From a virus, in the IMG/VR virus record IMGVR_UViG_3300045988_182866: a stretch of 64,000 nt of DNA; one strand, written 5' to 3'. The translations under genes were made by a program, and so were the position numbers. The notes beneath the pieces were generated by a model. The model did no database searches and had not been told where the DNA came from. It saw nothing but the letters and a program-made list of their open reading frames with translations. Positions 1 to 64,000 of this stretch are shown piece after piece. The number at the start of each line of letters is the position of its first letter. Within the stretch, counting starts at the first letter, position 1.

Positions 1-234
1 TCCGATTACGAGCATGGAGATGAAGTAAAACTAAAATCGTCTAAAAAGACGAGAACGTATCATCTATGAAATGCTTAAAAGAAGGCGGTTTTACCGCCGA
101 AGCTACTCAATCTTCAGCTGAGTAGAGGTTCACAACCCTGGTAAACTGATAGAGAATAGTCATACCTATCAGGACCATGCTTTTTTATGGCTTTTTCAAT
201 AAACTTTTCAGTTGTAAACTTTACCATAAATAAA

Positions 235-273
235 AAATCGCATATATGCCATTATTTGACATATATGCGATTT
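235..273 (-). terminator. hairpin terminator downstream of rIIB-like gene (14-bp perfect stem aaatcgcatatatg / catatatgcgattt, 11-nt loop, U-run on minus strand)
   Basis: Perfect inverted repeat read directly; A-run on the plus side gives a U-tail for the minus-strand transcript; lies just 3' of the minus-strand stop at 285. Confidence 0.5.
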
Positions 274-284
274 TTGCTTAAAAA

Positions 285-1445
285 TTAAAGAGTTACAATA
301 AACCGGCTAATTGAGCCTGGAGCTGTAGACACCGAATATCCTAAACGTAGGACCAAAGCCAGCATGGTAGCTCGAGAGATCTTATTCTTTCGACCAACAC
401 TGCCGCAAAGCTGGGCAATATTAGTTCCTTGAATTATAGTGGGTCCTCCCAGAAAAACTGGAGACAGAGTACCGTCTTCCCTATTAACAAAATGATTCTG
501 AATATTTCGTTCAATAGCTTCCCGAGTCTTGGAAATGTTGGCAGGGCTGCACATTTCATCAATTATTCCCCGATCAGAAGCTTCAACATTAACCGGAGTA
601 CGATCCTTGGAACATTCCTTAACGTCAATGCCATCAACTTCTACATCAGGAGAAGTATAAGCTTCCTTAATTTCATTAAGAACTTTATATTTACTTACAC
701 GGCATTTTTGACATTCACAATCAGTAGGAACTGAAACAACATCTTGAGGATTAACTTCTACCGCAACTACGCGCTTTCCAAAACCCTTAGCATAATCATA
801 AGATCCAACATGCAATCCGGCACTACACCAGTTATTTCGATTTGCATCAACATCTGCAACTACTACTTCAATGACATCGCCGGGATTATTTCGAATTTGG
901 TAATGCCCGTTTACTTTACCTTGAAGCACTCTGGTTTCGGCATTACCATGAAGCGAATACATATCTTCTCCAACACCCTTATAGGCAATAAAGGTACCTT
1001 CGGAAGTAATAGGCAATTCCTGATAAGAAAGGAAGTCATAAAGCTCTTCTCTAGAAGTTTCGGAAGGATTAGCCATCAAGTTATCAATAAACTTAAAGTA
1101 ATGGGTAAAATCAGTACAACCAGACTTCCAAAGAGAAATAAGCTTTTTTTGAAGACATTTGGGAAGAATCTGAGTCTTATAAGAAGCAATAGTAGTAATT
1201 ACACCATTTTCATCTCGTTCAACAAATTGGAGATTATCGTAATCTTTAATTGTTTCAGAAACGGAATTAATGATATAAGAAGTGGTATTTTCCTTAAGAA
1301 GCCTGAGAAGAGTTTTTTCATCATTGGCCATTACCGCATCGACAATATCAGTATAGCGAACATCATCGGGAGTAATCTTAACTGCTCGACCATCAACAAA
1401 GAAGGTCCAGCCTGAGGCATTCATAATATATGGAATAGAATTCAT
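285..1445 (-). CDS. rIIB: rIIB-like protein (lysis-inhibition / membrane integrity protector)
   Basis: 386 aa. C-terminal half aligns by eye with T4 rIIB (FKFIDNLMANPSETSREELYDFLSYQELPITSEGTFIAYKGV vs T4 FPFLENLLENPSQKAVSRLFDFLVANDIEITEDGYFYAWKVV; CSAGLHVGSYDYAKGFGKRVVAVEVNPQDVVSVPTD vs CSRGLHVCSKSYIRHFGSSTDRVVKVKVHPRDVVSIPID). Sits immediately downstream of the rIIA-like gene on the same strand, as in T4. Confidence 0.8.
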   Translation of the reverse strand: MNSIPYIMNASGWTFFVDGRAVKITPDDVRYTDIVDAVMANDEKTLLRLLKENTTSYIINSVSETIKDYDNLQFVERDENGVITTIASYKTQILPKCLQKKLISLWKSGCTDFTHYFKFIDNLMANPSETSREELYDFLSYQELPITSEGTFIAYKGVGEDMYSLHGNAETRVLQGKVNGHYQIRNNPGDVIEVVVADVDANRNNWCSAGLHVGSYDYAKGFGKRVVAVEVNPQDVVSVPTDCECQKCRVSKYKVLNEIKEAYTSPDVEVDGIDVKECSKDRTPVNVEASDRGIIDEMCSPANISKTREAIERNIQNHFVNREDGTLSPVFLGGPTIIQGTNIAQLCGSVGRKNKISRATMLALVLRLGYSVSTAPGSISRFIVTL

Positions 1446-1456
1446 ATTTTGTTTAA

Positions 1457-3805
1457 TTAATATAGTTTATAGTTGAGTTTTTTGAGAATTCGCTTAAAGG
1501 TTAATTTAACTTTATCTTTTGTTTGAAATCCTGCACCATTTAAAACCGCTTGTATTTTTTCTTTTACAGAAGAAGTCATAATATAGGTTGAAATATTATC
1601 CAAACAAACTGATGACATAGTATAAAAGAAATTCAATATTTCTTTATCTGAAAGCTTTTTAATTTCAGCATCAAACTCTCTTTGAATATTATAACATTGA
1701 ATTGAAAGATCAAATATATCCATTATGAATCGGTTAAATCCTCCTCTATAAAGATTAATTTCATATCTTGTAGAGATAACCGGATAATCAGGAGTCGATG
1801 CAGAAATTTTTGGAGCTGTATATCCTGTTACAGATTTAAAATCAATATCATAAATCCTGCAGATATTAATGATTTGATCTGGAAGATAAACGAGTTTATG
1901 CTTTTTACAATATTCAATATAGGTTTCTTTCCATTTAATTTCTATAGCTGAAATGCACCCGAGAGAAACAAATTTATCGTAATGGTTTTTATAAAGCTTT
2001 GCTATTCGTTTAATGCCAAAATCTGTACAAAGATGAGACTGATAAAGCTGCGTCGGACTATTATAATTAACGAAATTTGTACAAAAGGCCAAATAAGAAT
2101 TAAGGTAGTTATCATTATTCATGCGCATTGAAGGATAAAATACTAACGTATTTTTGTATTCTTTCTCATCAATAATTTCACCGGTATAATAATCCCGGAG
2201 AACTACCGCTTCACCATCTGAAGACTTTATTCTTTTAGGCCTGACATATGTTGAATGCTTAACAATATCAGAATAATTAAACCAATCGATATTTTGCCTA
2301 AAGCACGGCTTGTCGTTAAAAGTAAAGGCCGTCCTTAAATTAAGGAAATTTGCTTTTTCTTCTTCATCTTTAACAAAACAAAAAATATGAGTTCTTCGAA
2401 GATCAAAGACTTCTGCTCGATAATCATTCCCCCTAAGGTGAACAAGATAATTATAAAGGGCATTAATTATTTCACCATAAGGAAGCTTGATAGGATCTTT
2501 ATCTTGAACGATAAAGATTATTTCACCGTCAAACTTCTTAATGGTCGGATTTGAATAAAGGCTTTTCGTTTTAAGATTAATATTAGTAATATTGCCTGAA
2601 CCTGCATAATAATTTTTTGCAACTGAGCAAACAGTATTCAAATAGCAATCCGGCCATTTAATAATTGAACTATTTCGATAAAATAAAGTACTTTTTGAGT
2701 TAGCTTTATTGATAATATCTGAACAAAGTAAATCACTGTCAATAAGTTTATCGACATAATCATTAATAGTCTTTTCATAATTTTTATTAATGATTTTAAA
2801 TTTACCCTTAATCCAATCATTTGTGAAATTGTTTATTTCAATCGATTCTCTGGTAGGAGAAATCGGAATTTCACCGCGTTTAAAAAATAAAAGAACGGTA
2901 CAAGCATTTTTAATGATATTATATTCATTAAAGATTTCATTAGGAATATCAATCTTGTAAATGTTATCCCCATCATAAGCATAATAATTACAGCTCTTAA
3001 AAAATGAAGAATAAAAAGTATTAGAAGACCGGTAATTCGGAATCAGCAAAACTGTATCTTTAATATAAAGAACTCGGGATTTGTCAAGAAATTCTTTATC
3101 TCGATACTTTGCAAATCTTGGGGTTTTTTCGTAAGGGACATAATTTTCCCATTTATCCTCCGGTACGTCTTCAATGTCTATTTTTTCCGGATAACTCCTA
3201 AGTTCAATGACAGGTTCATCACTATTGAAGCCAAAAGTAATATACGCATCCTTGATTAAATCAAGGAACTTGTAATAATCATCAGAATTATTAAGAGGAA
3301 TCTTTACCTCAATACCCGTATCATTCAAATCACAGGGTTCAGAATGAATCAAAGAAGCAATAGAATCATTACCATCAATGCTTGAAGAAAATGTATATTT
3401 TGTTCCTTCAAATCGAGAAATTACCAAATAAAGGCCTGTATATGCCGCAGGAGCCTTAGACCCGATTCCAAATCCTCCAATGGATGTATTTTCTTGATTC
3501 TTGGTAGATTCAAAATATTGAAAGAAAACTTGAAAAGTATCTTCTTTGCTAAGACCCCTGGCAAAATCACGAATAGAAAGTTCATTTTTTGTAAGATGAA
3601 TAGAAACAGGCCTTTTAATGCCATATTTTACATGTCCATCCAAAGCATTGCTTAACGTTTCAAAAAGTGTTGCCTTAAATTTGTCTGAATAGATCCTATC
3701 GCGCAAAATAGAAATTGCCATTCCTACGCGCTCGGCCGAGATAGACTGTTTGACCTGTTCGGCTATACCTCCGCAAATACTTTTATTCTCTTCAAAAACC
3801 TTCAT
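1457..3805 (-). CDS. rIIA: rIIA-like protein with N-terminal GHKL (Hsp90-like) ATPase fold
   Basis: 782 aa. Bergerat-fold motifs: N box ETLSNALDGH; G2 box SIGGFGIGSKAPAAYT, almost identical to T4 rIIA FIGGFGLGSKSPFSYT. Size and rIIA-rIIB gene order match T4. Confidence 0.8.
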   Translation of the reverse strand: MKVFEENKSICGGIAEQVKQSISAERVGMAISILRDRIYSDKFKATLFETLSNALDGHVKYGIKRPVSIHLTKNELSIRDFARGLSKEDTFQVFFQYFESTKNQENTSIGGFGIGSKAPAAYTGLYLVISRFEGTKYTFSSSIDGNDSIASLIHSEPCDLNDTGIEVKIPLNNSDDYYKFLDLIKDAYITFGFNSDEPVIELRSYPEKIDIEDVPEDKWENYVPYEKTPRFAKYRDKEFLDKSRVLYIKDTVLLIPNYRSSNTFYSSFFKSCNYYAYDGDNIYKIDIPNEIFNEYNIIKNACTVLLFFKRGEIPISPTRESIEINNFTNDWIKGKFKIINKNYEKTINDYVDKLIDSDLLCSDIINKANSKSTLFYRNSSIIKWPDCYLNTVCSVAKNYYAGSGNITNINLKTKSLYSNPTIKKFDGEIIFIVQDKDPIKLPYGEIINALYNYLVHLRGNDYRAEVFDLRRTHIFCFVKDEEEKANFLNLRTAFTFNDKPCFRQNIDWFNYSDIVKHSTYVRPKRIKSSDGEAVVLRDYYTGEIIDEKEYKNTLVFYPSMRMNNDNYLNSYLAFCTNFVNYNSPTQLYQSHLCTDFGIKRIAKLYKNHYDKFVSLGCISAIEIKWKETYIEYCKKHKLVYLPDQIINICRIYDIDFKSVTGYTAPKISASTPDYPVISTRYEINLYRGGFNRFIMDIFDLSIQCYNIQREFDAEIKKLSDKEILNFFYTMSSVCLDNISTYIMTSSVKEKIQAVLNGAGFQTKDKVKLTFKRILKKLNYKLY

Positions 3806-3829
3806 GCTTAAATTACAATAACAAAATTA

Positions 3830-4735
3830 CTATAATTTTTCTCTAATTTTCTGGAGGTGTTCAGATATTTCTTTTTTAATGGTTTCTGCATTAGTTTTCC
3901 ATTGGCTGTCCCAAACTTCAATTAAAGTGATTCTGGCATCTTTACAAAGTTGCCTTTTATTTTCATGATAGCCAGGTTCTTTTTCTTCATGTATTTTATG
4001 CCAGTATTCGCCATTATATTCAAGGGCAAGTTTTAATTCAGGAAGATAAATATCCAATTCTTTTCGACCAATAAATTTTCTTGTATTTTCGAGAATTTCT
4101 CCAGGATAAATTGATTTGATAAAATCGCATAACTCCTTTTCACCCTTAGATTTCTTTTCATGAAGGGCACATTTTAAACATCCCCGCCCAGTTAAGTGAT
4201 TATACGCCATTTGAGCAAATTTACCATGGACAGGACAAATAATAATCACATTTGTTTCTGCATTAATATAAATTGTTTTCGAATAATCGAATTTATGTCC
4301 ATGCACTTTTTGAGCACGGTTAATAAATTCTTTTGTGGTTAAACGCTCCAATCCTACGCAACTTTTGCATCCATGCCCCCTTAAATGATTGATGGGATAT
4401 TGCTGAAAAGGTCCATGAACAGGGCAAATAATAGGTACTTTTGCATGATTATTTTTATAGTTTACTTTAGAATAATCATATTTGTTCCCATGAACCTCTC
4501 TTGCTTTCTTTATAAACTTCTCAGTCGTTAAAGATTTTGCATCAACTGCACATTTAAAACATCCCTGACCTCGTAAATGGGCTCCGGCTCTTTGTTGGAA
4601 AGGTCCATGAACCGGGCAAATAACAGTTATAGAACTATAAGCATTTTTATAATTTACTTCAGAATAATCAAAAAAGTCTCCATGTATTTTTCTAGCCCTG
4701 TCAATAAAAATTTCAGTGGTTATTCTGTTGGGCAT
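3830..4735 (-). CDS. freestanding homing-endonuclease-like protein: 3 tandem zinc-ribbon repeats + C-terminal Vsr/DUF559-like PD-(D/E)xK nuclease domain (paralog 1 of 5)
   Basis: 301 aa. Repeats of HGxKYDYSKVNYKN...ICPVHGPFQQ...HLRGxGCxxC. C-terminus KELDIYLPELKLALEYNGEYWH matches the Vsr-type (I/F)xxDGxxWH core. Paralogous to 6412..7503, 24661..26190, 35717..36814 and 40559..41908. Confidence 0.55.
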   Translation of the reverse strand: MPNRITTEIFIDRARKIHGDFFDYSEVNYKNAYSSITVICPVHGPFQQRAGAHLRGQGCFKCAVDAKSLTTEKFIKKAREVHGNKYDYSKVNYKNNHAKVPIICPVHGPFQQYPINHLRGHGCKSCVGLERLTTKEFINRAQKVHGHKFDYSKTIYINAETNVIIICPVHGKFAQMAYNHLTGRGCLKCALHEKKSKGEKELCDFIKSIYPGEILENTRKFIGRKELDIYLPELKLALEYNGEYWHKIHEEKEPGYHENKRQLCKDARITLIEVWDSQWKTNAETIKKEISEHLQKIREKL

Positions 4736-4755
4736 AATAGTTTTTATTCAAAAAT

Positions 4756-4790
4756 AAAAAATCCTCAGATCAATTAAGACCTGAGGATTT
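4756..4790 (-). terminator. hairpin terminator 3' of the chaperonin gene (stem aaatcctcag / ctgaggattt, 12-nt loop, U-run on minus strand)
   Basis: 10-bp perfect inverted repeat followed (on the minus strand) by a T-rich run; lies between the chaperonin stop (4811) and the next gene's start (4735). Confidence 0.45.
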
Positions 4791-4810
4791 TCGGTTATCA
4801 TGATTACAAA

Positions 4811-6415
4811 TCACTTTTCAGATTGTTCATCAACCAAGAATGTTTCTGTTGTTAGAATCAAACCTGCCGATGCAGCGGCGTTTTCAATTGCGCAACGACA
4901 TACACTAAATGGATCAATAATTCCCGCTTCTAACATGTCTACTAACTTTTGCGTCTTAATATCAAACCCGATACTGCCTTTAGCTTTTGCAACCTTTTCG
5001 ATGATAACATCCGGTCGTTCAACTCCGGCATTCTCAAGAAGAGTCTTAAGAGGAATATCAAGAACCTTTCGCATTAAGTTAACACCGGCATTAAAAGATT
5101 CATCTCCTGTTTCAAACTTAATAGACTTGTTTTCTTTAATCTTAGCGAGAACAGATCCTCCTCCTGGAATAACTCCGGATCGTAAAGCCGCTTGACAGGC
5201 ACACACCGCATCGTCTACACGATCCTTAATTTCATTTAATTCAGATTCAGAATTACCTCCGATATTAAGAACACATACTCCTTGGGCAAGCTTGGCAATT
5301 CGCTTATTAAGCACATCTTCTTCCCAGGAACCAGGACTGCAATTATCTCGTTCCTCTTTAAGCAAATCAATATGTTCTTTAAGCCTTTGAGGATTTCCTC
5401 CGCCTTTTAAGAAAGTTGTATATCGTTTATCACAAACAATCTTTTCACAGGTGGCAAAATCTTCCTCTCTAATAGAATTAAAATCACGTGAAAGAAGTTC
5501 AGTAAAATATGTACCCCCTAAAGTAATTTCAAGATCTTCCATTTCTCTCTTCATGCCGTCTCCATATCCGGGACACTTAATGGCACAAATGTTAATAATG
5601 CCTTTAATCTTATTAATGACAAGAGTTTGAAGAACTTCGGATTCAATATCCGGAGCGATAATAAACAAAGGCCTTCCACGAAGTTCTTTAGTATTAAAGA
5701 CCTTTTGAAGAATAGGCATAATTTGTTGATTATTCGTCAATTTAATTCCGGATAAAAGAATTAAGGGATTTTCAAGAATACATTCTTGTTTAGTCGTATT
5801 ATTGACAAAATAAGAACTCATCCAGCCTCGAGGAACTCGTAAACCTGCAATAAACTGGGAAGAAGATTCATTACTCCTGCTGTCATTAATAGTAATGGAA
5901 CCATCCAAACCTACTTTTTCAACAGCTTCAGAAACAAGATGTGCAATTTCTTTATCCCAGTTGGTAGAAACTAAAGCAATTTGGTGAATCTGTTCTGGAG
6001 AACATTCCTGCTTAATATTTTCTTTAATATAGTTGGCAATTGTCTTTGCCGCTGAAATAACTCCGCGTTGAATTAAAATCGGATTATAACCTGTTTCAAT
6101 CAGCTTCATGCCTTCAGATGCAATAGCCCCAGTGAGGATTGCGCTGGTACTGGTCCCATCACCAGCCTGGTGCGCTGATTGCTCGGATGCTTGACGAATA
6201 ATATCTGCACCCATTTTTTCAAGTACATCAGGCGGATTTACATGACGAGCTACTGTAACGCCGTCTTTTGTAATATATGTCGCATTACCCATTCGATATA
6301 TTACATTTCTGCCGCCAGGCCCGAGCGTCGAAGAAACTGCATTAGCAAGTTTCTTTACACCATTAAGCAGTTTCTTCCTGCCTTCATTTCCCATATAAAT
6401 GTTTTGTTGAATCAT
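4811..6415 (-). CDS. groEL: GroEL-like group I chaperonin (Hsp60/Cpn60 family), phage-encoded
   Basis: 534 aa. Diagnostic GroEL motifs: GPGGRNVIY (GroEL GPKGRNVVL), AGDGTSTS (GroEL AGDGTTTA), and the C-terminal equatorial-domain pattern. No GroES-like co-chaperonin ORF is adjacent. Confidence 0.85.
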   Translation of the reverse strand: MIQQNIYMGNEGRKKLLNGVKKLANAVSSTLGPGGRNVIYRMGNATYITKDGVTVARHVNPPDVLEKMGADIIRQASEQSAHQAGDGTSTSAILTGAIASEGMKLIETGYNPILIQRGVISAAKTIANYIKENIKQECSPEQIHQIALVSTNWDKEIAHLVSEAVEKVGLDGSITINDSRSNESSSQFIAGLRVPRGWMSSYFVNNTTKQECILENPLILLSGIKLTNNQQIMPILQKVFNTKELRGRPLFIIAPDIESEVLQTLVINKIKGIINICAIKCPGYGDGMKREMEDLEITLGGTYFTELLSRDFNSIREEDFATCEKIVCDKRYTTFLKGGGNPQRLKEHIDLLKEERDNCSPGSWEEDVLNKRIAKLAQGVCVLNIGGNSESELNEIKDRVDDAVCACQAALRSGVIPGGGSVLAKIKENKSIKFETGDESFNAGVNLMRKVLDIPLKTLLENAGVERPDVIIEKVAKAKGSIGFDIKTQKLVDMLEAGIIDPFSVCRCAIENAAASAGLILTTETFLVDEQSEK

Positions 6416-7503
6416 GATTTACAATTATTATAGCATGTTTCTTTGATAAACTTTTTTAATTTTTCCTTATTCTTTCGCCACTGAGTATCTAAAATTTCTA
6501 TTAATTTTATACCTTTTTTCTCACAATCTTTTTTCTTTTGAACATGATAGCCTGGATATTTTTCTTCCTTTAACTTATGATGGTAATCACCGTTGCATTC
6601 AAAGGCTAGATTTAATTCAGGAAGATAAACATCAAGTTCTTTTTTTCCAATAATATCTCTTGGGTTTTCTTGAACCTCGCCTGGATAAATTGATTTAATA
6701 TATTGACAAAGTTCTATTTCACCTTTAGATCTTTTTGATGCCGCTAAGCATTTAGGGCAACCGCTTCCGCGTAGATGCGTATTGGGCAACTGTAAAAATG
6801 GGCCATGTTTTTTACAAGTTATAATAATTTTTGTTTTTGCATTTTTATAAGCTACCAAAGAATAATCATACTTGTCTCCATGAGTAGCTCTAGCTTTTTC
6901 TATAAATTCTTCAATAGTTCTCTTATTATTTCCGGCACAAAATGGGCAGCCGGAGCCTGAAAAATGCTTATCAGGGCGTTGTTCAAAAACTCCATGTATG
7001 GGACATATAATTTTTACTTTTGTTCTTTTATTTTTATAAATTACTAAAGAATAATCATATTTGGTTCCATGAACTTCAATAAATCTTTTTCTAATCTCTT
7101 CCTCAGTTAAAAACTGATTTTTAATTGCACATTTTTTACATCCTTTTCCTATTAAATGGCTTGATGGATCTTGCTTAAGGGTACAACCACATTTATTACA
7201 TTTTATGATTACCTCGGTTGTTGAATTTATATAATTAACTAAAGAATAATCATATCGGCCTTTCCCATGAATTTCTTCAGCTTTTTCTATAAATTCTTCT
7301 GTAGTCCTGTTAAATCCTTTACATTTAGGACAACCATGGCCCATTAAATGAATGTTGGGAATTTGCTCAAAGTAGCCATGTATGGGACAAAATATTTTAA
7401 TTAATGTTTTTGTGTTAAAATATACAACTTCAGAATAACCATACTTATTGCCATGTATTTCAATAGCTTTTTTAATAAACCCTTTAGTTGTTAATCTTTT
7501 CAC
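6412..7503 (-). CDS. freestanding homing-endonuclease-like protein: 4 zinc-ribbon repeats + Vsr/DUF559-like nuclease domain (paralog 2 of 5)
   Basis: 363 aa. Repeats IHGNKYGYSEVVYFN...CPIHGYFEQ...HLMGHGCPKC. C-terminus KELDVYLPELNLAFECNGDYHH. Overlaps the chaperonin start by 4 nt (ATGA). Confidence 0.55.
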   Translation of the reverse strand: MKRLTTKGFIKKAIEIHGNKYGYSEVVYFNTKTLIKIFCPIHGYFEQIPNIHLMGHGCPKCKGFNRTTEEFIEKAEEIHGKGRYDYSLVNYINSTTEVIIKCNKCGCTLKQDPSSHLIGKGCKKCAIKNQFLTEEEIRKRFIEVHGTKYDYSLVIYKNKRTKVKIICPIHGVFEQRPDKHFSGSGCPFCAGNNKRTIEEFIEKARATHGDKYDYSLVAYKNAKTKIIITCKKHGPFLQLPNTHLRGSGCPKCLAASKRSKGEIELCQYIKSIYPGEVQENPRDIIGKKELDVYLPELNLAFECNGDYHHKLKEEKYPGYHVQKKKDCEKKGIKLIEILDTQWRKNKEKLKKFIKETCYNNCKS

Positions 7504-7662
7504 GATTTTTAATCATTATAGCACGAATTAATAAATTTCTGCCCGCAATTTGAATCTAAATCTTCGAAAGATATGGAATTACCGCAAGGAGGATGCTTAT
7601 ATTGAACGGGAAAATATCCTTTCTGGCAGCAGCAAGAAGACAGAAGAAATATTACTAATAAT

Positions 7663-8085
7663 TTAACCCCAAGTGAATAATCCATAACCCCAGTACCGGC
7701 TTATATTAGGAAGAGGATTTGGTGTTTCTTCAAGGAAAATAGTCTGGCCGGGATGCCGCTTTTCATATACTTGCTTTACAAGGAAAATAATAAGAGATAT
7801 GAAAAAGTCAATTATAAAATGAACGTTATCTGTCTGTCCCTGTAAAATATTTTCGATGAGGTCAAATTTATTTTCTTTAAGATAATCAATTAGCTCAACC
7901 GGAAGAATATCATCTTCGCCAGCGGCAAAAATATTATCATCAAAATCAAACCCTAGTTCAGATTTAATGCCATCTAAACATTGTTCAAATTCTTCTTTAG
8001 TAAGATCAGTCTTTAACCATACTATATCTCTTTCATCATGTCCATCTCCGGACAAATCACCATATTCAAAACTAAAAATATTCAT
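7663..8085 (-). CDS. hypothetical protein (acidic N-terminus, hydrophobic segment)
   Basis: 140-aa ORF codirectional with its neighbours; no recognisable motif. Confidence 0.35.
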   Translation of the reverse strand: MNIFSFEYGDLSGDGHDERDIVWLKTDLTKEEFEQCLDGIKSELGFDFDDNIFAAGEDDILPVELIDYLKENKFDLIENILQGQTDNVHFIIDFFISLIIFLVKQVYEKRHPGQTIFLEETPNPLPNISRYWGYGLFTWG

Positions 8086-8145
8086 ATCAATATAAATGGA
8101 AATTCCGCCTAATATTAAATTAGGCAGAATTTCTTTATTTGTTAA

Positions 8146-9195
8146 TTAATTACCAGCAGGTTTAAAATCTGCAATATTCAGAACCTTAAACAAACCATCG
8201 TTTTGATTAGCTCCTCCCATAATCAACATTGAAGGAAGTTTAATATCTTTAAAAGATTCAAAAAACTTAATTCGTGCATAATTACTTCCCATTGCTGCAT
8301 TCAATTCTCGAATTGCTTCAGCTTCAAGCTTCTTACCTTGAGCTTCTGCGGTCTTCATAGCAAGAAGAGCTTCTGCTTCATTTTTCTTTTGAGCAAGCAT
8401 GGCCAAAGACTCTTGTTCTCGGCGATACCTTGCAGCATCAGATTCAGCCTTAGCCTGAAGAAGTTTACCTTGAGCTTCTGCAGCCATCTTATTGGCAATT
8501 GCCCGGCCTTCTGCATTAGCAATCTCTTCGGAACGCTTTGCAATTTCAAGCTGGGTAGCCTGGCGTTCATATTCCTGAGTAGCCTCAACCTTCTTAGTAA
8601 TACCAAGAGTCACCGATTCAGGTGGAATAGTGGAACCAATAGTTACACTTTCAACAATAAATGGAGTGCCATTAAGTTGCTTCTTAAGGTTAGTTTCTAC
8701 CATCTTGGTGATTTCCGGAATCCTAGAAGGAGCTTCTAGACCTTTAAACTTAGCAATAGCAGATCGTACTTCGGTACGGAAAGGTTGCTGAATAAATGAA
8801 GCGTAAGCATCTTGAGCAATAGCTTCCGGGCATCGAGCTGTTTCAGAGATAGCTCCATAATTTTCAACAAATTCCTTTACTTTTTCACTGTCGATACGAT
8901 AAACAAGATAAGATTCAGCCTTCATCTTAAGCTGGTCCGAACTACGAACATCATCAAAAGTTTCAGTCTGAGTATAAGGAGTTACGCAAATCTTAATAGA
9001 ATTCTGCCTCCATACCATACCTGTACTACCGGGTCCTTTAATTACTTGCTTAAATTCCTTCGAACCAAATATAGGTTCGGAATAAACATAACCTGCGTAA
9101 CCGCCATCGATTTTTTCATTTGAAAAATTAACGGCAAAAATAATAGCCGCAACAACGGCAATAATTAGAAATAGAGCTGCAAAAAAATCCTTCAT
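8146..9195 (-). CDS. SPFH/band-7 (stomatin/prohibitin/flotillin/HflK-C) family membrane protein
   Basis: 349 aa. N-terminal TM helix FFAALFLIIAVVAAIIFAV, then an SPFH-like core, then an Ala/Glu-rich coiled coil (EAEALLAMKTAEAQGKKLEAEAI) typical of HflK/HflC/YdjI-type proteins. Confidence 0.6.
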   Translation of the reverse strand: MKDFFAALFLIIAVVAAIIFAVNFSNEKIDGGYAGYVYSEPIFGSKEFKQVIKGPGSTGMVWRQNSIKICVTPYTQTETFDDVRSSDQLKMKAESYLVYRIDSEKVKEFVENYGAISETARCPEAIAQDAYASFIQQPFRTEVRSAIAKFKGLEAPSRIPEITKMVETNLKKQLNGTPFIVESVTIGSTIPPESVTLGITKKVEATQEYERQATQLEIAKRSEEIANAEGRAIANKMAAEAQGKLLQAKAESDAARYRREQESLAMLAQKKNEAEALLAMKTAEAQGKKLEAEAIRELNAAMGSNYARIKFFESFKDIKLPSMLIMGGANQNDGLFKVLNIADFKPAGN

Positions 9196-9237
9196 GTTTT
9201 ATTTTCTTTTTATTTTTTAATGTGACTAATATTAATG

Positions 9238-9687
9238 TTATACAGAAATATTATTAGTAACTGGAATTCCAACCACTGGAATCTTGGTCTTTAACTTAAT
9301 CTTATAATCCCCCACAACTAAATCCTTTGCCTTTATCTTAGAAATAGCATTGGAAACTGTAGTGATATTATATTTTTTACCTCGTTGAGACTTCACAACA
9401 TCGATAAGATTTCGTTCAACTGCCAACTGAACTTCTGAATCACTAAGTTCCTCAGGAGCTTGAATAATTACATAAGAACGATCTTGAAATTGTTCGACTT
9501 CTGTATCATCCAAAACAATCGGCATTACAAGAAATCGATTTTTAACTCGATTTTTCTTTTCGGTCAATTCTTTCTCTTGCTCAACAAGAGCCTTTGCTTC
9601 CTCCAGAATAATTTTTTGTTTATCCTGAGGTACTTTAGAAGCCGCAAGAATCATCTCAAGGTCTTCAATATCAATTTTTAGTGCCAT
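9238..9687 (-). CDS. hypothetical protein (between PspA-like and SPFH genes)
   Basis: 149-aa ORF codirectional in the PspA...SPFH gene string. Confidence 0.35.
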   Translation of the reverse strand: MALKIDIEDLEMILAASKVPQDKQKIILEEAKALVEQEKELTEKKNRVKNRFLVMPIVLDDTEVEQFQDRSYVIIQAPEELSDSEVQLAVERNLIDVVKSQRGKKYNITTVSNAISKIKAKDLVVGDYKIKLKTKIPVVGIPVTNNISV

Positions 9688-9690
9688 AGT

Positions 9691-10257
9691 TTATATTTGA
9701 TATGTGATTAAATCCGTTGTCAATTTATTAATTGTTTCAATAAATGCTACCGGGATAGCTTCTTCAATTTTTAGTAAAAGTAATTTTAAGTTCTCATTAA
9801 CTTTAGGGCCAAATAAAATATATTGAGTATCATTGTTTAAATCGACAGAATAAGCTTTAAAATTTGCTTGATTAAAACTTATAACTGTAAATCTATCAAC
9901 AATTAAATTGTTTTTTAAAAAAGTCTCTCTGACAAAATTCTCAAGATCTCTGGAATAAATTCCTCTATGATGATCTACTTCTACTTCAATTAAAAAAGAT
10001 TGATTTATATCAATAAAGTGGTCAAATGAAGCTATTCCTAAAGTATTCCACCAAGTAAAATACCTTTCATTAAGGCCATTCTTTACTTTAATGATTTTGC
10101 TTTTATTGGCAAATGGAGAGTAAATTGTAAAAGCATGTTTAAAATCTTCAATAGTCCTGTAAGCAGGATCTTCAAAGAATTCTTCTTCAAATAAATCGAC
10201 TTGGTAAGTTTTACCATTACCAAGTCGATCAATAAGTTTGAAAACTGCTTGTTTCAT
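9691..10257 (-). CDS. hypothetical protein (between PspA-like and SPFH genes)
   Basis: 188-aa ORF; start/stop abuts the PspA-like gene (10257). Confidence 0.35.
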   Translation of the reverse strand: MKQAVFKLIDRLGNGKTYQVDLFEEEFFEDPAYRTIEDFKHAFTIYSPFANKSKIIKVKNGLNERYFTWWNTLGIASFDHFIDINQSFLIEVEVDHHRGIYSRDLENFVRETFLKNNLIVDRFTVISFNQANFKAYSVDLNNDTQYILFGPKVNENLKLLLLKIEEAIPVAFIETINKLTTDLITYQI

Positions 10258-10931
10258 TAACTCTCAGCAACACGAGCCTTCAAACGGGCAAGAGCATCTT
10301 CTTTAGATACAGATTCAATAAATTCATTCATTTCATCTTTAGTATCATTAAGAGTTCCGCTTACTTCAATTGAAGCATCGGCCTTAGAATCTTTCTTTTC
10401 AAGAATCTTATCTACATCTGCCAGCATCCCGTTAAAATCATTTTTGCCTGAAATATTCGCAATATCCTTCAAAGCAGCAAGATCTTCCTTCATAGCAGCA
10501 GATGCAGCCTTCAACTTAATCTGTTCAATTCGAGAATCATAAGAATTAAGAACAACTCTTTGATTACTAATCAACTTATCATAAGTTGCAGTTGCTTCTT
10601 CAAGAGCCTTTTCAGCCATATCAAGCTGTGCCTTAGTATTTTCATATTGAAGAGAAAATTCGGCGGCAAGACTTTCCTTGCCATTCTTAAGAGCAAGAAT
10701 GGCTCGTTCATTGAGAACTTGAACCTTTTGCTTAAGACTCTTTACATTTTTAGTCATGTTGTTTACTGTAGTCTTTACAGCAACCAATCGTTCATAAATT
10801 TCTTGCTCGGCCTTGCTCTTTTCATCTTCGAGAGACGCAATAAGAGCATCAACATTCTTACTTTCAAGTGAATTTACACCAAGATTAAGCCAGCCAAACA
10901 AAACACGTCCCAAACGTCCAATAATTCTCAT
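10257..10931 (-). CDS. pspA: PspA/IM30/Vipp1-family protein (phage shock protein A-like, bacterial ESCRT-III superfamily)
   Basis: 224 aa, all coiled coil. N-terminus MRIIGRLGRVLFGWLNLGVNSLESKNVDA parallels PspA [27 protein letters not shown]; heptad-rich body parallels PspA helices. Confidence 0.6.
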   Translation of the reverse strand: MRIIGRLGRVLFGWLNLGVNSLESKNVDALIASLEDEKSKAEQEIYERLVAVKTTVNNMTKNVKSLKQKVQVLNERAILALKNGKESLAAEFSLQYENTKAQLDMAEKALEEATATYDKLISNQRVVLNSYDSRIEQIKLKAASAAMKEDLAALKDIANISGKNDFNGMLADVDKILEKKDSKADASIEVSGTLNDTKDEMNEFIESVSKEDALARLKARVAES

Positions 10932-10937
10932 ATATTT

Positions 10938-11207
10938 TTAAATTTTAATTTTTTGATTTTCGTCCAAATATTTGTATTCGTTAAGTATTACAAATTGATT
11001 TTTAATACTTTCTTTATCCCAATTAACTCCAATTTCTTTGAATTTATTAACGCTTAATTTAATTTCAGTCTGCCCGTTTCTTATTAACCAAAACTTGGCT
11101 TTTTCATCAATTGTTATTTCTCCATCAGAAGGAATTAAAGTATGGTAATAATTTTCAAGAAATGCTTTTTGATTGCGCGTCCAAAGCCATTTAGGATAAT
11201 CAAGCAT
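10938..11207 (-). CDS. hypothetical protein
   Basis: 89-aa ORF; the conserved 16-mer upstream motif lies 27 nt before its ATG. Confidence 0.35.
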   Translation of the reverse strand: MLDYPKWLWTRNQKAFLENYYHTLIPSDGEITIDEKAKFWLIRNGQTEIKLSVNKFKEIGVNWDKESIKNQFVILNEYKYLDENQKIKI

Positions 11208-11234
11208 ATTAAAATAATAAACTTTTACTATTCT

Positions 11235-11250
11235 TTTAAAGGTGATTAAT
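11235..11250 (-). promoter_or_regulatory. conserved 16-mer TTTAAAGGTGATTAAT (minus-strand ATTAATCACCTTTAAA) 27 nt upstream of a minus-strand start codon; exact second copy at 23485..23500
   Basis: Exact 16-nt duplicate found by eye. Both copies sit exactly 27 nt upstream of a minus-strand ATG (11207 and 23457). Confidence 0.35.
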
Positions 11251-11710
11251 TTCCTGCGTATTCAACTAAAAGAACAGAAATATCATGCTTTGTTCGAAAA
11301 TTATACAAAAGATTTTCAAATTCTTTTGGTTTTACTCGTCCTATACCGCATCCCAAAAAAGGCATTACAACAGTATTAAGATGATGAGTGTTCATAACTT
11401 CAAACAAATCGCAAAGAGACAAAGAAATATCTCCCAAATTTGCTATTGAACCAGGATAAAACATGGTTGGAACATTGGCAATCATTTTCCAATTATCTTC
11501 ATCGGACAAATAAAAATAATGGCCTTTACCAATATTAACCATTTTAGAATTACAAGAGTTCTGATAACTCCAGTACATTTCAGGAAATTTATCGGCAAAA
11601 GCTTTTGCAACTCCTGCTCCCATTACTCCGATACAATTGACGGCATTGCAAATTACATCCGCCTTTGTATCAAAGATATTTCCTTTTGTTTTAATAACTT
11701 TAAGAGACAT
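11246..11710 (-). CDS. macro domain protein (ADP-ribose binding / ADP-ribosyl hydrolase fold)
   Basis: 154 aa. ICNAVNCIGVMGAGVAKAF matches the macro-domain NAAN...GGGV signature. Confidence 0.6.
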   Translation of the reverse strand: MSLKVIKTKGNIFDTKADVICNAVNCIGVMGAGVAKAFADKFPEMYWSYQNSCNSKMVNIGKGHYFYLSDEDNWKMIANVPTMFYPGSIANLGDISLSLCDLFEVMNTHHLNTVVMPFLGCGIGRVKPKEFENLLYNFRTKHDISVLLVEYAGN

Positions 11711-12015
11711 TATAACTCTGGTTCATATTCAATATTACGAAGAATGAATTCTTCCAACCATTCTTGTGAAAGAACTCCAGTGTAGGATTCAAGCTTGTCA
11801 TAGTTCTCATCACAAGCAACAAAAGTAGGAACAGATCGAATTTCGAACTTTTTAACATAAGGCATTGCCGAATTATCCTGATCGACAACAAAACTCATGA
11901 ATTCGATTTCAGGATCTTTTTTATATTTTTCAACTACACGTTCCCAGGCTGGTTTCATCATACGGCATGGACCACATGTAGAAGAAGAAAAAAGTAAAAA
12001 TTTAGTCATTATCAA
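11710..12015 (-). CDS. thioredoxin
   Basis: 101 aa. CGPC active site in FSSSTCGPCRMMKP (thioredoxin WCGPCK). Confidence 0.7.
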   Translation of the reverse strand: MIMTKFLLFSSSTCGPCRMMKPAWERVVEKYKKDPEIEFMSFVVDQDNSAMPYVKKFEIRSVPTFVACDENYDKLESYTGVLSQEWLEEFILRNIEYEPEL

Positions 12016-12226
12016 AAATAATAATAGTTAGTAGAGCGATAATTCCCCCGAAAATAATTCCAAGAATAGTAGCAGCAATAGAAATCCAAGTTGGAGAAAA
12101 TAACTGAATCCAATTCCAATTAGTAAAAGGCTCATAACCAAACCAATACCAAAATAGAATCATCATCTGAAGAAATCCTCCAACAGATAAACCATTATTA
12201 ATAGCTTTATTTGTTATATTCTTCAT
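12002..12226 (-). CDS. small membrane protein (2 predicted TM helices)
   Basis: 74 aa, strongly hydrophobic (LQMMILFWYWFGY..., IAATILGIIFGGIIALLTIIIF). Confidence 0.35.
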   Translation of the reverse strand: MKNITNKAINNGLSVGGFLQMMILFWYWFGYEPFTNWNWIQLFSPTWISIAATILGIIFGGIIALLTIIIFDND

Positions 12227-12248
12227 TAAAAATATAATATGAAAATTC

Positions 12249-12584
12249 TTAGTTATCGAAAGTGCTCAACTCTGAAGTTTGAAGTTCTGCATTCCAAATT
12301 GGTTTCCAACTATATTTGTCATCATAAGGAGTCATAGGAATAATCCTGGGAGCTTCTTTATTATTAATAACTTTTTCTTTATTAATAATATCTTGAGCCT
12401 CTTTATAACATTTCTCCATAATAGATGAAATATTATCAGACTTAATAGTTGCTATCGGCTTCTTTTCCTCTTCAATAATAATATTAATAATCTTCCTAAG
12501 TTTAAAATCTGACAACTTGGAAAGATCAATTTGTTTTACCATTTTGATAAGGATTTCTCTTTGAGTTTCAGTTTCCGAGCTCAT
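12249..12584 (-). CDS. hypothetical protein
   Basis: 111-aa ORF in a codirectional early-gene string. Confidence 0.3.
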   Translation of the reverse strand: MSSETETQREILIKMVKQIDLSKLSDFKLRKIINIIIEEEKKPIATIKSDNISSIMEKCYKEAQDIINKEKVINNKEAPRIIPMTPYDDKYSWKPIWNAELQTSELSTFDN

Positions 12585-12798
12585 CTTTAAATTTGTTTAA
12601 AAGTTTTTGTTGCTGTTCTTTTGTCAAGGAATTAAAGAATTTAAGAAAAGGATTTTCTCGAATCTTCTTAAATTCTTCCCCAATAGTCTTGAATGTTTCA
12701 TCAAGCTCTTTTTTGAAATTAGAAATTTCGGCCGATTGAATCTTTTTTCGAAGATCTTCTACTGGTTTTGGATCACGTGGTTTAAATTTTAAGCTCAT
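12568..12798 (-). CDS. hypothetical protein
   Basis: 76-aa ORF, codirectional. Confidence 0.3.
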   Translation of the reverse strand: MSLKFKPRDPKPVEDLRKKIQSAEISNFKKELDETFKTIGEEFKKIRENPFLKFFNSLTKEQQQKLLNKFKDELGN

Positions 12799-13100
12799 GA
12801 ATATTTTCCGTTTCTTTTCTTAATGGTTCTTAATTCTTGAATACTAGCTAATTCTTTTTCTTCGTTAATATAATAATTAAAAATTAACTTTGCAGCTTTA
12901 TATTGTGCATCCATATCATTCCATTTATATGGAAAAATCGCAAGAATTGTATTCCCTGTAATTATTCTAAATTCAGAATTAAAATGAACTCCTCCCCAAT
13001 CATCGACATAACTATCTTCAAATCTAACTAATTCAATCGATCCCGATTTTTTGTCGTGCTTCTCTATATTTTTCATCAATTTTTTTCGAGGATTTCTCAA
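12795..13100 (-). CDS. hypothetical protein
   Basis: 101-aa ORF; overlaps its upstream neighbour's stop. Confidence 0.3.
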   Translation of the reverse strand: MRNPRKKLMKNIEKHDKKSGSIELVRFEDSYVDDWGGVHFNSEFRIITGNTILAIFPYKWNDMDAQYKAAKLIFNYYINEEKELASIQELRTIKKRNGKYS

Positions 13101-13365
13101 GAAATGCTTTTATCTTATCTTCAAAAAGACTTTCAAGACAAATTATTAATGCCACTAATAATGATATAGGCCAAAATATAGATAAGAATAATTTAAAAAA
13201 TAAAGATTCCTTTATTCCTTCATATAAAAAACAATATAAAAAACTAAATGGATGCTTTATTGCTTTTTTAAAACTAAAATTTAAATTAAAATCTATAAAA
13301 TCATAAAGATTAAATCCTAAAAAAGATAAAAAAGCAATAATGATATATCCTGCTAATATATTCAT
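13033..13365 (-). CDS. hypothetical membrane protein
   Basis: 110 aa with two long hydrophobic segments; overlaps 12795..13100 in another frame, so the true boundaries are uncertain. Confidence 0.25.
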   Translation of the reverse strand: MNILAGYIIIAFLSFLGFNLYDFIDFNLNFSFKKAIKHPFSFLYCFLYEGIKESLFFKLFLSIFWPISLLVALIICLESLFEDKIKAFLEKSSKKIDEKYREARQKIGID

Positions 13366-13697
13366 AATTCTTTAATTTCTTCGGGAAGAACTTTTTTACG
13401 AAGCAAACTTTCTTTAAACCATTTGAAGTTTTTAATAGAAAACCAGCTAAATTTTTCATCAGGCTTAAAAAATTCTTTCTTAAAAGATAGAAGATCGTTA
13501 AATATTTCCACCCTCATCTGATTATAAAATTTATCATCTGTAACTACAATAATTTGACCATTTTCCTTTTCATAAAGAGTCAAAATATCTCCTTCTGTTT
13601 GACCAAAATAAATTTCTTTGGCGTTAAACTTATATGTTATTCCATCAGATCTATTGACAATAGTCCGATCAATACAGTCTTTACAGTCTTTATCCAT
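13362..13697 (-). CDS. hypothetical protein
   Basis: 111-aa ORF. Confidence 0.3.
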   Translation of the reverse strand: MDKDCKDCIDRTIVNRSDGITYKFNAKEIYFGQTEGDILTLYEKENGQIIVVTDDKFYNQMRVEIFNDLLSFKKEFFKPDEKFSWFSIKNFKWFKESLLRKKVLPEEIKEL

Positions 13698-13714
13698 AAT
13701 TTATTAAATATTAA

Positions 13715-14857
13715 TTATTTTCTAATTGCTTTAAACTTCCCAAACCTAGGTACATTAAGATCAGGAGTTAAATCCTGATAAATGATAGTTGCCATCTTGC
13801 CTTCATAAAGTGCTCGATTTTTGAAAAATTCACGTTTAGCAGGTTCATCCCAGCCTTTACCCATACCTACTGAAAATTGAACTCCATTTTCATCTTCACA
13901 AATTATTTGTGCTGCTTGTCCGGCATGATTACCCCGTCCATCAAGAATTTGAACAATCTTATATTCGCTATCTTGAAATCGCTTATACTTTACAAGATTA
14001 GAAGAACGTCCTTCATCATAAGTCATCTCGGGATTACGAAGCATAATTCCTTCAAATCCATTTTCGATTGCATCATCTAAATAAGCTTCTACCTCTTCAA
14101 AAGAATTAACTTCAAATTGAGTAACACCCAAACTATACTTTAATGTAATATTATTAATCTGAAGGGGATAAAGATGATGACAACATTGATTAAGCTTGGT
14201 ATGCTTATTACGGTCCTTATAAGGAATCTTTGTATTTCGTTCCGCAAAATCAAAAGCATGAAATTTAATAATGCTTTTTGTTTTTGCCAGGAATTCTTCA
14301 GTAATATTCTTAGTTCTAGAAATCAAAGATGCAACTTGATTAAAATCATCTCTAAGTTCATGAGAATATAATTCTCCATCAATAATTGCATTAGGATTAG
14401 CAATGAAATAAGGTTTCAACTCCTCAAATACATGAGGGCATGAAAGAATCTCATGATGAGTCCTTGAAAACATTCCTTTAGCACAAATATAACATCTAAA
14501 GCCATCTAATTTGGCAGAAGCAAATTGAGGAAATTTAATAAATTTCTTTCTTGCTTTAAATTCTTTGGCAAGAGTTACTTCAAATTGTTTTTCAGTTGGA
14601 ATAGTATCTTGAAACCCCCTTTTCCTTTGCTTTTCAATTCGAGATTGTACTTCTAAAGCACATTGCTGTTCAGGAGTAGTAGCATTAGAACGACCTTCAT
14701 TCTTACCTTCACAATAAGTCGGTTCAGTCGTAGTAATAGCTCCCCCTACTCGACCAGAAGACATAGTATACCAATTACTGGAATCGTCATAAGATATACT
14801 CCATGTAATAGGATTGCCTTTCTTATCGAGATTAAACAATTCGAAAGATTTAATCAT
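13715..14857 (-). CDS. ATP-dependent DNA ligase
   Basis: 380 aa. Motif I KxDGxR = AKLDGFRCY; motif IV EGIMLRNP; motif V LVKYKRF. Confidence 0.85.
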   Translation of the reverse strand: MIKSFELFNLDKKGNPITWSISYDDSSNWYTMSSGRVGGAITTTEPTYCEGKNEGRSNATTPEQQCALEVQSRIEKQRKRGFQDTIPTEKQFEVTLAKEFKARKKFIKFPQFASAKLDGFRCYICAKGMFSRTHHEILSCPHVFEELKPYFIANPNAIIDGELYSHELRDDFNQVASLISRTKNITEEFLAKTKSIIKFHAFDFAERNTKIPYKDRNKHTKLNQCCHHLYPLQINNITLKYSLGVTQFEVNSFEEVEAYLDDAIENGFEGIMLRNPEMTYDEGRSSNLVKYKRFQDSEYKIVQILDGRGNHAGQAAQIICEDENGVQFSVGMGKGWDEPAKREFFKNRALYEGKMATIIYQDLTPDLNVPRFGKFKAIRK

Positions 14858-14895
14858 TATTTTTTAATAAATTATTTCTTAAAAATCGATGGTGT

Positions 14896-15219
14896 TTAAA
14901 CTATCTCCTTAAAGTCAAAAGTCTCATCATCCTCATTGATAAATGAAACAAGATGGTAAGTTTCATCAGAAAATCCGTCTGAAACTTTTACTTTAATTTC
15001 CCACCCTTCCCCGAACAATCCTCCATAAGTACCCCAGAAAATTTGAGAAGCACAAAATTTAGCAGCATCCGCCATATTTTGGATATTGTTAGCTTTAATA
15101 TCATATTTGTTAACAATCAAATAACCTTGTTTCTTAACTTTTCCGTCATCCCAAAGTTCTTTAGCAATGCAAACATAATTTGCATCCTTAAGAAGTGACA
15201 TATTAATCTTTTTACTCAT
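14896..15219 (-). CDS. hypothetical protein
   Basis: 107-aa ORF overlapping the NTase gene start by 8 nt. Confidence 0.35.
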   Translation of the reverse strand: MSKKINMSLLKDANYVCIAKELWDDGKVKKQGYLIVNKYDIKANNIQNMADAAKFCASQIFWGTYGGLFGEGWEIKVKVSDGFSDETYHLVSFINEDDETFDFKEIV

Positions 15220-16258
15220 AAAAATTTAAAATATAATTCTTAAAAAATTCCTTATCAGGTTTTTCAGGTAATTTTGACTTATTAAACAATTCTTTTAATT
15301 CTAAAGATTTTTCATTTGCCAACTTCATTAGATAATCATATTCAAAATCGCCATTTCTAATCTTTAAAAGAAATTGTCTTAAAATAGGATTACATTTAAC
15401 CGTTAATGTTCCATCTTTTAAAATCTCTCTGCAAAGACTCATAAGACGGAAAAGATGCATCATATTCTTTGTATCATAAAAGGTTTTATCAGACGTCTTT
15501 TCTACATTTGTTGCATATCTTTTTTCATTCCTTTTAGCAACCCAATCCCAGTATTCTTTATATTCTTTACAATATTTCTGATAAGCCGGAATATTAATAA
15601 TCACATAGGCTGCGGTATTTGCATTTTTTGGAACCGATGTAATATTAATGTTCATGTCTAAAATAGGTCCGGCTTTACAAGGATGATTATAAAGTACATA
15701 AACATTTTCAGCATGATTCATTTTACAAAGAGATAAATTAGTCTCTTTAATACCACAGCATTCCAACCAGTCTCGATAAGGAATAGAATGTTGATAGCAC
15801 AACACCCAGCTAAAATCTTTTAACGTTTTTCTTTCTTTAGGAAAAGGATTAGCTGACTTTTTATTAACGTTTTTGGCCTTTAAAATTTGAGATTCAGCAT
15901 AAGCTCCAAAAGTATAAAAACATTTCTTGGAAAGAACTTTTTCAATTAGTGGATCAAATCGTTTATCCCTAATTTTAACATGTTCAGGATCAGTAGTAAA
16001 CAAAACTTCAAGAGCCGAAGGAGTATTCTTTCTTAGTTGTTCAAGGAAGAATCCAATCTCGGTATAGATAGTATCATTATTATTCTCCTGGATTACCTTT
16101 TCATATTCACCAACTAATATATCTTTAACAGGATGAGCAAAAACACCTCTAATATCAACATCCGAATCTTTAGTATTCAACCCATAAGAAATACTTCCCG
16201 CAATAACGCTCAATAATACTTCTTTACCCTTCAGAGGTCCTTCTCCACTTAAACACAT
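15212..16258 (-). CDS. Pol-beta-superfamily nucleotidyltransferase-fold protein
   Basis: 348 aa. The N-terminal GS-x9-DxD motif (LSVIAGSISYGLNTKDSDVDIRGVF) is the minimal NTase signature. Substrate unknown. Confidence 0.5.
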   Translation of the reverse strand: MCLSGEGPLKGKEVLLSVIAGSISYGLNTKDSDVDIRGVFAHPVKDILVGEYEKVIQENNNDTIYTEIGFFLEQLRKNTPSALEVLFTTDPEHVKIRDKRFDPLIEKVLSKKCFYTFGAYAESQILKAKNVNKKSANPFPKERKTLKDFSWVLCYQHSIPYRDWLECCGIKETNLSLCKMNHAENVYVLYNHPCKAGPILDMNINITSVPKNANTAAYVIINIPAYQKYCKEYKEYWDWVAKRNEKRYATNVEKTSDKTFYDTKNMMHLFRLMSLCREILKDGTLTVKCNPILRQFLLKIRNGDFEYDYLMKLANEKSLELKELFNKSKLPEKPDKEFFKNYILNFYE

Positions 16259-16314
16259 GAATTCATTTTATAAATTTCCTTAAAACTTGAAGGTGTTTAA
16301 TGGTAAAAATAAAA

Positions 16315-16349
16315 GAGAGAAATGCTTGAAAAATAAAGCATTTCTCTCA
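16315..16349 (-). terminator. hairpin terminator (13-bp perfect stem gagagaaatgctt / aagcatttctctc, 9-nt loop)
   Basis: Inverted repeat read directly; T-run on the minus strand; 3' of minus-strand gene 16377..16817. Confidence 0.45.
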
Positions 16350-16376
16350 AGTTATATAGCTTTTTCTAAGCTTCTT

Positions 16377-16817
16377 TTACGCTTTAGGGACGACTTTTAC
16401 CGGACGTCCGGTCTTAATCGCCAATTGAATGCCAGAGTCAATAGCAGACTTGATAGATTCTAAAGCCATCATCAATTTTTCATTATCATGAATCTTTGCC
16501 ATATTTTCGTCATATACATTCATGATTTCAGAAACAACCTTATCTACAATTTGCTTCGAGAACAATTTAGACAAAGCTTCTGTCAGCTTGGCCTGAAGTT
16601 CATCCCGGGTAACTTGATCGTTCTTAATAATAGTTCCAATAATGTCAGAAGCCTTTTGGAAAGCCGCCAATGTTTCAGCATCCTTTCGAATAGACGAGGA
16701 CACAACACATGCTCCGGAACAAACCATCAAATCTTCTTTTCCTTGCTTATCTAAAAGCATATTTTGAGAACAGGAACACATAATTCCCCCTACCAGCAAT
16801 GATAAAATAATTTTCAT
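16377..16817 (-). CDS. putative secreted protein / lipoprotein
   Basis: 146 aa. N-terminal signal-like MKIILSLLVGGIMCSCSQ, with Cys after the hydrophobic core. Confidence 0.35.
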   Translation of the reverse strand: MKIILSLLVGGIMCSCSQNMLLDKQGKEDLMVCSGACVVSSSIRKDAETLAAFQKASDIIGTIIKNDQVTRDELQAKLTEALSKLFSKQIVDKVVSEIMNVYDENMAKIHDNEKLMMALESIKSAIDSGIQLAIKTGRPVKVVPKA

Positions 16818-16827
16818 ATAATTTTAA

Positions 16828-17664
16828 TTAATTTACTTCTTCAAGAACTTCAAATCTATTTGTGCGAATCTTTCCATCCTTGAAAGAGATATAATGAAGA
16901 TCTTTAAAAAATATTCTTACTTTGATAATTTTTTCAGAACAATATACTTTGGCATTTATATAATCCCAAACACTTAATCCAAAAGAATTATCTACATCAT
17001 CCTTGTCGCATATATCCGTATATGTGTTGCCTACTTCATATGTTATACGTGATGTCATAGTAGAAGTATTATCTTTCTTAATTCCCTTATAAGCTATAAA
17101 AGAATGTTCATCGTAATCTTCATACTTAATACCTGATGTTTTTTCCGCAAATCTTAGTGTTTCCTTCTTATTTTCTTCAGGCTCATGAGCTTTATTATAT
17201 TCTCTCCAGAGCGTTTCTGCCAAAAACTCGGGCTTGTTGTCATAAGCTTGAAGCAATTCTAAAATAGTCAACAAAGTTTCTTTATCTAAAGTTTCATCTT
17301 GAACAATAATAGCTTTGGCAATTTTTAAAGCAATGTTAAATTGTGCAATAGCCGTTAAACCACTGTTGTTAATCTTTGCAAAAAACTTATAAAGAAAAGG
17401 AACACAAAATAATTGATAGTTTACATCAGATTTATAATAAGATTTATAAAACTTTTCTATAAACTTTGTTCTAAATGCTTCATTTTCAAATCTTGGATTT
17501 ATATGATAAAGAATAATACTTTCAAATAATCCATATTTGTCAAGCAAAGAAAAAATCTGATTGTCATTTAAACAATCAGATTTTTTAGAAGCACAAAATA
17601 ATCTTGCAAAATATTCGTTAGATGTACAATCTTGAAATGTTTTATTTTCAAAAAGGAAATCCAT
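16828..17664 (-). CDS. hypothetical protein
   Basis: 278-aa ORF. Confidence 0.35.
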   Translation of the reverse strand: MDFLFENKTFQDCTSNEYFARLFCASKKSDCLNDNQIFSLLDKYGLFESIILYHINPRFENEAFRTKFIEKFYKSYYKSDVNYQLFCVPFLYKFFAKINNSGLTAIAQFNIALKIAKAIIVQDETLDKETLLTILELLQAYDNKPEFLAETLWREYNKAHEPEENKKETLRFAEKTSGIKYEDYDEHSFIAYKGIKKDNTSTMTSRITYEVGNTYTDICDKDDVDNSFGLSVWDYINAKVYCSEKIIKVRIFFKDLHYISFKDGKIRTNRFEVLEEVN

Positions 17665-17670
17665 ATATTA

Positions 17671-18357
17671 TTAACGAAGAGTAGAATCGATAATATCTTT
17701 TGTTCTTGGAGGAAGCCATCCTTCTGGCTTAATTACATCAAAAGTACTTCCGCGCTTTCCGACATTATCTTTAGTTGCACGAATCTTTTGCATGTTCCTG
17801 GCCTGAACATCATTCCACAAAGCCTGGGCAGGCATGTTCATGAGATTTAACAAGCCCGACGCAACATAAATCAGATCGGTTAAACCATCTGAAATTTCAT
17901 AAATATTACCTTCCTTGTGCGCTTTATCAATTTCTGCAAGTTCTTCATAAAGATGGCCGATCTTTACTTTCATTTCCTCTTCAGGGAGAATACCAAATTG
18001 ATCCTTTCTCCAAAGACCATATTTTTGCTGAAAAGCCATTGTATCATCAAAAATATTAGTACTCCAAGTATTCATCAAAGAATGATATTCTTGTGCGTCA
18101 AGATCTTCATCATTAATATATTCAAAATAACCAGTTAACATTACTTCCACTAAAGTAGATGGAATCCATGTACGAATAGTCATTTGCTTATTTTCTTCAA
18201 TATTTTTAATGGGATCTCCTTCCAGCATAGGAGTCTTTGCTCCATTGCCCCATAGATAAAATTGAAGGTCGCCATCTTCAGTAACAAAATTACTGCTCTT
18301 CCTGTTTACCACATATCGATTGTGGTCCTGCTCGCAATGAAAAATTAGATATTTCAT
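17671..18357 (-). CDS. MazG-like all-alpha NTP pyrophosphohydrolase domain protein (candidate dCTPase/dUTPase-type nucleotide sanitiser)
   Basis: 228 aa. C-terminal EELAEIDKAH...EISDGLTDLIYVASGLLNL fits the MazG/HisE EExxE...E..D..DLL motif. Confidence 0.5.
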   Translation of the reverse strand: MKYLIFHCEQDHNRYVVNRKSSNFVTEDGDLQFYLWGNGAKTPMLEGDPIKNIEENKQMTIRTWIPSTLVEVMLTGYFEYINDEDLDAQEYHSLMNTWSTNIFDDTMAFQQKYGLWRKDQFGILPEEEMKVKIGHLYEELAEIDKAHKEGNIYEISDGLTDLIYVASGLLNLMNMPAQALWNDVQARNMQKIRATKDNVGKRGSTFDVIKPEGWLPPRTKDIIDSTLR

Positions 18358-18363
18358 ATAAAA

Positions 18364-18870
18364 TTAAAGTGTTTTAAGATAATCATATCGAACTACCTTA
18401 TGTTGAAGGTCAGGGTGACATGACTTAAAAGTTAGATAAATGTCCTGATACTTGTCATAAATTTTTGACATAACATCAACATTAGAAATATATTCTTCTT
18501 TAACCTTCATGCAATCGACATAGTTTTTAAGGTAAATCCCCTTATCCATAGGAAGACAAAAAATAATAAGGTCAAAAGCATTTAATAGGTCATTAATAAA
18601 ATCTTTACCTCCATCCATGTCCGGACAAAAATGAATACGCGGTTCATTTCGAACTACTGATCCATAAACATATTCTGAAATAAGATGACGATCAATAATT
18701 ACATTATCATGTTCTTTTAAGAACTCAAAAGACTGCTTAATTTGATCTGCATATTCAAAGTCATCCTCATTGTAAGAATAGTGAATATATTCGCATTTTA
18801 AAGCTTCTTGCAAAACTTTTGCCAAATGTGTTTTCCCGCCTGAATCGGGACCATCCAAATAAATTTTCAT
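18364..18870 (-). CDS. P-loop deoxynucleotide (dNMP) kinase-like protein
   Basis: 168 aa. N-terminal Walker A: IYLDGPDSGGKTHLAKVL. Confidence 0.5.
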   Translation of the reverse strand: MKIYLDGPDSGGKTHLAKVLQEALKCEYIHYSYNEDDFEYADQIKQSFEFLKEHDNVIIDRHLISEYVYGSVVRNEPRIHFCPDMDGGKDFINDLLNAFDLIIFCLPMDKGIYLKNYVDCMKVKEEYISNVDVMSKIYDKYQDIYLTFKSCHPDLQHKVVRYDYLKTL

Positions 18871-18871
18871 A

Positions 18872-19138
18872 TTAATCTTGAGAGGTAAAATTATAACTTA
18901 TATTATTTTCTAATAGAATCTTAACAAATATTTTTATAATTCCATCAACTTCTTTTCGTTCTCTTGAAGAGAAAATAATAGAATTTTTAAAAATAACAAG
19001 ATGGTCTGTTTCATTATCATCTTTCTTAAAGATAATAGAATTATCATCTTCATGTTCAAGATAATATAAATTTTGATCTTCTGTTAAAAGAAAAATCTCT
19101 TTTTCATCTTGTTCAAAATTAAAGATTTGATATTTCAT
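18872..19138 (-). CDS. hypothetical protein
   Basis: 88-aa ORF between the kinase and the ThyA-family gene. Confidence 0.3.
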   Translation of the reverse strand: MKYQIFNFEQDEKEIFLLTEDQNLYYLEHEDDNSIIFKKDDNETDHLVIFKNSIIFSSRERKEVDGIIKIFVKILLENNISYNFTSQD

Positions 19139-20064
19139 ACAGCTACAGGCATATTAATAATTTTAGCTGGCTTATAATTTTCAATAGAAAACCAATCTAA
19201 TTGAAAATCTTCTAATTTTTCTACATAATCAGGGCCGGAATAAATTAAATTTGGAGGTACATTAATTGTTGAAGAAATCATTTCTCTTACTCCCTCCATT
19301 TGATTTACATAAATGTGACTATCTCCAAATAACCCATAAACAGTTCCCACTTCATGATTTGTCATTTTAGACATCATAAAAAGAAGCAAAGAATAAAGGC
19401 AAATATCAAAAGGAACTCCAACAGGCATATCACAAGATCTTTGAATCCATCGAAGATGCAAGCGCCGTTTACCATTTTCCAAAGATTCAGAATAAAACTC
19501 TCCGCCCCAATGGCAAGGGGGAAGTGCCATATCATTTAGTTCTCCCGGATTCCACATTGAAAATACTAATCGTCTATCATCAGGATTAGTTCTGAGAGTA
19601 TTAATGATATTTTGAATTTGATTAATAGTCGCCCGTTCTAAAATATCATTTTTAGAAACATTAAAATAACCGCAATCCCATTCCATTAATTGCTTGCCAT
19701 ATACAGGACCCAAATCACCTTTTTCATCAGCCCATTTATCCCAGTAATGTACATTTTCATTTTTAAGATACATTACATTATTCCTATCAGTATTAGGAAT
19801 AGGATTTTGAGCTTGAAGAATGCCAAGAATCCAGAATAATTCTACTAATGCCCCTTTAAAAAAGATTTTTCGCATTGTAATTAATGGAAAATAACCTTTG
19901 GTCAGTAATTTTCCAGAATTCCAGCTAGTATTAAAAATACTTTTAGTATCAATACCCGTTCTATTAGATTTAAGAACCCCCTTCTCAAGGATCTCCAGCA
20001 AAATCCTGCGATAACAACTCTCAGGCTTGTGTAAGAAGCCTATTTCCTTTATATCTCCACTCAT
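19135..20064 (-). CDS. thymidylate synthase (ThyA) family enzyme with Asp at the dUMP-specificity Asn position: predicted deoxycytidylate 5-methyltransferase / 5-hydroxymethyltransferase
   Basis: 309 aa. Strong ThyA similarity (WDKWADEKGDLGPVYGKQ, MALPPCHWG active-site Cys, QRSCDMPVGVPFDICLYSLL). In E. coli ThyA the last segment is [20 protein letters not shown]; Asn177 (PFN) is replaced by Asp (PFD), as in T4 gp42 dCMP hydroxymethylase and engineered N177D dCMP methylases. Confidence 0.75.
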   Translation of the reverse strand: MSGDIKEIGFLHKPESCYRRILLEILEKGVLKSNRTGIDTKSIFNTSWNSGKLLTKGYFPLITMRKIFFKGALVELFWILGILQAQNPIPNTDRNNVMYLKNENVHYWDKWADEKGDLGPVYGKQLMEWDCGYFNVSKNDILERATINQIQNIINTLRTNPDDRRLVFSMWNPGELNDMALPPCHWGGEFYSESLENGKRRLHLRWIQRSCDMPVGVPFDICLYSLLLFMMSKMTNHEVGTVYGLFGDSHIYVNQMEGVREMISSTINVPPNLIYSGPDYVEKLEDFQLDWFSIENYKPAKIINMPVAV

Positions 20065-20087
20065 TTCTTTTTATCTTATCAGTATTC

Positions 20088-20636
20088 TCAATTATCCATG
20101 GTGTTTTGCCATCTTATAAATTTCTCAATAGCGAGCCTGTAATCACCTACTGTATGAATTTCTAATTGAGCTGGAATAAATTTCCAAAGCAGATAAAGAC
20201 TGCTAATATCTGAAAAATAGGTATCATGATAAATGTCCATCAATTCTTCAATATAAAAAATAGAACGGTAGACAACTTTGGAATATTTTAAAAGCGTATC
20301 ATAAAGCATACTTCCGCCAATGCAAACCACCTCTTCTTCGGAATCTTTAAATTTATCTATAAAATCGCATATATTAATTTTAATAACATTATCAGGCAGA
20401 TTAAGAGGCAAATCCCGGGAAGTAATAATAAAATGATTTAAGCGATTTTTTAAAGGTTTAAAATTCAAACTTTCAAAAGTGTTATAACCCATCACAACAC
20501 TTTTTCCTTCGGTAACATTTTTAAAATGTTCCATATCTCTTCTAGCTATTTCTTTATATTTTTGACCTTTCCAGGGAAGAGAATTTTTATGTCCAATAGA
20601 ACCATTGGGAAGCATTGCAAAAATTGAAGAAATCAT
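20088..20636 (-). CDS. frd: dihydrofolate reductase
   Basis: 182 aa. MISSIFAMLPNGSIGHKNSLPWK...VVMGYNTFESL aligns with E. coli FolA [22 protein letters not shown]...VIMGRHTWESI. Confidence 0.85.
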   Translation of the reverse strand: MISSIFAMLPNGSIGHKNSLPWKGQKYKEIARRDMEHFKNVTEGKSVVMGYNTFESLNFKPLKNRLNHFIITSRDLPLNLPDNVIKINICDFIDKFKDSEEEVVCIGGSMLYDTLLKYSKVVYRSIFYIEELMDIYHDTYFSDISSLYLLWKFIPAQLEIHTVGDYRLAIEKFIRWQNTMDN

Positions 20637-20704
20637 TGTTTTTTAATATTTTATTACTTTTTTAGGCTCAGCTATAATCTTAAATAAACTTATATTTTAA
20701 AAAG

Positions 20705-21346
20705 ATGAATAGCTATAGTTACGATGAGGAGAAAGATAAATGGGAGGCAGAATTAGTTGCAACTAAGGACCGTATAGCTAGACGAATTTATTCAACAAAA
20801 GATTATTACTATTGTTGCTGGAAAATGGCAAGGCATGGATTATTAATTCTTGATTACCGGGGGTTAATTATAGATGTTAACCCGTATTTTTGTGAAAAAA
20901 TTGGATATTCTCGAGAAGAATTATTGGGAAAAAATATTAATGATTTTTGTGTTAAAGCTGAAGATCTTCATGCTTCTGATTCTATTAATATTTTAACTTT
21001 ACTTCAATCGATTAATCAACAAAGTACAAATCAATGCGAATTAAAAACTAAAGAAACTAAATTATTTCGTGTAAGATGGGTCGCAACCAGAATTCCAGCA
21101 TCATTATCTAGTCCATTCTCACATAGTTTAGTATGTGTATACTTTTTAAGTGAAACTAATTATTCTAAAATTATTGATGAGATTAATAAAATTAAAAAGA
21201 AAGAATCGAATATCCTTTGGAAGATACTCGATTCTCTTTGGGCAAAATGCTTAATTTTTTTAATTATTATTCTTACAGCTATTGGTGGAAGTTTACCAGA
21301 TATTGTCTCAAAGATAATATCTTTATTTGCAAATTCTCCACTTTAA
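20705..21346 (+). CDS. PAS-domain protein with C-terminal transmembrane anchor
   Basis: 213 aa. PAS-like core LILDYRGLIIDVNPYFCEKIGYSREELLGKNINDF; C-terminal hydrophobic helix CLIFLIIILTAIGGSL. Confidence 0.4.
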   Translation: MNSYSYDEEKDKWEAELVATKDRIARRIYSTKDYYYCCWKMARHGLLILDYRGLIIDVNPYFCEKIGYSREELLGKNINDFCVKAEDLHASDSINILTLLQSINQQSTNQCELKTKETKLFRVRWVATRIPASLSSPFSHSLVCVYFLSETNYSKIIDEINKIKKKESNILWKILDSLWAKCLIFLIIILTAIGGSLPDIVSKIISLFANSPL

Positions 21347-21520
21347 TAAAGTAAGCTCTTCATATAAAAATCAGAACATTCAATATCAAAATCTTTCTGA
21401 GTTTCAATATTTTCCGCTGGATAAAAAGTTGTTACAATTGTTAAACTATTCTTTTGATAAACGGAAATTGATCCGTTATCATTCAAAGAAAATTTAAATT
21501 TATCAATGGTACATTCCATA

Positions 21521-21787
21521 TTATTCGTCCTCGTTTTCTTCTTCGTCGTCTCGTTCTTCTAATTCTTCAAGCAGTTCATTAAGTCGAGATAATGAACACT
21601 CGGGAATATATTCTTCTTCATCAGGTTCCACAATAGCAGTTGTAATATTAGCTACAATACCTTGAACCATATCAGCTAAAGAATCATCTACATCTGTATC
21701 TTCAATATCGGCAATTAATTTATTACAAATTACTTCAACCTGAGTTTGATAATTTTTAAATCGTCGTTTAAATTGTTTAAGAGTCAT
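21521..21787 (-). CDS. small acidic protein
   Basis: 88 aa; C-terminus EELEERDDEEENEDE. Confidence 0.35.
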   Translation of the reverse strand: MTLKQFKRRFKNYQTQVEVICNKLIADIEDTDVDDSLADMVQGIVANITTAIVEPDEEEYIPECSLSRLNELLEELEERDDEEENEDE

Positions 21788-21873
21788 GTGTGTTACTTAT
21801 GGTTTCTAATTTTATTAGAAATTATTTTACTGAACAAAATTCAAAAATTTCTTTTTATTTTTTGAATGATAAT

Positions 21874-22593
21874 TCATTGAGAGGTATTTATATTTTTCTT
21901 ATAATGATTAAGCATCAGAATAATCTCATGCTTCATAAAATTTGTTGGAATAACTTCCCAATTTCCGGTATTCATATCTAACCAGAAAATGAGCAGTCCT
22001 TTGCATTTCTTCTTAGTCAGAATTTCATTCATAAATCCATAAATTCCTAACTGAAGAGCATATGTATTAAATTCACATTCAGATAAATGATTTAATGGAG
22101 CTTTCATCCATTTACCATAATCTGAACCAAATCTAAATTTTTTATTTGTTTTAAAATCGCCAATGATGAATGTACCATCTTCTAATTCAAATAGAAGGTC
22201 ACCAGTACCGGCAATTTTAAAATCATGATTATATAACAACTTTTCAGAATATATTTCTGAAATATTTGGAATATATTTTTCTACTTTTAATTGAAATTTT
22301 TCAATGATCTTCTTATACAAAGGATCAACTTCTCCATACTTTACATAATTTTCAAGAGCAGCATGAAAATCAGTACCTCTATCACATGCAAAATTTTTAT
22401 TATCTTCCCATTCTTTAAGAATTTCTTCTTGACTTACTCCTCTTTTCTTTGCAACCCATTTAGAAATATTTTCTGCATCAAACTTTTCCTTATATCGCCC
22501 TAATAATTTAGAAACTGAGCAATATTCTTCATTTGTTTCAATATTAATATATTGATGAGTATCTTCTAAAAATTTAATCGGGATATAGCTCAT
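21874..22593 (-). CDS. PD-(D/E)xK nuclease of the Cas4/RecB/lambda-exonuclease (YqaJ) type
   Basis: 239 aa. Motif II GTGDLLFE; motif III IGDFKT; QxxxY motif TYALQLGIYGF. Confidence 0.5.
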   Translation of the reverse strand: MSYIPIKFLEDTHQYINIETNEEYCSVSKLLGRYKEKFDAENISKWVAKKRGVSQEEILKEWEDNKNFACDRGTDFHAALENYVKYGEVDPLYKKIIEKFQLKVEKYIPNISEIYSEKLLYNHDFKIAGTGDLLFELEDGTFIIGDFKTNKKFRFGSDYGKWMKAPLNHLSECEFNTYALQLGIYGFMNEILTKKKCKGLLIFWLDMNTGNWEVIPTNFMKHEIILMLNHYKKNINTSQ

Positions 22594-23110
22594 TTAATTC
22601 TTTAATTTTCTTTTCAATCATGTAAATTAAATTTCTAATTAATCTTGAACTTTTCCAAGGAAGATTAGAATATTCAAATATATTTTTCTTTTTAATATTT
22701 TCTAAACTTATGAAGGTGTCACACATATAATCTGTCTCATCAGGAGAAAATAGATTAATAATTTCTCCTGAAAGGTAACCTATCGTTATAGTCGGATGAA
22801 AATCATCAAATGTATATTGAGATGATGTTATCAACTGTAATATTTCATTTACTGTGAGAGGATATTGAGTATTATCATCTTTTAACAAAAACATTAAAGA
22901 TAAAAATTGTATTTTACCTCTAATAAATTGTTTCCAAATTTCATATGGATTATCTGTATTAAAACATTTTTTAAGAATGGAAGTATTGATGAAAAATTTA
23001 TTATAAACATTCCATTTAGATCCACATTTTTTAGAAAAGATTTCGTTTTGAACATAGTAATCCAATATATCTTGGAACTTTTCTACTGTATTTTTAAATT
23101 TTTCGTCCAT
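22574..23110 (-). CDS. hypothetical protein
   Basis: 178-aa ORF. Confidence 0.3.
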   Translation of the reverse strand: MDEKFKNTVEKFQDILDYYVQNEIFSKKCGSKWNVYNKFFINTSILKKCFNTDNPYEIWKQFIRGKIQFLSLMFLLKDDNTQYPLTVNEILQLITSSQYTFDDFHPTITIGYLSGEIINLFSPDETDYMCDTFISLENIKKKNIFEYSNLPWKSSRLIRNLIYMIEKKIKELNELYPD

Positions 23111-23112
23111 TT

Positions 23113-23457
23113 TTAATTCAAATAAGATGGTTCTCCGCCAAATAATTGTTCTTTAATATCTTCATTTAAATCAAATACTTCAACCTCTAAACTATCATAA
23201 TCATCAAACCATCCTTTATAATAAACATTTGATTGTAGAAATATTTTATCATAAGGTATTTTATTAGATTTAATATTGCTTATATCATTTTGTGTGATAG
23301 GAACTGCAATAATAATCAAATTATCTTCAGATTTTAATCTACATTTAATGCAAATATATTCATCATGATGTCCAATATTATTTCGATTAAGATCTTCTGA
23401 TATGAATAAAAATGGACCATCATACCACATTAATATATCTATTATATTTAATATCAT
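23113..23457 (-). CDS. hypothetical protein
   Basis: 114-aa ORF; the second copy of the 16-mer motif lies 27 nt upstream of its ATG. Confidence 0.3.
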   Translation of the reverse strand: MILNIIDILMWYDGPFLFISEDLNRNNIGHHDEYICIKCRLKSEDNLIIIAVPITQNDISNIKSNKIPYDKIFLQSNVYYKGWFDDYDSLEVEVFDLNEDIKEQLFGGEPSYLN

Positions 23458-23484
23458 ATATTAATATTAATTAATGACATAAAA

Positions 23485-23500
23485 TTTAAAGGTGATTAAT
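23485..23500 (-). promoter_or_regulatory. second exact copy of 16-mer TTTAAAGGTGATTAAT, 27 nt upstream of the minus-strand ATG at 23457
   Basis: Identical sequence and identical spacing to the copy at 11235..11250; lies in a divergent intergenic region. Confidence 0.35.
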
Positions 23501-23563
23501 TATTATATTAAATTAATTTAACATTCATAAGAATGATATTGATACCTATCTGAATTTTTAAAG

Positions 23564-23851
23564 GTGTTCCGATTATCTTTAAATATTAATATGGCTGAAG
23601 ATAATAAAATTGATCCTACCCTTTGGGTAAAACTTATTGCTTGGTTAAAGGCTCGTTTAAGTGAAAGTTCTACCTGGTCTGCTTTAGTAGTTTTAGGATC
23701 CTACCTAGGATATGTTTGGGATCCTGCGCTAATTGAACAAATTTGTTTAATTGGTGTAAGTTTACTGGCAGTTATCCAAATTATTCGTAAAGATCCTGTA
23801 ACAGCGGTTAAAGAATTAACTCCTGAAGAATCTAAAAAAGAAAAAGAATAA
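23564..23851 (+). CDS. holin-like small membrane protein
   Basis: 95 aa (alternative start at 23590). 2-3 hydrophobic helices (WSALVVLGSYLGYVW, ICLIGVSLLAVIQII), charged C-terminus, immediately upstream of the endolysin. Confidence 0.4.
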   Translation: MFRLSLNINMAEDNKIDPTLWVKLIAWLKARLSESSTWSALVVLGSYLGYVWDPALIEQICLIGVSLLAVIQIIRKDPVTAVKELTPEESKKEKE

Positions 23852-23899
23852 AGAATTTTTTATTTGTATGGATAAAAAAGAAGTCTTGAGAATAAAATC

Positions 23900-24628
23900 T
23901 TGAGACTTCTTTTTTGTATGAATGTAACTATTATTAGTATGGAACAAAAAGAACGAATTAAAAGAATTCAAAAAGCTTTGAATGTCAACGCAGATGGTAT
24001 TATTGGAGATAAAACTCTTACAGCTATTGAAGGGCTGCTGAATTTAAATAAACCCATAGAGGATAACATGGGATATTCCGTAGTCATAAGTATAGGTCAT
24101 TCTACTGCAGATAAAGGCGCAGTAGCATCGGATGGTCATATTGCCGAATATGACTATAATAAAAAGCTGGCAGATATTATTAAAAAGGAACTTGAAAGTA
24201 CAAAAAGTCTTTCTGTTCATGTCGTTAATCGCTTAACTGACGGAGGAGGGAAAGGTGTTTCTGCTTCCGTTAAAGCTATAAACATGTATAAAAGTGATTG
24301 TGCTATTGAGCTTCATGCAAATGCCTATAATGGTACTGCTTCTGGCTCTGAAGTTCTTTATTGGCATACTTCAACTAAAGGCAAGAAACTTGCGACCGAC
24401 CTTCAAGAAGCTATTATTAAAGTTTTAAATCTTCCAAATAGAGGTATTAAGCCATTATCCGGTGAAGATCGAGGTGGGGGAATTCTTAAAGGAACAGTTG
24501 CGCCGACAGTAATAACTGAACCGTTTTTCATCGATAATCCTAAGGACCTTAAATTAGCTGAAGATAAAATTGAACAGTTAGGAGTAGCTATGGCTAATAC
24601 TATTATCAAATATCTTTATACAAATTAG
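23900..24628 (+). CDS. endolysin: peptidoglycan-binding domain + N-acetylmuramoyl-L-alanine amidase (Amidase_3 type)
   Basis: 242 aa. PG_binding_1-like IQKALNVNADGIIGDKTLTAIEGLL; amidase core SIGHSTADKGA...ELHANAYNG...SEVLYWH. Confidence 0.7.
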   Translation: MRLLFCMNVTIISMEQKERIKRIQKALNVNADGIIGDKTLTAIEGLLNLNKPIEDNMGYSVVISIGHSTADKGAVASDGHIAEYDYNKKLADIIKKELESTKSLSVHVVNRLTDGGGKGVSASVKAINMYKSDCAIELHANAYNGTASGSEVLYWHTSTKGKKLATDLQEAIIKVLNLPNRGIKPLSGEDRGGGILKGTVAPTVITEPFFIDNPKDLKLAEDKIEQLGVAMANTIIKYLYTN

Positions 24629-24660
24629 GATGATTTCTATCATCCTTAAATATACTCTAT

Positions 24661-26190
24661 ATGAACCTTTCTTTATTGACAGTATTATGTCATGGCAAAA
24701 ATAATAGCCAACTTAAAGAATTATTAAAAAATAATAAAATATTAAATTTTATTAATACTTTTATTAAAGATAAACCTTATTATGAAACACCCTTTAGATT
24801 TTTAAAATTGTTGAGTAAAAATGCAACATTACCTGCCTGTATTATATGTGGAAATATTATTTCTTATAGTATTTGGAATAGACGTAATAATGCTAAATTT
24901 TGTTCTAAAACTTGCAAATATTCTAAAGAAGGTAAAGAAAATACTAGAAAAAATATTGAAAAAACATTAATTGAAAAATATAAGGTTAAAAATATTTTAC
25001 AACATAAAAAGTTTAAAGAAAAACAAGAATTAACTTGTTTAGCAAAATACGGAACTAAATTTTATTCAAAAACTTCAGAATGTAAAGAAAAAGTTAAGAA
25101 GACGTCATTAGAAAAATTTGGTACAAATAATGTGATGTTCAATAAAAAGGTTTTAAAAAATATAAAAAATAATAATTTATTAAAATTTGGGGTTGAATGG
25201 CCTTTATCAGATAAAACTATTCATAAAAAAACTATGAATAGTCTTGTTAAAAAACATTTAGAAAAGCTTAAAAAGTTTAATTTAACTTTGTTAGATGAAT
25301 ATCAATCCACAAAAGAATACTATAATTTTAAATGTGCTACATGTGGTAATACATTTAAAGATCATTTAAAAAATGGTAGAATTCCTATATGCAAACATTG
25401 CTTTCCTTCTAATACTTCTATTGGGGAAAAAGAATTATCAAACTTTATTAAACAATTTTCTTCTAATATTAGCTTAAATGATAGAACATTAATAAATCCT
25501 TTAGAATTAGATATTGTTATTCCAGAAAAACATTTAGCAATAGAATTTAATGGGCTATATTGGCATTCTGAAGAACATGGTAAAAATGAAAATTATCATA
25601 TTAATAAATCATTATTATGTAAATCTAAAAACTTTAATTTAATTCATATATTTGAAGATGAATGGCTTTTTCAAAAAAATATAATAAAAGGTATTATAAA
25701 AGATTATTTTAATAGCAAAAAAATAAAAACAAATTTTATTACATTTAAAAAAATCGATAATAAATTAGCTAAAAAATTTAATGAAAAATATAATATTCTT
25801 GGACATATTACTACAAAAAATAATTTTGGACTTTTTTATAAAAATAGATTAATACATGTATTATCTGTTGGAAAACCAAGATTTAATAAAATTTACAAAT
25901 ATGAAATTTATCGATTATCCTCAACATTTAATTTTAAAATTGAAAATTATTTTAAAGTTTTAATTGATAATTTACCTTTATCAATTAAAGAATCATTAAT
26001 ATTTTATGAAAATAAACGTTTTCCTATTATTAATAAAACATTATTAGATAATTTGATATTTTTATCAAATTCTAAGCCAAGCTATTTTTTTGTCAAAAAT
26101 AAAAATAGATATTCAAAATATAATAAAATAAATAGATTTGATTATAAAATTTGGGATTGCGGATCAACACTTTATCAGGTTAAATATTAA
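24661..26190 (+). CDS. divergent member of the homing-endonuclease-like family (zinc ribbons + central Vsr-like nuclease domain + ~170-aa C-terminal extension; paralog 3 of 5)
   Basis: 509 aa. Contains ELDIVIPEKHLAIEFNGLYWH (Vsr-like core) and CxxC/HC ribbons (IPICKHCFP, CATCGNTF); weaker repeats than the other paralogs. Confidence 0.45.
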   Translation: MNLSLLTVLCHGKNNSQLKELLKNNKILNFINTFIKDKPYYETPFRFLKLLSKNATLPACIICGNIISYSIWNRRNNAKFCSKTCKYSKEGKENTRKNIEKTLIEKYKVKNILQHKKFKEKQELTCLAKYGTKFYSKTSECKEKVKKTSLEKFGTNNVMFNKKVLKNIKNNNLLKFGVEWPLSDKTIHKKTMNSLVKKHLEKLKKFNLTLLDEYQSTKEYYNFKCATCGNTFKDHLKNGRIPICKHCFPSNTSIGEKELSNFIKQFSSNISLNDRTLINPLELDIVIPEKHLAIEFNGLYWHSEEHGKNENYHINKSLLCKSKNFNLIHIFEDEWLFQKNIIKGIIKDYFNSKKIKTNFITFKKIDNKLAKKFNEKYNILGHITTKNNFGLFYKNRLIHVLSVGKPRFNKIYKYEIYRLSSTFNFKIENYFKVLIDNLPLSIKESLIFYENKRFPIINKTLLDNLIFLSNSKPSYFFVKNKNRYSKYNKINRFDYKIWDCGSTLYQVKY

Positions 26191-26303
26191 ACATAAACAT
26201 GTTTAAAAATATTCTTCGATTTATCGTCTTTATCGCTTATAAATGGATTGAAGGAACTAAACGAAAGTAAAGCACCTTTTTAAATCCAGTTAATCTTTAA
26301 ACT

Positions 26304-26341
26304 AAAATCAGTGAAGGTCAATGAAGGCTTTCACTGATTTT
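26304..26341 (+). terminator. rho-independent terminator (12-bp perfect stem aaaatcagtgaa / ttcactgatttt, 14-nt loop, T-run)
   Basis: Inverted repeat followed by tattttttt; downstream of 24661..26190. Confidence 0.5.
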
Positions 26342-26349
26342 TATTTTTT

Positions 26350-26853
26350 ATGAAATTAAAACTTTCCAGTGTTGATAGAATTGCTGCAAGTATTATAAAA
26401 CAAGAAGATATTGATGGATATAATCTTGTAAAATATATTATGTATTTTACCTACTGTTTTCTTTTAAGTTTTTATAATATTGACTGTATTCTGGTGAAGT
26501 TTAAAACATCCAAAGGATCAATTATAATTGATAGAAAACGTCCTATTGATTTAAGTGTTGAACCAATTCAACAAGGTTGTCTTGTATCTTATGTAATTAA
26601 ATGTGTTTGTAAAAACTTAAAAGGGCTAAAAGCAGATGAAATTAATAAAATGATTACTGTAATTGGAAGCCCATATCATACAGTGATCTCTCAAGGTAAG
26701 ACAAAAATTAAAAAGAAAATCATTAAAGAATATTTTAATAATTTCTATAATATACTTCCAAAATACGAAGTTATGGAAGATAGAATTACAACAACATTTA
26801 ATATTCTTAGACTTTTAGCTAATATTAAATCAAAGCCTTTTCATCATAGCTAA
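26350..26853 (+). CDS. hypothetical protein
   Basis: 167-aa ORF. Confidence 0.3.
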   Translation: MKLKLSSVDRIAASIIKQEDIDGYNLVKYIMYFTYCFLLSFYNIDCILVKFKTSKGSIIIDRKRPIDLSVEPIQQGCLVSYVIKCVCKNLKGLKADEINKMITVIGSPYHTVISQGKTKIKKKIIKEYFNNFYNILPKYEVMEDRITTTFNILRLLANIKSKPFHHS

Positions 26854-27459
26854 ATTTAATTTGGAATAATCTTCCATCCAAGGAATAATCTTTACGTTTA
26901 ATCCAAGTTTATTTTTCATTACCTTAATATCTCCAGATAATTCATAAGCTAAATCTTCACTAAAGTAAATTGTTTTAATAAGATTAGAAAGATTATATTT
27001 TGGAGGAAGTTTAATAGATTTACTTTTAGAATAAAGTCGATCCTCCATTTCATTACCTTTATGAGCACGGCCATAAGGCTGGTAATCAATAGCTGTAATC
27101 TGAGTATTTCTTAAATTAGACAATGCCTCTTTATCAAATTCAACAATAACAGAAGTATCTGGATCAAAATGATTTTGAATTAATCCAGGCCGTAAAGATC
27201 TTGCAAAACTTCTGGAATAAGGATATTCTTTATTTTTTTTATAAACTAGAGAATTCTGAAGCTTTTTAATATTTTCCTGAGAATCATCCATAACATTATC
27301 GTCAATATCTATATTCTCAAATTTATTATCTGTTAATTCCCATTCTTTATCTCGTAATAAATGAACTAGTTCTTCAATATCCATAACTCGATAAATTGAG
27401 CCTGGACTTTTAGATTCGATTAAAAATTTAGAAAATTTTAAATGTTGGGATAGCTTCAT
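26830..27459 (-). CDS. hypothetical protein
   Basis: 209-aa ORF in the minus-strand string downstream of the terminase. Confidence 0.3.
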   Translation of the reverse strand: MKLSQHLKFSKFLIESKSPGSIYRVMDIEELVHLLRDKEWELTDNKFENIDIDDNVMDDSQENIKKLQNSLVYKKNKEYPYSRSFARSLRPGLIQNHFDPDTSVIVEFDKEALSNLRNTQITAIDYQPYGRAHKGNEMEDRLYSKSKSIKLPPKYNLSNLIKTIYFSEDLAYELSGDIKVMKNKLGLNVKIIPWMEDYSKLNLAMMKRL

Positions 27460-28061
27460 ATAATCAATTTATCGTCAGGAATTTTTGTATACATTTGGGC
27501 AAAGGCAAAAGCACAAGAACATTCAATAGGTCCTGTTTGAGAATAGTCATAAGAAAATCCATTTAAGGAAGTTGGAAAGGCTTCCGAAAAGATGAATTGA
27601 ATCTTTGGCTTATTATATTCATCTAAGCCAATTGCACTAACATTTGTCCAATATGACTCTAATCTAAAATAATCTTGTTTAGAAATTAAATTATTTGGGT
27701 CAGGAATTGCGAGTTTCTCATCATGAATAAGATTTAACCAATTATAAAGAGTAATATAGTTAGTATAATCTCCATTAATCTCAAATGAAAAAGTTAATAA
27801 AGGAAATGGTTCTTTAGAATGAGAGGAAACATAAACATTTCCAGAAGCATATCGTTGTGAAATTGCTTTAATGGTAATATCAGGAATTTTAATTTTACTA
27901 AGAGCAAACTGAACTGAATTTTTATTAACAGATTCTTTGGAAATATTAAGAGTTGTCTTATTCAGACGCATTAAAGGCTGTGGCATATTAAAAAGAAATA
28001 TCCACTTATCTGCCCTTGTCTTATTAAGGGGACTTTGAATAATCGGTTGTTCAGTATTCAT
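27456..28061 (-). CDS. hypothetical protein (possible virion protein)
   Basis: 201-aa ORF translationally coupled to its neighbours. Confidence 0.3.
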   Translation of the reverse strand: MNTEQPIIQSPLNKTRADKWIFLFNMPQPLMRLNKTTLNISKESVNKNSVQFALSKIKIPDITIKAISQRYASGNVYVSSHSKEPFPLLTFSFEINGDYTNYITLYNWLNLIHDEKLAIPDPNNLISKQDYFRLESYWTNVSAIGLDEYNKPKIQFIFSEAFPTSLNGFSYDYSQTGPIECSCAFAFAQMYTKIPDDKLII

Positions 28062-29065
28062 TAAACAATGTCTACTCTGGATAAAAGATTTAAATTAGAT
28101 ACCATGAATGATGCAGGATATTTTTCAAACCGGCAAAATGCTGTTTTATTAGCACTTATTTTGGTAATAACATTCTCCGCTTTAGGAAATGTAATGCTTA
28201 TCTCAGTATTTCCAGAGTTTTTAATAGCAACCGTATAAGAAAATATATTAATATCTGGCATATTAGTAAAATTCCAATCTACAGTTTTATCAGCATTAGT
28301 TTGAATAATATAACAAGGATCAATGCCGTCTGAAGCATAATCAAAATTCATATTATCGGTATAATTAATGATTTTATTATGACTTATTTCAGAAGCACTA
28401 ATAGCATCATCAACATATTTTTTAGTTGCTGCATGATTATCATTAGTAGGTGTTACAATTGTAACAGGTTTACCTTCAATTGATGGACCGCTATCTCTTA
28501 CATAGAAACCATTTTCTACACTATCAACATTTGCATACATTGCTACTACATCAGCCTTACAAACCCAGGTATAATAATTTCCTTCATTTGAACCATACTG
28601 TACAGAACGATATGTTGGATAGATTTCCTCTTTCCAGGTCCTATCATTATTAAAAATTATGCCTCCTTGCCAAGAGGCAGATAATTCGCCGCCACTGGCA
28701 ATATTTGCAATTACTTGCTGATAAGTTACTGTATGAGGATTAGACTTATTATCAATATGTGCAGTTAAATCTGTAGATTTGGCAAATGTATCTGAAATAA
28801 GATCATCAGGAACTATACCGGAAGTAGGAATTAATAATACTTCATTAGGAGAAGTACCAGCATTATAATTTACTGCAGTTCCAAAATCTTTTTTAAAATA
28901 ATTAGAAACTGTTCCTAAAGTAACTTTATTAGCTTCTTCCCCATAAACAGAATTAACTGAATCAAATTGTAAAACATAAAATAGACTAGTGTCTGCTAAA
29001 GGATCAGTAAGCGCCGGTAACTGATCTAATGTTACTAAATTAAATTCTGAAGGTGACGAAGCCAT
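28061..29065 (-). CDS. hypothetical virion protein, possibly tail-fibre/receptor-binding-like
   Basis: 334 aa. Contains an ATKKYVDDAI-type motif recurrent in phage fibre proteins; follows the terminase gene. Confidence 0.3.
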   Translation of the reverse strand: MASSPSEFNLVTLDQLPALTDPLADTSLFYVLQFDSVNSVYGEEANKVTLGTVSNYFKKDFGTAVNYNAGTSPNEVLLIPTSGIVPDDLISDTFAKSTDLTAHIDNKSNPHTVTYQQVIANIASGGELSASWQGGIIFNNDRTWKEEIYPTYRSVQYGSNEGNYYTWVCKADVVAMYANVDSVENGFYVRDSGPSIEGKPVTIVTPTNDNHAATKKYVDDAISASEISHNKIINYTDNMNFDYASDGIDPCYIIQTNADKTVDWNFTNMPDINIFSYTVAIKNSGNTEISITFPKAENVITKISANKTAFCRFEKYPASFMVSNLNLLSRVDIV

Positions 29066-29082
29066 TGTTAAAATATTTAAAG

Positions 29083-31020
29083 TTAGAACCAGTTAGGTAA
29101 ATCTCTGACACCAAATTGGTCAAAGCTATTCGGAAGGGTAATCTGGTTTCGATATTCATCCAAACTAAGAGTTTCTCCAAAATCTAAAAGATTCATTTGC
29201 TTTTTTTGTTTAAAATCATTACTTGATGTAATAGTATTAATTTGGCCTTTACTAAATCCGGCCATTACTCCGATAAATGGAGATTCCATATCCAACTCTT
29301 TATAAAGAGTATTAGCCCAATCAGTCCTGGGATCCATTTCCCATCGTTTTTTAATAACAAGAGGAATATTATTGACGTCTTTTTTATCAACAATAAGATA
29401 ATTGTTAATTACTTTCTTATAAAGAGCAAAAAGACTCCAACATAAAGCCAAAACATGGTCATCATGGAATCCTGGTTGAGCACACCATCGAATATTATTA
29501 CTTTGATTACGAATGCAAGTAAATGTTCTTAATTCTTCAATAGTTTTTTTATCATAAATTTTGACAACTCGACGGTCATGAATATAATATTTCATATTAT
29601 GAACGCCTTCGCTTTTTGTCACTCTATTGGTAATAATACCCGGGAGAACTTTTCGCCCTGGGGTTTGCGGCCCGTATCCTGAACCGAAATTAATAAATCT
29701 CGGATAATTATTTTCATAGAACAGCTTTTCACAAACATGGGCCCCAGGGCCGTTTCGTTCAACTGACATAATAGGAGAATACCACTGTTTTGCAATTTCC
29801 AAGACTTTAGCCGCAAAAGTAGTAATATCCATTGTATTAGTTGAATATCTGGCAGCCTGCTCAATATTCAAGGGGTCAGTAATATCAAAAATTTGAATAA
29901 CTGAATAGTCTTGTCCTACGCCTTCAGAAGTATCAACTCCCATGGTATAGATTTTTTCGGAATCAGGTTTTTTCCAAATATAATAATTTCCATCTTCTAA
30001 TATGTTTAATGGTTCAATTAATTCTTTTGTGAACTTATCAAACATGTTAGGATCAAATGGAGAGCCCGAATTATTAAGAAACCTACATTCATATTCTTGA
30101 GTAAATGTATCATAGCTCATTGTGCTCAATTCAGCATCTTTCCAAGCTTCTGTTCTGCCAGGGAAATCAAACCAAAAAGCTTTCTCTAACGCAAAATCGT
30201 TTCTTCCTTCTTCCGCCTTAGATACCAATTCATGAAATTTATTACCTACGCCCTTAGGAGTAGATGCCACAATAAGCTTTGCATTTTTATTATTATTAAA
30301 ACGAGAAGCAAGAGTAGGAGTAACAGCAGCCCAGAAAGCTTCAGCATCTTTAGGAGGAATAATAGCAAACTCGTCAAGAAGAAGAACATCAATAGCTAAA
30401 CCACGAATAGCATCAGGTGAAGTAGCTGATGTTAAGATACGAGAACCATTCGCTAATGTAAAGAATGTTTTATTAAATTCAAGAACACCGCCCTTAATCC
30501 AGTTTTCCATCATTTGGAAAGCCAGACGAACACGCATAAAAATTTCGGTTGCTGTTGACTGTTTGTTAGCGACAATACATACAGTTTGGTCAGGATGAAA
30601 TACTGCAACCCATGTAGCAACGATAGTCATTAAGGTCGTATTATGGGAAAGAATACCGTTGGCATAATATAAATGATTTGAATCTTTAGCTAATTCAAAA
30701 TCATACATATTTTCCCATTCAGATGTTGCAATTACATCAACAACTTTATCTCCTCCATAATTAGTTGCAATATCTTCGCCAAGTGAATCTTTAGCAAAGA
30801 CTTGCTCATCTTTCATAGTAATTAAAATATGATTATCGGCACATTCGAGAATATTACCTGTCTTGAATTTAATAATATATTTTTGATAAGGGACAGTTTT
30901 ATTAATAGTTTTAATATCTGTCCATTCCTGATTTGAAGAAATTTGCCAATTTGAAGCATCAAGAACTTCTTCAAATTTTCTAAAAATTGTTTTAGATAAA
31001 TCTTTAAATTTTTTAAGCAT
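29083..31020 (-). CDS. large terminase subunit (gp17-like), C-terminal portion: intein C-part (blocks B, F, G) fused to the TerL C-extein (Walker B, nuclease domain)
   Basis: 645 aa. After ...NGILSHN the sequence TTLMTIVATWVAVF...ATSPDAIRGLAIDVLLLDEFA...GVDTSEGVGQDYSVIQIFDITD...FHDDHVLALCWSLFAL aligns with T4 gp17 (GKTTVVAIFLAHFV, ASSPDAVRG...[44 protein letters not shown]). The first ~127 aa carry intein blocks B (GNILECADNHILIT) and F/G (MYDFELAKDSNHLYYANGILSHN). Confidence 0.85.
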   Translation of the reverse strand: MLKKFKDLSKTIFRKFEEVLDASNWQISSNQEWTDIKTINKTVPYQKYIIKFKTGNILECADNHILITMKDEQVFAKDSLGEDIATNYGGDKVVDVIATSEWENMYDFELAKDSNHLYYANGILSHNTTLMTIVATWVAVFHPDQTVCIVANKQSTATEIFMRVRLAFQMMENWIKGGVLEFNKTFFTLANGSRILTSATSPDAIRGLAIDVLLLDEFAIIPPKDAEAFWAAVTPTLASRFNNNKNAKLIVASTPKGVGNKFHELVSKAEEGRNDFALEKAFWFDFPGRTEAWKDAELSTMSYDTFTQEYECRFLNNSGSPFDPNMFDKFTKELIEPLNILEDGNYYIWKKPDSEKIYTMGVDTSEGVGQDYSVIQIFDITDPLNIEQAARYSTNTMDITTFAAKVLEIAKQWYSPIMSVERNGPGAHVCEKLFYENNYPRFINFGSGYGPQTPGRKVLPGIITNRVTKSEGVHNMKYYIHDRRVVKIYDKKTIEELRTFTCIRNQSNNIRWCAQPGFHDDHVLALCWSLFALYKKVINNYLIVDKKDVNNIPLVIKKRWEMDPRTDWANTLYKELDMESPFIGVMAGFSKGQINTITSSNDFKQKKQMNLLDFGETLSLDEYRNQITLPNSFDQFGVRDLPNWF

Positions 31021-31159
31021 TTTTAAAGGTAATTTTGTTAATAAACTTTTTAAGCTTATTTTGAATTTTAATTAATTTAAAAAAGATTCCAACGTTAATC
31101 TTAAAGGATAAATTTAAAGGCTTATAACGCACGCAAATTGGCACACTTGGAGAAAGACA
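30640..31159 (-). mobile_element. mini-intein in the TerL P-loop (between GK and TT), encoded across two overlapping ORFs in different frames; candidate atypical split intein
   Basis: N-extein ends SRQWGK, then Cys (CLSPSVPI..., block A). The C-part ends ...ANGILSHN, then Thr-Thr. Joining the exteins gives SRQWGKTT, the gp17 Walker A. The two ORFs overlap by 8 nt (ATGCTTAA) and their frames differ. Confidence 0.7.
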
Positions 31160-31468
31160 TTTGCCCCACTGACGAGAGCTTATAAGCAGTGTCTTCTTAT
31201 TGCGCTGAATTGTTTTTAAGATTTTTTTCTGTTTTTCAAAAAGGGTAATATGTTCTTTTTGACCGCTTAACGCAGAAATAATATAAAAGTGATTTTCAGC
31301 AAAATAGATAATATCTTTCTTACACCGGGCAATCTCTTTAATCATCGCCGGAGTATAGGTATAAGTTGTAGTATTCTTAGGTAAATTAGGATTATTAAGA
31401 TAATATTCCTCATTTGCTACTACTTCTTCACCCCTAAAATCAATGATCTTTGTAGCTTTTTTAGGCAT
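31013..31468 (-). CDS. large terminase subunit (gp17-like), N-terminal portion up to the Walker A Lys, fused to a short intein N-part (48 aa)
   Basis: 151 aa. YTPAMIKEIARCKKDIIYFAENHFYII...KKTLLISSRQWGK aligns with T4 gp17 [27 protein letters not shown]...RMTVCNLSRQLGKTT; then CLSPSVPICV... follows. Confidence 0.8.
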   Translation of the reverse strand: MPKKATKIIDFRGEEVVANEEYYLNNPNLPKNTTTYTYTPAMIKEIARCKKDIIYFAENHFYIISALSGQKEHITLFEKQKKILKTIQRNKKTLLISSRQWGKCLSPSVPICVRYKPLNLSFKINVGIFFKLIKIQNKLKKFINKITFKNA

Positions 31469-31471
31469 AAC

Positions 31472-32071
31472 TTACAGAATTTTATTGATGAAAGAATCAG
31501 GATGAATCAAAGTATTAGTAACATTCATAATCAATAATTCTTTAAAAGTACTATTGATAATAGTATAAAGATATTCATCCATAGAATGAGCATTATCAAT
31601 AATAATCAAATCATAGGTTTGTCCTCTTAGAGCAAATTCTGCAGAGTTCATTGATTTAAACCTAATAAGAGAATTATTACCGAAATAAAATTCAGATTTA
31701 TTGTAATCACGAACACAACCTATAATTTCATTGTTAAGTTCATTTAATGTATCAAGAGCAATACCCAATTCATTAATCATTAAATCAGCCATTTTCCTAT
31801 TCTCAGTAATGAATAAAATTCTGGAATTTGGATTATAATAAGCCTGGGCAAGAGCAAGGGCGATACAAGTTACTGATTTATTAGACTTTCGATTATCAGA
31901 AGATAATAATAATTTTAAACGTTTTTTATTAGACCGCTTAAGAACTTCCATAGTGAATAAAGAAGATTCAAATGGAATTGCCCGTTCTTTGGAATTAATC
32001 ACAAAAATTTCATTTTCATTTAAGGCATCTTCTAAAGCTTTGATGATATTTTCATTATTAAACATATACAA
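31472..32071 (-). CDS. TerL ATPase-core paralog with degenerate Walker A and Walker B Glu->Asn (predicted catalytically inactive)
   Basis: 199 aa. ...KRLKLLLSSDNRKSNKSVTCIALALAQA... sits where TerL has SRQxGKTT; SMNSAEFALRGQTYDLIIIDNAH parallels TerL ATSPDAIRGLAIDVLLLDEFA in the downstream gene, with DN in place of DE. Confidence 0.55.
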   Translation of the reverse strand: MYMFNNENIIKALEDALNENEIFVINSKERAIPFESSLFTMEVLKRSNKKRLKLLLSSDNRKSNKSVTCIALALAQAYYNPNSRILFITENRKMADLMINELGIALDTLNELNNEIIGCVRDYNKSEFYFGNNSLIRFKSMNSAEFALRGQTYDLIIIDNAHSMDEYLYTIINSTFKELLIMNVTNTLIHPDSFINKIL

Positions 32072-32119
32072 TTAATTAAAGCCCTGGAACTGATTTAATT
32101 CCTTTAAATATTAAACATA

Positions 32120-33682
32120 ATGATGAAAAGCTCTAATATTGGAGGCATAGCTGAAGAAATTTTCGCTGAAAGTTATGGTACAGTTGGTAATTTAGTACCT
32201 GAAGAACCAATTACTAAGAAAATTCCTTGTCCTGAAAAGACTAAAAATAAAGTAAAAATTCCGCCTCGTTTCAAAGGTTCTCCTTTCGATTCTTCTGTTG
32301 AAAAGGATTACTATAAAAATGAAACAAATTGTTTTGATGAAGACGAAGAGGACTTTGAAACAGATGATCAGGAAATTCAAGATGTTATTCTTCAGCAATA
32401 TGAAGGTATTGGTCCTAGGACTAATGGAATGGCATTATCTGATATTCTCGGTTATTTCTCTGTTTCCGATGGAGTTTATCCTAAGAACGAAGTCATGCGA
32501 GTTCTTCAAGATATGATTAATAAGAATATTCTTGAAATTGATCCTATCACCAAAAAGATCTTTAAATCTTTAGAAGAAGATGAAGAGGATGAATTTATTA
32601 CTCCTGAAGAAATTACCGATGAAGAAAAAGGAAATGATTTAATTGATTCTGTTATTGACTATTTTGAACAATCTACTTCCGGTTCTGTAGGAGGTATTAA
32701 CCTTTCTCAAATCTTAAAGGACGTAACCTCTAATACCGGAGCTTCCCGAGCTGAAGTAGTTCAGGCTATCAAAGACCTGCTTCAAAGTAATATTCTTAAA
32801 AAGGGTGTTACTGAGGGTACTATCATTTTAAATTCTACTTCCAAAACAGATGAAGTAGAAGAAGATGCAGAAGGACCTATTCCAGTTATTAATCAAGAAA
32901 CCCCCGAAACACTTCGAGCTAAAGGCTGGACGGAAACAGCACCTGGTATTTTTGTTGGTCCTGACGGCGTTCAAAAATATGCTTTAACTGGAGAATCATA
33001 TAACACTAAGCTAAATAAACATATGAGTAATTTTAACGATGATAATTTCAGCAAGTTATGCGAAGAATTTGAAAAAGAATTCGATAAGGTGGATGTGAGT
33101 CTTGACGATTCTACTGAAGGTCTTGATGAATTTGCTGATGAAACTGAAGTATCTGATGAAGAAGGCGAAACTATGACCATGGAAATTCCTCGTCACCTGG
33201 TTGATGCTATTACAGAACTTGCAGCTATTTTTAGTGATTCTGAAGATGAACCTGTCGATGATCTTGCTACTGATGAAGAAGCTACAATTGACCTTATGGA
33301 TGGAGACGGCGATGAAGCCGAAGTTTCTGTTGAAGAAACTGATGAAGATGAAGAAGGTTGCGAAGATGATGAAGAATTCAACTTTGACGAAGACGAAGAA
33401 ACCATTGCTGATACGGCTGGTTCTATCTTTGATGCTTCTTTTGGACCTAATGAAGGCGGAGCTTCTGTAACCAAGGCTTCTACTACTCTTCCGGAAAAAC
33501 GCCGTAAGCCGATTGAAGGAGCTTATAAGCCCAATGCCGGCGGACAAGCTTATGATGCTTCTACCCGCAATGGCGGTGCTTCTGTGACTAAGGCTACTCC
33601 TGCTTTTGATAAGTCTGGAAAGCCAGTTGCTTCTAAGGTAAGTCAGAAAGCCAAATCTAAGAATTCTATTTTTGATTTGTAA
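32120..33682 (+). CDS. poly-acidic low-complexity protein with C-terminal GGASVTKA repeats
   Basis: 520 aa. Long D/E runs (EEDEEDEF, ETDEDEEGCEDDEEFNFDEDEE). GGASVTKAS/T occurs twice near the C-terminus, ahead of a basic tail. Confidence 0.5.
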   Translation: MMKSSNIGGIAEEIFAESYGTVGNLVPEEPITKKIPCPEKTKNKVKIPPRFKGSPFDSSVEKDYYKNETNCFDEDEEDFETDDQEIQDVILQQYEGIGPRTNGMALSDILGYFSVSDGVYPKNEVMRVLQDMINKNILEIDPITKKIFKSLEEDEEDEFITPEEITDEEKGNDLIDSVIDYFEQSTSGSVGGINLSQILKDVTSNTGASRAEVVQAIKDLLQSNILKKGVTEGTIILNSTSKTDEVEEDAEGPIPVINQETPETLRAKGWTETAPGIFVGPDGVQKYALTGESYNTKLNKHMSNFNDDNFSKLCEEFEKEFDKVDVSLDDSTEGLDEFADETEVSDEEGETMTMEIPRHLVDAITELAAIFSDSEDEPVDDLATDEEATIDLMDGDGDEAEVSVEETDEDEEGCEDDEEFNFDEDEETIADTAGSIFDASFGPNEGGASVTKASTTLPEKRRKPIEGAYKPNAGGQAYDASTRNGGASVTKATPAFDKSGKPVASKVSQKAKSKNSIFDL

Positions 33683-33696
33683 TTTAAAAATAAAAT

Positions 33697-33735
33697 TAAA
33701 AAGGGAGTAAGGATGTTTATCCTTACTCCCTTTTT
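33697..33735. terminator. bidirectional hairpin terminator (stem aaaaagggagtaagga / tccttactcccttttt)
   Basis: Perfect inverted repeat with A-run 5' and T-run 3'; lies between convergent genes 32120..33682 (+) and 33794..34402 (-). Confidence 0.55.
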
Positions 33736-33740
33736 AATAA

Positions 33741-33785
33741 TTTGATTGCATAAACATGCACTTTTTATATGTTTATGCAATCAAA
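33741..33785. repeat. 17-bp perfect inverted repeat tttgattgcataaacat / atgtttatgcaatcaaa with 11-nt spacer (second hairpin or protein-binding palindrome)
   Basis: Read directly; immediately 3' of the methyltransferase gene stop (33794). Confidence 0.45.
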
Positions 33786-33793
33786 TTATTTTA

Positions 33794-34402
33794 TTAATTA
33801 ATCCATCTAATTATTGGTTCATTTTTTATCTCCTTTTGCCACACATACATACAATAAGCAGCCGCACCACTATTTTTAAAATTATCGGTTCCTTTACCGC
33901 AACCTTGCCTGTTTACATATACATATACATATTTTGGTGGATATTTTTTAAAAAAATTATAACGTTTGGCTGATTCAAGAAAGGTGAGTTTCATAAACAT
34001 AATGACTAAACCATTATTTTTAACAGTTTTTATTGCTTTTTCTGTAATTTCAACTGCATATCTGTAAGGAGGATTTGTAAAAATACAATCAAATTGATTA
34101 TCCCATTTATTAGTTTTTAAAAAATCAATACCAGTTTCTTCCCCATATCCTCTGTCAATTAAATCAGAAGAATAAACTGAATATCCATTTTCTTTTAATA
34201 TTTTGGATATCGAACCTATACCACAGCATGGTTCTAAAATATTATTAGGAATTATTAAATTAGTATTTTTAGCTGCTTTTAAAAATAATTTTATTGATTC
34301 AGGATGAGTACAATAAAAATCATATTCTTCTACTTCAATCTCCTTTTTTCGATGATTTACTGAATAAAATCCTGAATTTCCGCCTGTCCAATCTTTAATC
34401 AT
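33794..34402 (-). CDS. orphan DNA amino-methyltransferase (N6-adenine or N4-cytosine; NPPY class)
   Basis: 202 aa. Motif I NNILEPCCGIGSISKIL (AdoMet binding); motif IV IFTNPPYR. No adjacent restriction endonuclease gene. Confidence 0.7.
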   Translation of the reverse strand: MIKDWTGGNSGFYSVNHRKKEIEVEEYDFYCTHPESIKLFLKAAKNTNLIIPNNILEPCCGIGSISKILKENGYSVYSSDLIDRGYGEETGIDFLKTNKWDNQFDCIFTNPPYRYAVEITEKAIKTVKNNGLVIMFMKLTFLESAKRYNFFKKYPPKYVYVYVNRQGCGKGTDNFKNSGAAAYCMYVWQKEIKNEPIIRWIN

Positions 34403-34424
34403 AAATGTATTTTAAATAATTTTT

Positions 34425-34907
34425 ATGAAATTATATGAAGTAAAAAAATTATCTTTAAAAGTATTAAAAGAATATGCTTCTAATGATGCTATTTTTACTT
34501 CTATTTCTGGTAAAAAAGGAATAAAAGGTTCTGGGAAAAAAGCCGATAATATTGCTTTAGGAACTACTCGGGCATATCAAGATAATACATATCTTACAAA
34601 ATATGAAAAACAATTGCCCCATTTATCTAAACTTACCCAACAATTAAAAATTGGAGAAAATTCTGGAGCGCTGGAAGTGATAGGGCCGGCATTGGAAGAA
34701 CTTCTTGTTCTGATTAAAGCTACAAAGCCGCTAACTTCTTATAAAGGCTTAGGATGGAAATTACCTCTTGGTGACAATATCTATTTGACTCAATCTGGTA
34801 AACAATACTTTATAAAGTATAATGGGCCTAAAGAAAAAGATCCTAATAAAAATGATTTAACCTCTACTGAACATCATGACAAAGCCATACTGTCCTCTCC
34901 TGCCTAA
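34425..34907 (+). CDS. hypothetical protein
   Basis: 160-aa ORF. Confidence 0.3.
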   Translation: MKLYEVKKLSLKVLKEYASNDAIFTSISGKKGIKGSGKKADNIALGTTRAYQDNTYLTKYEKQLPHLSKLTQQLKIGENSGALEVIGPALEELLVLIKATKPLTSYKGLGWKLPLGDNIYLTQSGKQYFIKYNGPKEKDPNKNDLTSTEHHDKAILSSPA

Positions 34908-35697
34908 AGATTTACCGGAAGGTTCTTTGGATGAATCATTACCTTGGATGGATGTATCTGATGCTTGTAATGATTATAATAATTTAGAAAATTTAGGCGG
35001 CCAGCAAGTAGTTGTTGATTCTGCCTGGAAGGATCTTATTAATTCTGCGGGAATGCCGATTTATTATTTTGTTTATAAATTTAATATAAAGCGTTCTGAT
35101 AAAATTTGGGGTGAAGATATTCTTGCAGAATATGAAGAACCGTTTCAAATTAAAGCATATGTAGAAGTAAAAGATGTTCCTAAAATTTTAGGACCAATGG
35201 GCGGCTTCTTCGCTGATGATACGATTACGGCTTATATTCATATTAAAACCTTTAATCGAAAGACTAAAGGAATGAAAGTTTTTGAAGATTTAAAACTTAG
35301 ATATGAGCCTAAACCCTCTGATTTGATTCAAATTATTGAATTCGGATGTGACAGGCCTGGAGGAAGAGGGGCTAAACTATTTGAGGTTACAAATAAAGAA
35401 GACGAGTTAATCTCTCAAAATTTGAATATGGGATTTGCCCATTATGTCTGGAAAATAACTGCGAAAAGATTTCAGTATAGTTATCAGGATGGCGCAATTA
35501 CTCCTTTCGGAGAAGAAAAGAATTGTCAAGTTTACGATAATCGCGTAGCGGGAATAATTGATACTCCAGAAGAAGTCAGAGATATGAATGCTCCTTCTGA
35601 TAAGTCTTATGAATGGAATATTGATAAAAAATCCAAAGAAGAAATCTTTAATCAGAATGTAAATGACCAAACGGACATTTATGGTGGATATTATTAA
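34876..35697 (+). CDS. hypothetical protein
   Basis: 273-aa ORF. Confidence 0.35.
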   Translation: MTKPYCPLLPKDLPEGSLDESLPWMDVSDACNDYNNLENLGGQQVVVDSAWKDLINSAGMPIYYFVYKFNIKRSDKIWGEDILAEYEEPFQIKAYVEVKDVPKILGPMGGFFADDTITAYIHIKTFNRKTKGMKVFEDLKLRYEPKPSDLIQIIEFGCDRPGGRGAKLFEVTNKEDELISQNLNMGFAHYVWKITAKRFQYSYQDGAITPFGEEKNCQVYDNRVAGIIDTPEEVRDMNAPSDKSYEWNIDKKSKEEIFNQNVNDQTDIYGGYY

Positions 35698-35701
35698 AAT
35701 T

Positions 35702-35737
35702 AAAAAAGCTGAATCATTAATTTGATTCAGCTTTTTT
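35702..35737. terminator. conserved hairpin family, copy A (aaaaaagctgaatca-ttaatt-tgattcagctttttt)
   Basis: Perfect stem flanked by A-run and T-run; lies between convergent genes and overlaps the last codons of 35717..36814. Confidence 0.5.
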
Positions 35738-36814
35738 AATCGCTTCTTGAATTAAAAGTTTTATTTGATCTTTATTTTTCTTCCATTTACTTTCCCAAAT
35801 TTCTATCAATGTAATTCCCCTTTCAATACATTGATTTCTTTTATTTTCATGATAACCCAGATTTCGATCTTCGTGTAATTTATGCCAGTAATCTCCATTA
35901 TATTCAAAGGCTAATTTTAATTCAGGGAGATAAATATCAAGCTCTAATTGATTATCAAGTTGATTTCTAGAATTTTTTATAATTTTTCTTGAATATATCG
36001 AATTAATATATTCAAAAAGTTCTTTTTCACCTTTAGATCTTTTCGAAGCTTTTACACATTTAATACAGCCACTTCCATTTAAATGAATATATGCTCTTTG
36101 TCGAAAGACACCATGCCTTGGACAAATAATATTCACATAATCACGAGCACTTTTATATTCAACTCTTGAATAATCATATTTGTCTCCATGAACTTCTTGA
36201 GCTCTTTTAATAAATTCTTCAGTTGTTAAAAATTGCTTTTCTCTTTTACATTCTGGACATTCATTGCCTTGTAAATGTGACCCTGCATGTTGTCGAAATA
36301 ATCCATGCTTAGGACATATTATTGTTATATGATTTTTTACGCCATTATAAATCACTTTAGAATAATCATAATAATTTCCATGCACTTTTTTAGCTTTTTC
36401 AATAAACTCTTCTCTTGATAAAAGATCTTTTATTTTAGCACAATAAGGACATCCACTTCCATTTAAATGGCTGCCAGCCATTTGTTCAAATTTATGCCCG
36501 CATTTATTACAAATAATCCAAATTTTTGATTTACAATTTACGTATATCGATATTGAATAATTATACTTATCACCATGAACTTTTCTTGCTTTTTCTATAA
36601 ATTTTTCTGTTGTTAACTGTGCCGTGGGAATACATTTAGGACATCCACATCCTCTTAAATGTTCTGATGCTTTTTGCCAAAAATATCCATTCTCAGGACA
36701 ACCAATTTCTATTTTTGCAAGACTACTTTTATATTCAACTCTTGAATAATCATATTTGTCACCATGTATTTCTTTAGCCCTTTGTATAAATTCTTCAGTT
36801 GTTAGCTTTTTCAT
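35717..36814 (-). CDS. freestanding homing-endonuclease-like protein: 5 zinc-ribbon repeats + Vsr/DUF559-like nuclease domain (paralog 4 of 5)
   Basis: 365 aa. Repeats IHGDKYDYSRVEYKS...CPxHGxFxQ...HLxGxGCPxC. C-terminus QLELDIYLPELKLAFEYNGDYWH. Confidence 0.55.
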   Translation of the reverse strand: MKKLTTEEFIQRAKEIHGDKYDYSRVEYKSSLAKIEIGCPENGYFWQKASEHLRGCGCPKCIPTAQLTTEKFIEKARKVHGDKYNYSISIYVNCKSKIWIICNKCGHKFEQMAGSHLNGSGCPYCAKIKDLLSREEFIEKAKKVHGNYYDYSKVIYNGVKNHITIICPKHGLFRQHAGSHLQGNECPECKREKQFLTTEEFIKRAQEVHGDKYDYSRVEYKSARDYVNIICPRHGVFRQRAYIHLNGSGCIKCVKASKRSKGEKELFEYINSIYSRKIIKNSRNQLDNQLELDIYLPELKLAFEYNGDYWHKLHEDRNLGYHENKRNQCIERGITLIEIWESKWKKNKDQIKLLIQEAIKKAESN

Positions 36815-36921
36815 AACTAAACTTTAATTTTATATAATAATTCTCAATTTTATTTGGTACTAAATTAATAGTAAGTGTATTAATGATTTTTATACAATCT
36901 ATACGCTAATAAATAATTACT

Positions 36922-37410
36922 ATGAAAAAGTTTAAAGTAAAAGAACTTAGATTTTCTAATTTACTCGTTGAAGATATAAATGTTCCCAAAAATCTTATTG
37001 TTCGAATTAAGAATATTCCTAGATCTAAAAAGGCTTTACTTGAAGAAGTTGCTAAGAAAATTAGCGAAAAATATGGAAAAGATGTTAAACACTTTATTCT
37101 TGAAGATTTAGAAATAGAAGGGCCAAAGAATTTTGCTAAAAATCCTACTATTACAAAGCGTCTTCAAAAACGTCGAAAAGTTTTGAAAAACTATATTGAT
37201 GAAATAGGTGAAGAAGATAGTCAATTAAGTTATGAAGTTACAAAAGCTATTATAAATGTTTTTGGTGAAAAATTTTTAGACAAATATAGTGTTAATATTC
37301 GCGATCAAATTGAAAAATTTAGTAAAAAAATTGCGGGTCTTAAAACACTTGCTGATAGGCCAAAAGATGATCCTTATAAAAAGCGGTTGGATAACTGGAG
37401 GATTGGTTAA
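36922..37410 (+). CDS. hypothetical basic protein
   Basis: 162-aa ORF. Confidence 0.35.
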   Translation: MKKFKVKELRFSNLLVEDINVPKNLIVRIKNIPRSKKALLEEVAKKISEKYGKDVKHFILEDLEIEGPKNFAKNPTITKRLQKRRKVLKNYIDEIGEEDSQLSYEVTKAIINVFGEKFLDKYSVNIRDQIEKFSKKIAGLKTLADRPKDDPYKKRLDNWRIG

Positions 37411-37420
37411 CCTTTAAAAG

Positions 37421-37455
37421 AAAAAGCTAAGTCATTGATCTGACTTAGCTTTTTC
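37421..37455. terminator. conserved hairpin family, copy B (aaaaagctaagtca-ttgatc-tgacttagcttttt)
   Basis: Same architecture and near-identical stem to copies A and C; between convergent 36922..37410 (+) and the tail sheath gene (-). Confidence 0.5.
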
Positions 37456-37555
37456 TTTAAATTCTTCTAATGTTAATTTTCTCATATAAATTTTAAGGGT
37501 TTCCATAGAAAATATGGAAACCCTTAAAATTATTCGGTGTTAATTTAGTGCAGTA

Positions 37556-40402
37556 TTAAGCGCTAAATTCTGTTGAAATCACGCCAGATCTAGAAGCGGT
37601 CAAGTCAATGAGAATGCGTTCTGCACTACGCGTTGGAGCTGCATATGTTGAGATACGCATTACACCGGCATCGATCTCAGTTTCCGTATTATTCCTTTCA
37701 TCGCAAACAAGAACATAAGAATAGATTGCTCGTTGTTCTTGTAGTGCATCAAATGCTGGAGTTAACACATTTGTTACATTCAAACGGGTGTACAAGGTAT
37801 TACCTTCAAACAGCCATTGCTTGGCTGTATCACGCAACAGTTTAAGAATGTAAAGCATTGTTCTTCGGGCAGAAATTTGATCTAACGCTGAGTCGCGCTT
37901 TATCATAGTTCTAATTCCGTACAACATTGTTCCAGAAGAAGGAGATACGATAATCGGATTAAGAGAAATACGATATAAATCATCTCGTTGCTTTTGCTGA
38001 GTAGAGAAGGAAATATCAAGCACAGAACTTAATACACCATTATTCATGCCAGCGGCAGCTTGCCATGGACCATATAAGGCATCCGTAGCAGCAATCTTTT
38101 GAGCGACAAATCCAGAAGCAGGAGCCCAGAATTGAGTACTGTTTACAGGATCTTGTACCTTTAAGAAATACGGATAAACAGCCATATAAGAGGAAGCTAA
38201 TCCATCATATAAATGCCTGTTAGGCCAGTAGATTGAAGTCGAGAAAGAATGCTTAACATTATCCAGAGCAGTATAAGCTGCATTGACTAAGGGCATTCCA
38301 AATTGTTTTTCAATCTTGTTATCCTTGCCTTCGACGGAAATTTGACGAATTGTATCACCAATGAAGAATACATCGCCTCGTCCGCCTTCTTGCTGAGCAG
38401 AAGCTAATTTTAAGAAAGCCGATTGAATAGCTCGATGATTAGCGATCACTTGTTCAGCCGCGGAAGATAAGGTAGACTTACCAGTACGCATATCCGTTAC
38501 ACCTTGAATAACTTTGGTATCATCGAATAATGCAGCTTCTGGATCATATCCATTCGGATATTGCTCCTTAACTTTATCTTGTTCAGTTGTTTGGCCATCT
38601 CCACGATCGGTATCAGCCTTAATTGCAGCCTGGAGCTTTTCTTTATAGCTTCGATAAGCTGCATCCATAGCTCCAACATAGATAGTTCCCATGCCGCCTT
38701 CTAACAAAAGGTCAACGTCATAGAGTTCTTCATTTTCAACTAATTCAAGAGCAGCCTCGATTTTCTTGGGAAGATTACCAATGATTTTAGAAGCATTATT
38801 GGAACGGGCATATAAACCTAACGGATACATGGAATCACCCATTTCAAAGGTCGGATAATCAGTTGGAATACTTTGAAGAACAGCCTTTGAAATACCGGCC
38901 GGAGAAGCCATGATGTCTTCGATGGAACCCGCCATTTCATCATCAGTCAATGCAATGTCAAGCAATTGCTGGGCATAAATACGAACCTTAATCTTCGGAG
39001 AACCGTCAACATATAGTCCGCGAGAATTTAACGCTCCTGAGAAGTTCGGATTAACAAACATGCGAACTAAAGTATCATTAGCCGTTGTATTCTCAATAAA
39101 GAAGTTAACTGCAGATGTAGTATACTTGGAAGTAGTCTGTCGTCCATATTCTAAGGAAGCATTATATCCTTGAGTAATCAGGGCAGAAAGTTTAAGAGCA
39201 TCTCCAGAATTAGTAGCCTGGCGAACCTTAAAGACGCCTACATTTAATGTATCATTCCATTGAGCTCCGGAAATATCAAAATCAGTGATGGATTCTTCCA
39301 TAACCTGAGAGATACATCCTTTCAACGGAGAAGAAAGCTTAAAGTCAAGGCGTTCATTAGGAACAGTCGTATACTGAAGACCCGTAAGACCTTCTTCAAT
39401 AGAAGCAGGAAGCTGAGTTACAGTCTTAAGCTTGCGCACGGCCGCATAAGAAGTACCAGGATCAGAGAAAGCATTATCGGATAACGCAAGATAAAAACCT
39501 TCAAAAAGATCATTTGTTACCGTCTTGCCAAAGTTAAGAGCTAAGAAAGCAAACTGCCCCAAATCGGCAAGCTGAGTAGAAATAGTTTGAGGAATTGCAT
39601 CGGACCAGTTAAATTCTCCAGAACCATCCAAAGCTTGTCCATTTAAAAATCGATAATACTGTTCAATAGAAATATTAAACTGAACAGGTTCACCGATTAA
39701 AAATGTAGCGGAATCTTCATATTCACCTTTGATACCGGCGGAACCATCTGAATAATTCGTAATAGGCTTAAAGGAATTATTAGCAGATTGAACATAATAA
39801 GTTGCAAAGACAGCATTCTGAGTTGGAACATCTGTTACCTCAGTATATTCAGATCCATTCTTAGTATAGATCGTAACCTTATTGGTGAAATTAGTTAACG
39901 GAGTTCCGGCCTGGTCCATATAATATTGAACCTGCACTTTAGCAGCAATATCAGGAGAAACAGGAGTATAAGAAGTAGAACGGGTTACCTTGGTATAAAG
40001 CTGAACAGATGTATCAATACGTTGTTCAGGGGTAGCTTCATTATAAACTTCTTCAGAATCAATAGCATATCCAAGAGCCGGATAAGCAAGAATAGAAACG
40101 GAAGCAGATTTAGTATCTCCTAAGTCTACACCATAAGGAAGTCGGGAAACACTTACATAAGCAGCAGAATTTAATGCTGCGTCTACTGTTGCATAAGAAT
40201 AGCGCTCAGAACTTGTAACAGGTTCTCCGAATATTTCAACATATTCACTGATTGTCGAAACAGAAGTAACTTCAGAAGTAGGTCCTTGTTGGCTGAAAAT
40301 TGGTATAAAGACCGACGTTCCGGCAGACTGCGCCGCTCGTGTCGATTGGTCGCGTTCCAAAATTTCGACGCCCGGGCTGATAATTGTGGGTGTAATTGCC
40401 AT
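37556..40402 (-). CDS. tail sheath protein (gp18-like), unusually large
   Basis: 948 aa. N-terminus MAITPTIISPGVEILERDQS matches the sheath N-terminal signature (T4 gp18 LLSPGIELKETT). Conserved C-terminal sheath region (...RISTYAAPTRSAERILIDLTASRSGVISTEF). Confidence 0.75.
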   Translation of the reverse strand: MAITPTIISPGVEILERDQSTRAAQSAGTSVFIPIFSQQGPTSEVTSVSTISEYVEIFGEPVTSSERYSYATVDAALNSAAYVSVSRLPYGVDLGDTKSASVSILAYPALGYAIDSEEVYNEATPEQRIDTSVQLYTKVTRSTSYTPVSPDIAAKVQVQYYMDQAGTPLTNFTNKVTIYTKNGSEYTEVTDVPTQNAVFATYYVQSANNSFKPITNYSDGSAGIKGEYEDSATFLIGEPVQFNISIEQYYRFLNGQALDGSGEFNWSDAIPQTISTQLADLGQFAFLALNFGKTVTNDLFEGFYLALSDNAFSDPGTSYAAVRKLKTVTQLPASIEEGLTGLQYTTVPNERLDFKLSSPLKGCISQVMEESITDFDISGAQWNDTLNVGVFKVRQATNSGDALKLSALITQGYNASLEYGRQTTSKYTTSAVNFFIENTTANDTLVRMFVNPNFSGALNSRGLYVDGSPKIKVRIYAQQLLDIALTDDEMAGSIEDIMASPAGISKAVLQSIPTDYPTFEMGDSMYPLGLYARSNNASKIIGNLPKKIEAALELVENEELYDVDLLLEGGMGTIYVGAMDAAYRSYKEKLQAAIKADTDRGDGQTTEQDKVKEQYPNGYDPEAALFDDTKVIQGVTDMRTGKSTLSSAAEQVIANHRAIQSAFLKLASAQQEGGRGDVFFIGDTIRQISVEGKDNKIEKQFGMPLVNAAYTALDNVKHSFSTSIYWPNRHLYDGLASSYMAVYPYFLKVQDPVNSTQFWAPASGFVAQKIAATDALYGPWQAAAGMNNGVLSSVLDISFSTQQKQRDDLYRISLNPIIVSPSSGTMLYGIRTMIKRDSALDQISARRTMLYILKLLRDTAKQWLFEGNTLYTRLNVTNVLTPAFDALQEQRAIYSYVLVCDERNNTETEIDAGVMRISTYAAPTRSAERILIDLTASRSGVISTEFSA

Positions 40403-40558
40403 AATATATTTTTAAGTTAAATTATTAAATCTTAGAAAGTTTAACAAAAGATATTTACATTTATAACGGCTAGTTCAGGTTCTATTTTACTTCTTGGATA
40501 AATAAACACTCTTCAATTTAGCACCAAAATAAAATCAGGATAAAATAATATCCAATTT

Positions 40559-41908
40559 ATGGCAATTAAACGACTTACGACAGAAATTTTTATAGAAAGG
40601 GCCAAAGCAAAACACGGTATAGACAGGTATGATTACTCGGCAACCAATTATACCCATTGTAATAATAAAATTATAATCAAGTGTTTAATACATAATTTAA
40701 TATTTGAAACCTACCCCCATAATCATTTAAGAGGGAATGGAGGTTGCCCTCTATGTGCTAAAGAAGGACGATCTTTATCATGGCAATCTTTTTTAGAAAA
40801 AAGCATCGAAGCTCACGGGCAAAATCGATATGATTATTCATATGCTAAAAAAGAGTATAAAGGAACCAAATCAAAAATTACAATAATATGTAAAAAATGT
40901 GGACATAGATTTGTTCAATTACCTTCTAATCATATAAAAGGCCATGGTTGTATAAATTGTGTAAATTTAGCTAAATCATTTGATAAAAATTTCTTTATTA
41001 AAGAGGCAGAAAAGAAACATGGTATTGGGAGATATGATTACTCAAAAATAAAATATAAAAATTCATATACTCCCATTTATATTATTTGTAATAAATGTAA
41101 TAAAAAATTTTATCAGCAGCCACGAATACATTTAAAAGGAATTGGATGTTCTCATTGTTATTATAAAAGTAAAACATTAACTAAGGAAGAATTTATTAAA
41201 AGCGCTGAAGAAATACATGAAAAAGGAAAATATGATTATTCTAATGTAGAATATATACAGTCTAACATTAAGATTAAAATTAAATGTAATAAATGTAATA
41301 ATATTTTTTGGCAATATCCCCATGAACATTTAAAAGCCAAAGGATGCCGAATTTGTGCAATTAAAGATATTACTGATACAAAAGAAACATTTATTAAAAA
41401 GGCAAAGAAAGTTCATAAGGATTTTTATGATTATTCAAGTATAAAATATATAAATTCTCAAACTTTAATTTATATTAATTGTCCAAAACATGGTTTTTTC
41501 GCACAACGGCCAAATGCTCATCTAAGAGGTCATGGATGTCCGAATTGTGCACTCGCTGCACAAAGATCTCGAGGAGAAATAGAACTTGGAGAATTTATTA
41601 AATCAATTTATTCCAATAAAATTTTAAAAAATTCTAAAACACAACTTGGAAATAAAATGGAATTGGATATATATCTTCCTGAATTAAAACTCGCCATTGA
41701 GTATAATGGCGATTATTGGCATAATTTGAAAGAGGCCAAACATCCTGGCTGCCATGAAGATAAAAGAAACCGATGTAAAGAAAGAGGAATTAAACTTATT
41801 GAAGTTTTAGATACGGAATGGCAAAAGAATAAAGATCAAATTAAAGAATCTCTTAAAAAACAAATTGGAGAACTTATCAAAATTAGCACCAAAATAAAAT
41901 CAGGATAA
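40559..41908 (+). CDS. freestanding homing-endonuclease-like protein: 6 zinc-ribbon repeats + Vsr/DUF559-like nuclease domain (paralog 5 of 5)
   Basis: 449 aa. Repeats HGxxRYDYS...C..H...F...P..HL.G.GC..C. C-terminus KMELDIYLPELKLAIEYNGDYWH. Confidence 0.55.
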   Translation: MAIKRLTTEIFIERAKAKHGIDRYDYSATNYTHCNNKIIIKCLIHNLIFETYPHNHLRGNGGCPLCAKEGRSLSWQSFLEKSIEAHGQNRYDYSYAKKEYKGTKSKITIICKKCGHRFVQLPSNHIKGHGCINCVNLAKSFDKNFFIKEAEKKHGIGRYDYSKIKYKNSYTPIYIICNKCNKKFYQQPRIHLKGIGCSHCYYKSKTLTKEEFIKSAEEIHEKGKYDYSNVEYIQSNIKIKIKCNKCNNIFWQYPHEHLKAKGCRICAIKDITDTKETFIKKAKKVHKDFYDYSSIKYINSQTLIYINCPKHGFFAQRPNAHLRGHGCPNCALAAQRSRGEIELGEFIKSIYSNKILKNSKTQLGNKMELDIYLPELKLAIEYNGDYWHNLKEAKHPGCHEDKRNRCKERGIKLIEVLDTEWQKNKDQIKESLKKQIGELIKISTKIKSG

Positions 41909-41956
41909 AATGAATATATTTTAAAAAGTTAAAAACATACTTAACTAAGTGCGCAA

Positions 41957-41970
41957 TATATATATATATT
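41957..41970. repeat. (TA)7 dinucleotide microsatellite just upstream of the 41977 start codon
   Basis: Sequence aatatatatatatatt read directly. Confidence 0.4.
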
Positions 41971-41976
41971 AATACT

Positions 41977-43440
41977 ATGAGTAATATTACTGAAGAACAA
42001 AAAGCTGAATTCCTGAAATATTATCCCGACCATGAAGATAAGCTAGAAGAAATTATCGAATACAATTGTTTATCTTCCTGCGAAGATGATCGTATATTTT
42101 GTTTTTATGATGTTAAATTTGATCCGAATAAGTCAACACTAGAAAAGGTTGATTATTTGAATCCAATGGGAATATATAGCAATTTAGTCTGTTATATTGA
42201 ACGAGGAGATATGAGGAGATCTGATAACTCTATCATCTCTTCTATTGAAGAATTAGTAAAAACTATTAAAGAATTTCCTTATGTTATTTTTGATGCAAAT
42301 ACTGCAGTTATTAAAATTCAAGGAGTTATAGAAAATAGTGAAGATCCTGACCTTAGCGGAATTAAAATTAACATTTATAAATTTGATAAAAAGAAAAATA
42401 AATTTATTAATGAACAAGCTGGATTTCATTCTTACCATCATGAATTAAATGATTTTATTGAATTCATTTATCAATTTGTAAATGATGCAATAAAAGAATA
42501 TGTTAGAGTTAGAGGTAAAGACGGTAATAATTATTTCATGCTTCATCCTAATGTCTATAAGAATAATGAAGAAAAACCTGAAAGCAATAATTCAAAATCT
42601 CTTAAATCTATTATAGACGAATGGAAACAGAAGGTTGATAAAGATCTCGTTATGATTGGAGGCGATCTAAGATTTAAGGATGAAATTAAAAATAAAATTG
42701 AGGAAGATAAATTATACCTTGAACGTCTTATTGCAGAAGCTGACCAGCAAAGGGAAGTAATAGAGGAAAATCCTGACAATGATATTGAAGAAAAAATAAA
42801 TCAAGCTATTATTAATGCTCGTAAGGAGCCTCCTGTTGATCTACCGGAAGAACTTCAAGAAGAGCTTATTGAAAGCATGAAAGATTATAACGATTATTTT
42901 CATAATCCAAATAATAAGCTTCGAGGAGAATATTTTGATGATTTAATCGAACAGCTTAATAATTCTAAAAAGAACTGCTGTTTAATGAAACTTAATAAAG
43001 ATACTGCTACTTGGCTTACCGTTACTGATTTCTTTGAAGAACAAGAAGATACGCTTTTAAGCAAGCTTCTTGAATTTGATCCGGTCATTGAAAAACATGA
43101 TGAAAATTATACGTTAATCAAATTTAAACGAGAAGTATTTGACCAGAATAAAGAAAAGATTGAGAAGATTCAACATCAGTATTTTGCCAGGGCTAATTCT
43201 TTTACTGATTTTGATTTTGACCTTGATTTTAAAATAGTTAGTTTAACCAAAGATGAACATAACTTTATCGTTAGTAATTTAAAGAAACATGCAATTATTT
43301 CCTCAAATGCAGAACCTGAATTTAAAGGATTTTTCAGGAATATTGTTCAGTATGCTCCTGAATTAGAAAATGAAGATATTGAATATATCTTTGAGATAAC
43401 TGATAAATGTTTGCCAACATCTGTTAAAAATAGACTTTAA
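41977..43440 (+). CDS. hypothetical acidic protein
   Basis: 487-aa ORF; no motif recognised. Confidence 0.4.
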   Translation: MSNITEEQKAEFLKYYPDHEDKLEEIIEYNCLSSCEDDRIFCFYDVKFDPNKSTLEKVDYLNPMGIYSNLVCYIERGDMRRSDNSIISSIEELVKTIKEFPYVIFDANTAVIKIQGVIENSEDPDLSGIKINIYKFDKKKNKFINEQAGFHSYHHELNDFIEFIYQFVNDAIKEYVRVRGKDGNNYFMLHPNVYKNNEEKPESNNSKSLKSIIDEWKQKVDKDLVMIGGDLRFKDEIKNKIEEDKLYLERLIAEADQQREVIEENPDNDIEEKINQAIINARKEPPVDLPEELQEELIESMKDYNDYFHNPNNKLRGEYFDDLIEQLNNSKKNCCLMKLNKDTATWLTVTDFFEEQEDTLLSKLLEFDPVIEKHDENYTLIKFKREVFDQNKEKIEKIQHQYFARANSFTDFDFDLDFKIVSLTKDEHNFIVSNLKKHAIISSNAEPEFKGFFRNIVQYAPELENEDIEYIFEITDKCLPTSVKNRL

Positions 43441-43564
43441 AAATATGATTAGTAAGAAATTACCACCTCTTTGGAAGCAACAACTCGTCTGGTGCTTATG
43501 TAAACTATTGAATATAAATTTTCGAATTTATCCAAATCGGCCCAAAGATGAAAAAGTTGATTAA

Positions 43565-43600
43565 TAAAAAAGCTGAGTCATTAATTTGACTCAGCTTTTT
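43565..43600. terminator. conserved hairpin family, copy C (aaaaaagctgagtca-ttaatt-tgactcagcttttt)
   Basis: Perfect 10-11-bp stem, loop identical to copy A; between convergent 41977..43440 (+) and the tail tube gene (-). Confidence 0.5.
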
Positions 43601-43627
43601 CTTTTGTTAGTTATGTAATAAAAACTA

Positions 43628-44194
43628 TTATTGAGCTACAGCAACATTAGATATTCCGTCACTTGTATCATAGTACACATAGGCAAAAGTAACGTCGCAA
43701 GTTACTAGCGCACCGCTCCCATCCTCATAGTTAAATGTGATTGGATTAACATTTCTTATGGAAGCATGACGCAAATTATATGTTACTAAAGGATTAAGTT
43801 TTGAGTCAATTGTACTTATCGACACGTATTGATCTGCGCTTGGAAATCTATAATCACCGGTAGATGTTGTATCATTGAAAGTGATTCGAGAAGCCCGTTC
43901 TAATTTCTGGCGCGCTGTTCCTTCGGCATCCATAAAAAATTTAATCGTATATTCAGAGCTGCCGGTATATTTTACCGAGCCTGGATAATGTACTTCAAGC
44001 CCCATGTATTGTTGCGTTTGATTTACAATTTGACGGGCTGGAAGTTGAGTCGCAGTACAATAAATTATTTCATCACTAGTCAAAGCCAAAGCATCAGTAT
44101 TAACGGCTACAAGACGAAAATTAAAGTCTCGTAAGAACTGGCGTTTTTGAGCTTGGGAAATGAAATCACGAATTCCTGGGATATTTCCGTTCAT
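43628..44194 (-). CDS. tail tube protein (gp19-like)
   Basis: 188 aa. Aligns along its length with T4 gp19 (DFNFRLVAV / PNLFQVEI; IYCTATQLPARQIV / FQCKATALPAGIVE; AEGTARQKLERAS / EAHDARQKFVDWQ; ITFNYEDGSGALVTCDVTFAYVYYD / QLDWDSNNEIQTFEVTLALDYWE). Confidence 0.8.
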   Translation of the reverse strand: MNGNIPGIRDFISQAQKRQFLRDFNFRLVAVNTDALALTSDEIIYCTATQLPARQIVNQTQQYMGLEVHYPGSVKYTGSSEYTIKFFMDAEGTARQKLERASRITFNDTTSTGDYRFPSADQYVSISTIDSKLNPLVTYNLRHASIRNVNPITFNYEDGSGALVTCDVTFAYVYYDTSDGISNVAVAQ

Positions 44195-44230
44195 ATATCT
44201 CTATTTAGATCAACTAAATATTAAAACATA

Positions 44231-45205
44231 ATGGCTAAGAAGATAGGTCCAATTCCAAGTTTTCTCAATAAGATCTCTAATAATTGGGGTCTATCTTTTA
44301 TTTTTACTAAAATATGGGGAATTACTTTTCATCCGTCCAGAGGATTAAATTCTTTGGCTAGTTCCATTCAAAATGTTCTTACCAAATATGATGATATAAA
44401 TGATTTTCTTTCTTTTATCAATTCAGATGGAAACATTTATCGAAATATTTTAGGCAATAATGAGGCAATTTCAAATAGAATCGCTGAAATTGAAAGTTTT
44501 ATTTTAGCTAATAAAATTTCTATTCCGAATGAAAATGTCAGTATTTCATTCCCAGCTTCTGTTCAAATTCCTAATGCCGGAGGGTTAATTCAGGGAAGAG
44601 TAGGAGAAGGACGTCGTTCTAATTTTAACGATTTGTCTATTACATTCCTTGATACTAACCGAGAATTAGTTGAATATATTATTAAACCATGGATTATTGC
44701 CGTTGCACATCAAGGCTTAATTGAAGATCCGCAACTGGATAATTTAAAAGCAGATATTAAATGCTATTTCTTTGCAAAATCTTCTCCTAATTTTCAAGTA
44801 AAAAGAAATGGCGAACGATTAGTGCAAACTTCATTTTATCCTCAATATACCAATTCACAAAATTTGACTACTCAACCATATGTCTGGGGATCTAAGTCGA
44901 CGGAATATATGGTTTCGAAAGCCAATGAAGAACAGCCGTATCTTAGGAAAATTATTACTTTTAGAGGTTGTGTTCCGCTTTCAATTCCTGATAAATCTTA
45001 CAACTATGCAGGAGATATGGGAGCTGATGAAATGATGACTCCGATTAAATTTTCCTATGAATGGTATGAAGTTCAGGAAATGGCCGGAAAACCGTTTTCT
45101 TTAGGAGATGCTCTTGTTACTGAGGGGAAAACGACAACTTTGCCAACTATATATGATAATAGTATCGACCCCGAAACAAGTCTAAGAGGCGGAAATATAG
45201 TTTAA
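44231..45205 (+). CDS. hypothetical tail/baseplate assembly protein (by position)
   Basis: 324-aa ORF opening the plus-strand structural string. Confidence 0.3.
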   Translation: MAKKIGPIPSFLNKISNNWGLSFIFTKIWGITFHPSRGLNSLASSIQNVLTKYDDINDFLSFINSDGNIYRNILGNNEAISNRIAEIESFILANKISIPNENVSISFPASVQIPNAGGLIQGRVGEGRRSNFNDLSITFLDTNRELVEYIIKPWIIAVAHQGLIEDPQLDNLKADIKCYFFAKSSPNFQVKRNGERLVQTSFYPQYTNSQNLTTQPYVWGSKSTEYMVSKANEEQPYLRKIITFRGCVPLSIPDKSYNYAGDMGADEMMTPIKFSYEWYEVQEMAGKPFSLGDALVTEGKTTTLPTIYDNSIDPETSLRGGNIV

Positions 45206-45209
45206 CAGC

Positions 45210-46046
45210 ATGTTTAAATTTAAATGTAAGTTACCTTCCAAAAAGGTTGTTTATTGTGAAGAGATTACTAATGAAACTTATATTTCTCTTCACAAATATG
45301 TAATGAATAATGACCTTCTTGGATTTTATAAAGAATTAGATGGGCATATTGCAAAAACTGTACCTGAAATCTATTCCTTAAATTTATTAGATAAAGTTTA
45401 CATTTATTTGAGTATTCGAGCTTATTCTATTTCTGATGCTATTGAATTAAAAACAGATAATTTCTTCAATAAAGACTTATACAGTTTATTTGATACTTTA
45501 GATAATCTTCGAGAAACCTTTTTTGAACCTATTGAAACAATTATTGAAACCAAATCAGGGAATGCAAAATTTAAAATTAATTGTCCATTTCTATTTGAAG
45601 AAATAGATGATGAATTACTTCCTGATATTTTATCGGGAGTTAAAAATATTAATTTAAATTCACAAGAATTTTGTTTAAAAACTTCTAAAGATTTATTAGC
45701 TCTAAACTATCTTATTACTCCTGAAAATTATAATAAATTAAATGATTTAATTCTTCAGAAATACAATATTAATATTATTTTTGCTAAGGGTAAAATAGAA
45801 CTTCCTTTACTAAGCCATCTGACATATAGATTTATTGCTGAAAGCCTTTTCTTTAATGATTTAGACGGACTTTATACTCTTTCTTACTCTCTTTTAAGGC
45901 ATCTTAATTTATCTCTCTCGGATTTTAATAAAATGTCTCCCATTGAATCAACTATTTTTATGTCTAAGCTCATCAAAGAGAAAGAAGAAGAGAGAGAAGC
46001 TGAAGAAAAAAATAACTCAAATAATAAGAATGAGTTTATCTTTTAG
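45210..46046 (+). CDS. hypothetical tail/baseplate protein (by position)
   Basis: 278-aa ORF. Confidence 0.3.
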   Translation: MFKFKCKLPSKKVVYCEEITNETYISLHKYVMNNDLLGFYKELDGHIAKTVPEIYSLNLLDKVYIYLSIRAYSISDAIELKTDNFFNKDLYSLFDTLDNLRETFFEPIETIIETKSGNAKFKINCPFLFEEIDDELLPDILSGVKNINLNSQEFCLKTSKDLLALNYLITPENYNKLNDLILQKYNINIIFAKGKIELPLLSHLTYRFIAESLFFNDLDGLYTLSYSLLRHLNLSLSDFNKMSPIESTIFMSKLIKEKEEEREAEEKNNSNNKNEFIF

Positions 46047-46063
46047 CTGATTAATTAAATCAT

Positions 46064-46861
46064 ATGGCACAACATTTATCCACTTTATTCAGTTCTCTTG
46101 AAAATATTAAAAAGACTACTGAATTAGATGAAAAGTATAAAATTTCTGAACTTACTCTTGCTCAACAACGGGAATTAATTGTTTCCGTTTTTGACCCCTT
46201 TGAAACTCCGGCGAAACTTGGAATTGCCTTTAATAATATTATTAATTCCTGTGTTGAAACAACTGACGGAACTAATAAAGATATTACTATTGTTGAAAAA
46301 CCGATGCTTCTTCGTGCACTTCGGGATTTAACAATCGGAGATAAGTTTACCAAAAAGGTTATCGATGATGAAGGAAATGAAAAAACTGAAAATTATCAGT
46401 TCAATACTCTTAATCCTAAAGCTTTTCATAAAATTAAAAAAGAAAAAGAGATTCGTTTAGATGGAGTTATCAAAATTACTCTTTGTGCTCCGACTCTTTC
46501 CCGCGATACTGAAGTTAATAAAACTATTATTCAGAAAATCAACAATTATCGAAGAAATATTGAAAGCAGACGTCATCAGCCTGACCCGGGAGAGATTGCG
46601 GCTCAATATCTTATTTGTGAATTAACAAAGTATATTAAGTCTATTCAAATCAATGAAGAAATTTTTAACTTTACTGATTTAATTGTTGATGAACAAATTA
46701 AAGTAATCAATAGCCTTCCTCAGGAACATATTAATAAAATTACTGATTTTATTGAAGAAGTTAAAAAGGGTGAAGAATTAGCTTTTACTGCTACTAATTT
46801 AGAGACCGGAAAACAAGAGAAAATCAGTATTGAACATAATATTTTCTCGAAGGAGCTCTAA
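46064..46861 (+). CDS. hypothetical tail/baseplate protein (by position)
   Basis: 265-aa ORF. Confidence 0.3.
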   Translation: MAQHLSTLFSSLENIKKTTELDEKYKISELTLAQQRELIVSVFDPFETPAKLGIAFNNIINSCVETTDGTNKDITIVEKPMLLRALRDLTIGDKFTKKVIDDEGNEKTENYQFNTLNPKAFHKIKKEKEIRLDGVIKITLCAPTLSRDTEVNKTIIQKINNYRRNIESRRHQPDPGEIAAQYLICELTKYIKSIQINEEIFNFTDLIVDEQIKVINSLPQEHINKITDFIEEVKKGEELAFTATNLETGKQEKISIEHNIFSKEL

Positions 46862-46880
46862 GGTTTTCACCTTTAAATAA

Positions 46881-49109
46881 TTGCTAATACAGGCAATTAT
46901 CATGGCAGAAGCTCTTGAAATAAAACTTCCACAGTCTTTCTTTGATGCTCTTGAAGAAATTAAAGAAAGTTCTGAAGAAAGAAATGACAATAGAAGTGAT
47001 TCAGACTTTTATGCCAAAAATATTTTAAATGGTGGAAATATTCAAAAAGTTGCTCCAACTTTTACAAGTCAATTAGCTAAAGGTTATGAAGATATTGGTG
47101 CCGCTATTTTTAAAGGCGGTACTAAAATCTTTTTTGAATATTGGGATAAGATTAAAAAACAGGAGGAATATAAAAAAGTAGATAAATCTCCTGCAAAACA
47201 AATCAATCCCATCATCAATGTTAATCTTCCAAAGGAAAAAGTTCCTAAATTACCTCCGACTGGGTCATTGTCTGATCTTGCTCTTTTAGCCCTTTTATTA
47301 TTGGGATTAGCTGGAAGAACTGGTCCTCTTGGACAAATTGTTGAGTCTATTGCTTATCTCCCTGAAGCTTTAAGGGGATTAGTAGGAGCTAAATGGGTTA
47401 AAAGTATTATTGAAAAAATTAAAGAGCCTCTTAAAGCTTTTAAAAATGGCTTAAAAGCTATTCCTAAATTTTTTGAAAGTTTTGGTAAGTTAGGAAACTT
47501 TATTGGTAAAACTATTAGTAGGCTGGGTAAAATCACTGGAAATATTTTTTCATTATTGGGAAAAACCGGAATAGGTATTATTACTAAAACAGTTGGGCCC
47601 TTCTTAAAAAAGCTTCCTTTAATCGGAACAGTAATGTCATTATATCAGGCTTATCTTCGATATAATGAAGGAAACTATAGCCAGGCAATTATGGAATTAT
47701 TTGCCGGGATTTTACCATTCTTCGGACCGGTTGGTGCCGGGGTAGCAATAGGTATTAATGTACTTCAAATGCTTTGGGATGGTAATGTTGGGGGAAGCGG
47801 AGTTGCAAAAGCCGCATTAAAGGGTGGAGCAACACTTGCTCGGAATTTTATATCGATGTTTCCGAAAACCCTTGTCAAGCTATTAAAGCCAGTAAGTACC
47901 GCACTTAGAAGAATTCCAATTTTTGGTGGCTTAATAGGTCTTGGATTTGCTATTAATGATTTTAAAAATGGCAATAATTTATCCGGAGCATTAAATTTAG
48001 TCTCAGGTATTGCAACATTTCTTGACTTATTAATTCCTGGTTTGGGAACAGGTATTGCTATTGGAATAGATGCAATAAATTATTGGGTTAATAATACTGA
48101 AAGTGGTAAAAATTTTACCAATAATACTTCTGATTGGTTGGGAAAAGCCTGGACTTGGATGAAAGATCTTTCCAAATATATCTGGGATGGTATTTTAGCT
48201 GGCTATAAATGGCTCGAAGATATTTTAGGAAAAGCCTGGCAAGGTATTAAATCTTTCTTTAATGATATTATTAATTGGTATAAAGACGCATTTAAAATTA
48301 TCGGTAAGAAATTAGATGATACCTGGAATTTTATTTTAGGTTCCGTTAAAAAATCTATTTCTAATACTATTGATACTGTTAAAAGCGGATTTGATAGAAT
48401 AACTGAAACTTTTAATACTGTTAAAGGTTTTGTTAATGATAAAATTATTAAGCCGTTTAAATCTTTAGTAAATCATGTTCTTATTCCTGTTCTTAAACTT
48501 AAGGATAAGATTATGGGAACTAGTACAGCTGAAGAATATCAAAAAAGCTTAAATCAATTTTCTGCTGAAATTAAGTCTGTCTCTGATTTAGATACTCAAC
48601 AATTAAGAGCTTTGCAAATTGCTCGAGCCGAAGCTTTTAAAAAGTTTGGTACCGATTCGTTAAACGATTCTTCCAAGAAATATAAAGAAGCAATGGAGTA
48701 TATTAAAGCCAGACAGGCTGAGCTTAATAATACTTCTGCTGATAGTCTTAGTAAGATTCAATCTGATTTAGAAAAAAGTTCTACCACTACTGTTATTGAT
48801 AAACGCTTGGAAAAAGCTAATGTTAATACAAAGATTGAATTAGAAAATACCAAAACAACTTTAGATGCTCAAAAGATTTCTCTTCAAGAAGCTTTAAAGA
48901 AAAACAACCTGCAAACTAATAACATTGCTACTGACCAAGCTACATATATGAATAAACTTCTTTCGGGAATTGACCGTTTAATTGATACGGTCAAGGATAA
49001 ACCTGTTGCTTTTGCTAATCTTAATATGCCTCAGGTAAATGTTAATAATATAGGTAATGGAGGTTCTTATCAAGGAGCTTCCGATCCTAGATATGGATAT
49101 AGGTATTAA
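46881..49109 (+). CDS. tape-measure-like protein (Gly-rich hydrophobic segments + long C-terminal coiled coil)
   Basis: 742 aa (probable start at the ATG encoding MAEALEIK, nt 46902). Segments LALLALLLLGLAGRTGPLG, FFGPVGAGVAIGINV and GLIGLGFAINDF; alpha-helical C-terminal half. Confidence 0.4.
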   Translation: MLIQAIIMAEALEIKLPQSFFDALEEIKESSEERNDNRSDSDFYAKNILNGGNIQKVAPTFTSQLAKGYEDIGAAIFKGGTKIFFEYWDKIKKQEEYKKVDKSPAKQINPIINVNLPKEKVPKLPPTGSLSDLALLALLLLGLAGRTGPLGQIVESIAYLPEALRGLVGAKWVKSIIEKIKEPLKAFKNGLKAIPKFFESFGKLGNFIGKTISRLGKITGNIFSLLGKTGIGIITKTVGPFLKKLPLIGTVMSLYQAYLRYNEGNYSQAIMELFAGILPFFGPVGAGVAIGINVLQMLWDGNVGGSGVAKAALKGGATLARNFISMFPKTLVKLLKPVSTALRRIPIFGGLIGLGFAINDFKNGNNLSGALNLVSGIATFLDLLIPGLGTGIAIGIDAINYWVNNTESGKNFTNNTSDWLGKAWTWMKDLSKYIWDGILAGYKWLEDILGKAWQGIKSFFNDIINWYKDAFKIIGKKLDDTWNFILGSVKKSISNTIDTVKSGFDRITETFNTVKGFVNDKIIKPFKSLVNHVLIPVLKLKDKIMGTSTAEEYQKSLNQFSAEIKSVSDLDTQQLRALQIARAEAFKKFGTDSLNDSSKKYKEAMEYIKARQAELNNTSADSLSKIQSDLEKSSTTTVIDKRLEKANVNTKIELENTKTTLDAQKISLQEALKKNNLQTNNIATDQATYMNKLLSGIDRLIDTVKDKPVAFANLNMPQVNVNNIGNGGSYQGASDPRYGYRY

Positions 49110-49111
49110 TT

Positions 49112-50344
49112 ATGGCCCTTACACCTCAAGAAGAAGCTGGAATTCGTAAAAGAGCTGCCATTGCAGTAGCCGAGGCAGAAGCAGCAAAAGAAAAAGCAGC
49201 TAAGTCAAAAACTCAGGCTGCTGCAAATACTATCCCAAAAACATCTAATGGGGTACAAGAAAAAAATTCAGCTCGGTATTCTCAAATGGAGAATACTTAT
49301 AATGAACTTCTTTCAAATGTTACTTCTGATGTTAAAAATGATATTAAGAATGGAGATATTGTTAATATTTTAAAGGATTATGACTGGATTGTCAATAAGG
49401 CAAAAACAGAAGATCTTTTACCGTGTGCCTATGTTAGAGAATTTCGCCAAAATGTCTCTACATTTGCAATGTCCATGAAATGGCTGCTAAACAATGTTTC
49501 AACAGGATTTATTGATACTTTTGCTAAAGTTGTCGGGCAATTTAGCGAAGCTGGAGGAGAAGCTTTAAAAAAAATAGGAAATAGTTTAGGAGATGCTGTA
49601 TCAAATGCAACTTCCAGTACAAATATCTATAATACTATTGTTACAGGAAATAATCATCTGAGTCCATATGAAAATATGTATTCGTATGATACTACTAATT
49701 GTTTAAAATATGTATTTCCATATTTTGATAATGATTATATCAGTCTTTCTAATTCATTTTCTGATTCTCCTCAAACTAGATCATGGTTTCAGACATCTTT
49801 AGCAAATAACCTTGATGTTATTGCTGGTATTTCTGGTAATCTGCAAGGAGCTTCTAATGTCGGTGATATGATCGGTAATATGCTCAATAAAGATAATAGC
49901 TTTACTTGGTCAAATGACGGAATTTATCTTGAAAAACCAAAATATTTCCAATATGAAAGCTCTCAGGATGCAGTAGCTATTAATTTTATTCTTTATAATA
50001 CGGTTAATCATGGAGGTTTAGAAGATACTGCTTGGAAGAAAAATTATCGATTTATCAAGAATATTGCTCTTAAAAATCTTCCATACAGGTTAGATGCTTT
50101 CAAATATAAAACTCCAGCTCTCTATGAAGTGTCAGTTCCGGGAACAAAATATTTCCCAGTCTCTTTTGTCTCTAAATTAGAAGTTAAAAATTTAGGTACA
50201 AGAAGATTTCTCCAATATAAAACTAATCAAAAAGTATTAGTTCCGGACGCCTGGCAAATAACTATTGTTTTTCAATCATTATTGTATAAATCAGCTAACC
50301 TTTATGCAACAGCATTAGAAAAAGGTCCAACTATCATAAAGTAA
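49112..50344 (+). CDS. hypothetical baseplate/tail protein (by position)
   Basis: 410-aa ORF; stop/start coupled to the tape-measure-like gene. Confidence 0.3.
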   Translation: MALTPQEEAGIRKRAAIAVAEAEAAKEKAAKSKTQAAANTIPKTSNGVQEKNSARYSQMENTYNELLSNVTSDVKNDIKNGDIVNILKDYDWIVNKAKTEDLLPCAYVREFRQNVSTFAMSMKWLLNNVSTGFIDTFAKVVGQFSEAGGEALKKIGNSLGDAVSNATSSTNIYNTIVTGNNHLSPYENMYSYDTTNCLKYVFPYFDNDYISLSNSFSDSPQTRSWFQTSLANNLDVIAGISGNLQGASNVGDMIGNMLNKDNSFTWSNDGIYLEKPKYFQYESSQDAVAINFILYNTVNHGGLEDTAWKKNYRFIKNIALKNLPYRLDAFKYKTPALYEVSVPGTKYFPVSFVSKLEVKNLGTRRFLQYKTNQKVLVPDAWQITIVFQSLLYKSANLYATALEKGPTIIK

Positions 50345-50347
50345 ACC

Positions 50348-50659
50348 ATGTTATATTCTTCAATTTTTAATACATATTATACTCAGGATAATGTACCTTT
50401 TTATAATATTCTGAAGAAAATTCAGTTGCCAGAAGATAAGACAAGTGAATTATATACAACATATATTGTTCCTTACAGCATGCCCTGGACAACATTAAGT
50501 TATCTAATCTATGGCGATTTAACTTATTATTGGTTAATTTTATTGGCAAATACTAATAAAAAGTTAAATCCAATGTATGCCAGTGTAAGCGATAAGATTT
50601 TTATTGTTAAACCCGAATATCTGTCAATGGTTGTTGAAGCTATTGAAAATGAACCATGA
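50348..50659 (+). CDS. gp53-like baseplate wedge protein with LysM-like fold
   Basis: 103 aa. YIVPYSMPWTTLSYLIYGDLTYYWLILLANTNKKLNPMY parallels T4 gp53 YYIKGSPRPEELANAIYGNPQLYWVLLMCNDNYDPYY. Confidence 0.5.
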   Translation: MLYSSIFNTYYTQDNVPFYNILKKIQLPEDKTSELYTTYIVPYSMPWTTLSYLIYGDLTYYWLILLANTNKKLNPMYASVSDKIFIVKPEYLSMVVEAIENEP

Positions 50660-52254
50660 GAATTATTAAGTCAAATCCTAATATTATAGAAAATATTGAA
50701 ATTCAGACCATTAACGGGGCTGATTACAGGATTGGTTTATTCTTTGAGTCGAAAGATGATAAAAATGCTTTTATGGTAATTCCATGGGGGATTATTAATA
50801 GTTTTACCTATGCAGATGATATTCGTAATGTCGGATTAACTGGAGAAATTATTCTTGATAACATTTCTAATGTTTTTGATCCAATTCTTAATAATACTAA
50901 TAAATTTTATTTGGGATTTTATTCTTATAATACCTATACAAATTATGAAGAAAATGTTTATTTTAGCATTTTCTCTTCATCAATGATTGGCAATAAAACA
51001 TCTTCTACTTCTTCTATCTATTCTTTAAAAATTGAAGAAGCTTTTATGGTAGAAGGAGCTAATAGAAATCTTAGTACTTTAAGTTTGGCTAATGGAGGGT
51101 CAAATCTTACGACAACTCCCGCTCCTATTAGAACTACTGATAATCTTCAAATTACTACGCCGGTTCCTAAAGCTGAAATAACATCTACCACTCTTGAAGA
51201 TTTAATTGAATTTGCTTATGACTTTTTGTTATTAGATTTAAAAATTGCAGAAAGCGGAGAATCTACAAATAGTTTATATACGGTTGCATCTAAATCAACT
51301 CCCAGAATTATTGATGTAGATAAACATTCATTTGAATATTTTAAATCTAATTGTCCTTCTGGACAAATTGGAGAAGCGATTTATAAAAATATTGATGATA
51401 CTACATCTGTTACAATACTGCTTAATACTATTAACAAGAACGTTTACTTTCCAAAAGCTATTGAGCATGATGGAGGAAAAACTACCAAAGTAGACCTGTT
51501 AATTGGAGATGTCGGTACAGCTCGTTCTGAAAATTTATCTTTTATTAAAACAAATAATAAAAACATTTATAAAAATGATGTTTTGTTTGGAGAACGAAAA
51601 ATAACTATTCGTAATATTAAAGATACTTTTACCGCCTGTTTTCAGGATAATCAAATTTATGAAGCAATAATTAACCAGACAGATAGGACCGTTCCAAATG
51701 ATATTGCAAAACCTGCTTTCTATAGTCCGTCATTTATCTATAATGTTCAGACATTTCCGGTCACTACCATTTTGATTAATAATGAATGGTGTGATTGTGT
51801 AGTGGCTCCAATTAACCAACCTGATACGTTTTCAACTACCCTTTATAAGTTTAATGATCTGGTTGAAACATTTGAGAAGGAATATCTCCATCAAAAAACA
51901 AAATCTAATATTTCTATTTCAACTGCCGAAAGTCGGGGAATTACTAGAAAAGTACCTCCCTTTAATGATAATAATGTAAATTTTGCAGTATCAGCAAGAC
52001 TCATTAGAACAATGTTTACAATGAATAAGTCTATTCAATTATCATTACCGGGCAATTCATATCGAAAGGCAAATGAAATCATTTATGTCGATAAAAATTT
52101 AGTTTCAGCAAATAATGATAAAAATGGTACGCAAACAATTTTTTCTAATTTAATTGAGAGTAACTATTATTTTGTTACTCGAGTTGTTCATACCTTTAAA
52201 GGCCAACAATATAGTAATGAACTATTTCTAAGCTCTTTCTGTAATCCTCTATAA
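50656..52254 (+). CDS. hypothetical baseplate protein (hub candidate by synteny after the gp53-like gene)
   Basis: 532-aa ORF overlapping the upstream stop by 4 nt. Confidence 0.3.
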   Translation: MRIIKSNPNIIENIEIQTINGADYRIGLFFESKDDKNAFMVIPWGIINSFTYADDIRNVGLTGEIILDNISNVFDPILNNTNKFYLGFYSYNTYTNYEENVYFSIFSSSMIGNKTSSTSSIYSLKIEEAFMVEGANRNLSTLSLANGGSNLTTTPAPIRTTDNLQITTPVPKAEITSTTLEDLIEFAYDFLLLDLKIAESGESTNSLYTVASKSTPRIIDVDKHSFEYFKSNCPSGQIGEAIYKNIDDTTSVTILLNTINKNVYFPKAIEHDGGKTTKVDLLIGDVGTARSENLSFIKTNNKNIYKNDVLFGERKITIRNIKDTFTACFQDNQIYEAIINQTDRTVPNDIAKPAFYSPSFIYNVQTFPVTTILINNEWCDCVVAPINQPDTFSTTLYKFNDLVETFEKEYLHQKTKSNISISTAESRGITRKVPPFNDNNVNFAVSARLIRTMFTMNKSIQLSLPGNSYRKANEIIYVDKNLVSANNDKNGTQTIFSNLIESNYYFVTRVVHTFKGQQYSNELFLSSFCNPL

Positions 52255-52260
52255 AGCAAC

Positions 52261-53931
52261 ATGTTCATTTATAAGCTAAATTCAATCGAAAAATTATTAA
52301 CCGTAGCTAAAAATCGGGAATATGTACAAAATAATCCTGAACTTTGTAAGCTGCTTGAAAATCCTTTAATTAAGGATGATACTGAATTAGCTATTCATTA
52401 TAATGAATATAAGTTGAATTATCCTAATTCAGCTAAAAAGTTTGTAGATTATTTTTATATGCACGGGCCTGAACTTGATGTTGGGTCCTTGGATGAATGG
52501 CGTACCATTATTCAAAATGATCCTGAACTTTTAGAGGAAGCAAATAAGAATGATTGTCGAATTGACGAGATTTGGGCTGAAAAACAAGCAGATAAAGAAA
52601 AGAATTATTCTTGGTCAACATTAGCAGATTTATATGACTGCTTATCTAAGCCATGTCAATATACTAATATGATTTCTCCTTCTATTGGTACAATTGGAGA
52701 TAATCAGCCAAAATATAATCTTAAAAATACAAGTGGTTCTGATGAAGCAACTACTTTATTAGGTATTCCGGCATATATGATTAATAAAATGCCCCGGTAT
52801 TTGCTTCAAGGTATTACCCAGTTAACTGACATGATTTCTTTGCAGTCTTCTGATATTTTTAATAAGATATTAGGCAGTAAAAAAGCTGTTAAAGAGGACC
52901 CATATATTCTTAAAGATGTTGAAACTATTGGAGGAGACGTACTTGGTACTATTGCTTCAAGGATGGGTGATTGCTTCCGTCTTTATGAATATAAAAGACG
53001 TTATAACCCATATGATTATGAACAAAATATGACCAGATCTGACCGATTTGGTACAGTAGTTTATGATGAGAATGGTAATCCCCATGTAAAAACACCAAAT
53101 GGCAATAGTATGGAAAGTAAAACTGCCATTTTCTCGGATAATAGTCGTCTTAATCCAAATGTGAGCATAAACGATATTCGATTAAAAAATATTGGAGAAG
53201 TATCTCAGGATAATACTCTTCCAATAAAAATTACTGCTTATAATCCTATCTTTCTTCCGGACGGGCGTTATTATATTGATGCTAATACTTCTAATTATGA
53301 TAATGTTGGAATAGTCAGTGGAACTAATGAATCTGGAGTACGTCTTTTGCCGAATAGTGCATCTGGTATTGAACAATTGTCTAAAGAAAATAAAATACTT
53401 CACGTCGGGTGTGCAACGCGTCCTAGAGATGTGATAAAATATTATCAGGCTTTTCTTATTAAAAATTATCCAAATCTTTCTCTTCCAAAGAACTTCTCAA
53501 CATTAGTATCAAGAGCAATCAAATATTCTGATTTAAATGTTGTTCTTTTCTTCCCTAATGGACAACGTGTACTTCCAGTTTTTGATACTGGTGGTGGCCA
53601 ACCTGAATCTCCTTGGATTGATATAACTGCCCAATATTTCTTTACTAAAGAAGGATGGGGGTTAGCTACACTCTATGATTCTTCCGGTAAAGCTATAACA
53701 AGCGATGCCAATAATCCGATGCCAGAATTATTGGCATCTTCTGAACTTTCTAAAGCTAAGATTCAGCCTTATAAAATTAAGGCAATGAAGATTAACGGTG
53801 CTCCTAATAATAATGGGATAATTAACGGAAAATATTTCTTTTCTGAAAGTTTCTGCCAAACTAATGGATTAGATCCTCAAGTATATGCTCAAGTTGATCA
53901 GGGAGCTCGCTTGGCTGGACTTCAAACTTAA
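52261..53931 (+). CDS. hypothetical structural protein
   Basis: 556-aa ORF. Confidence 0.3.
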   Translation: MFIYKLNSIEKLLTVAKNREYVQNNPELCKLLENPLIKDDTELAIHYNEYKLNYPNSAKKFVDYFYMHGPELDVGSLDEWRTIIQNDPELLEEANKNDCRIDEIWAEKQADKEKNYSWSTLADLYDCLSKPCQYTNMISPSIGTIGDNQPKYNLKNTSGSDEATTLLGIPAYMINKMPRYLLQGITQLTDMISLQSSDIFNKILGSKKAVKEDPYILKDVETIGGDVLGTIASRMGDCFRLYEYKRRYNPYDYEQNMTRSDRFGTVVYDENGNPHVKTPNGNSMESKTAIFSDNSRLNPNVSINDIRLKNIGEVSQDNTLPIKITAYNPIFLPDGRYYIDANTSNYDNVGIVSGTNESGVRLLPNSASGIEQLSKENKILHVGCATRPRDVIKYYQAFLIKNYPNLSLPKNFSTLVSRAIKYSDLNVVLFFPNGQRVLPVFDTGGGQPESPWIDITAQYFFTKEGWGLATLYDSSGKAITSDANNPMPELLASSELSKAKIQPYKIKAMKINGAPNNNGIINGKYFFSESFCQTNGLDPQVYAQVDQGARLAGLQT

Positions 53932-53967
53932 TATAGTCATCTATTATCAAATTAAAAAGAGGAAAAT

Positions 53968-54465
53968 TTATTCATCTTCCTCTTTTTCTTCATTTTCAGG
54001 AGTTACTGTCCTTATTTCAGGAATAATATCATCGTCCAATAACTTCATAACTTCTTCTCGTGTCATTGGGGGACGAGTCATAGACATATTAATCTGTTGA
54101 AGCTTAGCCGCCTGTTTAAATTCTTCAAGTTCTTTTGCTTGTTTTAATTTTTCATTATTAAGAAAGATCTTTGTTAAATTTTCTACTGCTTTAGTCTTAG
54201 AACCAATCATTTCTGCAACAGATGTAATTAATTCTGCATCGGGAGTAGATCTAATTTGCTGCAGTAAAACATTAATAATATCTTGAGTAGTAGATACAGT
54301 TTCTACACCACTTTTAATAATGTAATCTTCCAATTGTTCCCTATCTAAATGTTCAATTTCTTGATTTTCAATTTTAGCTGGAACTAAACTAGGTTGAGCT
54401 GATTCTTTGGATAATTCATCCAGAATCATTTGTAAAGAATCATCAGCATAATCTTGATTTAACAT
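53968..54465 (-). CDS. hypothetical protein with acidic C-terminal tail
   Basis: 165 aa; ends ...TPENEEKEEDE; divergent from the clamp-loader gene. Confidence 0.35.
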   Translation of the reverse strand: MLNQDYADDSLQMILDELSKESAQPSLVPAKIENQEIEHLDREQLEDYIIKSGVETVSTTQDIINVLLQQIRSTPDAELITSVAEMIGSKTKAVENLTKIFLNNEKLKQAKELEEFKQAAKLQQINMSMTRPPMTREEVMKLLDDDIIPEIRTVTPENEEKEEDE

Positions 54466-54540
54466 TATTGATAGTTAATAGTGCACCTTTTAAAATTAAG
54501 AAATTAATTACAAATCTATTAAAAGAATATATTATAAATT

Positions 54541-55500
54541 ATGGAGGATATAGATTATACTGATGATATTTTTGACAATCTTTGGATTAAAAAATATGCG
54601 CCAAAAAGTATTAGTGAAATGGTTCTTTCTGAAGAAAATAGAACCAAGGTAGAGGGATATATTAGAGATAATGATATTCCTTCATTATTATTTTGCGGTA
54701 AACCTGGTCAAGGTAAGACTACTTTAGCCACTCTTCTTTGTAAAGAAATTGATGCAACTACATTAATGATTAATGCCAGTTTTGATAATGGTATTGATGT
54801 AATTCGCGGACGAATTAATAATTTTGTCCAAACAATGTCACCAACTGGCTCATTAAAGGTTGTTATTCTCGATGAAGCTGATCGTTTGTCTCCTTCTTCC
54901 CAAGATGCCCTTAGGGGAATGATTGAAGATAATGCGGAACATACTCGTTTTATTTTAACTGCAAACGAACAGGCGAGAATTTCTGATGCTTTGCAATCTC
55001 GTTGTATTTCTTTGAATATTACTCCTCCGAAAGCAGGATTTGCACAATATGTGATGGGAATCCTTAAAAAAGAACGAGTAGTCGTCCCTAAAGAACATTT
55101 TTCTGGATTAAAAACTGTTTTAGAGCAGTATTATCCAGATCTTCGTAAAACAATTGGTATTATTCAATCTAATATTACCAATAATACTCTTATCATTGAA
55201 AACAAACTTATCAATAATGAATTCATTAAAAGCATTTATGAAAAGTTTGATGAAATGAATCCTATCGATCTTCGTGAAGTATGGATAAAATCTGAAAATG
55301 AATTTCAAGGAGATTATGTTTATCTTCTTAAAAGCTTCCATGAATTTATCTATAAAAAAGATGATATTAGTCCGAATGAACGAGCTAATATCATCTTAGA
55401 GATTGCGAACGGTCTGCGAGATAGTGTGTTTGTAATAGATCAGGAGATTAACTTTTATGCAACCATTCTCAGAATTTTAAAGCAACTTGGAAAGTTTTAA
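54541..55500 (+). CDS. clamp loader large subunit (gp44-like / RFC small-subunit-like AAA+ ATPase)
   Basis: 319 aa. WIKKYAPKSISEMV; Walker A LLFCGKPGQGKTTLA; Walker B VVILDEADRL; SRC-like LQSRC. Confidence 0.8.
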   Translation: MEDIDYTDDIFDNLWIKKYAPKSISEMVLSEENRTKVEGYIRDNDIPSLLFCGKPGQGKTTLATLLCKEIDATTLMINASFDNGIDVIRGRINNFVQTMSPTGSLKVVILDEADRLSPSSQDALRGMIEDNAEHTRFILTANEQARISDALQSRCISLNITPPKAGFAQYVMGILKKERVVVPKEHFSGLKTVLEQYYPDLRKTIGIIQSNITNNTLIIENKLINNEFIKSIYEKFDEMNPIDLREVWIKSENEFQGDYVYLLKSFHEFIYKKDDISPNERANIILEIANGLRDSVFVIDQEINFYATILRILKQLGKF

Positions 55501-56120
55501 GCTTTAGCTTTTGTATCTACTTTGCCTCTAAGCTCCATCTTAGATTTGATAGCCTTTTTAGGATCAATCTCAGTTGGAGCTTTTTCATTTCCTAATTTAT
55601 TATCTTTGACAGGCATTTTATGAACAGGCTGCTTAGTAGGAACTGCCTTTACATCTTCGCCTTCTTCATCTTCAGTATCTACTACTTCATGAACGTCAGG
55701 TTCATTAGAATAGGTAAATTTACGATTTGCTGGAATAGTATCAGGAAGATTAATACCGTCATTATTAATTCGTTCAATTTCCTTAATCATTGGGCCTGGG
55801 AGAGTAAGAACAGTCAAATAACGGCCTCCCCCTCCGTCTAAGCCAATATCAAAAGACATCGGAATAGCTTCTGGAGATCCTTGTATAAATGGAGTTTGAT
55901 TAATAGAAACAATTTTAACTATAGCATCTCCATTTCTTTGTTGATTAATAATATCCTGAAGAATTTCCTTTTCAGTTACAGGAAGATTCTTAAAAATTTC
56001 ACTTTTTTCAATCGAATCTAAGAATCTGATTTGATCACCAACTAAGAAGCTACCTAAGCGGTAACGAGTCATTAACGATTCAAATAGAACATCTAGTTTA
56101 GAGTCTTTAAGCATAAGCAT
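55497..56120 (-). CDS. hypothetical protein
   Basis: 207-aa ORF with an acidic patch and basic C-terminus, between the clamp-loader and gp25-like genes. Confidence 0.3.
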   Translation of the reverse strand: MLMLKDSKLDVLFESLMTRYRLGSFLVGDQIRFLDSIEKSEIFKNLPVTEKEILQDIINQQRNGDAIVKIVSINQTPFIQGSPEAIPMSFDIGLDGGGGRYLTVLTLPGPMIKEIERINNDGINLPDTIPANRKFTYSNEPDVHEVVDTEDEEGEDVKAVPTKQPVHKMPVKDNKLGNEKAPTEIDPKKAIKSKMELRGKVDTKAKA

Positions 56121-56147
56121 ATTTAATGTCCATTAAATAAATGAGAC

Positions 56148-56678
56148 GTGGCCAATATTAAGTTATCAAACTTAGCCAAGACTTTTGAAGATAAAACGGC
56201 AAAAAATCCTTCAGACCTTTCTAACTTTGAAAAGTCTGTTAATACATTATACAAGGATATAAAGTTTGACCTTACTGATATTAATAACTCCGGCATTTTT
56301 ACCGATAATTCTATCAATAGCAATCTTTCAGCTAAAGATATTGAAGTATGTATCAATGAAAATGCAATTTATAATTCTTTAAAAAACTGGTTCAGGACAA
56401 GTGAATGTTCTCGTCTTTTAAATCCTGATTTAAAATTTGATTTACGTTCCTATTTGTTTGAAGGAATTAATGAATATACTGCATACTTTCTCGGCCTTGA
56501 ATTAATGCAAAAATTGCCTTATTTTGAGCCGAGAATTAATGTTGAAGACTGCCAAATTCAATTAGACTATCTAAATGATGCTTATATTATTAATATGACC
56601 TTAACTATTCCATCTTTAAATAACAAAACTATTAACTTAAAAGAAATTTTAAATTCTTCTGGATATACTACTCTTTAG
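56148..56678 (+). CDS. gp25-like baseplate wedge protein (GPW/gp25 family)
   Basis: 176 aa. IYNSLKNWFRTSECSRLLNPDLKFDLRSYLFEGIN parallels T4 gp25 IKNSLLGIITTRKGSRPFDPEFGCDLSDQLFENMT; GLELMQKLPYFEPRINVEDCQI parallels ERNIESAVRNYEPRIDKLAVNV. Confidence 0.7.
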   Translation: MANIKLSNLAKTFEDKTAKNPSDLSNFEKSVNTLYKDIKFDLTDINNSGIFTDNSINSNLSAKDIEVCINENAIYNSLKNWFRTSECSRLLNPDLKFDLRSYLFEGINEYTAYFLGLELMQKLPYFEPRINVEDCQIQLDYLNDAYIINMTLTIPSLNNKTINLKEILNSSGYTTL

Positions 56679-56682
56679 TTCC

Positions 56683-58482
56683 ATGGCTATTACTTCTAAT
56701 ACAACCCCTAGTGACCAAAATTTCGCTTTATTTGAAGGTAGTTCAATTAAACAATTTATAATTGAACAACTCAATAAAGGAGGAATTTTTATTGACCAGC
56801 AATATCTTGGATCTAATTTAAATGCCTTTATTGATATTATTGCAGTTATGCTTCAACAGCTGCAATTCCATTTTAATACCTCTGCCACTGAAAATACTTT
56901 TGCTACGGCGAGCTTATATGAAAATATGAATAAGCTTGTAAGTTTGTTTAATTATAAGCCTAATGGTAAACAGACTTCTATTCTTCCTATTTCCATTTTA
57001 GCTTCTTTAAGCTCTAATAATAAAATTGGAACTTTTCTTATTCCCCGATATTCATTTATCAATTATAATAAATCTTTTATTTTAAGGAATGATTTAGTTT
57101 TTTCTTCTTTATTAAACGAAGAAACAGAAATTAATGATATTCTTTATCAAGGTTCATTAACAGAATCTGATATTTTCTTAACCTCCGGAGAAGAATTTCA
57201 AGTCATTACCTTAATAGATAATAATATCAAAACTGATAACGGTCGATTTATTACTGATAATTTCTTTGATGTTTATGTTAAGGAGCCTAATGGCAAATGG
57301 GTTCAATATGAAGAAGTAAAATCTTTATTCGAATCTAAGGGTAATGATAAAGTTTTTGAGCGGAGACTTAATGAAAATTATAATTATGAATTTAAATTTG
57401 GTAATAATATCAATGGCTATAAACCTGTAGAAAATTCTGAAATTATTATTTTTTATGTAATTTCAGATGGTTCTTCTGCTGAAGTTGGTGACTGGCTTAT
57501 TAATAATACTGAATTATTTTTGTATAACTCTACAAAATTTCAGGAAATTATTATGGACACAACAACTGGTATTTTTGATATATTACCAGCCTATATCACT
57601 CCAAATGATTTAAAGTATATTAAAGTTTCTAATACTGGTTATTCAACTCCGGTTTCTGCAGTTGAATCTGTTGACATTATTAGAAATAATGTCCCTAAAA
57701 TCTTTGCTTCTCAGAATCGTTTATTAAACGAACAAGACTATATCACTTATATCAACAAAATGTTTAATAATTTTGTTAAAGATTGTTATGTCTTTTCTAA
57801 TTCTGAGTATACTGGTTCCTATTTGAAATATTTTTATAATATTGGTTTGGATGCACCAAATGATGATCCTCGTGTTGCCCTTAACCAAGTAACCTTTCAA
57901 TCTTCCTGTGGATTTAACAACGTTTACGTGGCTCTCCTCCCTCTTATTAATACTATTATTAATGATAAAATACCGAATTATGTGAATACTAATCTTAAAC
58001 AATATATTGTTGAAGGATTAAATTCTTATAAAGATATTGCACATAATATTGCACCGATTGACCCAATTTATAAAGCCGTTTCTTTTGGGATTATCCGGGC
58101 AGATAATAATAGTTTACCAGAACATTTTGAAGATGTCCAATTAGTATTAGTAAGAGACAAATATAGTAACTTTAATAGTGATTATATTACTTCTCAAGCA
58201 ACTAGTGTCTTTAATAACTTTTTCAATAATGTTAAGCTGGGAGCAACTATCGATATTTCATTGCTTTCTGCCCAACTTGCCCAAATCCCAGGCGTAATTG
58301 ATATTAAAATGCAGGATGGGACTAATGAAACCGATAAATTAACATTTATTGTCTGGAATCCTCTTTATGAAGAAAATGATTTTACAATAACCCAGCAAAA
58401 TATTCTTCTTTCTCCATTTATGTTCCCTTATTTTTATGATTTAAGGAACATTAACTCTAAAATGATTGTCATAAATGAGTAA
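56683..58482 (+). CDS. baseplate wedge protein, gp6/J-like (by size and position after the gp25-like gene)
   Basis: 599-aa ORF directly following the gp25-like gene, as gp6 follows gp25-family genes in T4-like and P2-like baseplate modules. Confidence 0.4.
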   Translation: MAITSNTTPSDQNFALFEGSSIKQFIIEQLNKGGIFIDQQYLGSNLNAFIDIIAVMLQQLQFHFNTSATENTFATASLYENMNKLVSLFNYKPNGKQTSILPISILASLSSNNKIGTFLIPRYSFINYNKSFILRNDLVFSSLLNEETEINDILYQGSLTESDIFLTSGEEFQVITLIDNNIKTDNGRFITDNFFDVYVKEPNGKWVQYEEVKSLFESKGNDKVFERRLNENYNYEFKFGNNINGYKPVENSEIIIFYVISDGSSAEVGDWLINNTELFLYNSTKFQEIIMDTTTGIFDILPAYITPNDLKYIKVSNTGYSTPVSAVESVDIIRNNVPKIFASQNRLLNEQDYITYINKMFNNFVKDCYVFSNSEYTGSYLKYFYNIGLDAPNDDPRVALNQVTFQSSCGFNNVYVALLPLINTIINDKIPNYVNTNLKQYIVEGLNSYKDIAHNIAPIDPIYKAVSFGIIRADNNSLPEHFEDVQLVLVRDKYSNFNSDYITSQATSVFNNFFNNVKLGATIDISLLSAQLAQIPGVIDIKMQDGTNETDKLTFIVWNPLYEENDFTITQQNILLSPFMFPYFYDLRNINSKMIVINE

Positions 58483-60853
58483 TACTTTTAAAGGTAGGAT
58501 TACAATTACTAATGATTTAACAAATCAAGAATATAACCCTGTTTCTGATGTAATTTTTACAGTTTCAGGGTCTACAGTTACTTTATCTTTTAATGATAAT
58601 CAAATTGTAGAGACTTCTGACTTAGATGAATCTGGTAATCCTATCTCTTACCAGATTTTTAAAAAATTTGACCGAGAAATTTTATGGGATTTTGGAGATG
58701 GGACTAAAATTAAAGGATTAACAGCTACCCATACCTATAAAAATCCTGGCTCCTATAGTGTAACTTGTACATGTTTTGATGCTGATGAAAATCCTTACAA
58801 AAACAGTTATCCCAAAGCTGAGCAAACAATCAAAGTCGTGGATATTCTCCCGACTATTATCTCTTATACTTCTGCATACCTTAAAAAAGTTGAAGCTGGA
58901 CTTTTAAAAAATGTATATGCCGGACAACAAATAGAAGTTGCTGAAGTTATTGCCACTTTAGACAAAAGTATTACAAATAAAGTACCAATTAAATGTCATG
59001 CTGTTAAAGCTGGAGCAACCAATATTTTTGATCTTCCGCCTAATAATCCTTATCAGCATTTACTCCCTTATAATACTTTCTTAGATGAAGATAATGAACC
59101 GACATTATCTATTATCCCAGAATATAAAGATGTCTATGTAGTTTTTGATTATTCAAATGATTCTGGATTGATTCTTAATTTGTATATTATTAATCCAGAA
59201 ATGACTGCTTTAACTGAAGTTGAACCTTTAATAGTAGATTCATCCATCAAATATATCTGTAATACTTTAATGGTTCCTTCATTAGATTCTATTTCTACTT
59301 TAAATTATTACCATATTGGTCAAAGCGGAAAAACTTCTATTAAATTTCAAGATGATTTACCTTCTTCCCAGGATGAATTAACTTTTGTGCTTGATACTGA
59401 TTATTTTCCTGATGATAATGTCCTTTTAGGAAAAAATACTATCAATCTTGTTTCGATTGGAACCAGTTTGGAAATTAAACAAAATAATCCTGATAAACTC
59501 AATATATTCATTTCTACAAACGGCTTAACAACTGCGGATAATTCAGATGAGCATCCTATTATAGATATTTCTTTAGAAAATAATACATTTAGTTTTTGTA
59601 GGGCAAAATATCTAGGTATAGATTCACCATTTGTAATACGTTTAATAGCAGATAATTATGGATATTACTTTATTAAAGATATTGCCATTAAAGAAATAAT
59701 TGGTAATTGTGAAAATGCCTCTGTTGAGTTTTATACCGGATTAGAATCTGTATTGGGTACTCCCTATATGTCTATGGGTTCTTGCTTCGGCACTCTAAGG
59801 CCATTGGTGGAAACGGATGAACTTACTTCCACATTTAATTTATCTGTATCATGGGAAGGAACATCTCTTCAAAAATCAGATTTAAGCGTAGATAATTTAA
59901 CTTTTATTGATCTCAAAAGCTTTTCTAATAAGGATTCAAAATATTATTTGGATCCTAAGCAGGATTATACTGAATATTCAGCCAAAGAAATCTGGAATAT
60001 CTATAAAACTCATCCTGTTTTTGAAAATCTTCCATTTTTAGACCAATATATGCTTGGTATTTTTGAATCAGATAACTTTTTGGAAAAAGTTATTAATAAA
60101 GGTAATAATTTTGTTAATGATTTTGGGAATATCAATACTTGCTCTATTATTAGCCTTATTTCTATCTGCGAAAGTCTAAATCTTACTTTAGACTTGTATA
60201 ATAATGAAAATTTCTCTCAGCCTGAAAGTATTAATCAGCTTTTAAAAATTCTTTCCATTAACCATTCCAGATTAATTGGTACCAAGTTTAAAGTTAAAGA
60301 TGAATTTGAGACACTTGATAAGCTTCCGGGTAAAAATCGAGGTCCTCAATATGATTTAACTGAAAAAATCTATATTAAAACTGTAAATGGCAAGCGAATT
60401 TGGCCAATAATTGTTTGTTATGATAGATTTGCTAAGCAATATTTTCTTCTTAATACTGCTCTTTTAGAAAAAGTGAGAAAATCTCCTATTAAAACCGATG
60501 AACAAGGAGAGTATTTTCAATTAATTGAGTATTTTAAGACCTGGGGATGGAATTTGTTATTAGGAGATTTCGAAAAAGAGCTTTTTAATATCATTTCCCC
60601 CAATAAAAACCTTTATCAAATGCTTAATCTTTTAGCTTCTAAACCAATTGAAGATAAAGCTCGAGAACAATTAAACAAATTTTATTACTTCTATCAGTAT
60701 ATTGATACTAATGAGACAGATATTCACAATTCTTATCTGAAACCAGAGACTATTTCTGATAATATTAAAGATTATAATACCTGGTATAAAGCTGATGGTT
60801 CTATTGACCGATTACTTTATAAAACCTTGATTGAGAATCTTGGACTCAATTAG
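58475..60853 (+). CDS. baseplate/fibre-associated structural protein with PKD domain
   Basis: 792 aa. PKD signature ILWDFGDGTKIKGLTATHTYKNPGSYSVTCTCFD. Confidence 0.4.
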   Translation: MSNTFKGRITITNDLTNQEYNPVSDVIFTVSGSTVTLSFNDNQIVETSDLDESGNPISYQIFKKFDREILWDFGDGTKIKGLTATHTYKNPGSYSVTCTCFDADENPYKNSYPKAEQTIKVVDILPTIISYTSAYLKKVEAGLLKNVYAGQQIEVAEVIATLDKSITNKVPIKCHAVKAGATNIFDLPPNNPYQHLLPYNTFLDEDNEPTLSIIPEYKDVYVVFDYSNDSGLILNLYIINPEMTALTEVEPLIVDSSIKYICNTLMVPSLDSISTLNYYHIGQSGKTSIKFQDDLPSSQDELTFVLDTDYFPDDNVLLGKNTINLVSIGTSLEIKQNNPDKLNIFISTNGLTTADNSDEHPIIDISLENNTFSFCRAKYLGIDSPFVIRLIADNYGYYFIKDIAIKEIIGNCENASVEFYTGLESVLGTPYMSMGSCFGTLRPLVETDELTSTFNLSVSWEGTSLQKSDLSVDNLTFIDLKSFSNKDSKYYLDPKQDYTEYSAKEIWNIYKTHPVFENLPFLDQYMLGIFESDNFLEKVINKGNNFVNDFGNINTCSIISLISICESLNLTLDLYNNENFSQPESINQLLKILSINHSRLIGTKFKVKDEFETLDKLPGKNRGPQYDLTEKIYIKTVNGKRIWPIIVCYDRFAKQYFLLNTALLEKVRKSPIKTDEQGEYFQLIEYFKTWGWNLLLGDFEKELFNIISPNKNLYQMLNLLASKPIEDKAREQLNKFYYFYQYIDTNETDIHNSYLKPETISDNIKDYNTWYKADGSIDRLLYKTLIENLGLN

Positions 60854-63698
60854 TCCTTTAAATATCTCCAAGGTAATGATAAACTTTGAAATTAATTCAA
60901 TTATTAATTCTAATAGTGTTCCGTCTGAAGTTAAGGACACTATTAAACCTTATACATTTATTGAATTTATTTCAAAAACTTCTTTTGAAAATGATAAAGA
61001 AGTCTTTTTGACTTATTATAAAGAATATCTTACTGAATGGGCCAAAGTTAAAAATGATGACCATCAAATTATTGAGACTAAAGAATTAATTCAGTCTCAG
61101 ATTATTGATTTACTTAAAATTATTACTGTTTCTTATGCTACCTTTGAAGAACAGGTCTTTTTATCTAATCTAAATTGGAATTTTAATTCATTAGAAGATC
61201 CTAATGAGAAATTAAAGGCCAAAAATGCGATTTACTCAGCATTACCTATCTTTGTTTCCAGAATTAAAGATATTGCCGCTTTTTATAGAAATAAACGTAC
61301 CGAAGCAACTTTTGTAATTGAACGAAATAAGATTAAAGGTACTCAACTTTCTGTAGAAAAGATTATTTTTGATAAAATTTTAAGTTTTCTTTTTAATGAA
61401 AATCCTGAACAAGTAAATTATGTTCAAAATTATTTGAATGTCTCTATCGATAACTTTGTAGACATTTATTCTGATTATTTTGATATTGACCGGGCTTCAT
61501 CGCTTTCTTGTGACTATAACGATATTGATTCTTCTCTTTATTTTGAGTTAGAAAATATATTAAGAGACATGATCTTTGATGGAAATGTCTATCTTCGGGA
61601 AATTCCATTAATTGCCCAGCTTAGTCTCGACTTATCTCAGGATTGTGTTGGAGATAAACTTACGTTAAAGAATGAATTGCTGGAAAGCAGTAAAGTTTCT
61701 CTAATATCCAATGATGAAAAAATTAATATTAGAAAGAAACTTTATAAAAAGTACATTGGCGTTGATTTTTATTACTTGATTAAGGATTCCGAAGGTAATA
61801 TTACTACTGATGTATTCATTAAAGCTGATAATCCTTCAAACAATCTTCTAAACCAGCAAACTGTTGATACTCCATTTACTGAATCCAAACAATTAGAACT
61901 TCTCAAAAATATCGGTTTATTCTTTAAACCGGATAAAACAAGTTTACTTAGAGTTAATACAACTAACTTTGATTATTCTATTGATGAAAGTAAAGTGGAG
62001 CCTAATAAGGTTTACATTTTTCCTGATCCAAAAATTTATGGTAATGTAGCATTTAATCGACAAAAAGATTATCCTTATATTATTGAATATTCTTTAACTG
62101 AATATTCTAAAAACTTTAACTTTGGCTGGGCTGCTAACGATCCATTGGTTGTCAGTGATGCTCAGGCAATGTTTGCCTACTATTCTAAAGAACAAGATGT
62201 TGACAAGCTCAATAAAAATAATATTGTTTCTTTAAATTTCTATGAACTTTTTAATAAAGGATTTATAAGTTCCTTTAAATCTGACTTATATGGCAATAAA
62301 TTTGCTATTTTTAAAGAAAAAAATGGTAAATTTGCCCGAGATTGGAATTTTACTCCATTTATTCCTCAGCCCGAAGTAGAAGAAAAGTTTTTATTAGTCG
62401 ATGGAGGCGTTTTAGGAGTTGATGATGTAGGAGTTTCTACTGAAGTTTCGGCAGATAAAATTACATGGACTCCTGAAAATCATTATTATTCTTACTTTAT
62501 TGAAGGAGGTATAAGCACTCTTCTTCCAGCTTATTTCCGTGCTTATATTCCTAATGGTACAACAATTGGCAATGGTGATTTGACTCTTGCTATTGAAGAT
62601 ATTTTAAATGAACCATTTAGTGCTGTAATAGACGGCAAGTTTATTACAACTGACTATAACGAAATTATCGATAACAATCAGTTTACTTTACCTAAAATTT
62701 ATTATCAGAATGAAGAATATAAGACAGAGCCTCTTCCTGATTATCTAAAACCTGATTATGAAAAAAATAAGGAAAAGACTTATTTTGAAATTCTTGAAGA
62801 AAAAGGTACAATCTTAATTTCTATTACTGGATTAGGACAAATTACTGATATATATTCAGCATTTCCCTGGTGGCAAACTTCTGCCGATAATGAAATTTAT
62901 AATTTCTTTATTGAGAATGCTATTGATATTGATGTTATTGAGAATATATTCATCATTAAAGCTAAAAATCCAGCGACAGGAGCGGTTCATTTATTATTTG
63001 AAGGCATTAAATTTAATCCTCTGACTAATAAATTTGAGCAGCTCTTTACCAATAAACAAGCAATTTTCTTTAATAATGAAAATTCTTTGATTAAAGCTTC
63101 TTATTTTGATGCCTTTAATTACAAGAGTTTTGAACTTATTAATCCTGCTTTCTTTTCTGGAAATGCAAATATTTGTGATAAAGGTTCTGATATTTTCTAT
63201 ATTGAGAAGCTTCATAAATGTTATTTTGCAGTAATGAATGTTTCCATTAGTGAAAAATATGTCGATGGAACAAAAATTGAATTTCCTGTTTATTATCCGG
63301 ACATTTATGAAATTGATTTAATTAATTTTACCGTTAAAAAATATTATTTTCATACTGAAGAGCAAAAAGCTGAATCTTTCCAAATTCCTTCTTCTCTCTT
63401 TAAAAATGGATCAGTAATGATTCAAAAGGCTGGAAATCCATGCTTAACTTATTCATTCGATACAAATACATTTATGCTTTCTTATGTCTTATATGATGTG
63501 AATATGTGCCCTTATGTTTATAAACATTTCTTCCAATTAAGCGTATCTGGAGTTGAATTATTTGGAGAAATAGATCCAGATTCTTTAGACTCGACCGTTT
63601 ATAGTCCGGCATTTACCGGACAGGAATCTGTCATTACGCCAGGAGATAAAACAACGACTCTTTATCTGAATTTTAATACCAACTTTATTGTATCTTAA
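60831..63698 (+). CDS. large hypothetical structural protein (baseplate/tail fibre region)
   Basis: 955-aa ORF; overlaps upstream gene by 23 nt. Confidence 0.3.
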   Translation: MRILDSISPLNISKVMINFEINSIINSNSVPSEVKDTIKPYTFIEFISKTSFENDKEVFLTYYKEYLTEWAKVKNDDHQIIETKELIQSQIIDLLKIITVSYATFEEQVFLSNLNWNFNSLEDPNEKLKAKNAIYSALPIFVSRIKDIAAFYRNKRTEATFVIERNKIKGTQLSVEKIIFDKILSFLFNENPEQVNYVQNYLNVSIDNFVDIYSDYFDIDRASSLSCDYNDIDSSLYFELENILRDMIFDGNVYLREIPLIAQLSLDLSQDCVGDKLTLKNELLESSKVSLISNDEKINIRKKLYKKYIGVDFYYLIKDSEGNITTDVFIKADNPSNNLLNQQTVDTPFTESKQLELLKNIGLFFKPDKTSLLRVNTTNFDYSIDESKVEPNKVYIFPDPKIYGNVAFNRQKDYPYIIEYSLTEYSKNFNFGWAANDPLVVSDAQAMFAYYSKEQDVDKLNKNNIVSLNFYELFNKGFISSFKSDLYGNKFAIFKEKNGKFARDWNFTPFIPQPEVEEKFLLVDGGVLGVDDVGVSTEVSADKITWTPENHYYSYFIEGGISTLLPAYFRAYIPNGTTIGNGDLTLAIEDILNEPFSAVIDGKFITTDYNEIIDNNQFTLPKIYYQNEEYKTEPLPDYLKPDYEKNKEKTYFEILEEKGTILISITGLGQITDIYSAFPWWQTSADNEIYNFFIENAIDIDVIENIFIIKAKNPATGAVHLLFEGIKFNPLTNKFEQLFTNKQAIFFNNENSLIKASYFDAFNYKSFELINPAFFSGNANICDKGSDIFYIEKLHKCYFAVMNVSISEKYVDGTKIEFPVYYPDIYEIDLINFTVKKYYFHTEEQKAESFQIPSSLFKNGSVMIQKAGNPCLTYSFDTNTFMLSYVLYDVNMCPYVYKHFFQLSVSGVELFGEIDPDSLDSTVYSPAFTGQESVITPGDKTTTLYLNFNTNFIVS

Positions 63699-64000
63699 TG
63701 GATTCAAATGCTAAAGAAATTAGACCAGCAATCGAACTAGACAATCTTTTAGTCTGGGATGAGGCATCTTTGCCTGAATATCCTTCCGGAGAAAATATTT
63801 TAGTAGAAAATAATTCAGAAGTATTTCTTAATTTTTATTATACAAATTTTCATGCAATGCCTCCACTTTTTAGCCAGGGAGGAACAGTTACTAATAAAAT
63901 TACTAAAATTATTGTTGATTGGGGCGATGGTCAATCAAATGAATATAATTACCAGATCGACACCTTGAATATTAATTGGCTTAGAGATATTAGTACCTGG
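63698..64000 (+). CDS. partial structural protein (5' end only), PKD-like start
   Basis: ATG overlaps the upstream stop (TAATG); runs off the window; contains VDWGDGQSNEYNYQID (PKD-like WxxGDG). Confidence 0.3.
   Translation, partial: MDSNAKEIRPAIELDNLLVWDEASLPEYPSGENILVENNSEVFLNFYYTNFHAMPPLFSQGGTVTNKITKIIVDWGDGQSNEYNYQIDTLNINWLRDISTW

Follow-up and report, generated by a model that had tools for sequence, protein, structure and literature searches.

Among described homing endonucleases, the prototype of the EDxHD family is I-Bth0305I (PDB 3r3p, PMC3239194), an intron-encoded enzyme with N-terminal NUMOD/HTH motifs whose motif residues are E170, D196, N208, H213 and D222; Hef of phage U5 has been assigned to the same family by Taylor et al. 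Merk et al. (NAR 2025, PMC12350094) have since described in phages a “large unrecognized outgroup”, with thousands of relatives, in which three to five ~60-aa CapR/DUF4379/DUF723-like domains are followed by an EDxHD/Vsr-like C-terminal domain of ~100 aa, and they mention free-standing homologues. Like arrays of CapR/DUF723/DUF4379 zinc fingers, again in variable number and with the idea of a modular target, occur in the T5orf172 (GIY-YIG-related) homing endonuclease genes (HEGs) of Barth et al. (2023, PMC10448857), whose catalytic domain is unrelated to the Vsr-like fold of the genes considered here. Vsr itself (1cw0) and the DUF559 proteins (3hrl, NGO0050) are stand-alone bacterial proteins, either repair enzymes or uncharacterised, which lack DNA-binding arrays and are not mobile.

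The window analysed here (64,000 nt, IMG/VR record IMGVR_UViG_3300045988_182866) belongs to a ~200-kb T4-like human-gut phage. A sequence-only reading of it had proposed a five-member family of mobile genes, set between other genes and sharing a ~50-aa zinc-ribbon module (three to six copies) and a Vsr/I-Bth0305I-type C-terminal block. All five ORFs were recovered with coordinates and strands exact, and the block ELD-x8-LA(I/F)E(Y/F/C)NGxY(W/H)H is seen in each; a sixth, truncated copy (F) had been overlooked.

3830..4735, minus strand: HEG A, 301 aa; three modules (4169-4735) and nuclease domain (3830-4168); between rIIA and a GroEL-like gene
6412..7503, minus strand: HEG B, 363 aa, GTG start; four modules (6748-7503) and nuclease domain (6412-6747)
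24661..26190, plus strand: HEG C, 509 aa, Hef-type; N-terminal Cys cluster
35717..36814, minus strand: HEG D, 365 aa; four modules (36056-36814) and nuclease domain (35717-36055); adjoins the head-closure gene
40559..41908, plus strand: HEG E, 449 aa; five modules (40559-41548) and nuclease domain (41549-41908); adjoins the tail sheath gene
114..227, minus strand: HEG F remnant, a 37-aa ORF (MVKFTTEKFIEKAIKKHGPDRYDYS...) corresponding to the first half of a module; found by tblastn

The five ORFs and the one wreck are very probably free-standing HEGs of the Vsr-like (EDxHD) superfamily, with predicted catalytic activity. A, B, D and E share 46-53% identity along the whole protein (BLASTP E 1e-85 to 1e-116), far beyond chance, whereas the similarity of C to these four is confined to a nuclease core of ~100-140 aa (36-41% identity). 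The shared repeat module claimed for all five holds for A, B, D and E and fails for C. PHROG 559/681/3339 match the family (E 1e-60 to 1e-79; 559/681 in the case of A), homologues occur in 1215-1407 phage records under the names “homing endonuclease” or “Hef-like”, and clustering of the family at 90% identity gives over 4,000 protein clusters. An Rfam search of the whole window returned no group I or II intron and no other family, indicating that the five genes are not intron-borne; an NCBIfam search gave nothing useful. A 12-nt motif common to the upstream regions of D and E was rejected, not being significant alone (an equal count arose in 26 of 100 shuffles).

The layout of A, B, D and E equals, by description, that of the outgroup of Merk et al., from which C differs in having no CapR/DUF4379/DUF723-like array. 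Given this layout and the RefSeq homologues named “homing endonuclease”, the combination of repeat array and Vsr-like nuclease, which had earlier gone unrecognized, is of a known kind, although it is correct that no member has been biochemically characterized; the five genes are thus real, were in part correctly interpreted, and are fresh members of a kind already described. All are free-standing, unlike I-Bth0305I, and A, B, D and E carry zinc modules in place of its N-terminal motifs.

The nuclease domain spans ~112 aa and directly follows the module array in A, B, D and E. Full-length searches of the PDB yielded spurious repeat matches only (concatenated RecA constructs, TRIM32), and a match was reached only with a profile restricted to the nuclease domain; this ranked I-Bth0305I (3r3p) first (E 0.005), aligning D228, E239, N241 and H246 of A with D196, E206, N208 and H213. 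Together with the AF2 model of the A domain (pLDDT 93.6), the ranking bears out the fold proposed for the C-terminal block, a Vsr-like variant of PD-(D/E)XK; in a sequence search the Pfam MTES_1575 match fell below threshold. Every conserved nuclease residue (E199, D228, E239, N241, H246, H257 and K260 in A numbering) is retained in all five window ORFs, each of them intact, and E199, D228, N241 and H246 of the composite EDxHD motif are present in five of five copies. D228, E239 and G242 are invariant in a set of 36 diverse homologues, 32 of which have E199. The exception is the final motif residue: the column of I-Bth0305I D222 holds His257 in all five copies and Asp in 23 of the 36 homologues (an equivalence drawn from sequence alignment, not superposition), and this replacement counts against the homing-endonuclease reading. 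An HMM trained on the window paralogues proved too narrow, failing to find the nuclease domain in 84 of the best 120 homologues; on inspection these carry a diverged version of it (LDFYLP...AIECQGxQHF).

The C-terminal domain most likely cuts DNA. It could instead be no nuclease at all, its Vsr-like fold having been reused for RNA or protein binding (compare RAP/FASTK domains), but conservation of the acidic and His residues of the Vsr/I-Bth0305I active site among the homologues, and the behavior of the genes as mobile DNA, leave that idea with a probability close to nil.

The modules preceding the nuclease are tandem and variable in number, as had been claimed, with a period of 61-68 aa (~64 typical) instead of ~50 and three to five copies per protein instead of three to six. 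Each ends in G-x-G-C-x-x-C and presents a putative set of zinc ligands, C-x2-(H/C) ... C-x2-C; C42, H55, C61 and C64 never vary across 50 sequences, and either His or Cys is found at position 45. A search of the PDB with the module found no match. Pfam DUF4379 is matched by B, D and E (43-52 bits, cut-off 24.5) and DUF723 by A and B (28.1 and 25.5 bits, cut-off 20.9), and CapR matches are weak. The module model (pLDDT 92.6) places a helix at residues 9-20, strands at 37-42 and 46-51, and helices at 52-56 and 62-66. This predicted helix, β-hairpin and helix layout and the DUF4379 label favour a treble-clef finger over a zinc ribbon, and the module is predicted to bind zinc. Some homologues of the modules end in a T5orf172-type tail.

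The array is most likely to bind DNA over an extended site, and it is plausible that each copy has its own target by virtue of its modules. Relatives carry two-, three- or four-module alleles at the A locus (as well as frameshifted or deleted ones); such a length series at one site argues against a strict code of one module per subsite and suggests only a loose link between the number of modules and the target. Shuffling of modules between paralogues was considered and rejected, the best cross-paralogue module identity of at most 65% giving no sign of recent exchange.

Comparison of the insertion sites with those of relatives supported the proposed mobility: the genes occupy intergenic positions and are polymorphic in phages at least 96% identical, B and C being present or absent with clean junctions at a fixed intergenic site, as expected of free-standing HEGs, and A, D, E and F varying in allele or state. 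In the mechanism proposed, when two related phages infect one cell the endonuclease encoded by one would cleave the other's gene-less allele close to where its own gene is inserted, and repair by recombination with the gene-bearing genome would transfer the gene, along with some adjacent DNA, to the genome that was cut.

Eight of 13 informative relatives (L001, L002, L017, L021, L022, L026, L027 and L029) lack B with a clean junction and five (L018-L020, L023 and L024) carry it. The start of the GroEL gene overlaps the B stop codon (ATGA), and B lies between imperfect direct repeats, of which the downstream one keeps in place the sequence that originally lay upstream of the GroEL gene; the B-less allele has one repeat copy, identical to the downstream one.

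7500..7523, minus strand: upstream copy of the direct repeat around B, 24 bp, TGCTATAATGATTAAAAATCGTGA; 20/24 bases identical to the downstream copy
6412..6435, minus strand: downstream copy of the direct repeat, 24 bp, TGCTATAATAATTGTAAATCATGA; encodes the final seven residues of B
B-less junction between orf140 and the GroEL gene (L001 type): TTCGTGCTATAATAATTGTAAATCATGATTCAAC

Repeats of this kind would permit precise deletion of B, and presence or absence alone therefore cannot tell gain from loss. They lend some weight to a reading that we consider unlikely, namely that these are decaying or inactive former HEGs that no longer cut, the polymorphism reflecting repeated deletion and not ongoing homing. 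Against it, B is nearly identical across strains while synonymous divergence of the flanking GroEL gene is three times as high (dS 0.039 for B versus 0.118 for GroEL in the same genome pair), which makes B younger than its flanks; moreover, whether B is present does not follow the flanking haplotype, and its occurrence on different haplotypes is better fitted by recent spread than by shared ancestry followed by loss.

Signs of decay do exist elsewhere in the family. Relatives carry the frameshifted and deleted A alleles already described; the first module of D in the window reads CPENG, against CPEHG in L004, with loss of a putative His ligand; and dN/dS of the HEGs (0.17-0.39, against 0.05 for GroEL) is three to eight times that of GroEL. 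These ratios nonetheless denote purifying selection still acting on the HEGs, and the intact window ORFs with their full complement of conserved nuclease residues likewise speak for functional genes.

HEG F is a further case of decay. L002, L021 and L030 have an intact copy of 372 aa, and among the phages the gene is found intact, frameshifted or split by TnpB. The window begins within such an arrangement and over positions 1-300 is 99.3% identical to L019:

1..69, plus strand: 3' end of the TnpB gene, 22 codons and the stop of a 390-aa TnpB; the translation matches the TnpB C-terminus

The TnpB matches Pfam OrfB_IS605, Cas12f1-like_TNB and HTH_OrfB, and sequence comparison indicates that a TnpB element took the place of most of HEG F.

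Alleles of D and E have been swapped or replaced among relatives. At the D site L006 carries a divergent allele (366 aa, dS ~1.1), and at the E site L004-L006 carry a 377-aa, four-module allele whose similarity to the window copy is limited to roughly the first 27 and the last 30 residues.

HEG C contains none of the modules of A, B, D and E, and is organized as follows:

~24937-25260, plus strand: DUF7487 repeats (Pfam E 2.4e-13)
25321-25401, plus strand: single zinc ribbon (CxxC...CxxC)
25408-25716, plus strand: Vsr-like nuclease core
25717-26190, plus strand: Mom-family-like C-terminal domain, ~155 aa

The comparison of the window genes with Hef-type enzymes used Acj9p227, a Hef-like gene of the T4-type phage Acj9 at the Hef position between nrdA and nrdB. 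C is collinear with it over ~450 aa (residues 60-507, 25% identity, E 3e-32), both genes being free-standing, whereas A, B, D and E match its nuclease core alone (aa 259-344) and have neither the DUF7487 repeats nor the Mom-like domain. The C-terminal domain of C aligns with ORF-303 of Tenacibaculum phage PTm1 (E 1e-7), itself a match to Pfam Mom; PTm1 also encodes a relative with the zinc modules, annotated “Hef-like”.

C is missing from L010-L012, with clean junctions and 6 bp in its place. The amidase gene directly upstream (729 nt) shows 25 of its 26 differences from L010 within the last 124 nt, in a tract of ~125 bp where changes are mostly synonymous (12 versus 4 codons); the right flank of C is 100% identical to L010, so that divergence is confined to the left.

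24505..24622, plus strand: divergent tract in the amidase 3' end, immediately 5' of C, in comparison with L010
C-less junction and amidase 3' end (L010 type): AAATATTTGTACACACAAAGTTAAACATGTTT

A one-sided tract is what co-conversion during homing would leave, and we regard this segment as a candidate co-conversion tract, a candidate target site with immunity substitutions, or both.

An identical HEG C protein occurs in 810 blocks of the assembly collection, and in the eight places shown its site never changes, being directly after the amidase gene. Such constancy would also suit domesticated nucleases or DNA-binding proteins that serve the phage and are not purely selfish, with the exclusion of competitor phages, degradation of host or satellite DNA, or CapR-like regulation of transcription as possible jobs. 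Precedents by analogy are a domesticated T5orf172 nuclease with CapR-type zinc modules that acts as a repressor and the ICP1 Odn, a domesticated HEG (both PMC10448857). Yet near-identical phages exist that lack B or C, and some relatives have A deleted or frameshifted, which means that these three are not required; PADLOC gave no significant defence-family match; and marker exclusion is a normal consequence of homing itself. Domestication is on this balance very unlikely, less probable than the decay discussed above, and selfish free-standing HEGs stay the preferred reading.

It is a long shot that the ~64-aa modules form an additive, readable code for DNA recognition, with one short segment of DNA read per module. 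Were this so, the arrays would be a natural, re-targetable counterpart of zinc-finger and TALE arrays, fused to a compact Vsr-like cleavage domain that may dimerize, and the gut-phage population would offer a route to decoding through its two-, three- and four-module alleles, the arrays swapped at two sites and the gene-less targets. Our understanding of how homing endonucleases work is unchanged by these findings. What the locus set does provide, within one widespread gut phage, is a ready collection of substrates (intact genes, the corresponding gene-less alleles as targets, and arrays of naturally graded length), and a single population that displays the whole HEG life cycle, from arrival and spread to decay, replacement and invasion by TnpB.

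The five endonuclease-like ORFs proposed by the sequence-only reading were each found where it had placed them, and are referred to hereafter as homing endonuclease genes (HEGs) A–E:

3830–4735, minus strand: HEG A, 301 aa
6412–7503, minus strand: HEG B, 363 aa, GTG start
24661–26190, plus strand: HEG C, 509 aa
35717–36814, minus strand: HEG D, 365 aa
40559–41908, plus strand: HEG E, 449 aa

A, B, D and E align over their full length (46–53% pairwise identity, BLASTP E 1e-85 to 1e-116), each with an array of tandem, putatively zinc-binding modules (three in A, four in B and D, five in E) followed by a C-terminal domain of ~112 aa. The tandem repeat was thus correctly recognized in these four proteins, although its unit spans 61–68 aa rather than ~50 aa and its copies number 3–5 rather than 3–6. 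C is a protein of another type, with none of these modules and only the nuclease core in common (36–41% identity, 100–140 aa). Searching the window with the five proteins (tblastn) revealed a cut-down sixth copy, F, a 37-aa ORF at 114–227 (minus strand) equivalent to the first half of one module. No obvious Shine-Dalgarno sequence lies upstream of any of the five genes. The element TTTAG(T/C)ACCAAA, found ~35 nt upstream of the D and E starts (36853–36864, minus; 40517–40528, plus), could be a common promoter or a piece of a mobile unit; its count is not significant by itself (26/100 shuffles).

The module consensus is LTTEEFIxKAxxxHGxKYDYSxVxYxNxxxKIxIxCPxHGxFxQxPxxHLxGxGCPxC, in which C42, H55, C61 and C64 are invariant (50 modules and homologues). 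CPxHG modules carry His at position 45, where CNKCG modules have Cys; an exchange of this sort is to be expected at a metal ligand. Pfam thresholds were passed by DUF4379 (“probable treble clef zinc finger”) and DUF723, with a weak match to CapR. A single-module model (pLDDT 92.6) places a helix before a β-hairpin bearing the first Cys/His pair, with a short helix running from the CxxC; this predicted layout resembles a treble clef more than the classical zinc ribbon.

For the C-terminal block, a Vsr/DUF559 assignment drew only a sub-threshold Pfam match (REase_MTES_1575) but was recovered when a profile built from 36 diverse homologous nuclease domains was searched against all PDB sequences: the best match is I-Bth0305I (3r3p, E 0.005), followed by the DUF559 protein 3hrl and three entries for Vsr, a mismatch endonuclease of the same fold. 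Combining the profile alignment with the residue roles of Taylor et al. (PMC3239194) gives the following putative, sequence-based equivalences:

A E199: I-Bth0305I E170; Vsr E25
A D228: I-Bth0305I D196; Vsr D51
A E239: extra conserved acid in I-Bth0305I; none given for Vsr
A N241: I-Bth0305I N208; Vsr H64
A H246: I-Bth0305I H213; Vsr H69
A H257: I-Bth0305I D222; Vsr D97

As aligned, the putative D222 column holds His in all five window proteins and Asp in 23/36 homologues.

Genes around A–E include rIIA, rIIB, a GroEL-like chaperonin, an amidase, a head-closure protein and tail sheath. No isolated phage is close (tail sheath identity ≤35% across about one third of its length), and near-identical contigs, 190–203 kb long, are common in human-gut metagenomes. 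Mobility was assessed by taking the same loci from relatives at 96–99% nucleotide identity (L-numbered genomes below).

B is found in five relatives (L018, L019, L020, L023, L024) and missing from eight (L001, L002, L017, L021, L022, L026, L027, L029), with a clean junction at which the B-less allele reads ...TTCGTGCTATAATAATTGTAAATCATGATT... A 24-bp junction stretch, single in the B-less allele, is doubled in B-bearing genomes:

7500–7523: 24-bp repeat upstream of B, 4 changes
6412–6435: other copy, within the last codons of B

By virtue of the copy at 6412–6435, the GroEL gene retains its own upstream sequence. Within the repeat, TGCTATAAT matches the extended −10 promoter consensus perfectly and lies just 12 nt ahead of the GroEL start. 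Flanking haplotype is uncoupled from B presence: the B-bearing window has the upstream haplotype of B-less L001 and L017, and B-bearing L018 and L024 have that of B-less L027. Direct repeats flanking B would also permit precise deletion, so the polymorphism alone is no proof of gain. B is younger than its surroundings, as recent lateral spread would give, since dS between the window and L023 is 0.039 in B and 0.118 in the adjoining GroEL gene.

At the C locus, 1571 bp (24623–26193) are replaced by 6 bp in L010, L011 and L012. The right flank is 100% identical to C-less relatives; the left is ~100% identical for >1 kb, then 87–95% over the final ~200 bp of amidase coding sequence. Against L010, 25 of the 26 differences in this 729-nt gene fall within its last 124 nt, and are mainly synonymous (12 vs 4 codons). 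Differences confined so abruptly to one flank are the trace expected of co-conversion from a diverged donor, though the tract may instead be a target site with immunity substitutions. Beyond its nuclease core, C comprises Pfam DUF7487 repeats (E 2.4e-13), one CxxC...CxxC ribbon and an extra C-terminal domain of ~155 aa. It is collinear (E 3e-32) with Acj9p227, an HEG between nrdA and nrdB (the hef position); Hef-type proteins were assigned to the EDxHD family by Taylor et al. (PMC3239194).

ORF-303 of Tenacibaculum phage PTm1 has a C-terminus alignable with the extra domain (25717–26190; E 1e-7) and itself matches Pfam Mom (PF25680, E 1.5e-7); the extra domain recurs in the Acj9 gene. By these alignments, Hef-type endonucleases appear to carry a Mom-family-like domain.

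Alleles also differ at the remaining sites. Between GroEL and rIIA, a 3-module A is present in the window and six relatives (301 aa in L018–L021 and L030, 304 aa in L023), and a 4-module allele in L022, L025 and L026. L001 has a 2-module allele in which modules 1 and 2 are fused precisely and in frame at their common ICPVHGPFQQ; the L017 copy is frameshifted, and L002 lacks all but the last ~90 nt (most of A is replaced there by an unrelated 372-bp sequence, L002 8666–9037, in which no ORF is obvious). dS between A alleles is 0.49–0.93, against 0.12–0.15 for GroEL. At the E site, L004–L006 carry a 377-aa, 4-module gene that resembles window E only over ~27 residues at the start and ~30 at the end, and the L006 D-site gene is divergent to a similar degree. 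L002, L021 and L030 have an intact F (372 aa); it is frameshifted in L001, L017, L018 and L023, and split by a 390-aa TnpB gene in L019, L020, L026 and the window:

1–133, plus strand (L019 14356–15528): left window edge, holding the 3′ end of the TnpB gene (OrfB_IS605, Cas12f1-like TNB and HTH)

The element, with its boundary at about 133/134, stands in place of most of F, placing an RNA-guided mobile nuclease within a protein-guided one.

Elsewhere, a 370-aa TnpB-like gene occupies window position 11259/11260 in L002 (2099–3211), L021, L023 and L026, and an IS1595-family transposase lies between GroEL and rIIA in L024 (5057–6082) and L025; the window has neither. Beside the D locus, a 202-aa ORF (33794–34402, minus) resembling the middle of DNA methyltransferase phrog_799 (E 5.5e-57) and a 162-aa ORF that matches no PHROG (36922–37410, plus) are both missing from L006 and are further dispensable genes. 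An 88-nt tRNA-Asp called by ARAGORN at 11453–11540 (minus), within ORF 11246–11710, is probably false; Rfam finds no tRNA there.

With dN/dS of 0.17–0.39 (0.05 in GroEL), the endonuclease genes are constrained, though loosely. Taken together, presence/absence of B and C, allele swaps at A, D and E, the states of F and these ratios fit the gain, spread, decay and replacement cycle of HEGs; presence/absence and allele turnover among relatives refute the view of A–F as fixed ancient genes. Their reading as Vsr-like free-standing HEGs is well supported.

The family matches 4335 protein clusters at E ≤ 1e-5, the best mostly with six modules, and has homologues in 1215–1407 phage records (RefSeq name “homing endonuclease”). 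PHROGs 559 (labeled “HNH endonuclease”), 681 and 3339 match at E 1e-60 to 1e-79. Barth et al. 2023 (PMC10448857) described zinc-module arrays on T5orf172 HEGs, including the idea of modular recognition, and the intron-borne HEGs described by Merk et al. 2025 (PMC12350094) are laid out exactly as A, B, D and E are; the initial impression of an unrecognized combination of repeat array and Vsr nuclease is hence out of date. The window genes are new examples of an already known, biochemically uncharacterized kind of HEG, to which the window adds a population picture and ready substrates for a first biochemical test.

Follow-up and report, generated by a model that had tools for sequence, protein, structure and literature searches.

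The locus studied here raises the question of whether a phage has joined PspA/Vipp1 and SPFH proteins, which are universal membrane-maintenance machines, in a single gene cluster. The earlier note on this DNA had read four minus-strand genes as a phage-borne mirror of the pspA-ydjGHI envelope-stress operon of Bacillus subtilis. PspA and Vipp1 are ESCRT-III-type membrane stabilizers that maintain the proton-motive force (PMF) (PMC8281802; bioRxiv 10.1101/2020.09.23.309765), and a functional link between such proteins and SPFH proteins has so far been seen in Bacillus and deduced for the ESCRT systems of archaea (PMC8581546, PMC10936438). The note's account of the Bacillus operon is accurate (PMC8581546), and, in line with its remark, the literature that we searched held no characterized phage pspA-SPFH operon.

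The window, a stretch of 64,000 nt from IMG/VR virus record IMGVR_UViG_3300045988_182866, originates from a very common, uncultured human-gut phage of ~200 kb. The phage is a myovirus, and the window encodes rIIA, rIIB, GroEL, a large terminase subunit, a tail sheath and a baseplate wedge subunit. More than 1,000 public contigs carry the exact viral PspA protein; a full-length PspA is fixed in one of the most often assembled ~200 kb gut phages. The cluster lies in a long same-strand array with DHFR, ThyA, ligase, a DarG-like Macro gene, GroEL, rIIA and rIIB, which is a nucleotide-metabolism and host-takeover gene arm. As the note had stated, rIIA and rIIB are encoded here too, ~4.3 kb from the cluster. 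The flanking Macro gene is DarG-like (PADLOC E = 1e-30) and is by sequence a candidate for an anti-DarT function. The region around the cluster is rich in HNH and TnpB insertions and in lineage-specific ORFs; in six ~200 kb variants compared, HNH and TnpB insertions were found only outside the block reaching from up89 to a 140-aa ORF after the SPFH gene. Small membrane proteins are encoded downstream of the cassette, and in the sister lineage (L025) one of them sits inside it.

The genes are listed in Table 1 in the order in which they would be transcribed: up89, PspA (A), B, C, SPFH (D) and a hairpin. The PspA gene, the two ORFs following it and the membrane-anchored SPFH gene were all recovered where the note had placed them. 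The tight coupling that it described held for these four genes, but the extent was drawn too short, since up89 belongs to the unit as well, which starts one gene before PspA. The up89 stop codon precedes the PspA start by 6 nt. The PspA stop overlaps the start of B in a shared TAATG, and because of this overlap the two genes may be translationally coupled. The B-C and C-D gaps are 3 nt and 42 nt, respectively. The sister lineage has a 335-nt insert between C and D, which suggests that D may have its own promoter.

Table 1. Features of the PspA-SPFH cluster (positions in the window)
Feature	Position	Strand	Description
up89	10938..11207	-	89 aa, soluble; conserved PspA partner upstream
A, PspA/IM30 homologue	10257..10931	-	224 aa, full length; cationic amphipathic N-terminal helix alpha0
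B	9691..10257	-	188 aa, soluble; this species complex only
C	9238..9687	-	149 aa, soluble; this species complex only
D, SPFH/Band-7	8146..9195	-	349 aa; one N-terminal TM helix, SPFH domain, helical C-terminal region
Hairpin	8099..8133	-	15-bp stem; terminator scan and RNA fold

The hairpin begins 12 nt past the SPFH stop codon. It folds at -21.5 kcal/mol (z = -7.0), and none of 200 shuffled sequences was as stable (0/200). Furthermore, variants that differ by a U.G to C-G switch preserve it, as does the sister lineage, where a single compensatory change has turned a T-A pair into A-T. It is probably an intrinsic terminator or a 3' stabilizer at the end of the transcription unit. Purifying selection acts on each of the five genes, with dN/dS values of 0.04 to 0.26 (computed against the sister lineage, dS 0.5-0.7). 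We conclude from the sequence that up89, PspA, B, C, SPFH and the terminator hairpin constitute one compact transcription unit.

Protein A matched the Pfam family PspA_IM30 (PF04012; E = 1.4e-7) over profile positions 5-217 of 220 with 31.8 bits, 2 bits below the cut-off of 33.9, and PF04012 is listed for it among the database's precomputed Pfam hits. When A and its five closest relatives were aligned by hhalign with 16 Pfam-positive bacterial PspA homologues, the match was full length (226 columns, 99.8%, E = 6.8e-28). The parent alignment holds 26 sequences, of which 24 match PF04012, and no second family shows up repeatedly; a profile of all 26 retrieved solved Vipp1/PspA chains from the PDB, beginning at residue 1 (E = 4e-15). 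The six-sequence profile (A with its five closest relatives) did not by itself reach a PDB PspA in an HMM-to-sequence search, and single-sequence phmmer of A against the PDB returned unrelated coiled coils only.

The AlphaFold model of A (mean pLDDT 79.8, above 90 in the hairpin) has helices at residues 3-17, 23-82, 86-158 and 166-223, with helix alpha0 and a long hairpin. The cellular PspA/Vipp1 structures (6zvr, 7o3w, 7abk, 4whe) likewise have helix alpha0, the alpha1-alpha2/3 hairpin and C-terminal helices. A shares the PspA length class, and in the profile alignment it is colinear with them from end to end; unlike Vipp1, it is without a C-terminal extension. In a Foldseek search with the model, Vipp1/PspA filled the first 14 places among the PDB matches, ahead of Snf7 and CdvB and of generic coiled coils, at modest E-values (3e-4 at best); this fold evidence is not fully independent because the AlphaFold MSA contained PspAs. 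Residues 2-19 (RIIGRLGRVLFGWLNLGV) include three Arg and have a hydrophobic moment of 0.63, the maximum of the protein, and R6 and E23 are near-invariant over the 26 homologues. That A is instead a generic coiled coil, a scaffold or chaperone matching PspA by compositional bias only, would fit the subthreshold Pfam score, the phmmer result, the six-sequence profile that missed PDB PspA and the modest Foldseek values, but it can practically be dismissed given the end-to-end colinear alignments from residue 1 with alpha0 and the two near-invariant residues, the recurrence of PF04012 in the family, the hhalign E-value and the 14-deep run of Vipp1/PspA among the structure matches. By sequence and predicted fold, A is a bona fide full-length PspA of the bacterial ESCRT-III superfamily.

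The clade of A comprises six clusters at 50% identity, all on phage-like contigs. Identity to the nearest cellular PspAs is ~20-28%, and these come from other organisms than the relatives of the SPFH protein. The dN/dS of A was 0.15. No PHROG family, phrog_1203 included, matched A at E <= 0.01; its five closest relatives gave no PHROG match in three cases and weak partial matches to unrelated families in two. When up89, the 140-aa ORF and the four proteins between them were scanned with Pfam and NCBIfam, none of the regulatory partners PspF, PspB and PspC was recognized.

Protein D matched Band_7 (PF01145) at residues 28-216 with 64.8 bits (cut-off 23.6; E = 1.4e-17) and phrog_200 with E = 3e-28; its best PDB match, to prohibitin, was weak (E = 0.006). 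Thus, the profile searches proposed as a check in the earlier note recovered both the PspA and the SPFH fold. The TM helix of D (residues ~4-24, Kyte-Doolittle 3.2) is kept in all homologues, the C-terminal segment at ~200-300 is rich in Ala, Glu and Lys, and the only cysteines, C70 and C122, are both distant from the C terminus. The dN/dS of D is 0.07. Since the family has an N-in/C-out charge pattern, the SPFH domain probably faces the periplasm, across the membrane from the cytoplasmic PspA.

HflK/HflC and prohibitins resemble D in the single N-terminal TM, the N-in/C-out charges and the long, Ala/Glu-rich helical C terminus. Unlike HflK/HflC, D has no paired second SPFH subunit, and it is not an HflK equivalog because it scored 13 bits with NCBIfam TIGR01933 (hflK), against a cut-off of 159.4. 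The phage SPFH proteins of PHROG 200, e.g., Staphylococcus phage SEP1 gp101 ("lipoprotein," "HflC" or "prohibitin family"), are, like D, N-terminally anchored Band-7 proteins of large lytic phages, but are only ~24-27% identical to it (tblastn); in two records inspected, no PspA-like gene was annotated beside them. The closest relatives of D are chromosomal SPFH proteins of the Akkermansia type (~64% identity). Those of Akkermansia, Akkermansiaceae and related gut bacteria (L031-L081) are 59-65% identical to D over the whole length, share with it the N-terminal TM followed by an NxSNEKVDGGY motif, and form the sister group of the phage clade. Unlike D, they are encoded in a housekeeping context (M3 peptidase, AlaRS, RmlD) on chromosomes with 51-64% GC, and in 51 such loci (2-15 kb examined per locus) no PspA was found nearby.

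The remaining three proteins differ in their distribution. Homologues of up89 are encoded directly upstream of PspA in L010 (34% identity), L007 (28%) and L025 (95.5%), making up89 the only partner conserved beside PspA across three diverged phage lineages. It has the lowest dN/dS of the block (0.04), no TM segment and no Cys, and it matched nothing in Pfam, PHROG, NCBIfam, PADLOC or the PDB. B and C are real genes according to their dN/dS values (0.26 and 0.07, respectively), B being the fastest evolving of the block. Among 5.8 billion proteins, B formed only 12 clusters (77-99% identity), and C is represented by 38 clusters that are all 90-100% identical. B had no match in any profile library used or in the phage collection and was absent from all related loci examined; C had no profile or phage-database match. 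In neither protein was a TM segment detected (best 19-residue windows 1.24 and 0.83, below threshold), and both are without Cys. The AlphaFold model of B is unusable (pLDDT 47.8). From its sequence, C appears to consist of an N-terminal helix and a domain that is probably beta-rich.

These data bear on the proposed mirroring of the Bacillus operon. In the B. subtilis pspA-ydjGHI (samGHI) operon, as in the phage, PspA comes first and SPFH last with two genes between them (PMC8581546; bioRxiv 10.64898/2026.02.06.704340), and in both an ESCRT-III-type protein is tied to an SPFH protein at the cytoplasmic membrane. However, in B. subtilis a soluble YdjI with a C-terminal zinc finger is held at the membrane by the integral membrane proteins YdjG and YdjH, on which its recruitment depends (PMC8581546), whereas the middle proteins of the phage cluster are soluble, Cys-free and unique to the species complex. 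Unlike YdjI, the phage SPFH has its own TM helix, a probable periplasmic orientation and no C-terminal Cys. In addition, the phage cluster has the extra conserved up89 before PspA, and its genes are of different origin. The predicted N-in/C-out topology of D argues against contact with PspA through the SPFH domain. Since, moreover, the relatives of D are not linked to pspA and the linkage is not general among phages, the proposed mirroring of pspA-ydjGHI is not supported. Because the closest relatives of D are chromosomal and have no PspA nearby, the pair was apparently assembled inside the phage and not inherited as an operon. The comparisons indicate that the cluster was put together in the phage from unrelated sources and is no copy of the Bacillus operon.

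Related lineages were inspected for the linkage of the two genes. Both are kept together in only one other lineage (L009/L010), in which PspA is followed directly by SPFH with a 10-nt gap and neither B nor C between them. There, the SPFH is 62-73% identical to D, and the order Macro, up89 homologue, PspA, SPFH is kept, although the PspA is only ~27% identical. PspA without SPFH was found in L007, which is otherwise syntenic, and in L008, L011/12, L013/14 and L028; SPFH without PspA was found in at least three phage lineages (L017, L019, L021, L022), with 2-18 kb covered per phage locus, and in the 51 bacterial loci. Since the linkage is not general, the adjacency could be an accident of a gene-flux hotspot.

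Which function do these genes serve? The most likely reading, to which we give about an even chance, is that they form an accessory cassette for membrane maintenance, placed in the host-takeover arm of this abundant ~200 kb gut myovirus. In the infected cell, the phage PspA would bind the host inner membrane from the cytoplasmic side via alpha0, polymerize like cellular PspA/Vipp1 and seal or stiffen the stressed membrane, so that the PMF would be kept up until the phage is ready for lysis. The up89 protein would be a dedicated PspA partner, regulator or adaptor. SPFH, captured from an Akkermansia-type housekeeping gene, would form an oligomeric scaffold on the same membrane, probably at the periplasmic side; B and C may be lineage-specific add-ons. 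Given their probable location on opposite faces, PspA and SPFH would act in parallel on one membrane, and SPFH would not be a YdjI-like recruiter. The phage could thereby be shielded from the membrane damage that it causes itself, from superinfection or from membrane-depolarizing abortive-infection (Abi) effectors. A full-length viral PspA shows that phages invest in a working host membrane.

A rather unlikely alternative is that PspA (together with up89) and SPFH became neighbors by coincidence in a hypervariable early-gene region and serve as accessory genes independently of each other; a host-derived SPFH could then have its own role, e.g., in modulation of an FtsH-type protease, as for HflK/C, or in superinfection exclusion. 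The solitary occurrence of each gene in most related lineages, the different evolutionary origins of the two and the HNH/TnpB insertions and lineage-specific ORFs crowding the region agree with it. So do the predicted opposite membrane faces, which speak against direct contact, and the Kuttervirus sal1 genome, in which SPFH adjoins a superinfection-exclusion gene ~30 kb from a PspA-like gene. It is at odds with the gene order kept between lineages with such divergent PspAs, with the single terminator after D, and with the variants examined of this species, in none of which a mobile element splits the genes.

A more far-reaching reading, which we consider doubtful, is that the virus has independently assembled an ESCRT-III plus SPFH module from an ancient phage-specific PspA, up89 as a new dedicated partner and a host-lineage SPFH, and that this module would hold the inner membrane and the PMF against membrane-targeting Abi effectors or superinfection. 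If this applies, up89 would stand for a kind of PspA regulator or adaptor not described before. Should PspA and SPFH indeed work as a pair, the phage would have arrived at this partnership independently and by convergence, and up89, PspA and SPFH would provide a compact system for studying targeting and regulation of an ESCRT-III-type polymer.

Phage PspA-like genes have been published before, for Kuttervirus in 2022 (PMC9409062) and for Jug phages in 2025-26 (PMC12880540 / PMC12363816). The Kuttervirus protein (SeF3a Gp_125 / phrog_1203; sal1_196 in MT499896.1), encoded like that of the window by a large rII-carrying myovirus, was hypothesized to preserve the PMF against abortive infection (PMC9409062), and the anti-Abi idea raised in the earlier note is thus not new. 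In the sal1 record, whose genome is 99.2% identical, it is annotated as a fragment-sized protein (80 aa), and its gene is distant from the SPFH gene of that phage, whereas the PspA of the window is full length and clustered with SPFH; a complete phage PspA makes the published idea directly testable. The Jug (jumbo gut) phages are also abundant and huge (360-402 kb) and have a pspA-like gene in a transcribed operon, but its partner is terD, no SPFH is mentioned, and they differ from the window phage in clade and genome size (PMC12880540 / PMC12363816).

That the cassette is dedicated to counter-defense, neutralizing Abi effectors that permeabilize or depolarize the inner membrane and complementing rIIA/rIIB and the DarG-like Macro protein, seems improbable to us. 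In addition to the Kuttervirus proposal (PMC9409062), the flanking Macro gene and the proximity of rIIA/rIIB are compatible with such a role, and B evolves fastest, as is often the case for arms-race genes. However, selection on all genes is purifying, not positive, and since PspA is a general membrane stabilizer, nothing favors defense over general infection physiology.

A role in lysis timing or membrane remodeling, with holin triggering delayed (lysis inhibition) or the inner membrane made into vesicles or compartments, is very unlikely. PspA/Vipp1 polymers can remodel, tubulate and fuse membranes (bioRxiv 10.1101/2020.09.23.309765; PMC11919738), PHROGs class rIIA/rIIB as lysis-inhibition genes, and small membrane proteins follow the cassette or, in one lineage, lie within it. 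Nevertheless, the cassette is located among early-type genes with no recognizable holin or endolysin adjoining, no other compartment-forming genes were identified, and the reading is speculative. Finally, the closeness of D to its Akkermansia-type homologues provides a lead to the host of the phage.

The earlier note had described four minus-strand ORFs, encoding a PspA/IM30 homolog (A), two small proteins (B and C) and an SPFH/Band-7 protein (D); their strand and coordinates were confirmed exactly. A and B overlap in a TAATG, B and C are separated by 3 nt, and C and D are separated by 42 nt. Upstream, the unit extends to up89, an 89-aa ORF with its stop codon 6 nt 5′ of the A start. Downstream, it extends to a hairpin with a 15-bp stem, located 12 nt 3′ of the D stop codon. 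The hairpin folds at −21.5 kcal/mol (z = −7.0), and 0/200 shuffled sequences folded as well. It is kept among variants, where a U·G pair switches to C-G, and in the sister phage lineage L025, where a single T-A pair has become A-T in a compensatory change. We refer to up89, A, B, C, D and this probable terminator hairpin as the cassette. A sigma-70 promoter scan gave no enrichment and was uninformative. No Shine-Dalgarno motif was found upstream of the start of any cassette gene, and window-wide such a motif precedes 1 of 56 ORFs, compared to a background of 13% in random windows.

The window has a GC content of ~31% and stems from a large myovirus. PHROG profiles gave further matches beyond those in the table: an ATP-dependent DNA ligase, the large terminase subunit, the tail sheath, a baseplate wedge subunit and the tape-measure protein, as well as five or more HNH homing endonucleases. 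The Macro-domain gene upstream of up89 is a candidate anti-DarT (DNA ADP-ribosylation) counterdefense gene. It is kept two genes upstream of PspA, adjoining the up89 homolog, in the phage loci L009/L010 (41% identity) and in L025. The genes for the 140-aa and 58-aa products near the hairpin have L025 counterparts of 74% and 84% identity, respectively, and both vary more than the cassette.

Features of the window and selection on genes compared with L025
Feature	Position	Strand	Size	Match or remark	dN/dS
rIIB	285-1445			PHROG profile	
rIIA	1457-3805			PHROG profile	
HNH/DUF723 homing endonuclease, paralog	3830-4735				
GroEL	4811-6415	minus	534 aa	PHROG profile; Cpn60, E = 1.7e-59	
HNH/DUF723 homing endonuclease, paralog	6412-7503				
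Cys-rich peptide	7509-7685	minus	58 aa	signal- or lipobox-like N terminus; near terminator hairpin	
Acidic protein	7663-8085	minus	140 aa	one TM helix, residues ~88-106; just past terminator hairpin	
D	9195..8146	minus	349 aa	SPFH/Band-7	0.07
C	9687..9238	minus	149 aa		0.07
B	10257..9691	minus	188 aa		0.26
A	10931..10257	minus	224 aa	PspA/IM30	0.15
up89			89 aa		0.04
Macro-domain protein	11246-11710	minus		PADLOC DarG model, E = 1e-30	0.08
HNH/DUF723 homing endonuclease, paralog	24661-26190				
HNH/DUF723 homing endonuclease, paralog	35717-36814				
HNH/DUF723 homing endonuclease, paralog	40559-41908				

Protein A is a divergent PspA. It matched Pfam PspA_IM30 with E = 1.4e-7 over profile positions 5-217 of 220, 2 bits under the curated cutoff. 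NCBIfam gave no PspA call for A, and the PADLOC and NCBIfam scans of A, B, C and D returned noise only. Only 31 clusters reached E ≤ 1e-3 when 1.84 billion representatives were scanned exhaustively with HMMER. These were the cluster of A itself (P0121), five closer relatives of full length (P0123, P0124 and P0127 to P0129; 26 to 42% identity), five clusters of short fragments, a multirepeat protein of 1,565 aa and ordinary proteins of ~200 to 280 aa. When the window protein was aligned with 25 full-length matches, 24 of the 26 members of this family alignment matched PF04012, and no other family recurred. The profile of this alignment aligned from residue 1 with solved Vipp1/PspA chains (6zvr, E = 4e-15). 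A control profile limited to A and its five nearest relatives matched no PspA in the PDB; single-sequence phmmer searches of the PDB with A and D also yielded nothing useful. Intermediates or profile-profile comparison were required. The small profile matched a profile of 16 bacterial homologs from the same hit list with 99.8% probability (E = 6.8e-28; 226 columns).

The AlphaFold model of A (mean pLDDT 79.8; hairpin >90) comprises helices 3-17 (α0), 23-82, 86-158 and 166-223. Its 14 best PDB matches were all Vipp1/PspA, above generic coiled coils, Snf7 and CdvB. Residues 2-19 have the highest hydrophobic moment in the protein (0.63) and include three arginines, and R6 and E23 are near-invariant in the family alignment. 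The full-length profile matches, the structure ranking and α0 bear out the PspA assignment made previously. Because of the profile, model, α0 and conserved-residue evidence, it is very unlikely that A is just a generic coiled coil.

The SPFH assignment of D was likewise upheld, by a Band_7 score far over the cutoff (64.8 versus 23.6 bits) and a single N-terminal TM helix; phrog_200 was matched with E = 3e-28. The best PDB match, prohibitin, was weak (E = 0.006). The PHROG label suggesting a lipoprotein was rejected, since the Cys close to where the hydrophobic stretch ends has no conserved position, and D itself lacks it. In one genome per bacterial and archaeal species, we detected 51 loci with proteins 52 to 71% identical to D. 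Almost all of these loci come from MAGs labeled Akkermansia, Akkermansiaceae or Verrucomicrobiales, and a few are labeled Paludibacteraceae, Kiritimatiellae or Clostridia. The Akkermansia-type loci are chromosomal (51 to 64% GC), with no phage markers and no PspA in the 2 to 15 kb of DNA covered per locus; in the single one viewed closely, the SPFH gene lies among M3 oligopeptidase, RmlD, glycosyltransferase and AlaRS genes. In a distance tree, the SPFH proteins of the window, L025 and L010 form one phage clade, which is sister to the cellular group (59 to 65% identity) and distant (~45%) from another phage SPFH lineage, L017/L019. The sister position indicates that the phage gene was acquired from an Akkermansia-like lineage or exchanged with one. 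Its origin is separate from that of PspA.

In the cellular D homologs, a Lys/Arg-rich tail precedes the TM helix, and a net-acidic motif that is conserved, NxSNEKVDGGY, follows it. Together with the positive-inside rule, this charge pattern predicts an N-in/C-out orientation of D. The SPFH domain would then face the periplasm, as in HflK/C and prohibitins. Two 36% GC MAG contigs from Paludibacteraceae/Clostridia bins, L066 (375 kb) and L076 (254 kb), have SPFH genes that are 94% identical. In L066, an EcoRI-type methylase gene comes next after the SPFH gene, within a run of small same-strand ORFs. Rather than chromosomal DNA, these contigs may represent large phages or mobile elements.

The Akkermansia-type affinity of the SPFH gene provides a possible host lead, and the near-absence of Shine-Dalgarno motifs points to a host with Shine-Dalgarno-independent translation starts. 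However, the GC content of the phage does not fit that of the Akkermansia-type chromosomal loci. Also against these leads, one identical protein carries the NCBI bin label "Candidatus Gastranaerophilales bacterium HUM_18." We did not count this label as host evidence and treated it as a binning artifact or a weak host hint. The candidate host groups are Akkermansiaceae, other members of the PVC group or Bacteroidota.

Relative to L025 (dS 0.5 to 0.7), every gene compared is under purifying selection. B and C have no TM segment and no cysteine, and no match was found in Pfam, PHROGs, NCBIfam, PADLOC or the phage collection. Among 5.8 billion proteins, B retrieved 12 clusters (77 to 99% identity) and C retrieved 38 (90 to 100%), all of this phage species complex. 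Both are missing from every related locus compared, and a negative all-against-all BLAST led us to reject homology to neighbor genes in those loci. The AlphaFold model of B (variants 77 to 99% identical) was too poor for use (pLDDT 47.8). For up89, no match was found in the Pfam, PHROG, NCBIfam and PADLOC libraries or the PDB. Homologs of it are located directly 5′ of PspA in L010 (34% identity) and in another phage locus, L007 (28%), and up89 is the sole conserved partner of this phage PspA group. In L025, the C-D spacer (4930-5264) is 335 nt long, compared to 42 nt in the window, and on the coding strand specifies a strongly hydrophobic peptide (~78 aa) with apparently about three TM segments. 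This spacer brings in an additional membrane component and may supply D with a promoter of its own.

The exact A sequence is present on >1,000 contigs, many of 195 to 206 kb. In six variants, up89, A, B, C, D and the 140-aa ORF stay together as a whole block, and HNH and TnpB elements were gained or lost just outside it. The HNH copy at 6412-7503 is absent from variants L004 and L006, showing that the HNH/DUF723 elements are actively mobile within the species. A TnpB/Cas12f-like gene lies between Macro and up89 in one variant (L001, 8529-9641), and an IS605 OrfB-type gene lies 3′ of rIIB in L004 and L006 (from ~19784). These TnpB/IS605 insertion polymorphisms flank the cassette, and none interrupts it.

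In L009/L010, the order is Macro, up89 homolog, PspA and SPFH, without B and C and with a PspA-SPFH gap of 10 nt. The SPFH protein is 62 to 73% identical to D, depending on the alignment, and PspA is ~27% identical to A. L007 is a true relative (GroEL 53%, rIIB 49% and rIIA 35% identical) with the order thioredoxin, up88 ORF, PspA, 103-aa ORF and GroEL, on to rIIA/rIIB, and has no SPFH gene at the syntenic site. In the window, no GroES-sized gene adjoins the GroEL gene, and homing endonucleases are on its flanks. PspA occurs in other contexts without SPFH in L008, L011/12 and L013/14, and SPFH occurs without PspA in L017 (=L020), L019, L021 and L022, in the ~2 to 15 kb of DNA covered per locus. 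Searches for loci with narrower PspA alignments detected the same species only, or one unrelated viral PspA. The latter is a bona fide PspA on a 179-kb viral contig (L028), where it adjoins a ligase gene and a PARP-like gene; none of the neighboring ORFs scanned matched Band_7. Thus, the PspA-SPFH pairing is kept in two lineages across deep divergence and is neither universal nor ancestral to a cellular operon.

In Bacillus, YdjG, YdjH and YdjI are encoded along with PspA, and PspA foci depend on YdjI (PMC8581546), as the earlier note had accurately recounted. Its proposal that the phage cluster mirrors this module did not hold. YdjI is a soluble protein with a zinc finger at its C terminus, and the TM proteins YdjG and YdjH tether it, whereas D is self-anchored and probably extracytoplasmic. 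Moreover, the middle proteins of the phage are soluble and confined to the species complex, and its genes have separate origins. The likeness does not go beyond gene order and family content. If A and D cooperate, their association is convergent and virus assembled. A convergent phage pairing would fit the wider ESCRT-III/SPFH link noted in archaeal systems (PMC10936438).

A PspA homolog (phrog_1203) was described in Kuttervirus SeF3a by Gendre et al. 2022, who proposed that it acts, alongside rII, as an anti-Abi device against PMF loss (PMC9409062). In sal1, a 99%-identical phage, the gene annotated "PspA/IM30 family protein" encodes only 80 aa. Its distance to the SPFH gene, which is beside a superinfection-exclusion gene, is ~30 kb. 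In Jug phages, a pspA-like gene is cotranscribed with terD (PMC12880540), and phage SPFH genes are common (PHROG 200). Among the INPHARED cultured phages, no match was obtained by megablast of the region or by tblastn with A, B, C or either of two bacterial PspAs as the query; tblastn missed the 80-aa Kuttervirus gene, later found by annotation, and is therefore insensitive here. In line with the earlier note, no characterized phage pspA-SPFH operon was found in the literature searched. The new findings are a viral PspA of full length that has α0, its conserved small partner and its co-cluster with an SPFH gene in a highly prevalent gut phage.

The cassette combines its gene content and compact layout with a terminator, purifying selection and partly conserved linkage, and lies in an early-type host-takeover arm. 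We favor, with middling confidence, a general role in membrane maintenance. PspA would bind the cytoplasmic leaflet via α0 and polymerize, decreasing proton leak, while up89 would regulate or target PspA. The SPFH protein would scaffold the same membrane from the opposite side, and B and C may be lineage-specific modifiers. That PspA and SPFH are functionally independent neighbors is rather unlikely; the separate origins of the two genes and the occurrence of each without the other speak for it, and their adjacency in L009/L010 speaks against it. A dedicated anti-Abi device, as proposed for the Kuttervirus PspA with rII, is an improbable reading of the cassette, although rIIA and rIIB are also encoded in the window. 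Small weight is given to a function in lysis timing or membrane remodeling, and to A not being a functional PspA.

Two phages with PspA in other contexts showed further features. In L008 (3060-4324), two paralogous genes, 28% identical, lie 3′ of the PspA homolog P0124; their products each carry a TM helix at the C terminus and an N-terminal part that is Ser-rich or of low complexity, and are a different, possibly membrane-related partner set for a phage PspA. In L013 (3785-7216 and 8493-9533) and L014, from a phage with the PspA homolog P0129, several long ORFs contain in-frame TAG, which suggests that the TAG stop is recoded in this lineage.

Follow-up and report, generated by a model that had tools for sequence, protein, structure and literature searches.

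The genes packed on the minus strand at positions 17671-20636 of a 64 kb stretch of phage DNA (the window, 64,000 nucleotides) probably encode a pathway of the Xp12 type that, ahead of replication, provides 5-methyl-dCTP instead of dCTP. Judged by its residues, the central enzyme, a ThyA-family protein with Asp in place of Asn177 (E. coli numbering), is a predicted dCMP C5-methyltransferase (5-methyl-dCMP synthase). Phages such as Xp12 are known to form 5-methylcytosine (5mC) at the pool stage. Here such a route would be built on a near-ordinary thymidylate synthase, and on our best reading the methylase arose from ThyA proper, independently of that of Xp12.

Organization of the gene cluster

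The phage is a widespread T4-like phage of ~200 kb, with rIIA/rIIB and gp18-like sheath genes among its T4-like traits. It is 69% A+T, and the window has a G+C content of 31%. No near-identical DNA was found in the phage collection, and among isolated phages even the best protein matches reach only ~39% identity. The original prediction of four genes packed on this strand was confirmed (Table 1), although it had missed an 88-aa ORF between the ThyA-family gene and the kinase. Read 5' to 3' on the minus strand, the order is DHFR, ThyA-family gene, 88-aa ORF, P-loop kinase and MazG-like gene. By the coordinates, DHFR and the ThyA-family gene are 23 nt apart, the ThyA-family gene and the 88-aa ORF overlap by 4 nt, and gaps of 1 nt and 6 nt precede the kinase and the MazG-like gene. 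Beyond the MazG-like gene lie two more ORFs in the same direction, at gaps of 6 and 10 nt. Together with a terminator-like hairpin they probably complete the unit, the hairpin probably being its 3' end; seven terminator-like sites were seen in 16000-21500, against 1.9 expected from shuffles. The cassette arrangement is not due to chance, since relatives with a ThyA-family protein only 68% (L005) or 61% (L012) identical have the same order of genes.

Table 1. Features of the putative transcription unit, in the direction of reading.
Feature	Position	Strand	Remarks
DHFR	20088..20636	-	first gene of unit; PF00186 E 9.8e-24; phrog_316 E 2e-31
ThyA-family enzyme, Asp177 (E. coli numbering)	19135..20064	-	PF00303 E 1.2e-75
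88-aa ORF	18872..19138	-	start overlaps ThyA-family stop by 4 nt
P-loop dNMP kinase, thymidylate-kinase/dNK fold	18364..18870	-	PF02223 24.6 bits; phrog_761
MazG-like/PRA-PH NTP pyrophosphatase, two domains	17671..18357	-	PF01503 E 2.7e-8
278-aa co-directional ORF	16828..17664	-	helical repeats; C-terminal module ~100 aa
146-aa co-directional ORF (MKIILSLLVGGIMCSC...)	16377..16817	-	last ORF before terminator-like hairpin
Terminator-like hairpin	16315..16348	-	13-bp stem, then T-run

DHFR scored 84.3 bits against PF00186 (cut-off 25) and in L005 and L012, too, it immediately precedes the ThyA-family gene. The kinase fell just below the 27-bit cut-off of PF02223 and, at 24 bits, far below that of TIGR00041 (83). 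It carries the Walker A motif GPDSGGKT, matches phrog_761 'thymidylate kinase' with E 5e-12 and has SPbeta YorR as its best solved relative (E 0.0016). Its homologs in L005 and L012 are found at the equivalent place in the cassette. In Stenotrophomonas phage AXL3 a kinase homolog lies between an NTP pyrophosphatase and an Asp177 enzyme, so that the trio of the window recurs there. AXL3 was rejected as a model for 5mC because D143 and T147 mark its thymidylate-synthase homolog as a hydroxymethylase-type protein.

The 88-aa ORF gave no match in Pfam, PHROG or NCBIfam. It is present in the strain variants L001-L004, and its N-terminus weakly resembles that of the MazG-like protein (E 0.003 in a single pairwise comparison). 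No informative family was found for the 278-aa ORF, full-library search included. In L005 (E 5e-51) and L012 a homolog of it is found downstream of the MazG-like gene, and the ORF probably shares a transcript with the cassette. The C-terminal module of this ORF recurs in >100 protein clusters, one member of which has a faint DUF7666 match. The 146-aa ORF, which has a hydrophobic, lipoprotein-like N-terminus and Pfam matches that are all sub-threshold, is present in L001-L005.

The ThyA-family enzyme and residue 177

The ThyA-family protein covers positions 3-266 of the 266 in the PF00303 profile, reaches 188 bits with the NCBIfam thymidylate-synthase equivalog TIGR03284 (cut-off 108) and is 36% identical to E. 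coli ThyA. Alignment with the E. coli enzyme showed that R21, E58, Y94, R126/127, C146, H147, R166, S167, D169, H207 and Y209 are all retained. The sole departure among the ThyA hallmarks checked is at Asn177, which is Asp in the motif GVPFDI. L143 and E151 complete the set of residues considered here, and the protein ends in PVAV; this active-site-closing C-terminus of ThyA is intact across the whole clade. Comparative evidence bears out the original claim that the parts of the cassette are more ThyA-like than those of T4.

Asp177 is constant in 55 cluster representatives of the clade, down to ~40% identity. Close sisters with Asn177 also exist, as in the pair P0067 and P0068 (71% identical), so both states of residue 177 are maintained. 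A neighbour-joining tree, calculated without bootstrap support, put the window protein next to canonical ThyA, as part of a separate clade.

In the published residue code, N177D specifies dCMP, L143D/E a hydroxymethyl product and D169N a 5-hydroxy product (PMC13326640). As cited in PMC8670742, ThyA Asn177Asp mutants methylate dCMP (Liu & Santi 1992; Hardy & Nalivaika 1992). Under this code L143, D169, D177 and the ThyA C-terminus together predict that the enzyme methylates dCMP and neither hydroxymethylates nor hydroxylates it, and so point away from a hydroxymethyl product of the T4 kind. The window enzyme shows the pattern of Xp12-type dCMP C5-methyltransferases (Asp177, non-acidic 143, Asp169). 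Absent from it are the marks of gp42-type hydroxymethylases (acidic 143, no ThyA C-terminal closing segment) and, because D169 is kept, that of 5-hydroxy-dCMP synthases of the RB69 gp48/DLP3 gp80 type (D169N).

This likeness to the Xp12 and PaMx74 enzymes does not extend to common descent. The window enzyme lies in its separate clade and is only 21% identical to the Xp12 enzyme. The Xp12 methylase has N143, D169 and D177, whereas the window enzyme has L143 and keeps H147, Q165 and the C-terminus.

The MazG-like pyrophosphatase and its linkage to Asp177

The MazG-like protein scored 34.6 bits against PF01503 (PRA-PH, cut-off 21.3) and matched phrog_671 'nucleotide pyrophosphohydrolase' with E 1e-20. 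It consists of a variable beta-rich N-terminal domain (~aa 1-82), which had no fold match in Foldseek, and an all-alpha PRA-PH domain (~aa 96-228). All 34 homologs compared share the acidic residues E138, E139, E142, D157 and D161. In Foldseek the AF2 model (pLDDT 91.7) matched DR2231 of Deinococcus radiodurans (E 1e-5, probability 1.00, TM 0.70-0.79 normalised to target), which is also the best sequence match among solved structures (E 2e-6). The two proteins share the fold of the C-terminal domain and the acidic metal-binding motifs, but DR2231 is bacterial and has no counterpart of the extra N-terminal domain. DR2231 is dUTP-specific and was crystallised with dUTP analogues (dUMP, dUMPNPP), which counts against a dCTPase role for the phage protein, although their ~21% identity is too low to transfer base specificity.

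The likening of this protein to T4 gp56 was not borne out in sequence, since gp56 had no detectable similarity to the window (tblastn, nothing better than E 2.4). With no similarity to gp56 and with DR2231 crystallised with dUTP analogues, the case for a dCTPase comes entirely from gene context: linkage to Asp177 enzymes and the homologs in Xp12 and PaMx74 suggest that the protein converts dCTP to dCMP and PPi. Its PRA-PH domain shares 41% identity with the hydrolase of Xp12 (E 9e-17) and 35% with PaMx74 gp53 (E 1.5e-11), and the beta-rich N-terminal domain takes the place of a C-terminal extension in the Xp12 hydrolase. We found no direct biochemistry in the literature on PRA-PH substrate specificity in phages.

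An Asp177 enzyme followed by a PRA-PH gene was observed in six independent lineages (the window, L005, L011, L012, L013/14 and L018). The Asn177 sister lineages L015 and L016 have no PRA-PH gene, and L017 combines an Asn177 enzyme with a gp42-like Asp177 paralog and PRA-PH. In metaviromes, the Asp177 thymidylate-synthase domain and PF01503 co-occur on cytosine-modified contigs (PMC8670742). Counting against the 5mC reading, L038 (IMG/VR) carries DHFR, a normal Asn177 enzyme and a short PRA-PH, and 8 IMG/VR loci of other Asp177 ThyA lineages have no PRA-PH gene within 8 kb. L018 was the only clade member in the IMG/VR scan; the other 79 loci serve as background.

Proposed pathway, rival readings and the source of dTTP

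In the proposed pathway the MazG-like pyrophosphatase would cut dCTP to dCMP and PPi, which would remove the competitor and feed the next enzyme. The Asp177 enzyme would then methylate C5 of dCMP with 5,10-methylene-tetrahydrofolate, yielding 5-methyl-dCMP and dihydrofolate. Its fold and catalytic residues are those of the family, and the chemistry would be that of an ordinary thymidylate synthase, with hydride transfer; substrate and product are read from the residues. DHFR, clear by family, would regenerate tetrahydrofolate from the dihydrofolate left by this reductive methylation. Its position directly upstream fits a dihydrofolate-producing reaction, as hydroxymethylation would not need DHFR. 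The P-loop kinase would convert 5-methyl-dCMP to 5-methyl-dCDP, and a host NDP kinase would form the triphosphate. Incorporation of 5mC for C by the phage polymerase may then protect the DNA from cytosine-reading nucleases.

The original prediction cast the cassette in the logic of the T4 hmC pathway. Comparative evidence supports a dCMP-directed pool cassette with pyrophosphatase, ThyA paralog with Asp and kinase, but its closest precedent is found in Xp12 and PaMx74. T4 likewise removes dCTP, modifies dCMP with an Asp177 thymidylate-synthase paralog and re-phosphorylates the product, using gp56 dCTPase/dUTPase, gp42 dCMP hydroxymethylase and gp1 dNMP kinase. However, gp42 has D143 and T147 and ends early without the ThyA C-terminus, in contrast to L143, H147 and PVAV of the window enzyme. 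The T4 genes are dispersed, whereas those of the window are clustered with DHFR. The T4 product is hydroxymethylated while the predicted product here carries a methyl group, and the window has no recognised glucosyltransferase; searches of it found no homolog of gp42, of T4 beta-glucosyltransferase or of the glycosyltransferase of L001.

C is fully replaced by 5mC in Xp12 and PaMx74, and the Xp12 enzyme makes 5mdCMP (bioRxiv 10.1101/2024.12.05.627091). The cassettes of Xp12 (Xanthomonas) and PaMx74 (Pseudomonas) hold a hydrolase, a thymidylate-synthase homolog, a dCMP-family deaminase and DHFR. Both DHFR and a MazG-like homolog are present there, so the inclusion of DHFR has a precedent. The window cassette resembles them in its homologous PRA-PH domain, its enzyme with Asp177 and D169, the inclusion of DHFR and the tight co-directional packing. 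Unlike them, it has a dedicated kinase and no deaminase, either in the cassette or in the window, and it belongs to a ~200 kb T4-like myovirus instead of a ~60 kb siphovirus. The MetaGPA gene sets have the same Pfam domains and the same Asp177, and several MetaGPA-type Asp177 enzymes make 5mdCMP in vivo (PMC8670742; bioRxiv 10.1101/2024.12.05.627091). They differ from the window in that no deaminase lies within 3 kb of its cassette and in that its enzyme keeps His147, a position that differs on MetaGPA modified contigs; the latter counts against the 5mC reading.

The foremost alternative, which we consider unlikely, is an ordinary dTTP-supply operon composed of a MazG-like dUTPase, a ThyA-like enzyme acting mainly as thymidylate synthase despite Asp177, DHFR and thymidylate kinase. 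Every gene fits the canonical pathway by family (PF00303, PF00186, PF02223/TIGR00041-like, PRA-PH), and the bacterial ThyA/FolA/Tmk/Dut route to dTTP uses the same families for thymidylate synthase, DHFR and the kinase fold. The high TIGR03284 score of the ThyA-like protein, the binding of dUTP analogues by DR2231 and the joining of DHFR, Asn177 enzyme and PRA-PH in L038 are all in its favor, as is the lack of any other thymidylate synthase found in this 31% G+C window. The window nevertheless departs from the canonical pathway in Asp177 and Glu151 and in having a MazG-like pyrophosphatase, not a trimeric Dut. Asp177 is an experimentally established dCMP switch (PMC8670742), held constant in the 55 representatives beside Asn177 sisters. 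Moreover, within the clade PRA-PH tracks Asp177 enzymes and is missing from Asn177-only lineages, and PRA-PH homologs sit in the 5mC cassettes of Xp12 and PaMx74.

A further point against the 5mC reading is that it leaves the dTTP supply of this A+T-rich phage unaccounted for. Neither a deaminase, ThyX nor a second ThyA was found in the 64 kb window (tblastn, with a motif search for the deaminase), and the 10 kb beyond rIIB, past the window, held no nucleotide-metabolism genes and no deaminase. The Asn177 enzyme P0118, found on a 199 kb contig, was rejected as a second thymidylate synthase of the phage; with 41% G+C at its locus and a tetranucleotide correlation with the window of 0.66, it belongs to another phage.

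It is less likely still that 5-methyl-dCMP is mainly a thymidylate intermediate, processed by a deaminase encoded elsewhere while C is replaced partly or not at all, or that the Asp177 enzyme uses both dCMP and dUMP. Phages of the Xp12 type obtain dTTP from 5mdCTP through a linked deaminase and so can do without a separate thymidylate synthase (bioRxiv 10.1101/2024.12.05.627091). A PF00383 deaminase lies 9 kb downstream of the L005 cassette, and the search of the window brought up no canonical thymidylate synthase. Against this, neither the window nor the next 10 kb has a deaminase, and a search with the L005 deaminase found homologs in relatives but none close on the ~200 kb contigs of this very abundant phage, a result that is suggestive only. 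Such a route is also more an add-on than an alternative, given that it coexists with full replacement of C in Xp12. Formation of another C5 adduct (5-hydroxymethyl- or 5-hydroxy-dCMP) that is then decorated, as in T4 or RB69, is highly improbable: Asp177 is common to T4 gp42 and the 5-hydroxy-dCMP synthases, a Glyco_transf_25 gene lies 3 kb from the cassette of strain variant L001, and the position-143 rule is not exact, as the verified Xp12 methylase has N143 and not L143, but residue 143 here is non-acidic, residue 169 is not Asn, the ThyA C-terminus is intact clade-wide, DHFR adjoins the ThyA-family gene and no glycosyltransferase or TET/JBP-type gene was recognised among the ORFs of the window strain up to position 46046.

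We tentatively suggest that residue 177 may have changed repeatedly between Asn and Asp in a lineage of genuine ThyA enzymes from large A+T-rich metagenomic phages. Phages related to one another might then alternate canonical C, 5mC and 5hmC through one locus, gaining or losing the adjacent pyrophosphatase, and the window phage might be fully 5mC without a dedicated thymidylate synthase of its own.

In the assembly collection 155 blocks index the rIIB of the window phage, which marks the phage as very widespread. If the 5-methyl-dCTP pathway is confirmed, a very widespread ~200 kb phage would carry 5mC for every C, with bearing on restriction and CRISPR escape, methylation-aware metagenome sequencing and host prediction. 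Its methylase would parallel in nature the classic specificity-switch mutant ThyA N177D, and the Asn-keeping sisters, up to 71% identical, would provide a clean system for one-residue re-targeting of a central metabolic enzyme. Since the protein exceeds the NCBI thymidylate-synthase equivalog cut-off, genes of this kind are probably mis-annotated as ordinary thyA.

Organization of the nucleotide cassette

All four co-directional genes of the original prediction, which had proposed a cassette resembling that for hydroxymethylcytosine in T4, were found on the minus strand at 17671-20636 by ORF coordinates and family searches. A fifth ORF of 88 aa, absent from that list, separates the ThyA-family gene from the kinase gene. 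Spacing from the DHFR gene to the MazG-like gene is tight (23 nt, a 4-nt overlap, 1 nt and 6 nt). Because the two trailing co-directional ORFs stop at a terminator-like hairpin, the transcription unit likely spans about 20700 to about 16315. The divergent PAS-domain gene occupies the same place beside the cassette in the relatives L005 and L012, and its product could be a sensor or regulator adjoining the nucleotide genes. L005 and L012 likewise keep the first trailing ORF (278 aa) 3' of the MazG-like gene. Its product ends in a module of ~100 aa that was found at the C-termini of >100 protein clusters, and one member sharing it gave a faint match to DUF7666.

Features of the cassette and its surroundings (positions in the 64,000-nt window)
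Feature	Position	Strand	Evidence or remark
DHFR	20088-20636	-	PF00186, E 9.8e-24
ThyA-family protein	19135-20064	-	PF00303, E 1.2e-75
88-aa ORF	18872-19138	-	
P-loop kinase	18364-18870	-	PF02223, 24.6 bits (cut-off 27); phrog_761 'thymidylate kinase', E 5e-12
MazG-like protein	17671-18357	-	PF01503 PRA-PH, E 2.7e-8; phrog_671 'nucleotide pyrophosphohydrolase', E 1e-20
278-aa ORF	16828-17664	-	3' of MazG-like gene
Second trailing ORF	16377-16817	-	3' of MazG-like gene
Terminator-like hairpin	16348-16315	-	13-bp stem and T-run
PAS-domain protein	20705-21346	+	hydrophobic C-terminal helix
RlaP-type nucleotidyltransferase and ATP-dependent DNA ligase	13715-16258	-	minus-strand block of the cassette
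Macro domain	11246-11710	-	same block
PspA/IM30	10257-10931	-	same block
Band_7/SPFH	8146-9195	-	same block
GroEL	4811-6415	-	same block
Five HNH/DUF723 homing-endonuclease ORFs	3830-4735, 6412-7503, 24661-26190, 35717-36814, 40559-41908		

The kinase carries the Walker A motif GPDSGGKT; among solved structures, SPbeta YorR is the nearest relative. Kinase homologs occupy the equivalent position in L005 and L012, where a DHFR gene also lies upstream of the ThyA-family gene, and in Stenotrophomonas phage AXL3 the homolog is flanked by an NTP pyrophosphatase and an Asp177 enzyme. Elsewhere in phages, homologs carry the annotation thymidylate kinase and often have DHFR or an NTP pyrophosphatase as a neighbour.

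Residues and origin of the ThyA-family enzyme

The ThyA-family protein is 36% identical to E. coli ThyA across 292 residues. Every one of its best matches among solved structures is a thymidylate synthase, and it scored 188 bits against the TIGR03284 equivalog (cut-off 108). Family, fold and catalytic residues were observed directly for this enzyme, as they were for the DHFR and the pyrophosphatase. In the alignment with E. coli ThyA, whose numbering is used here, R21, E58, W80, Y94, R126/127, L143, C146, H147, Q165, R166, S167, C168, D169, H207, Y209 and the C-terminal PVAV are kept; two of the checked positions are changed, Asn177 to Asp and Gln151 to Glu. As cited in PMC8670742, N177D makes ThyA act on dCMP in place of dUMP (Liu & Santi 1992; Hardy & Nalivaika 1992). 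An acidic residue 143 accompanies hydroxymethylation and D169N is a mark of 5-hydroxy-dCMP synthases (PMC13326640). On this published residue code the L143/D169/D177 of the window enzyme reads as the 'methyl' combination. The position-143 rule is imperfect, because the experimentally verified 5mdCMP synthase of Xanthomonas phage Xp12 has N143 (and P147). In thymidylate synthase the active site is closed by C-terminal residues for hydride transfer, and the retained C-terminus fits a predicted reductive methylation giving dihydrofolate.

Asp177 and its conservation were likewise observed directly: L143/H147/E151/D169/D177 is present in 55 of the best 120 database relatives, down to ~40% identity, and nine of the 120 have Asn177 in an otherwise identical code. 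The canonical bacterial pattern at these positions is L/H/Q/D/N. In a neighbour-joining tree (no bootstrap), Asp and Asn forms are mixed within one phage clade, which adjoins canonical ThyA and is distant from Xp12, Pseudomonas phage PaMx74 and T4 gp42. Two relatives of the enzyme, P0067 (Asp) and P0068 (Asn), share 71% identity. The suspected ThyA-like origin of the window enzyme was thus borne out by its position beside ThyA and its 21% identity to the Xp12 enzyme, and these together mark it as an independent derivation from ThyA proper.

The pyrophosphatase and its linkage to Asp177 enzymes

In the AF2 model of the MazG-like protein (pLDDT 91.7), aa 1-82 form a beta-rich N-terminal domain, after which comes an all-alpha domain. 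The first of these varies across homologs and gave no significant match in a fold search. It starts like the 88-aa ORF (MKYLIFHCEQD and MKYQIFNFEQD, respectively; BLASTP E 0.003 in a single pairwise comparison), and the two may be paralogous small domains. The all-alpha domain matches the Deinococcus pyrophosphohydrolase DR2231 in sequence (E 2e-6) and by Foldseek (E 1e-5, TM 0.70-0.79 normalised to target), and E138, E139, E142, D157 and D161 are unchanged in 34 homologs. Because DR2231 was deposited with dUMP and dUMPNPP, caution is warranted in assigning a dCTPase role. For the T4 dCTPase gp56, with which a parallel was originally drawn, no sequence similarity to the window was detectable. 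Homology to the hydrolases of two 5mC phages is directly observed: the domain is 41% identical to an Xp12 'HAD hydrolase' (E 9e-17) and 35% identical to PaMx74 gp53.

The synteny is also an observation. Six distinct clade lineages carry PRA-PH within ~1.7 kb after an Asp177 enzyme: the window phage, L005 (68% identical), L012 (61%), L011 (49%), L013/14 (44%) and the IMG/VR locus L018 (45%). PRA-PH is missing within 8 kb of the Asn177 sisters L015 and L016, and L017 has, in order, an Asn177 enzyme, a paralog with the gp42 code (D143/T147/D177) and PRA-PH. L011, L013, L016, L017 and L018 are related phages whose helicases are 45-84% identical. In these and L014 the thymidylate-synthase locus lies just 3' of that helicase (Helicase_C_2), at about 8000-11000 or 10000-12100 of each locus, in one of three states: an Asp177 enzyme with PRA-PH; an Asn177 enzyme with a gp42-like Asp177 paralog and PRA-PH; or a lone Asn177 enzyme beside an N6/N4 methyltransferase. 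Taken together, the three states resemble a naturally occurring series: 5mC, 5hmC and unmodified cytosine. The presence of the pyrophosphatase thus follows that of a dCMP-modifying enzyme, whichever lineage the latter comes from, as would be expected of an enzyme that removes dCTP and supplies dCMP.

Outside the clade the pattern has exceptions. Eight IMG/VR loci (L025, L053, L077, L084, L086, L087, L093 and L094) carry other ThyA-like Asp177 lineages (L143/H147/Q151/D169/D177) with PRA-PH absent within 8 kb; L038 has an Asn177 enzyme together with a short PRA-PH. It seems that the change from Asn to Asp occurred on several occasions, accompanied by differing accessory genes.

Proposed pathway and phage context

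On balance we favor a pathway from dCTP to 5-methyl-dCTP, with 5mC incorporated in place of C. The MazG-like enzyme would convert dCTP to dCMP, and the Asp177 enzyme would convert dCMP to 5-methyl-dCMP with release of dihydrofolate, which DHFR would reduce to tetrahydrofolate. The cassette kinase would then form 5-methyl-dCDP, a host NDP kinase the triphosphate, and 5mC would enter DNA instead of C. A conventional operon for dTTP supply (dUTPase, thymidylate synthase, thymidylate kinase and DHFR) agrees with all family assignments and with DR2231 but leaves the conserved Asp177 and its PRA-PH linkage unexplained, and we consider it unlikely. It is less probable still that 5-methyl-dC nucleotides mainly route to thymidylate, with C replaced partly or not at all. 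L143, D169, the intact C-terminus and the neighbouring DHFR make a hydroxymethyl or hydroxy product very improbable.

A deaminase, ThyX and a second ThyA were all absent from the 64-kb window. In L005 a PF00383 deaminase follows the cassette at a distance of 9 kb; homologs of it were found on relatives' contigs and on none of the ~200 kb contigs of this phage. No nucleotide-metabolism genes were found in the 10 kb past rIIB. The contig (199 kb) that carries a candidate Asn177 enzyme came from another phage (41% G+C).

Systems of the favored 5mC type are already known. In Xp12 and PaMx74 all C is replaced by 5mC, and the Xp12 enzyme yields 5mdCMP (bioRxiv 10.1101/2024.12.05.627091); their cassettes are headed by the hydrolase, followed by a thymidylate-synthase homolog, a dCMP-family deaminase and DHFR. 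T4 is the hydroxymethyl precedent, and in metaviromes PF00303 with Asp177, PF01503 and PF00383 co-occur on cytosine-modified contigs, with which ligase domains are also associated (MetaGPA, PMC8670742). The window locus places this system type in a new phage lineage. Unlike the precedents, its predicted methylase comes from ThyA proper, which automatic annotation would call thyA, and its cassette includes a dedicated kinase and lacks a linked deaminase. The pathway logic will not surprise a specialist; the most interesting by-products are the apparent Asn177/Asp177 switching among close relatives and the three-state locus.

The sole DNA methyltransferase (33794-34402) matches the Eco57I methylase family with a score slightly under the Pfam cut-off. 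Members of this family methylate adenine N6, not cytosine C5. Nothing in the 64-kb window resembled T4 beta-glucosyltransferase or the glycosyltransferase of the strain variant L001, and no TET/JBP-type or glycosyltransferase families were found among ORFs of 100 aa or more up to position 46046 (PHROGs) or selected ORFs (Pfam). The L001 gene (6737-7414, 225 aa, Glyco_transf_25) lies ~3 kb from the cassette; the equivalent window site (22574-23110) holds an unrelated 178-aa ORF.

The window (G+C ~31%) encodes rIIA/rIIB, GroEL, terminase, a gp18-like tail sheath, tube proteins and an ATP-dependent DNA ligase adjoining the RlaP-type nucleotidyltransferase. No near-identical DNA was found among 50,697 phage records. 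An identical ThyA-family protein occurs on metagenomic contigs up to 202,781 bp, the longest being scaffold_103 of ENA ERZ28569031, and many assemblies carry the rIIB protein and near-identical MazG-like proteins. The source samples of ERZ28569031 and ERR11564417 are examples in which the phage is plentiful. The phage is widespread, uncultured, T4-like and about 200 kb. Homing-endonuclease ORFs vary among strain variants, L001 lacking the 24661-26190 copy. An 88-nt tRNA-Asp called by ARAGORN at 11453-11540 (-), within the Macro-domain ORF, is probably a false positive. Three successive ORFs (199, 151 and 645 aa; 29083-32071, minus strand) match PHROGs for the large terminase subunit; these may represent a split terminase gene, or one with related fragments ahead of it.
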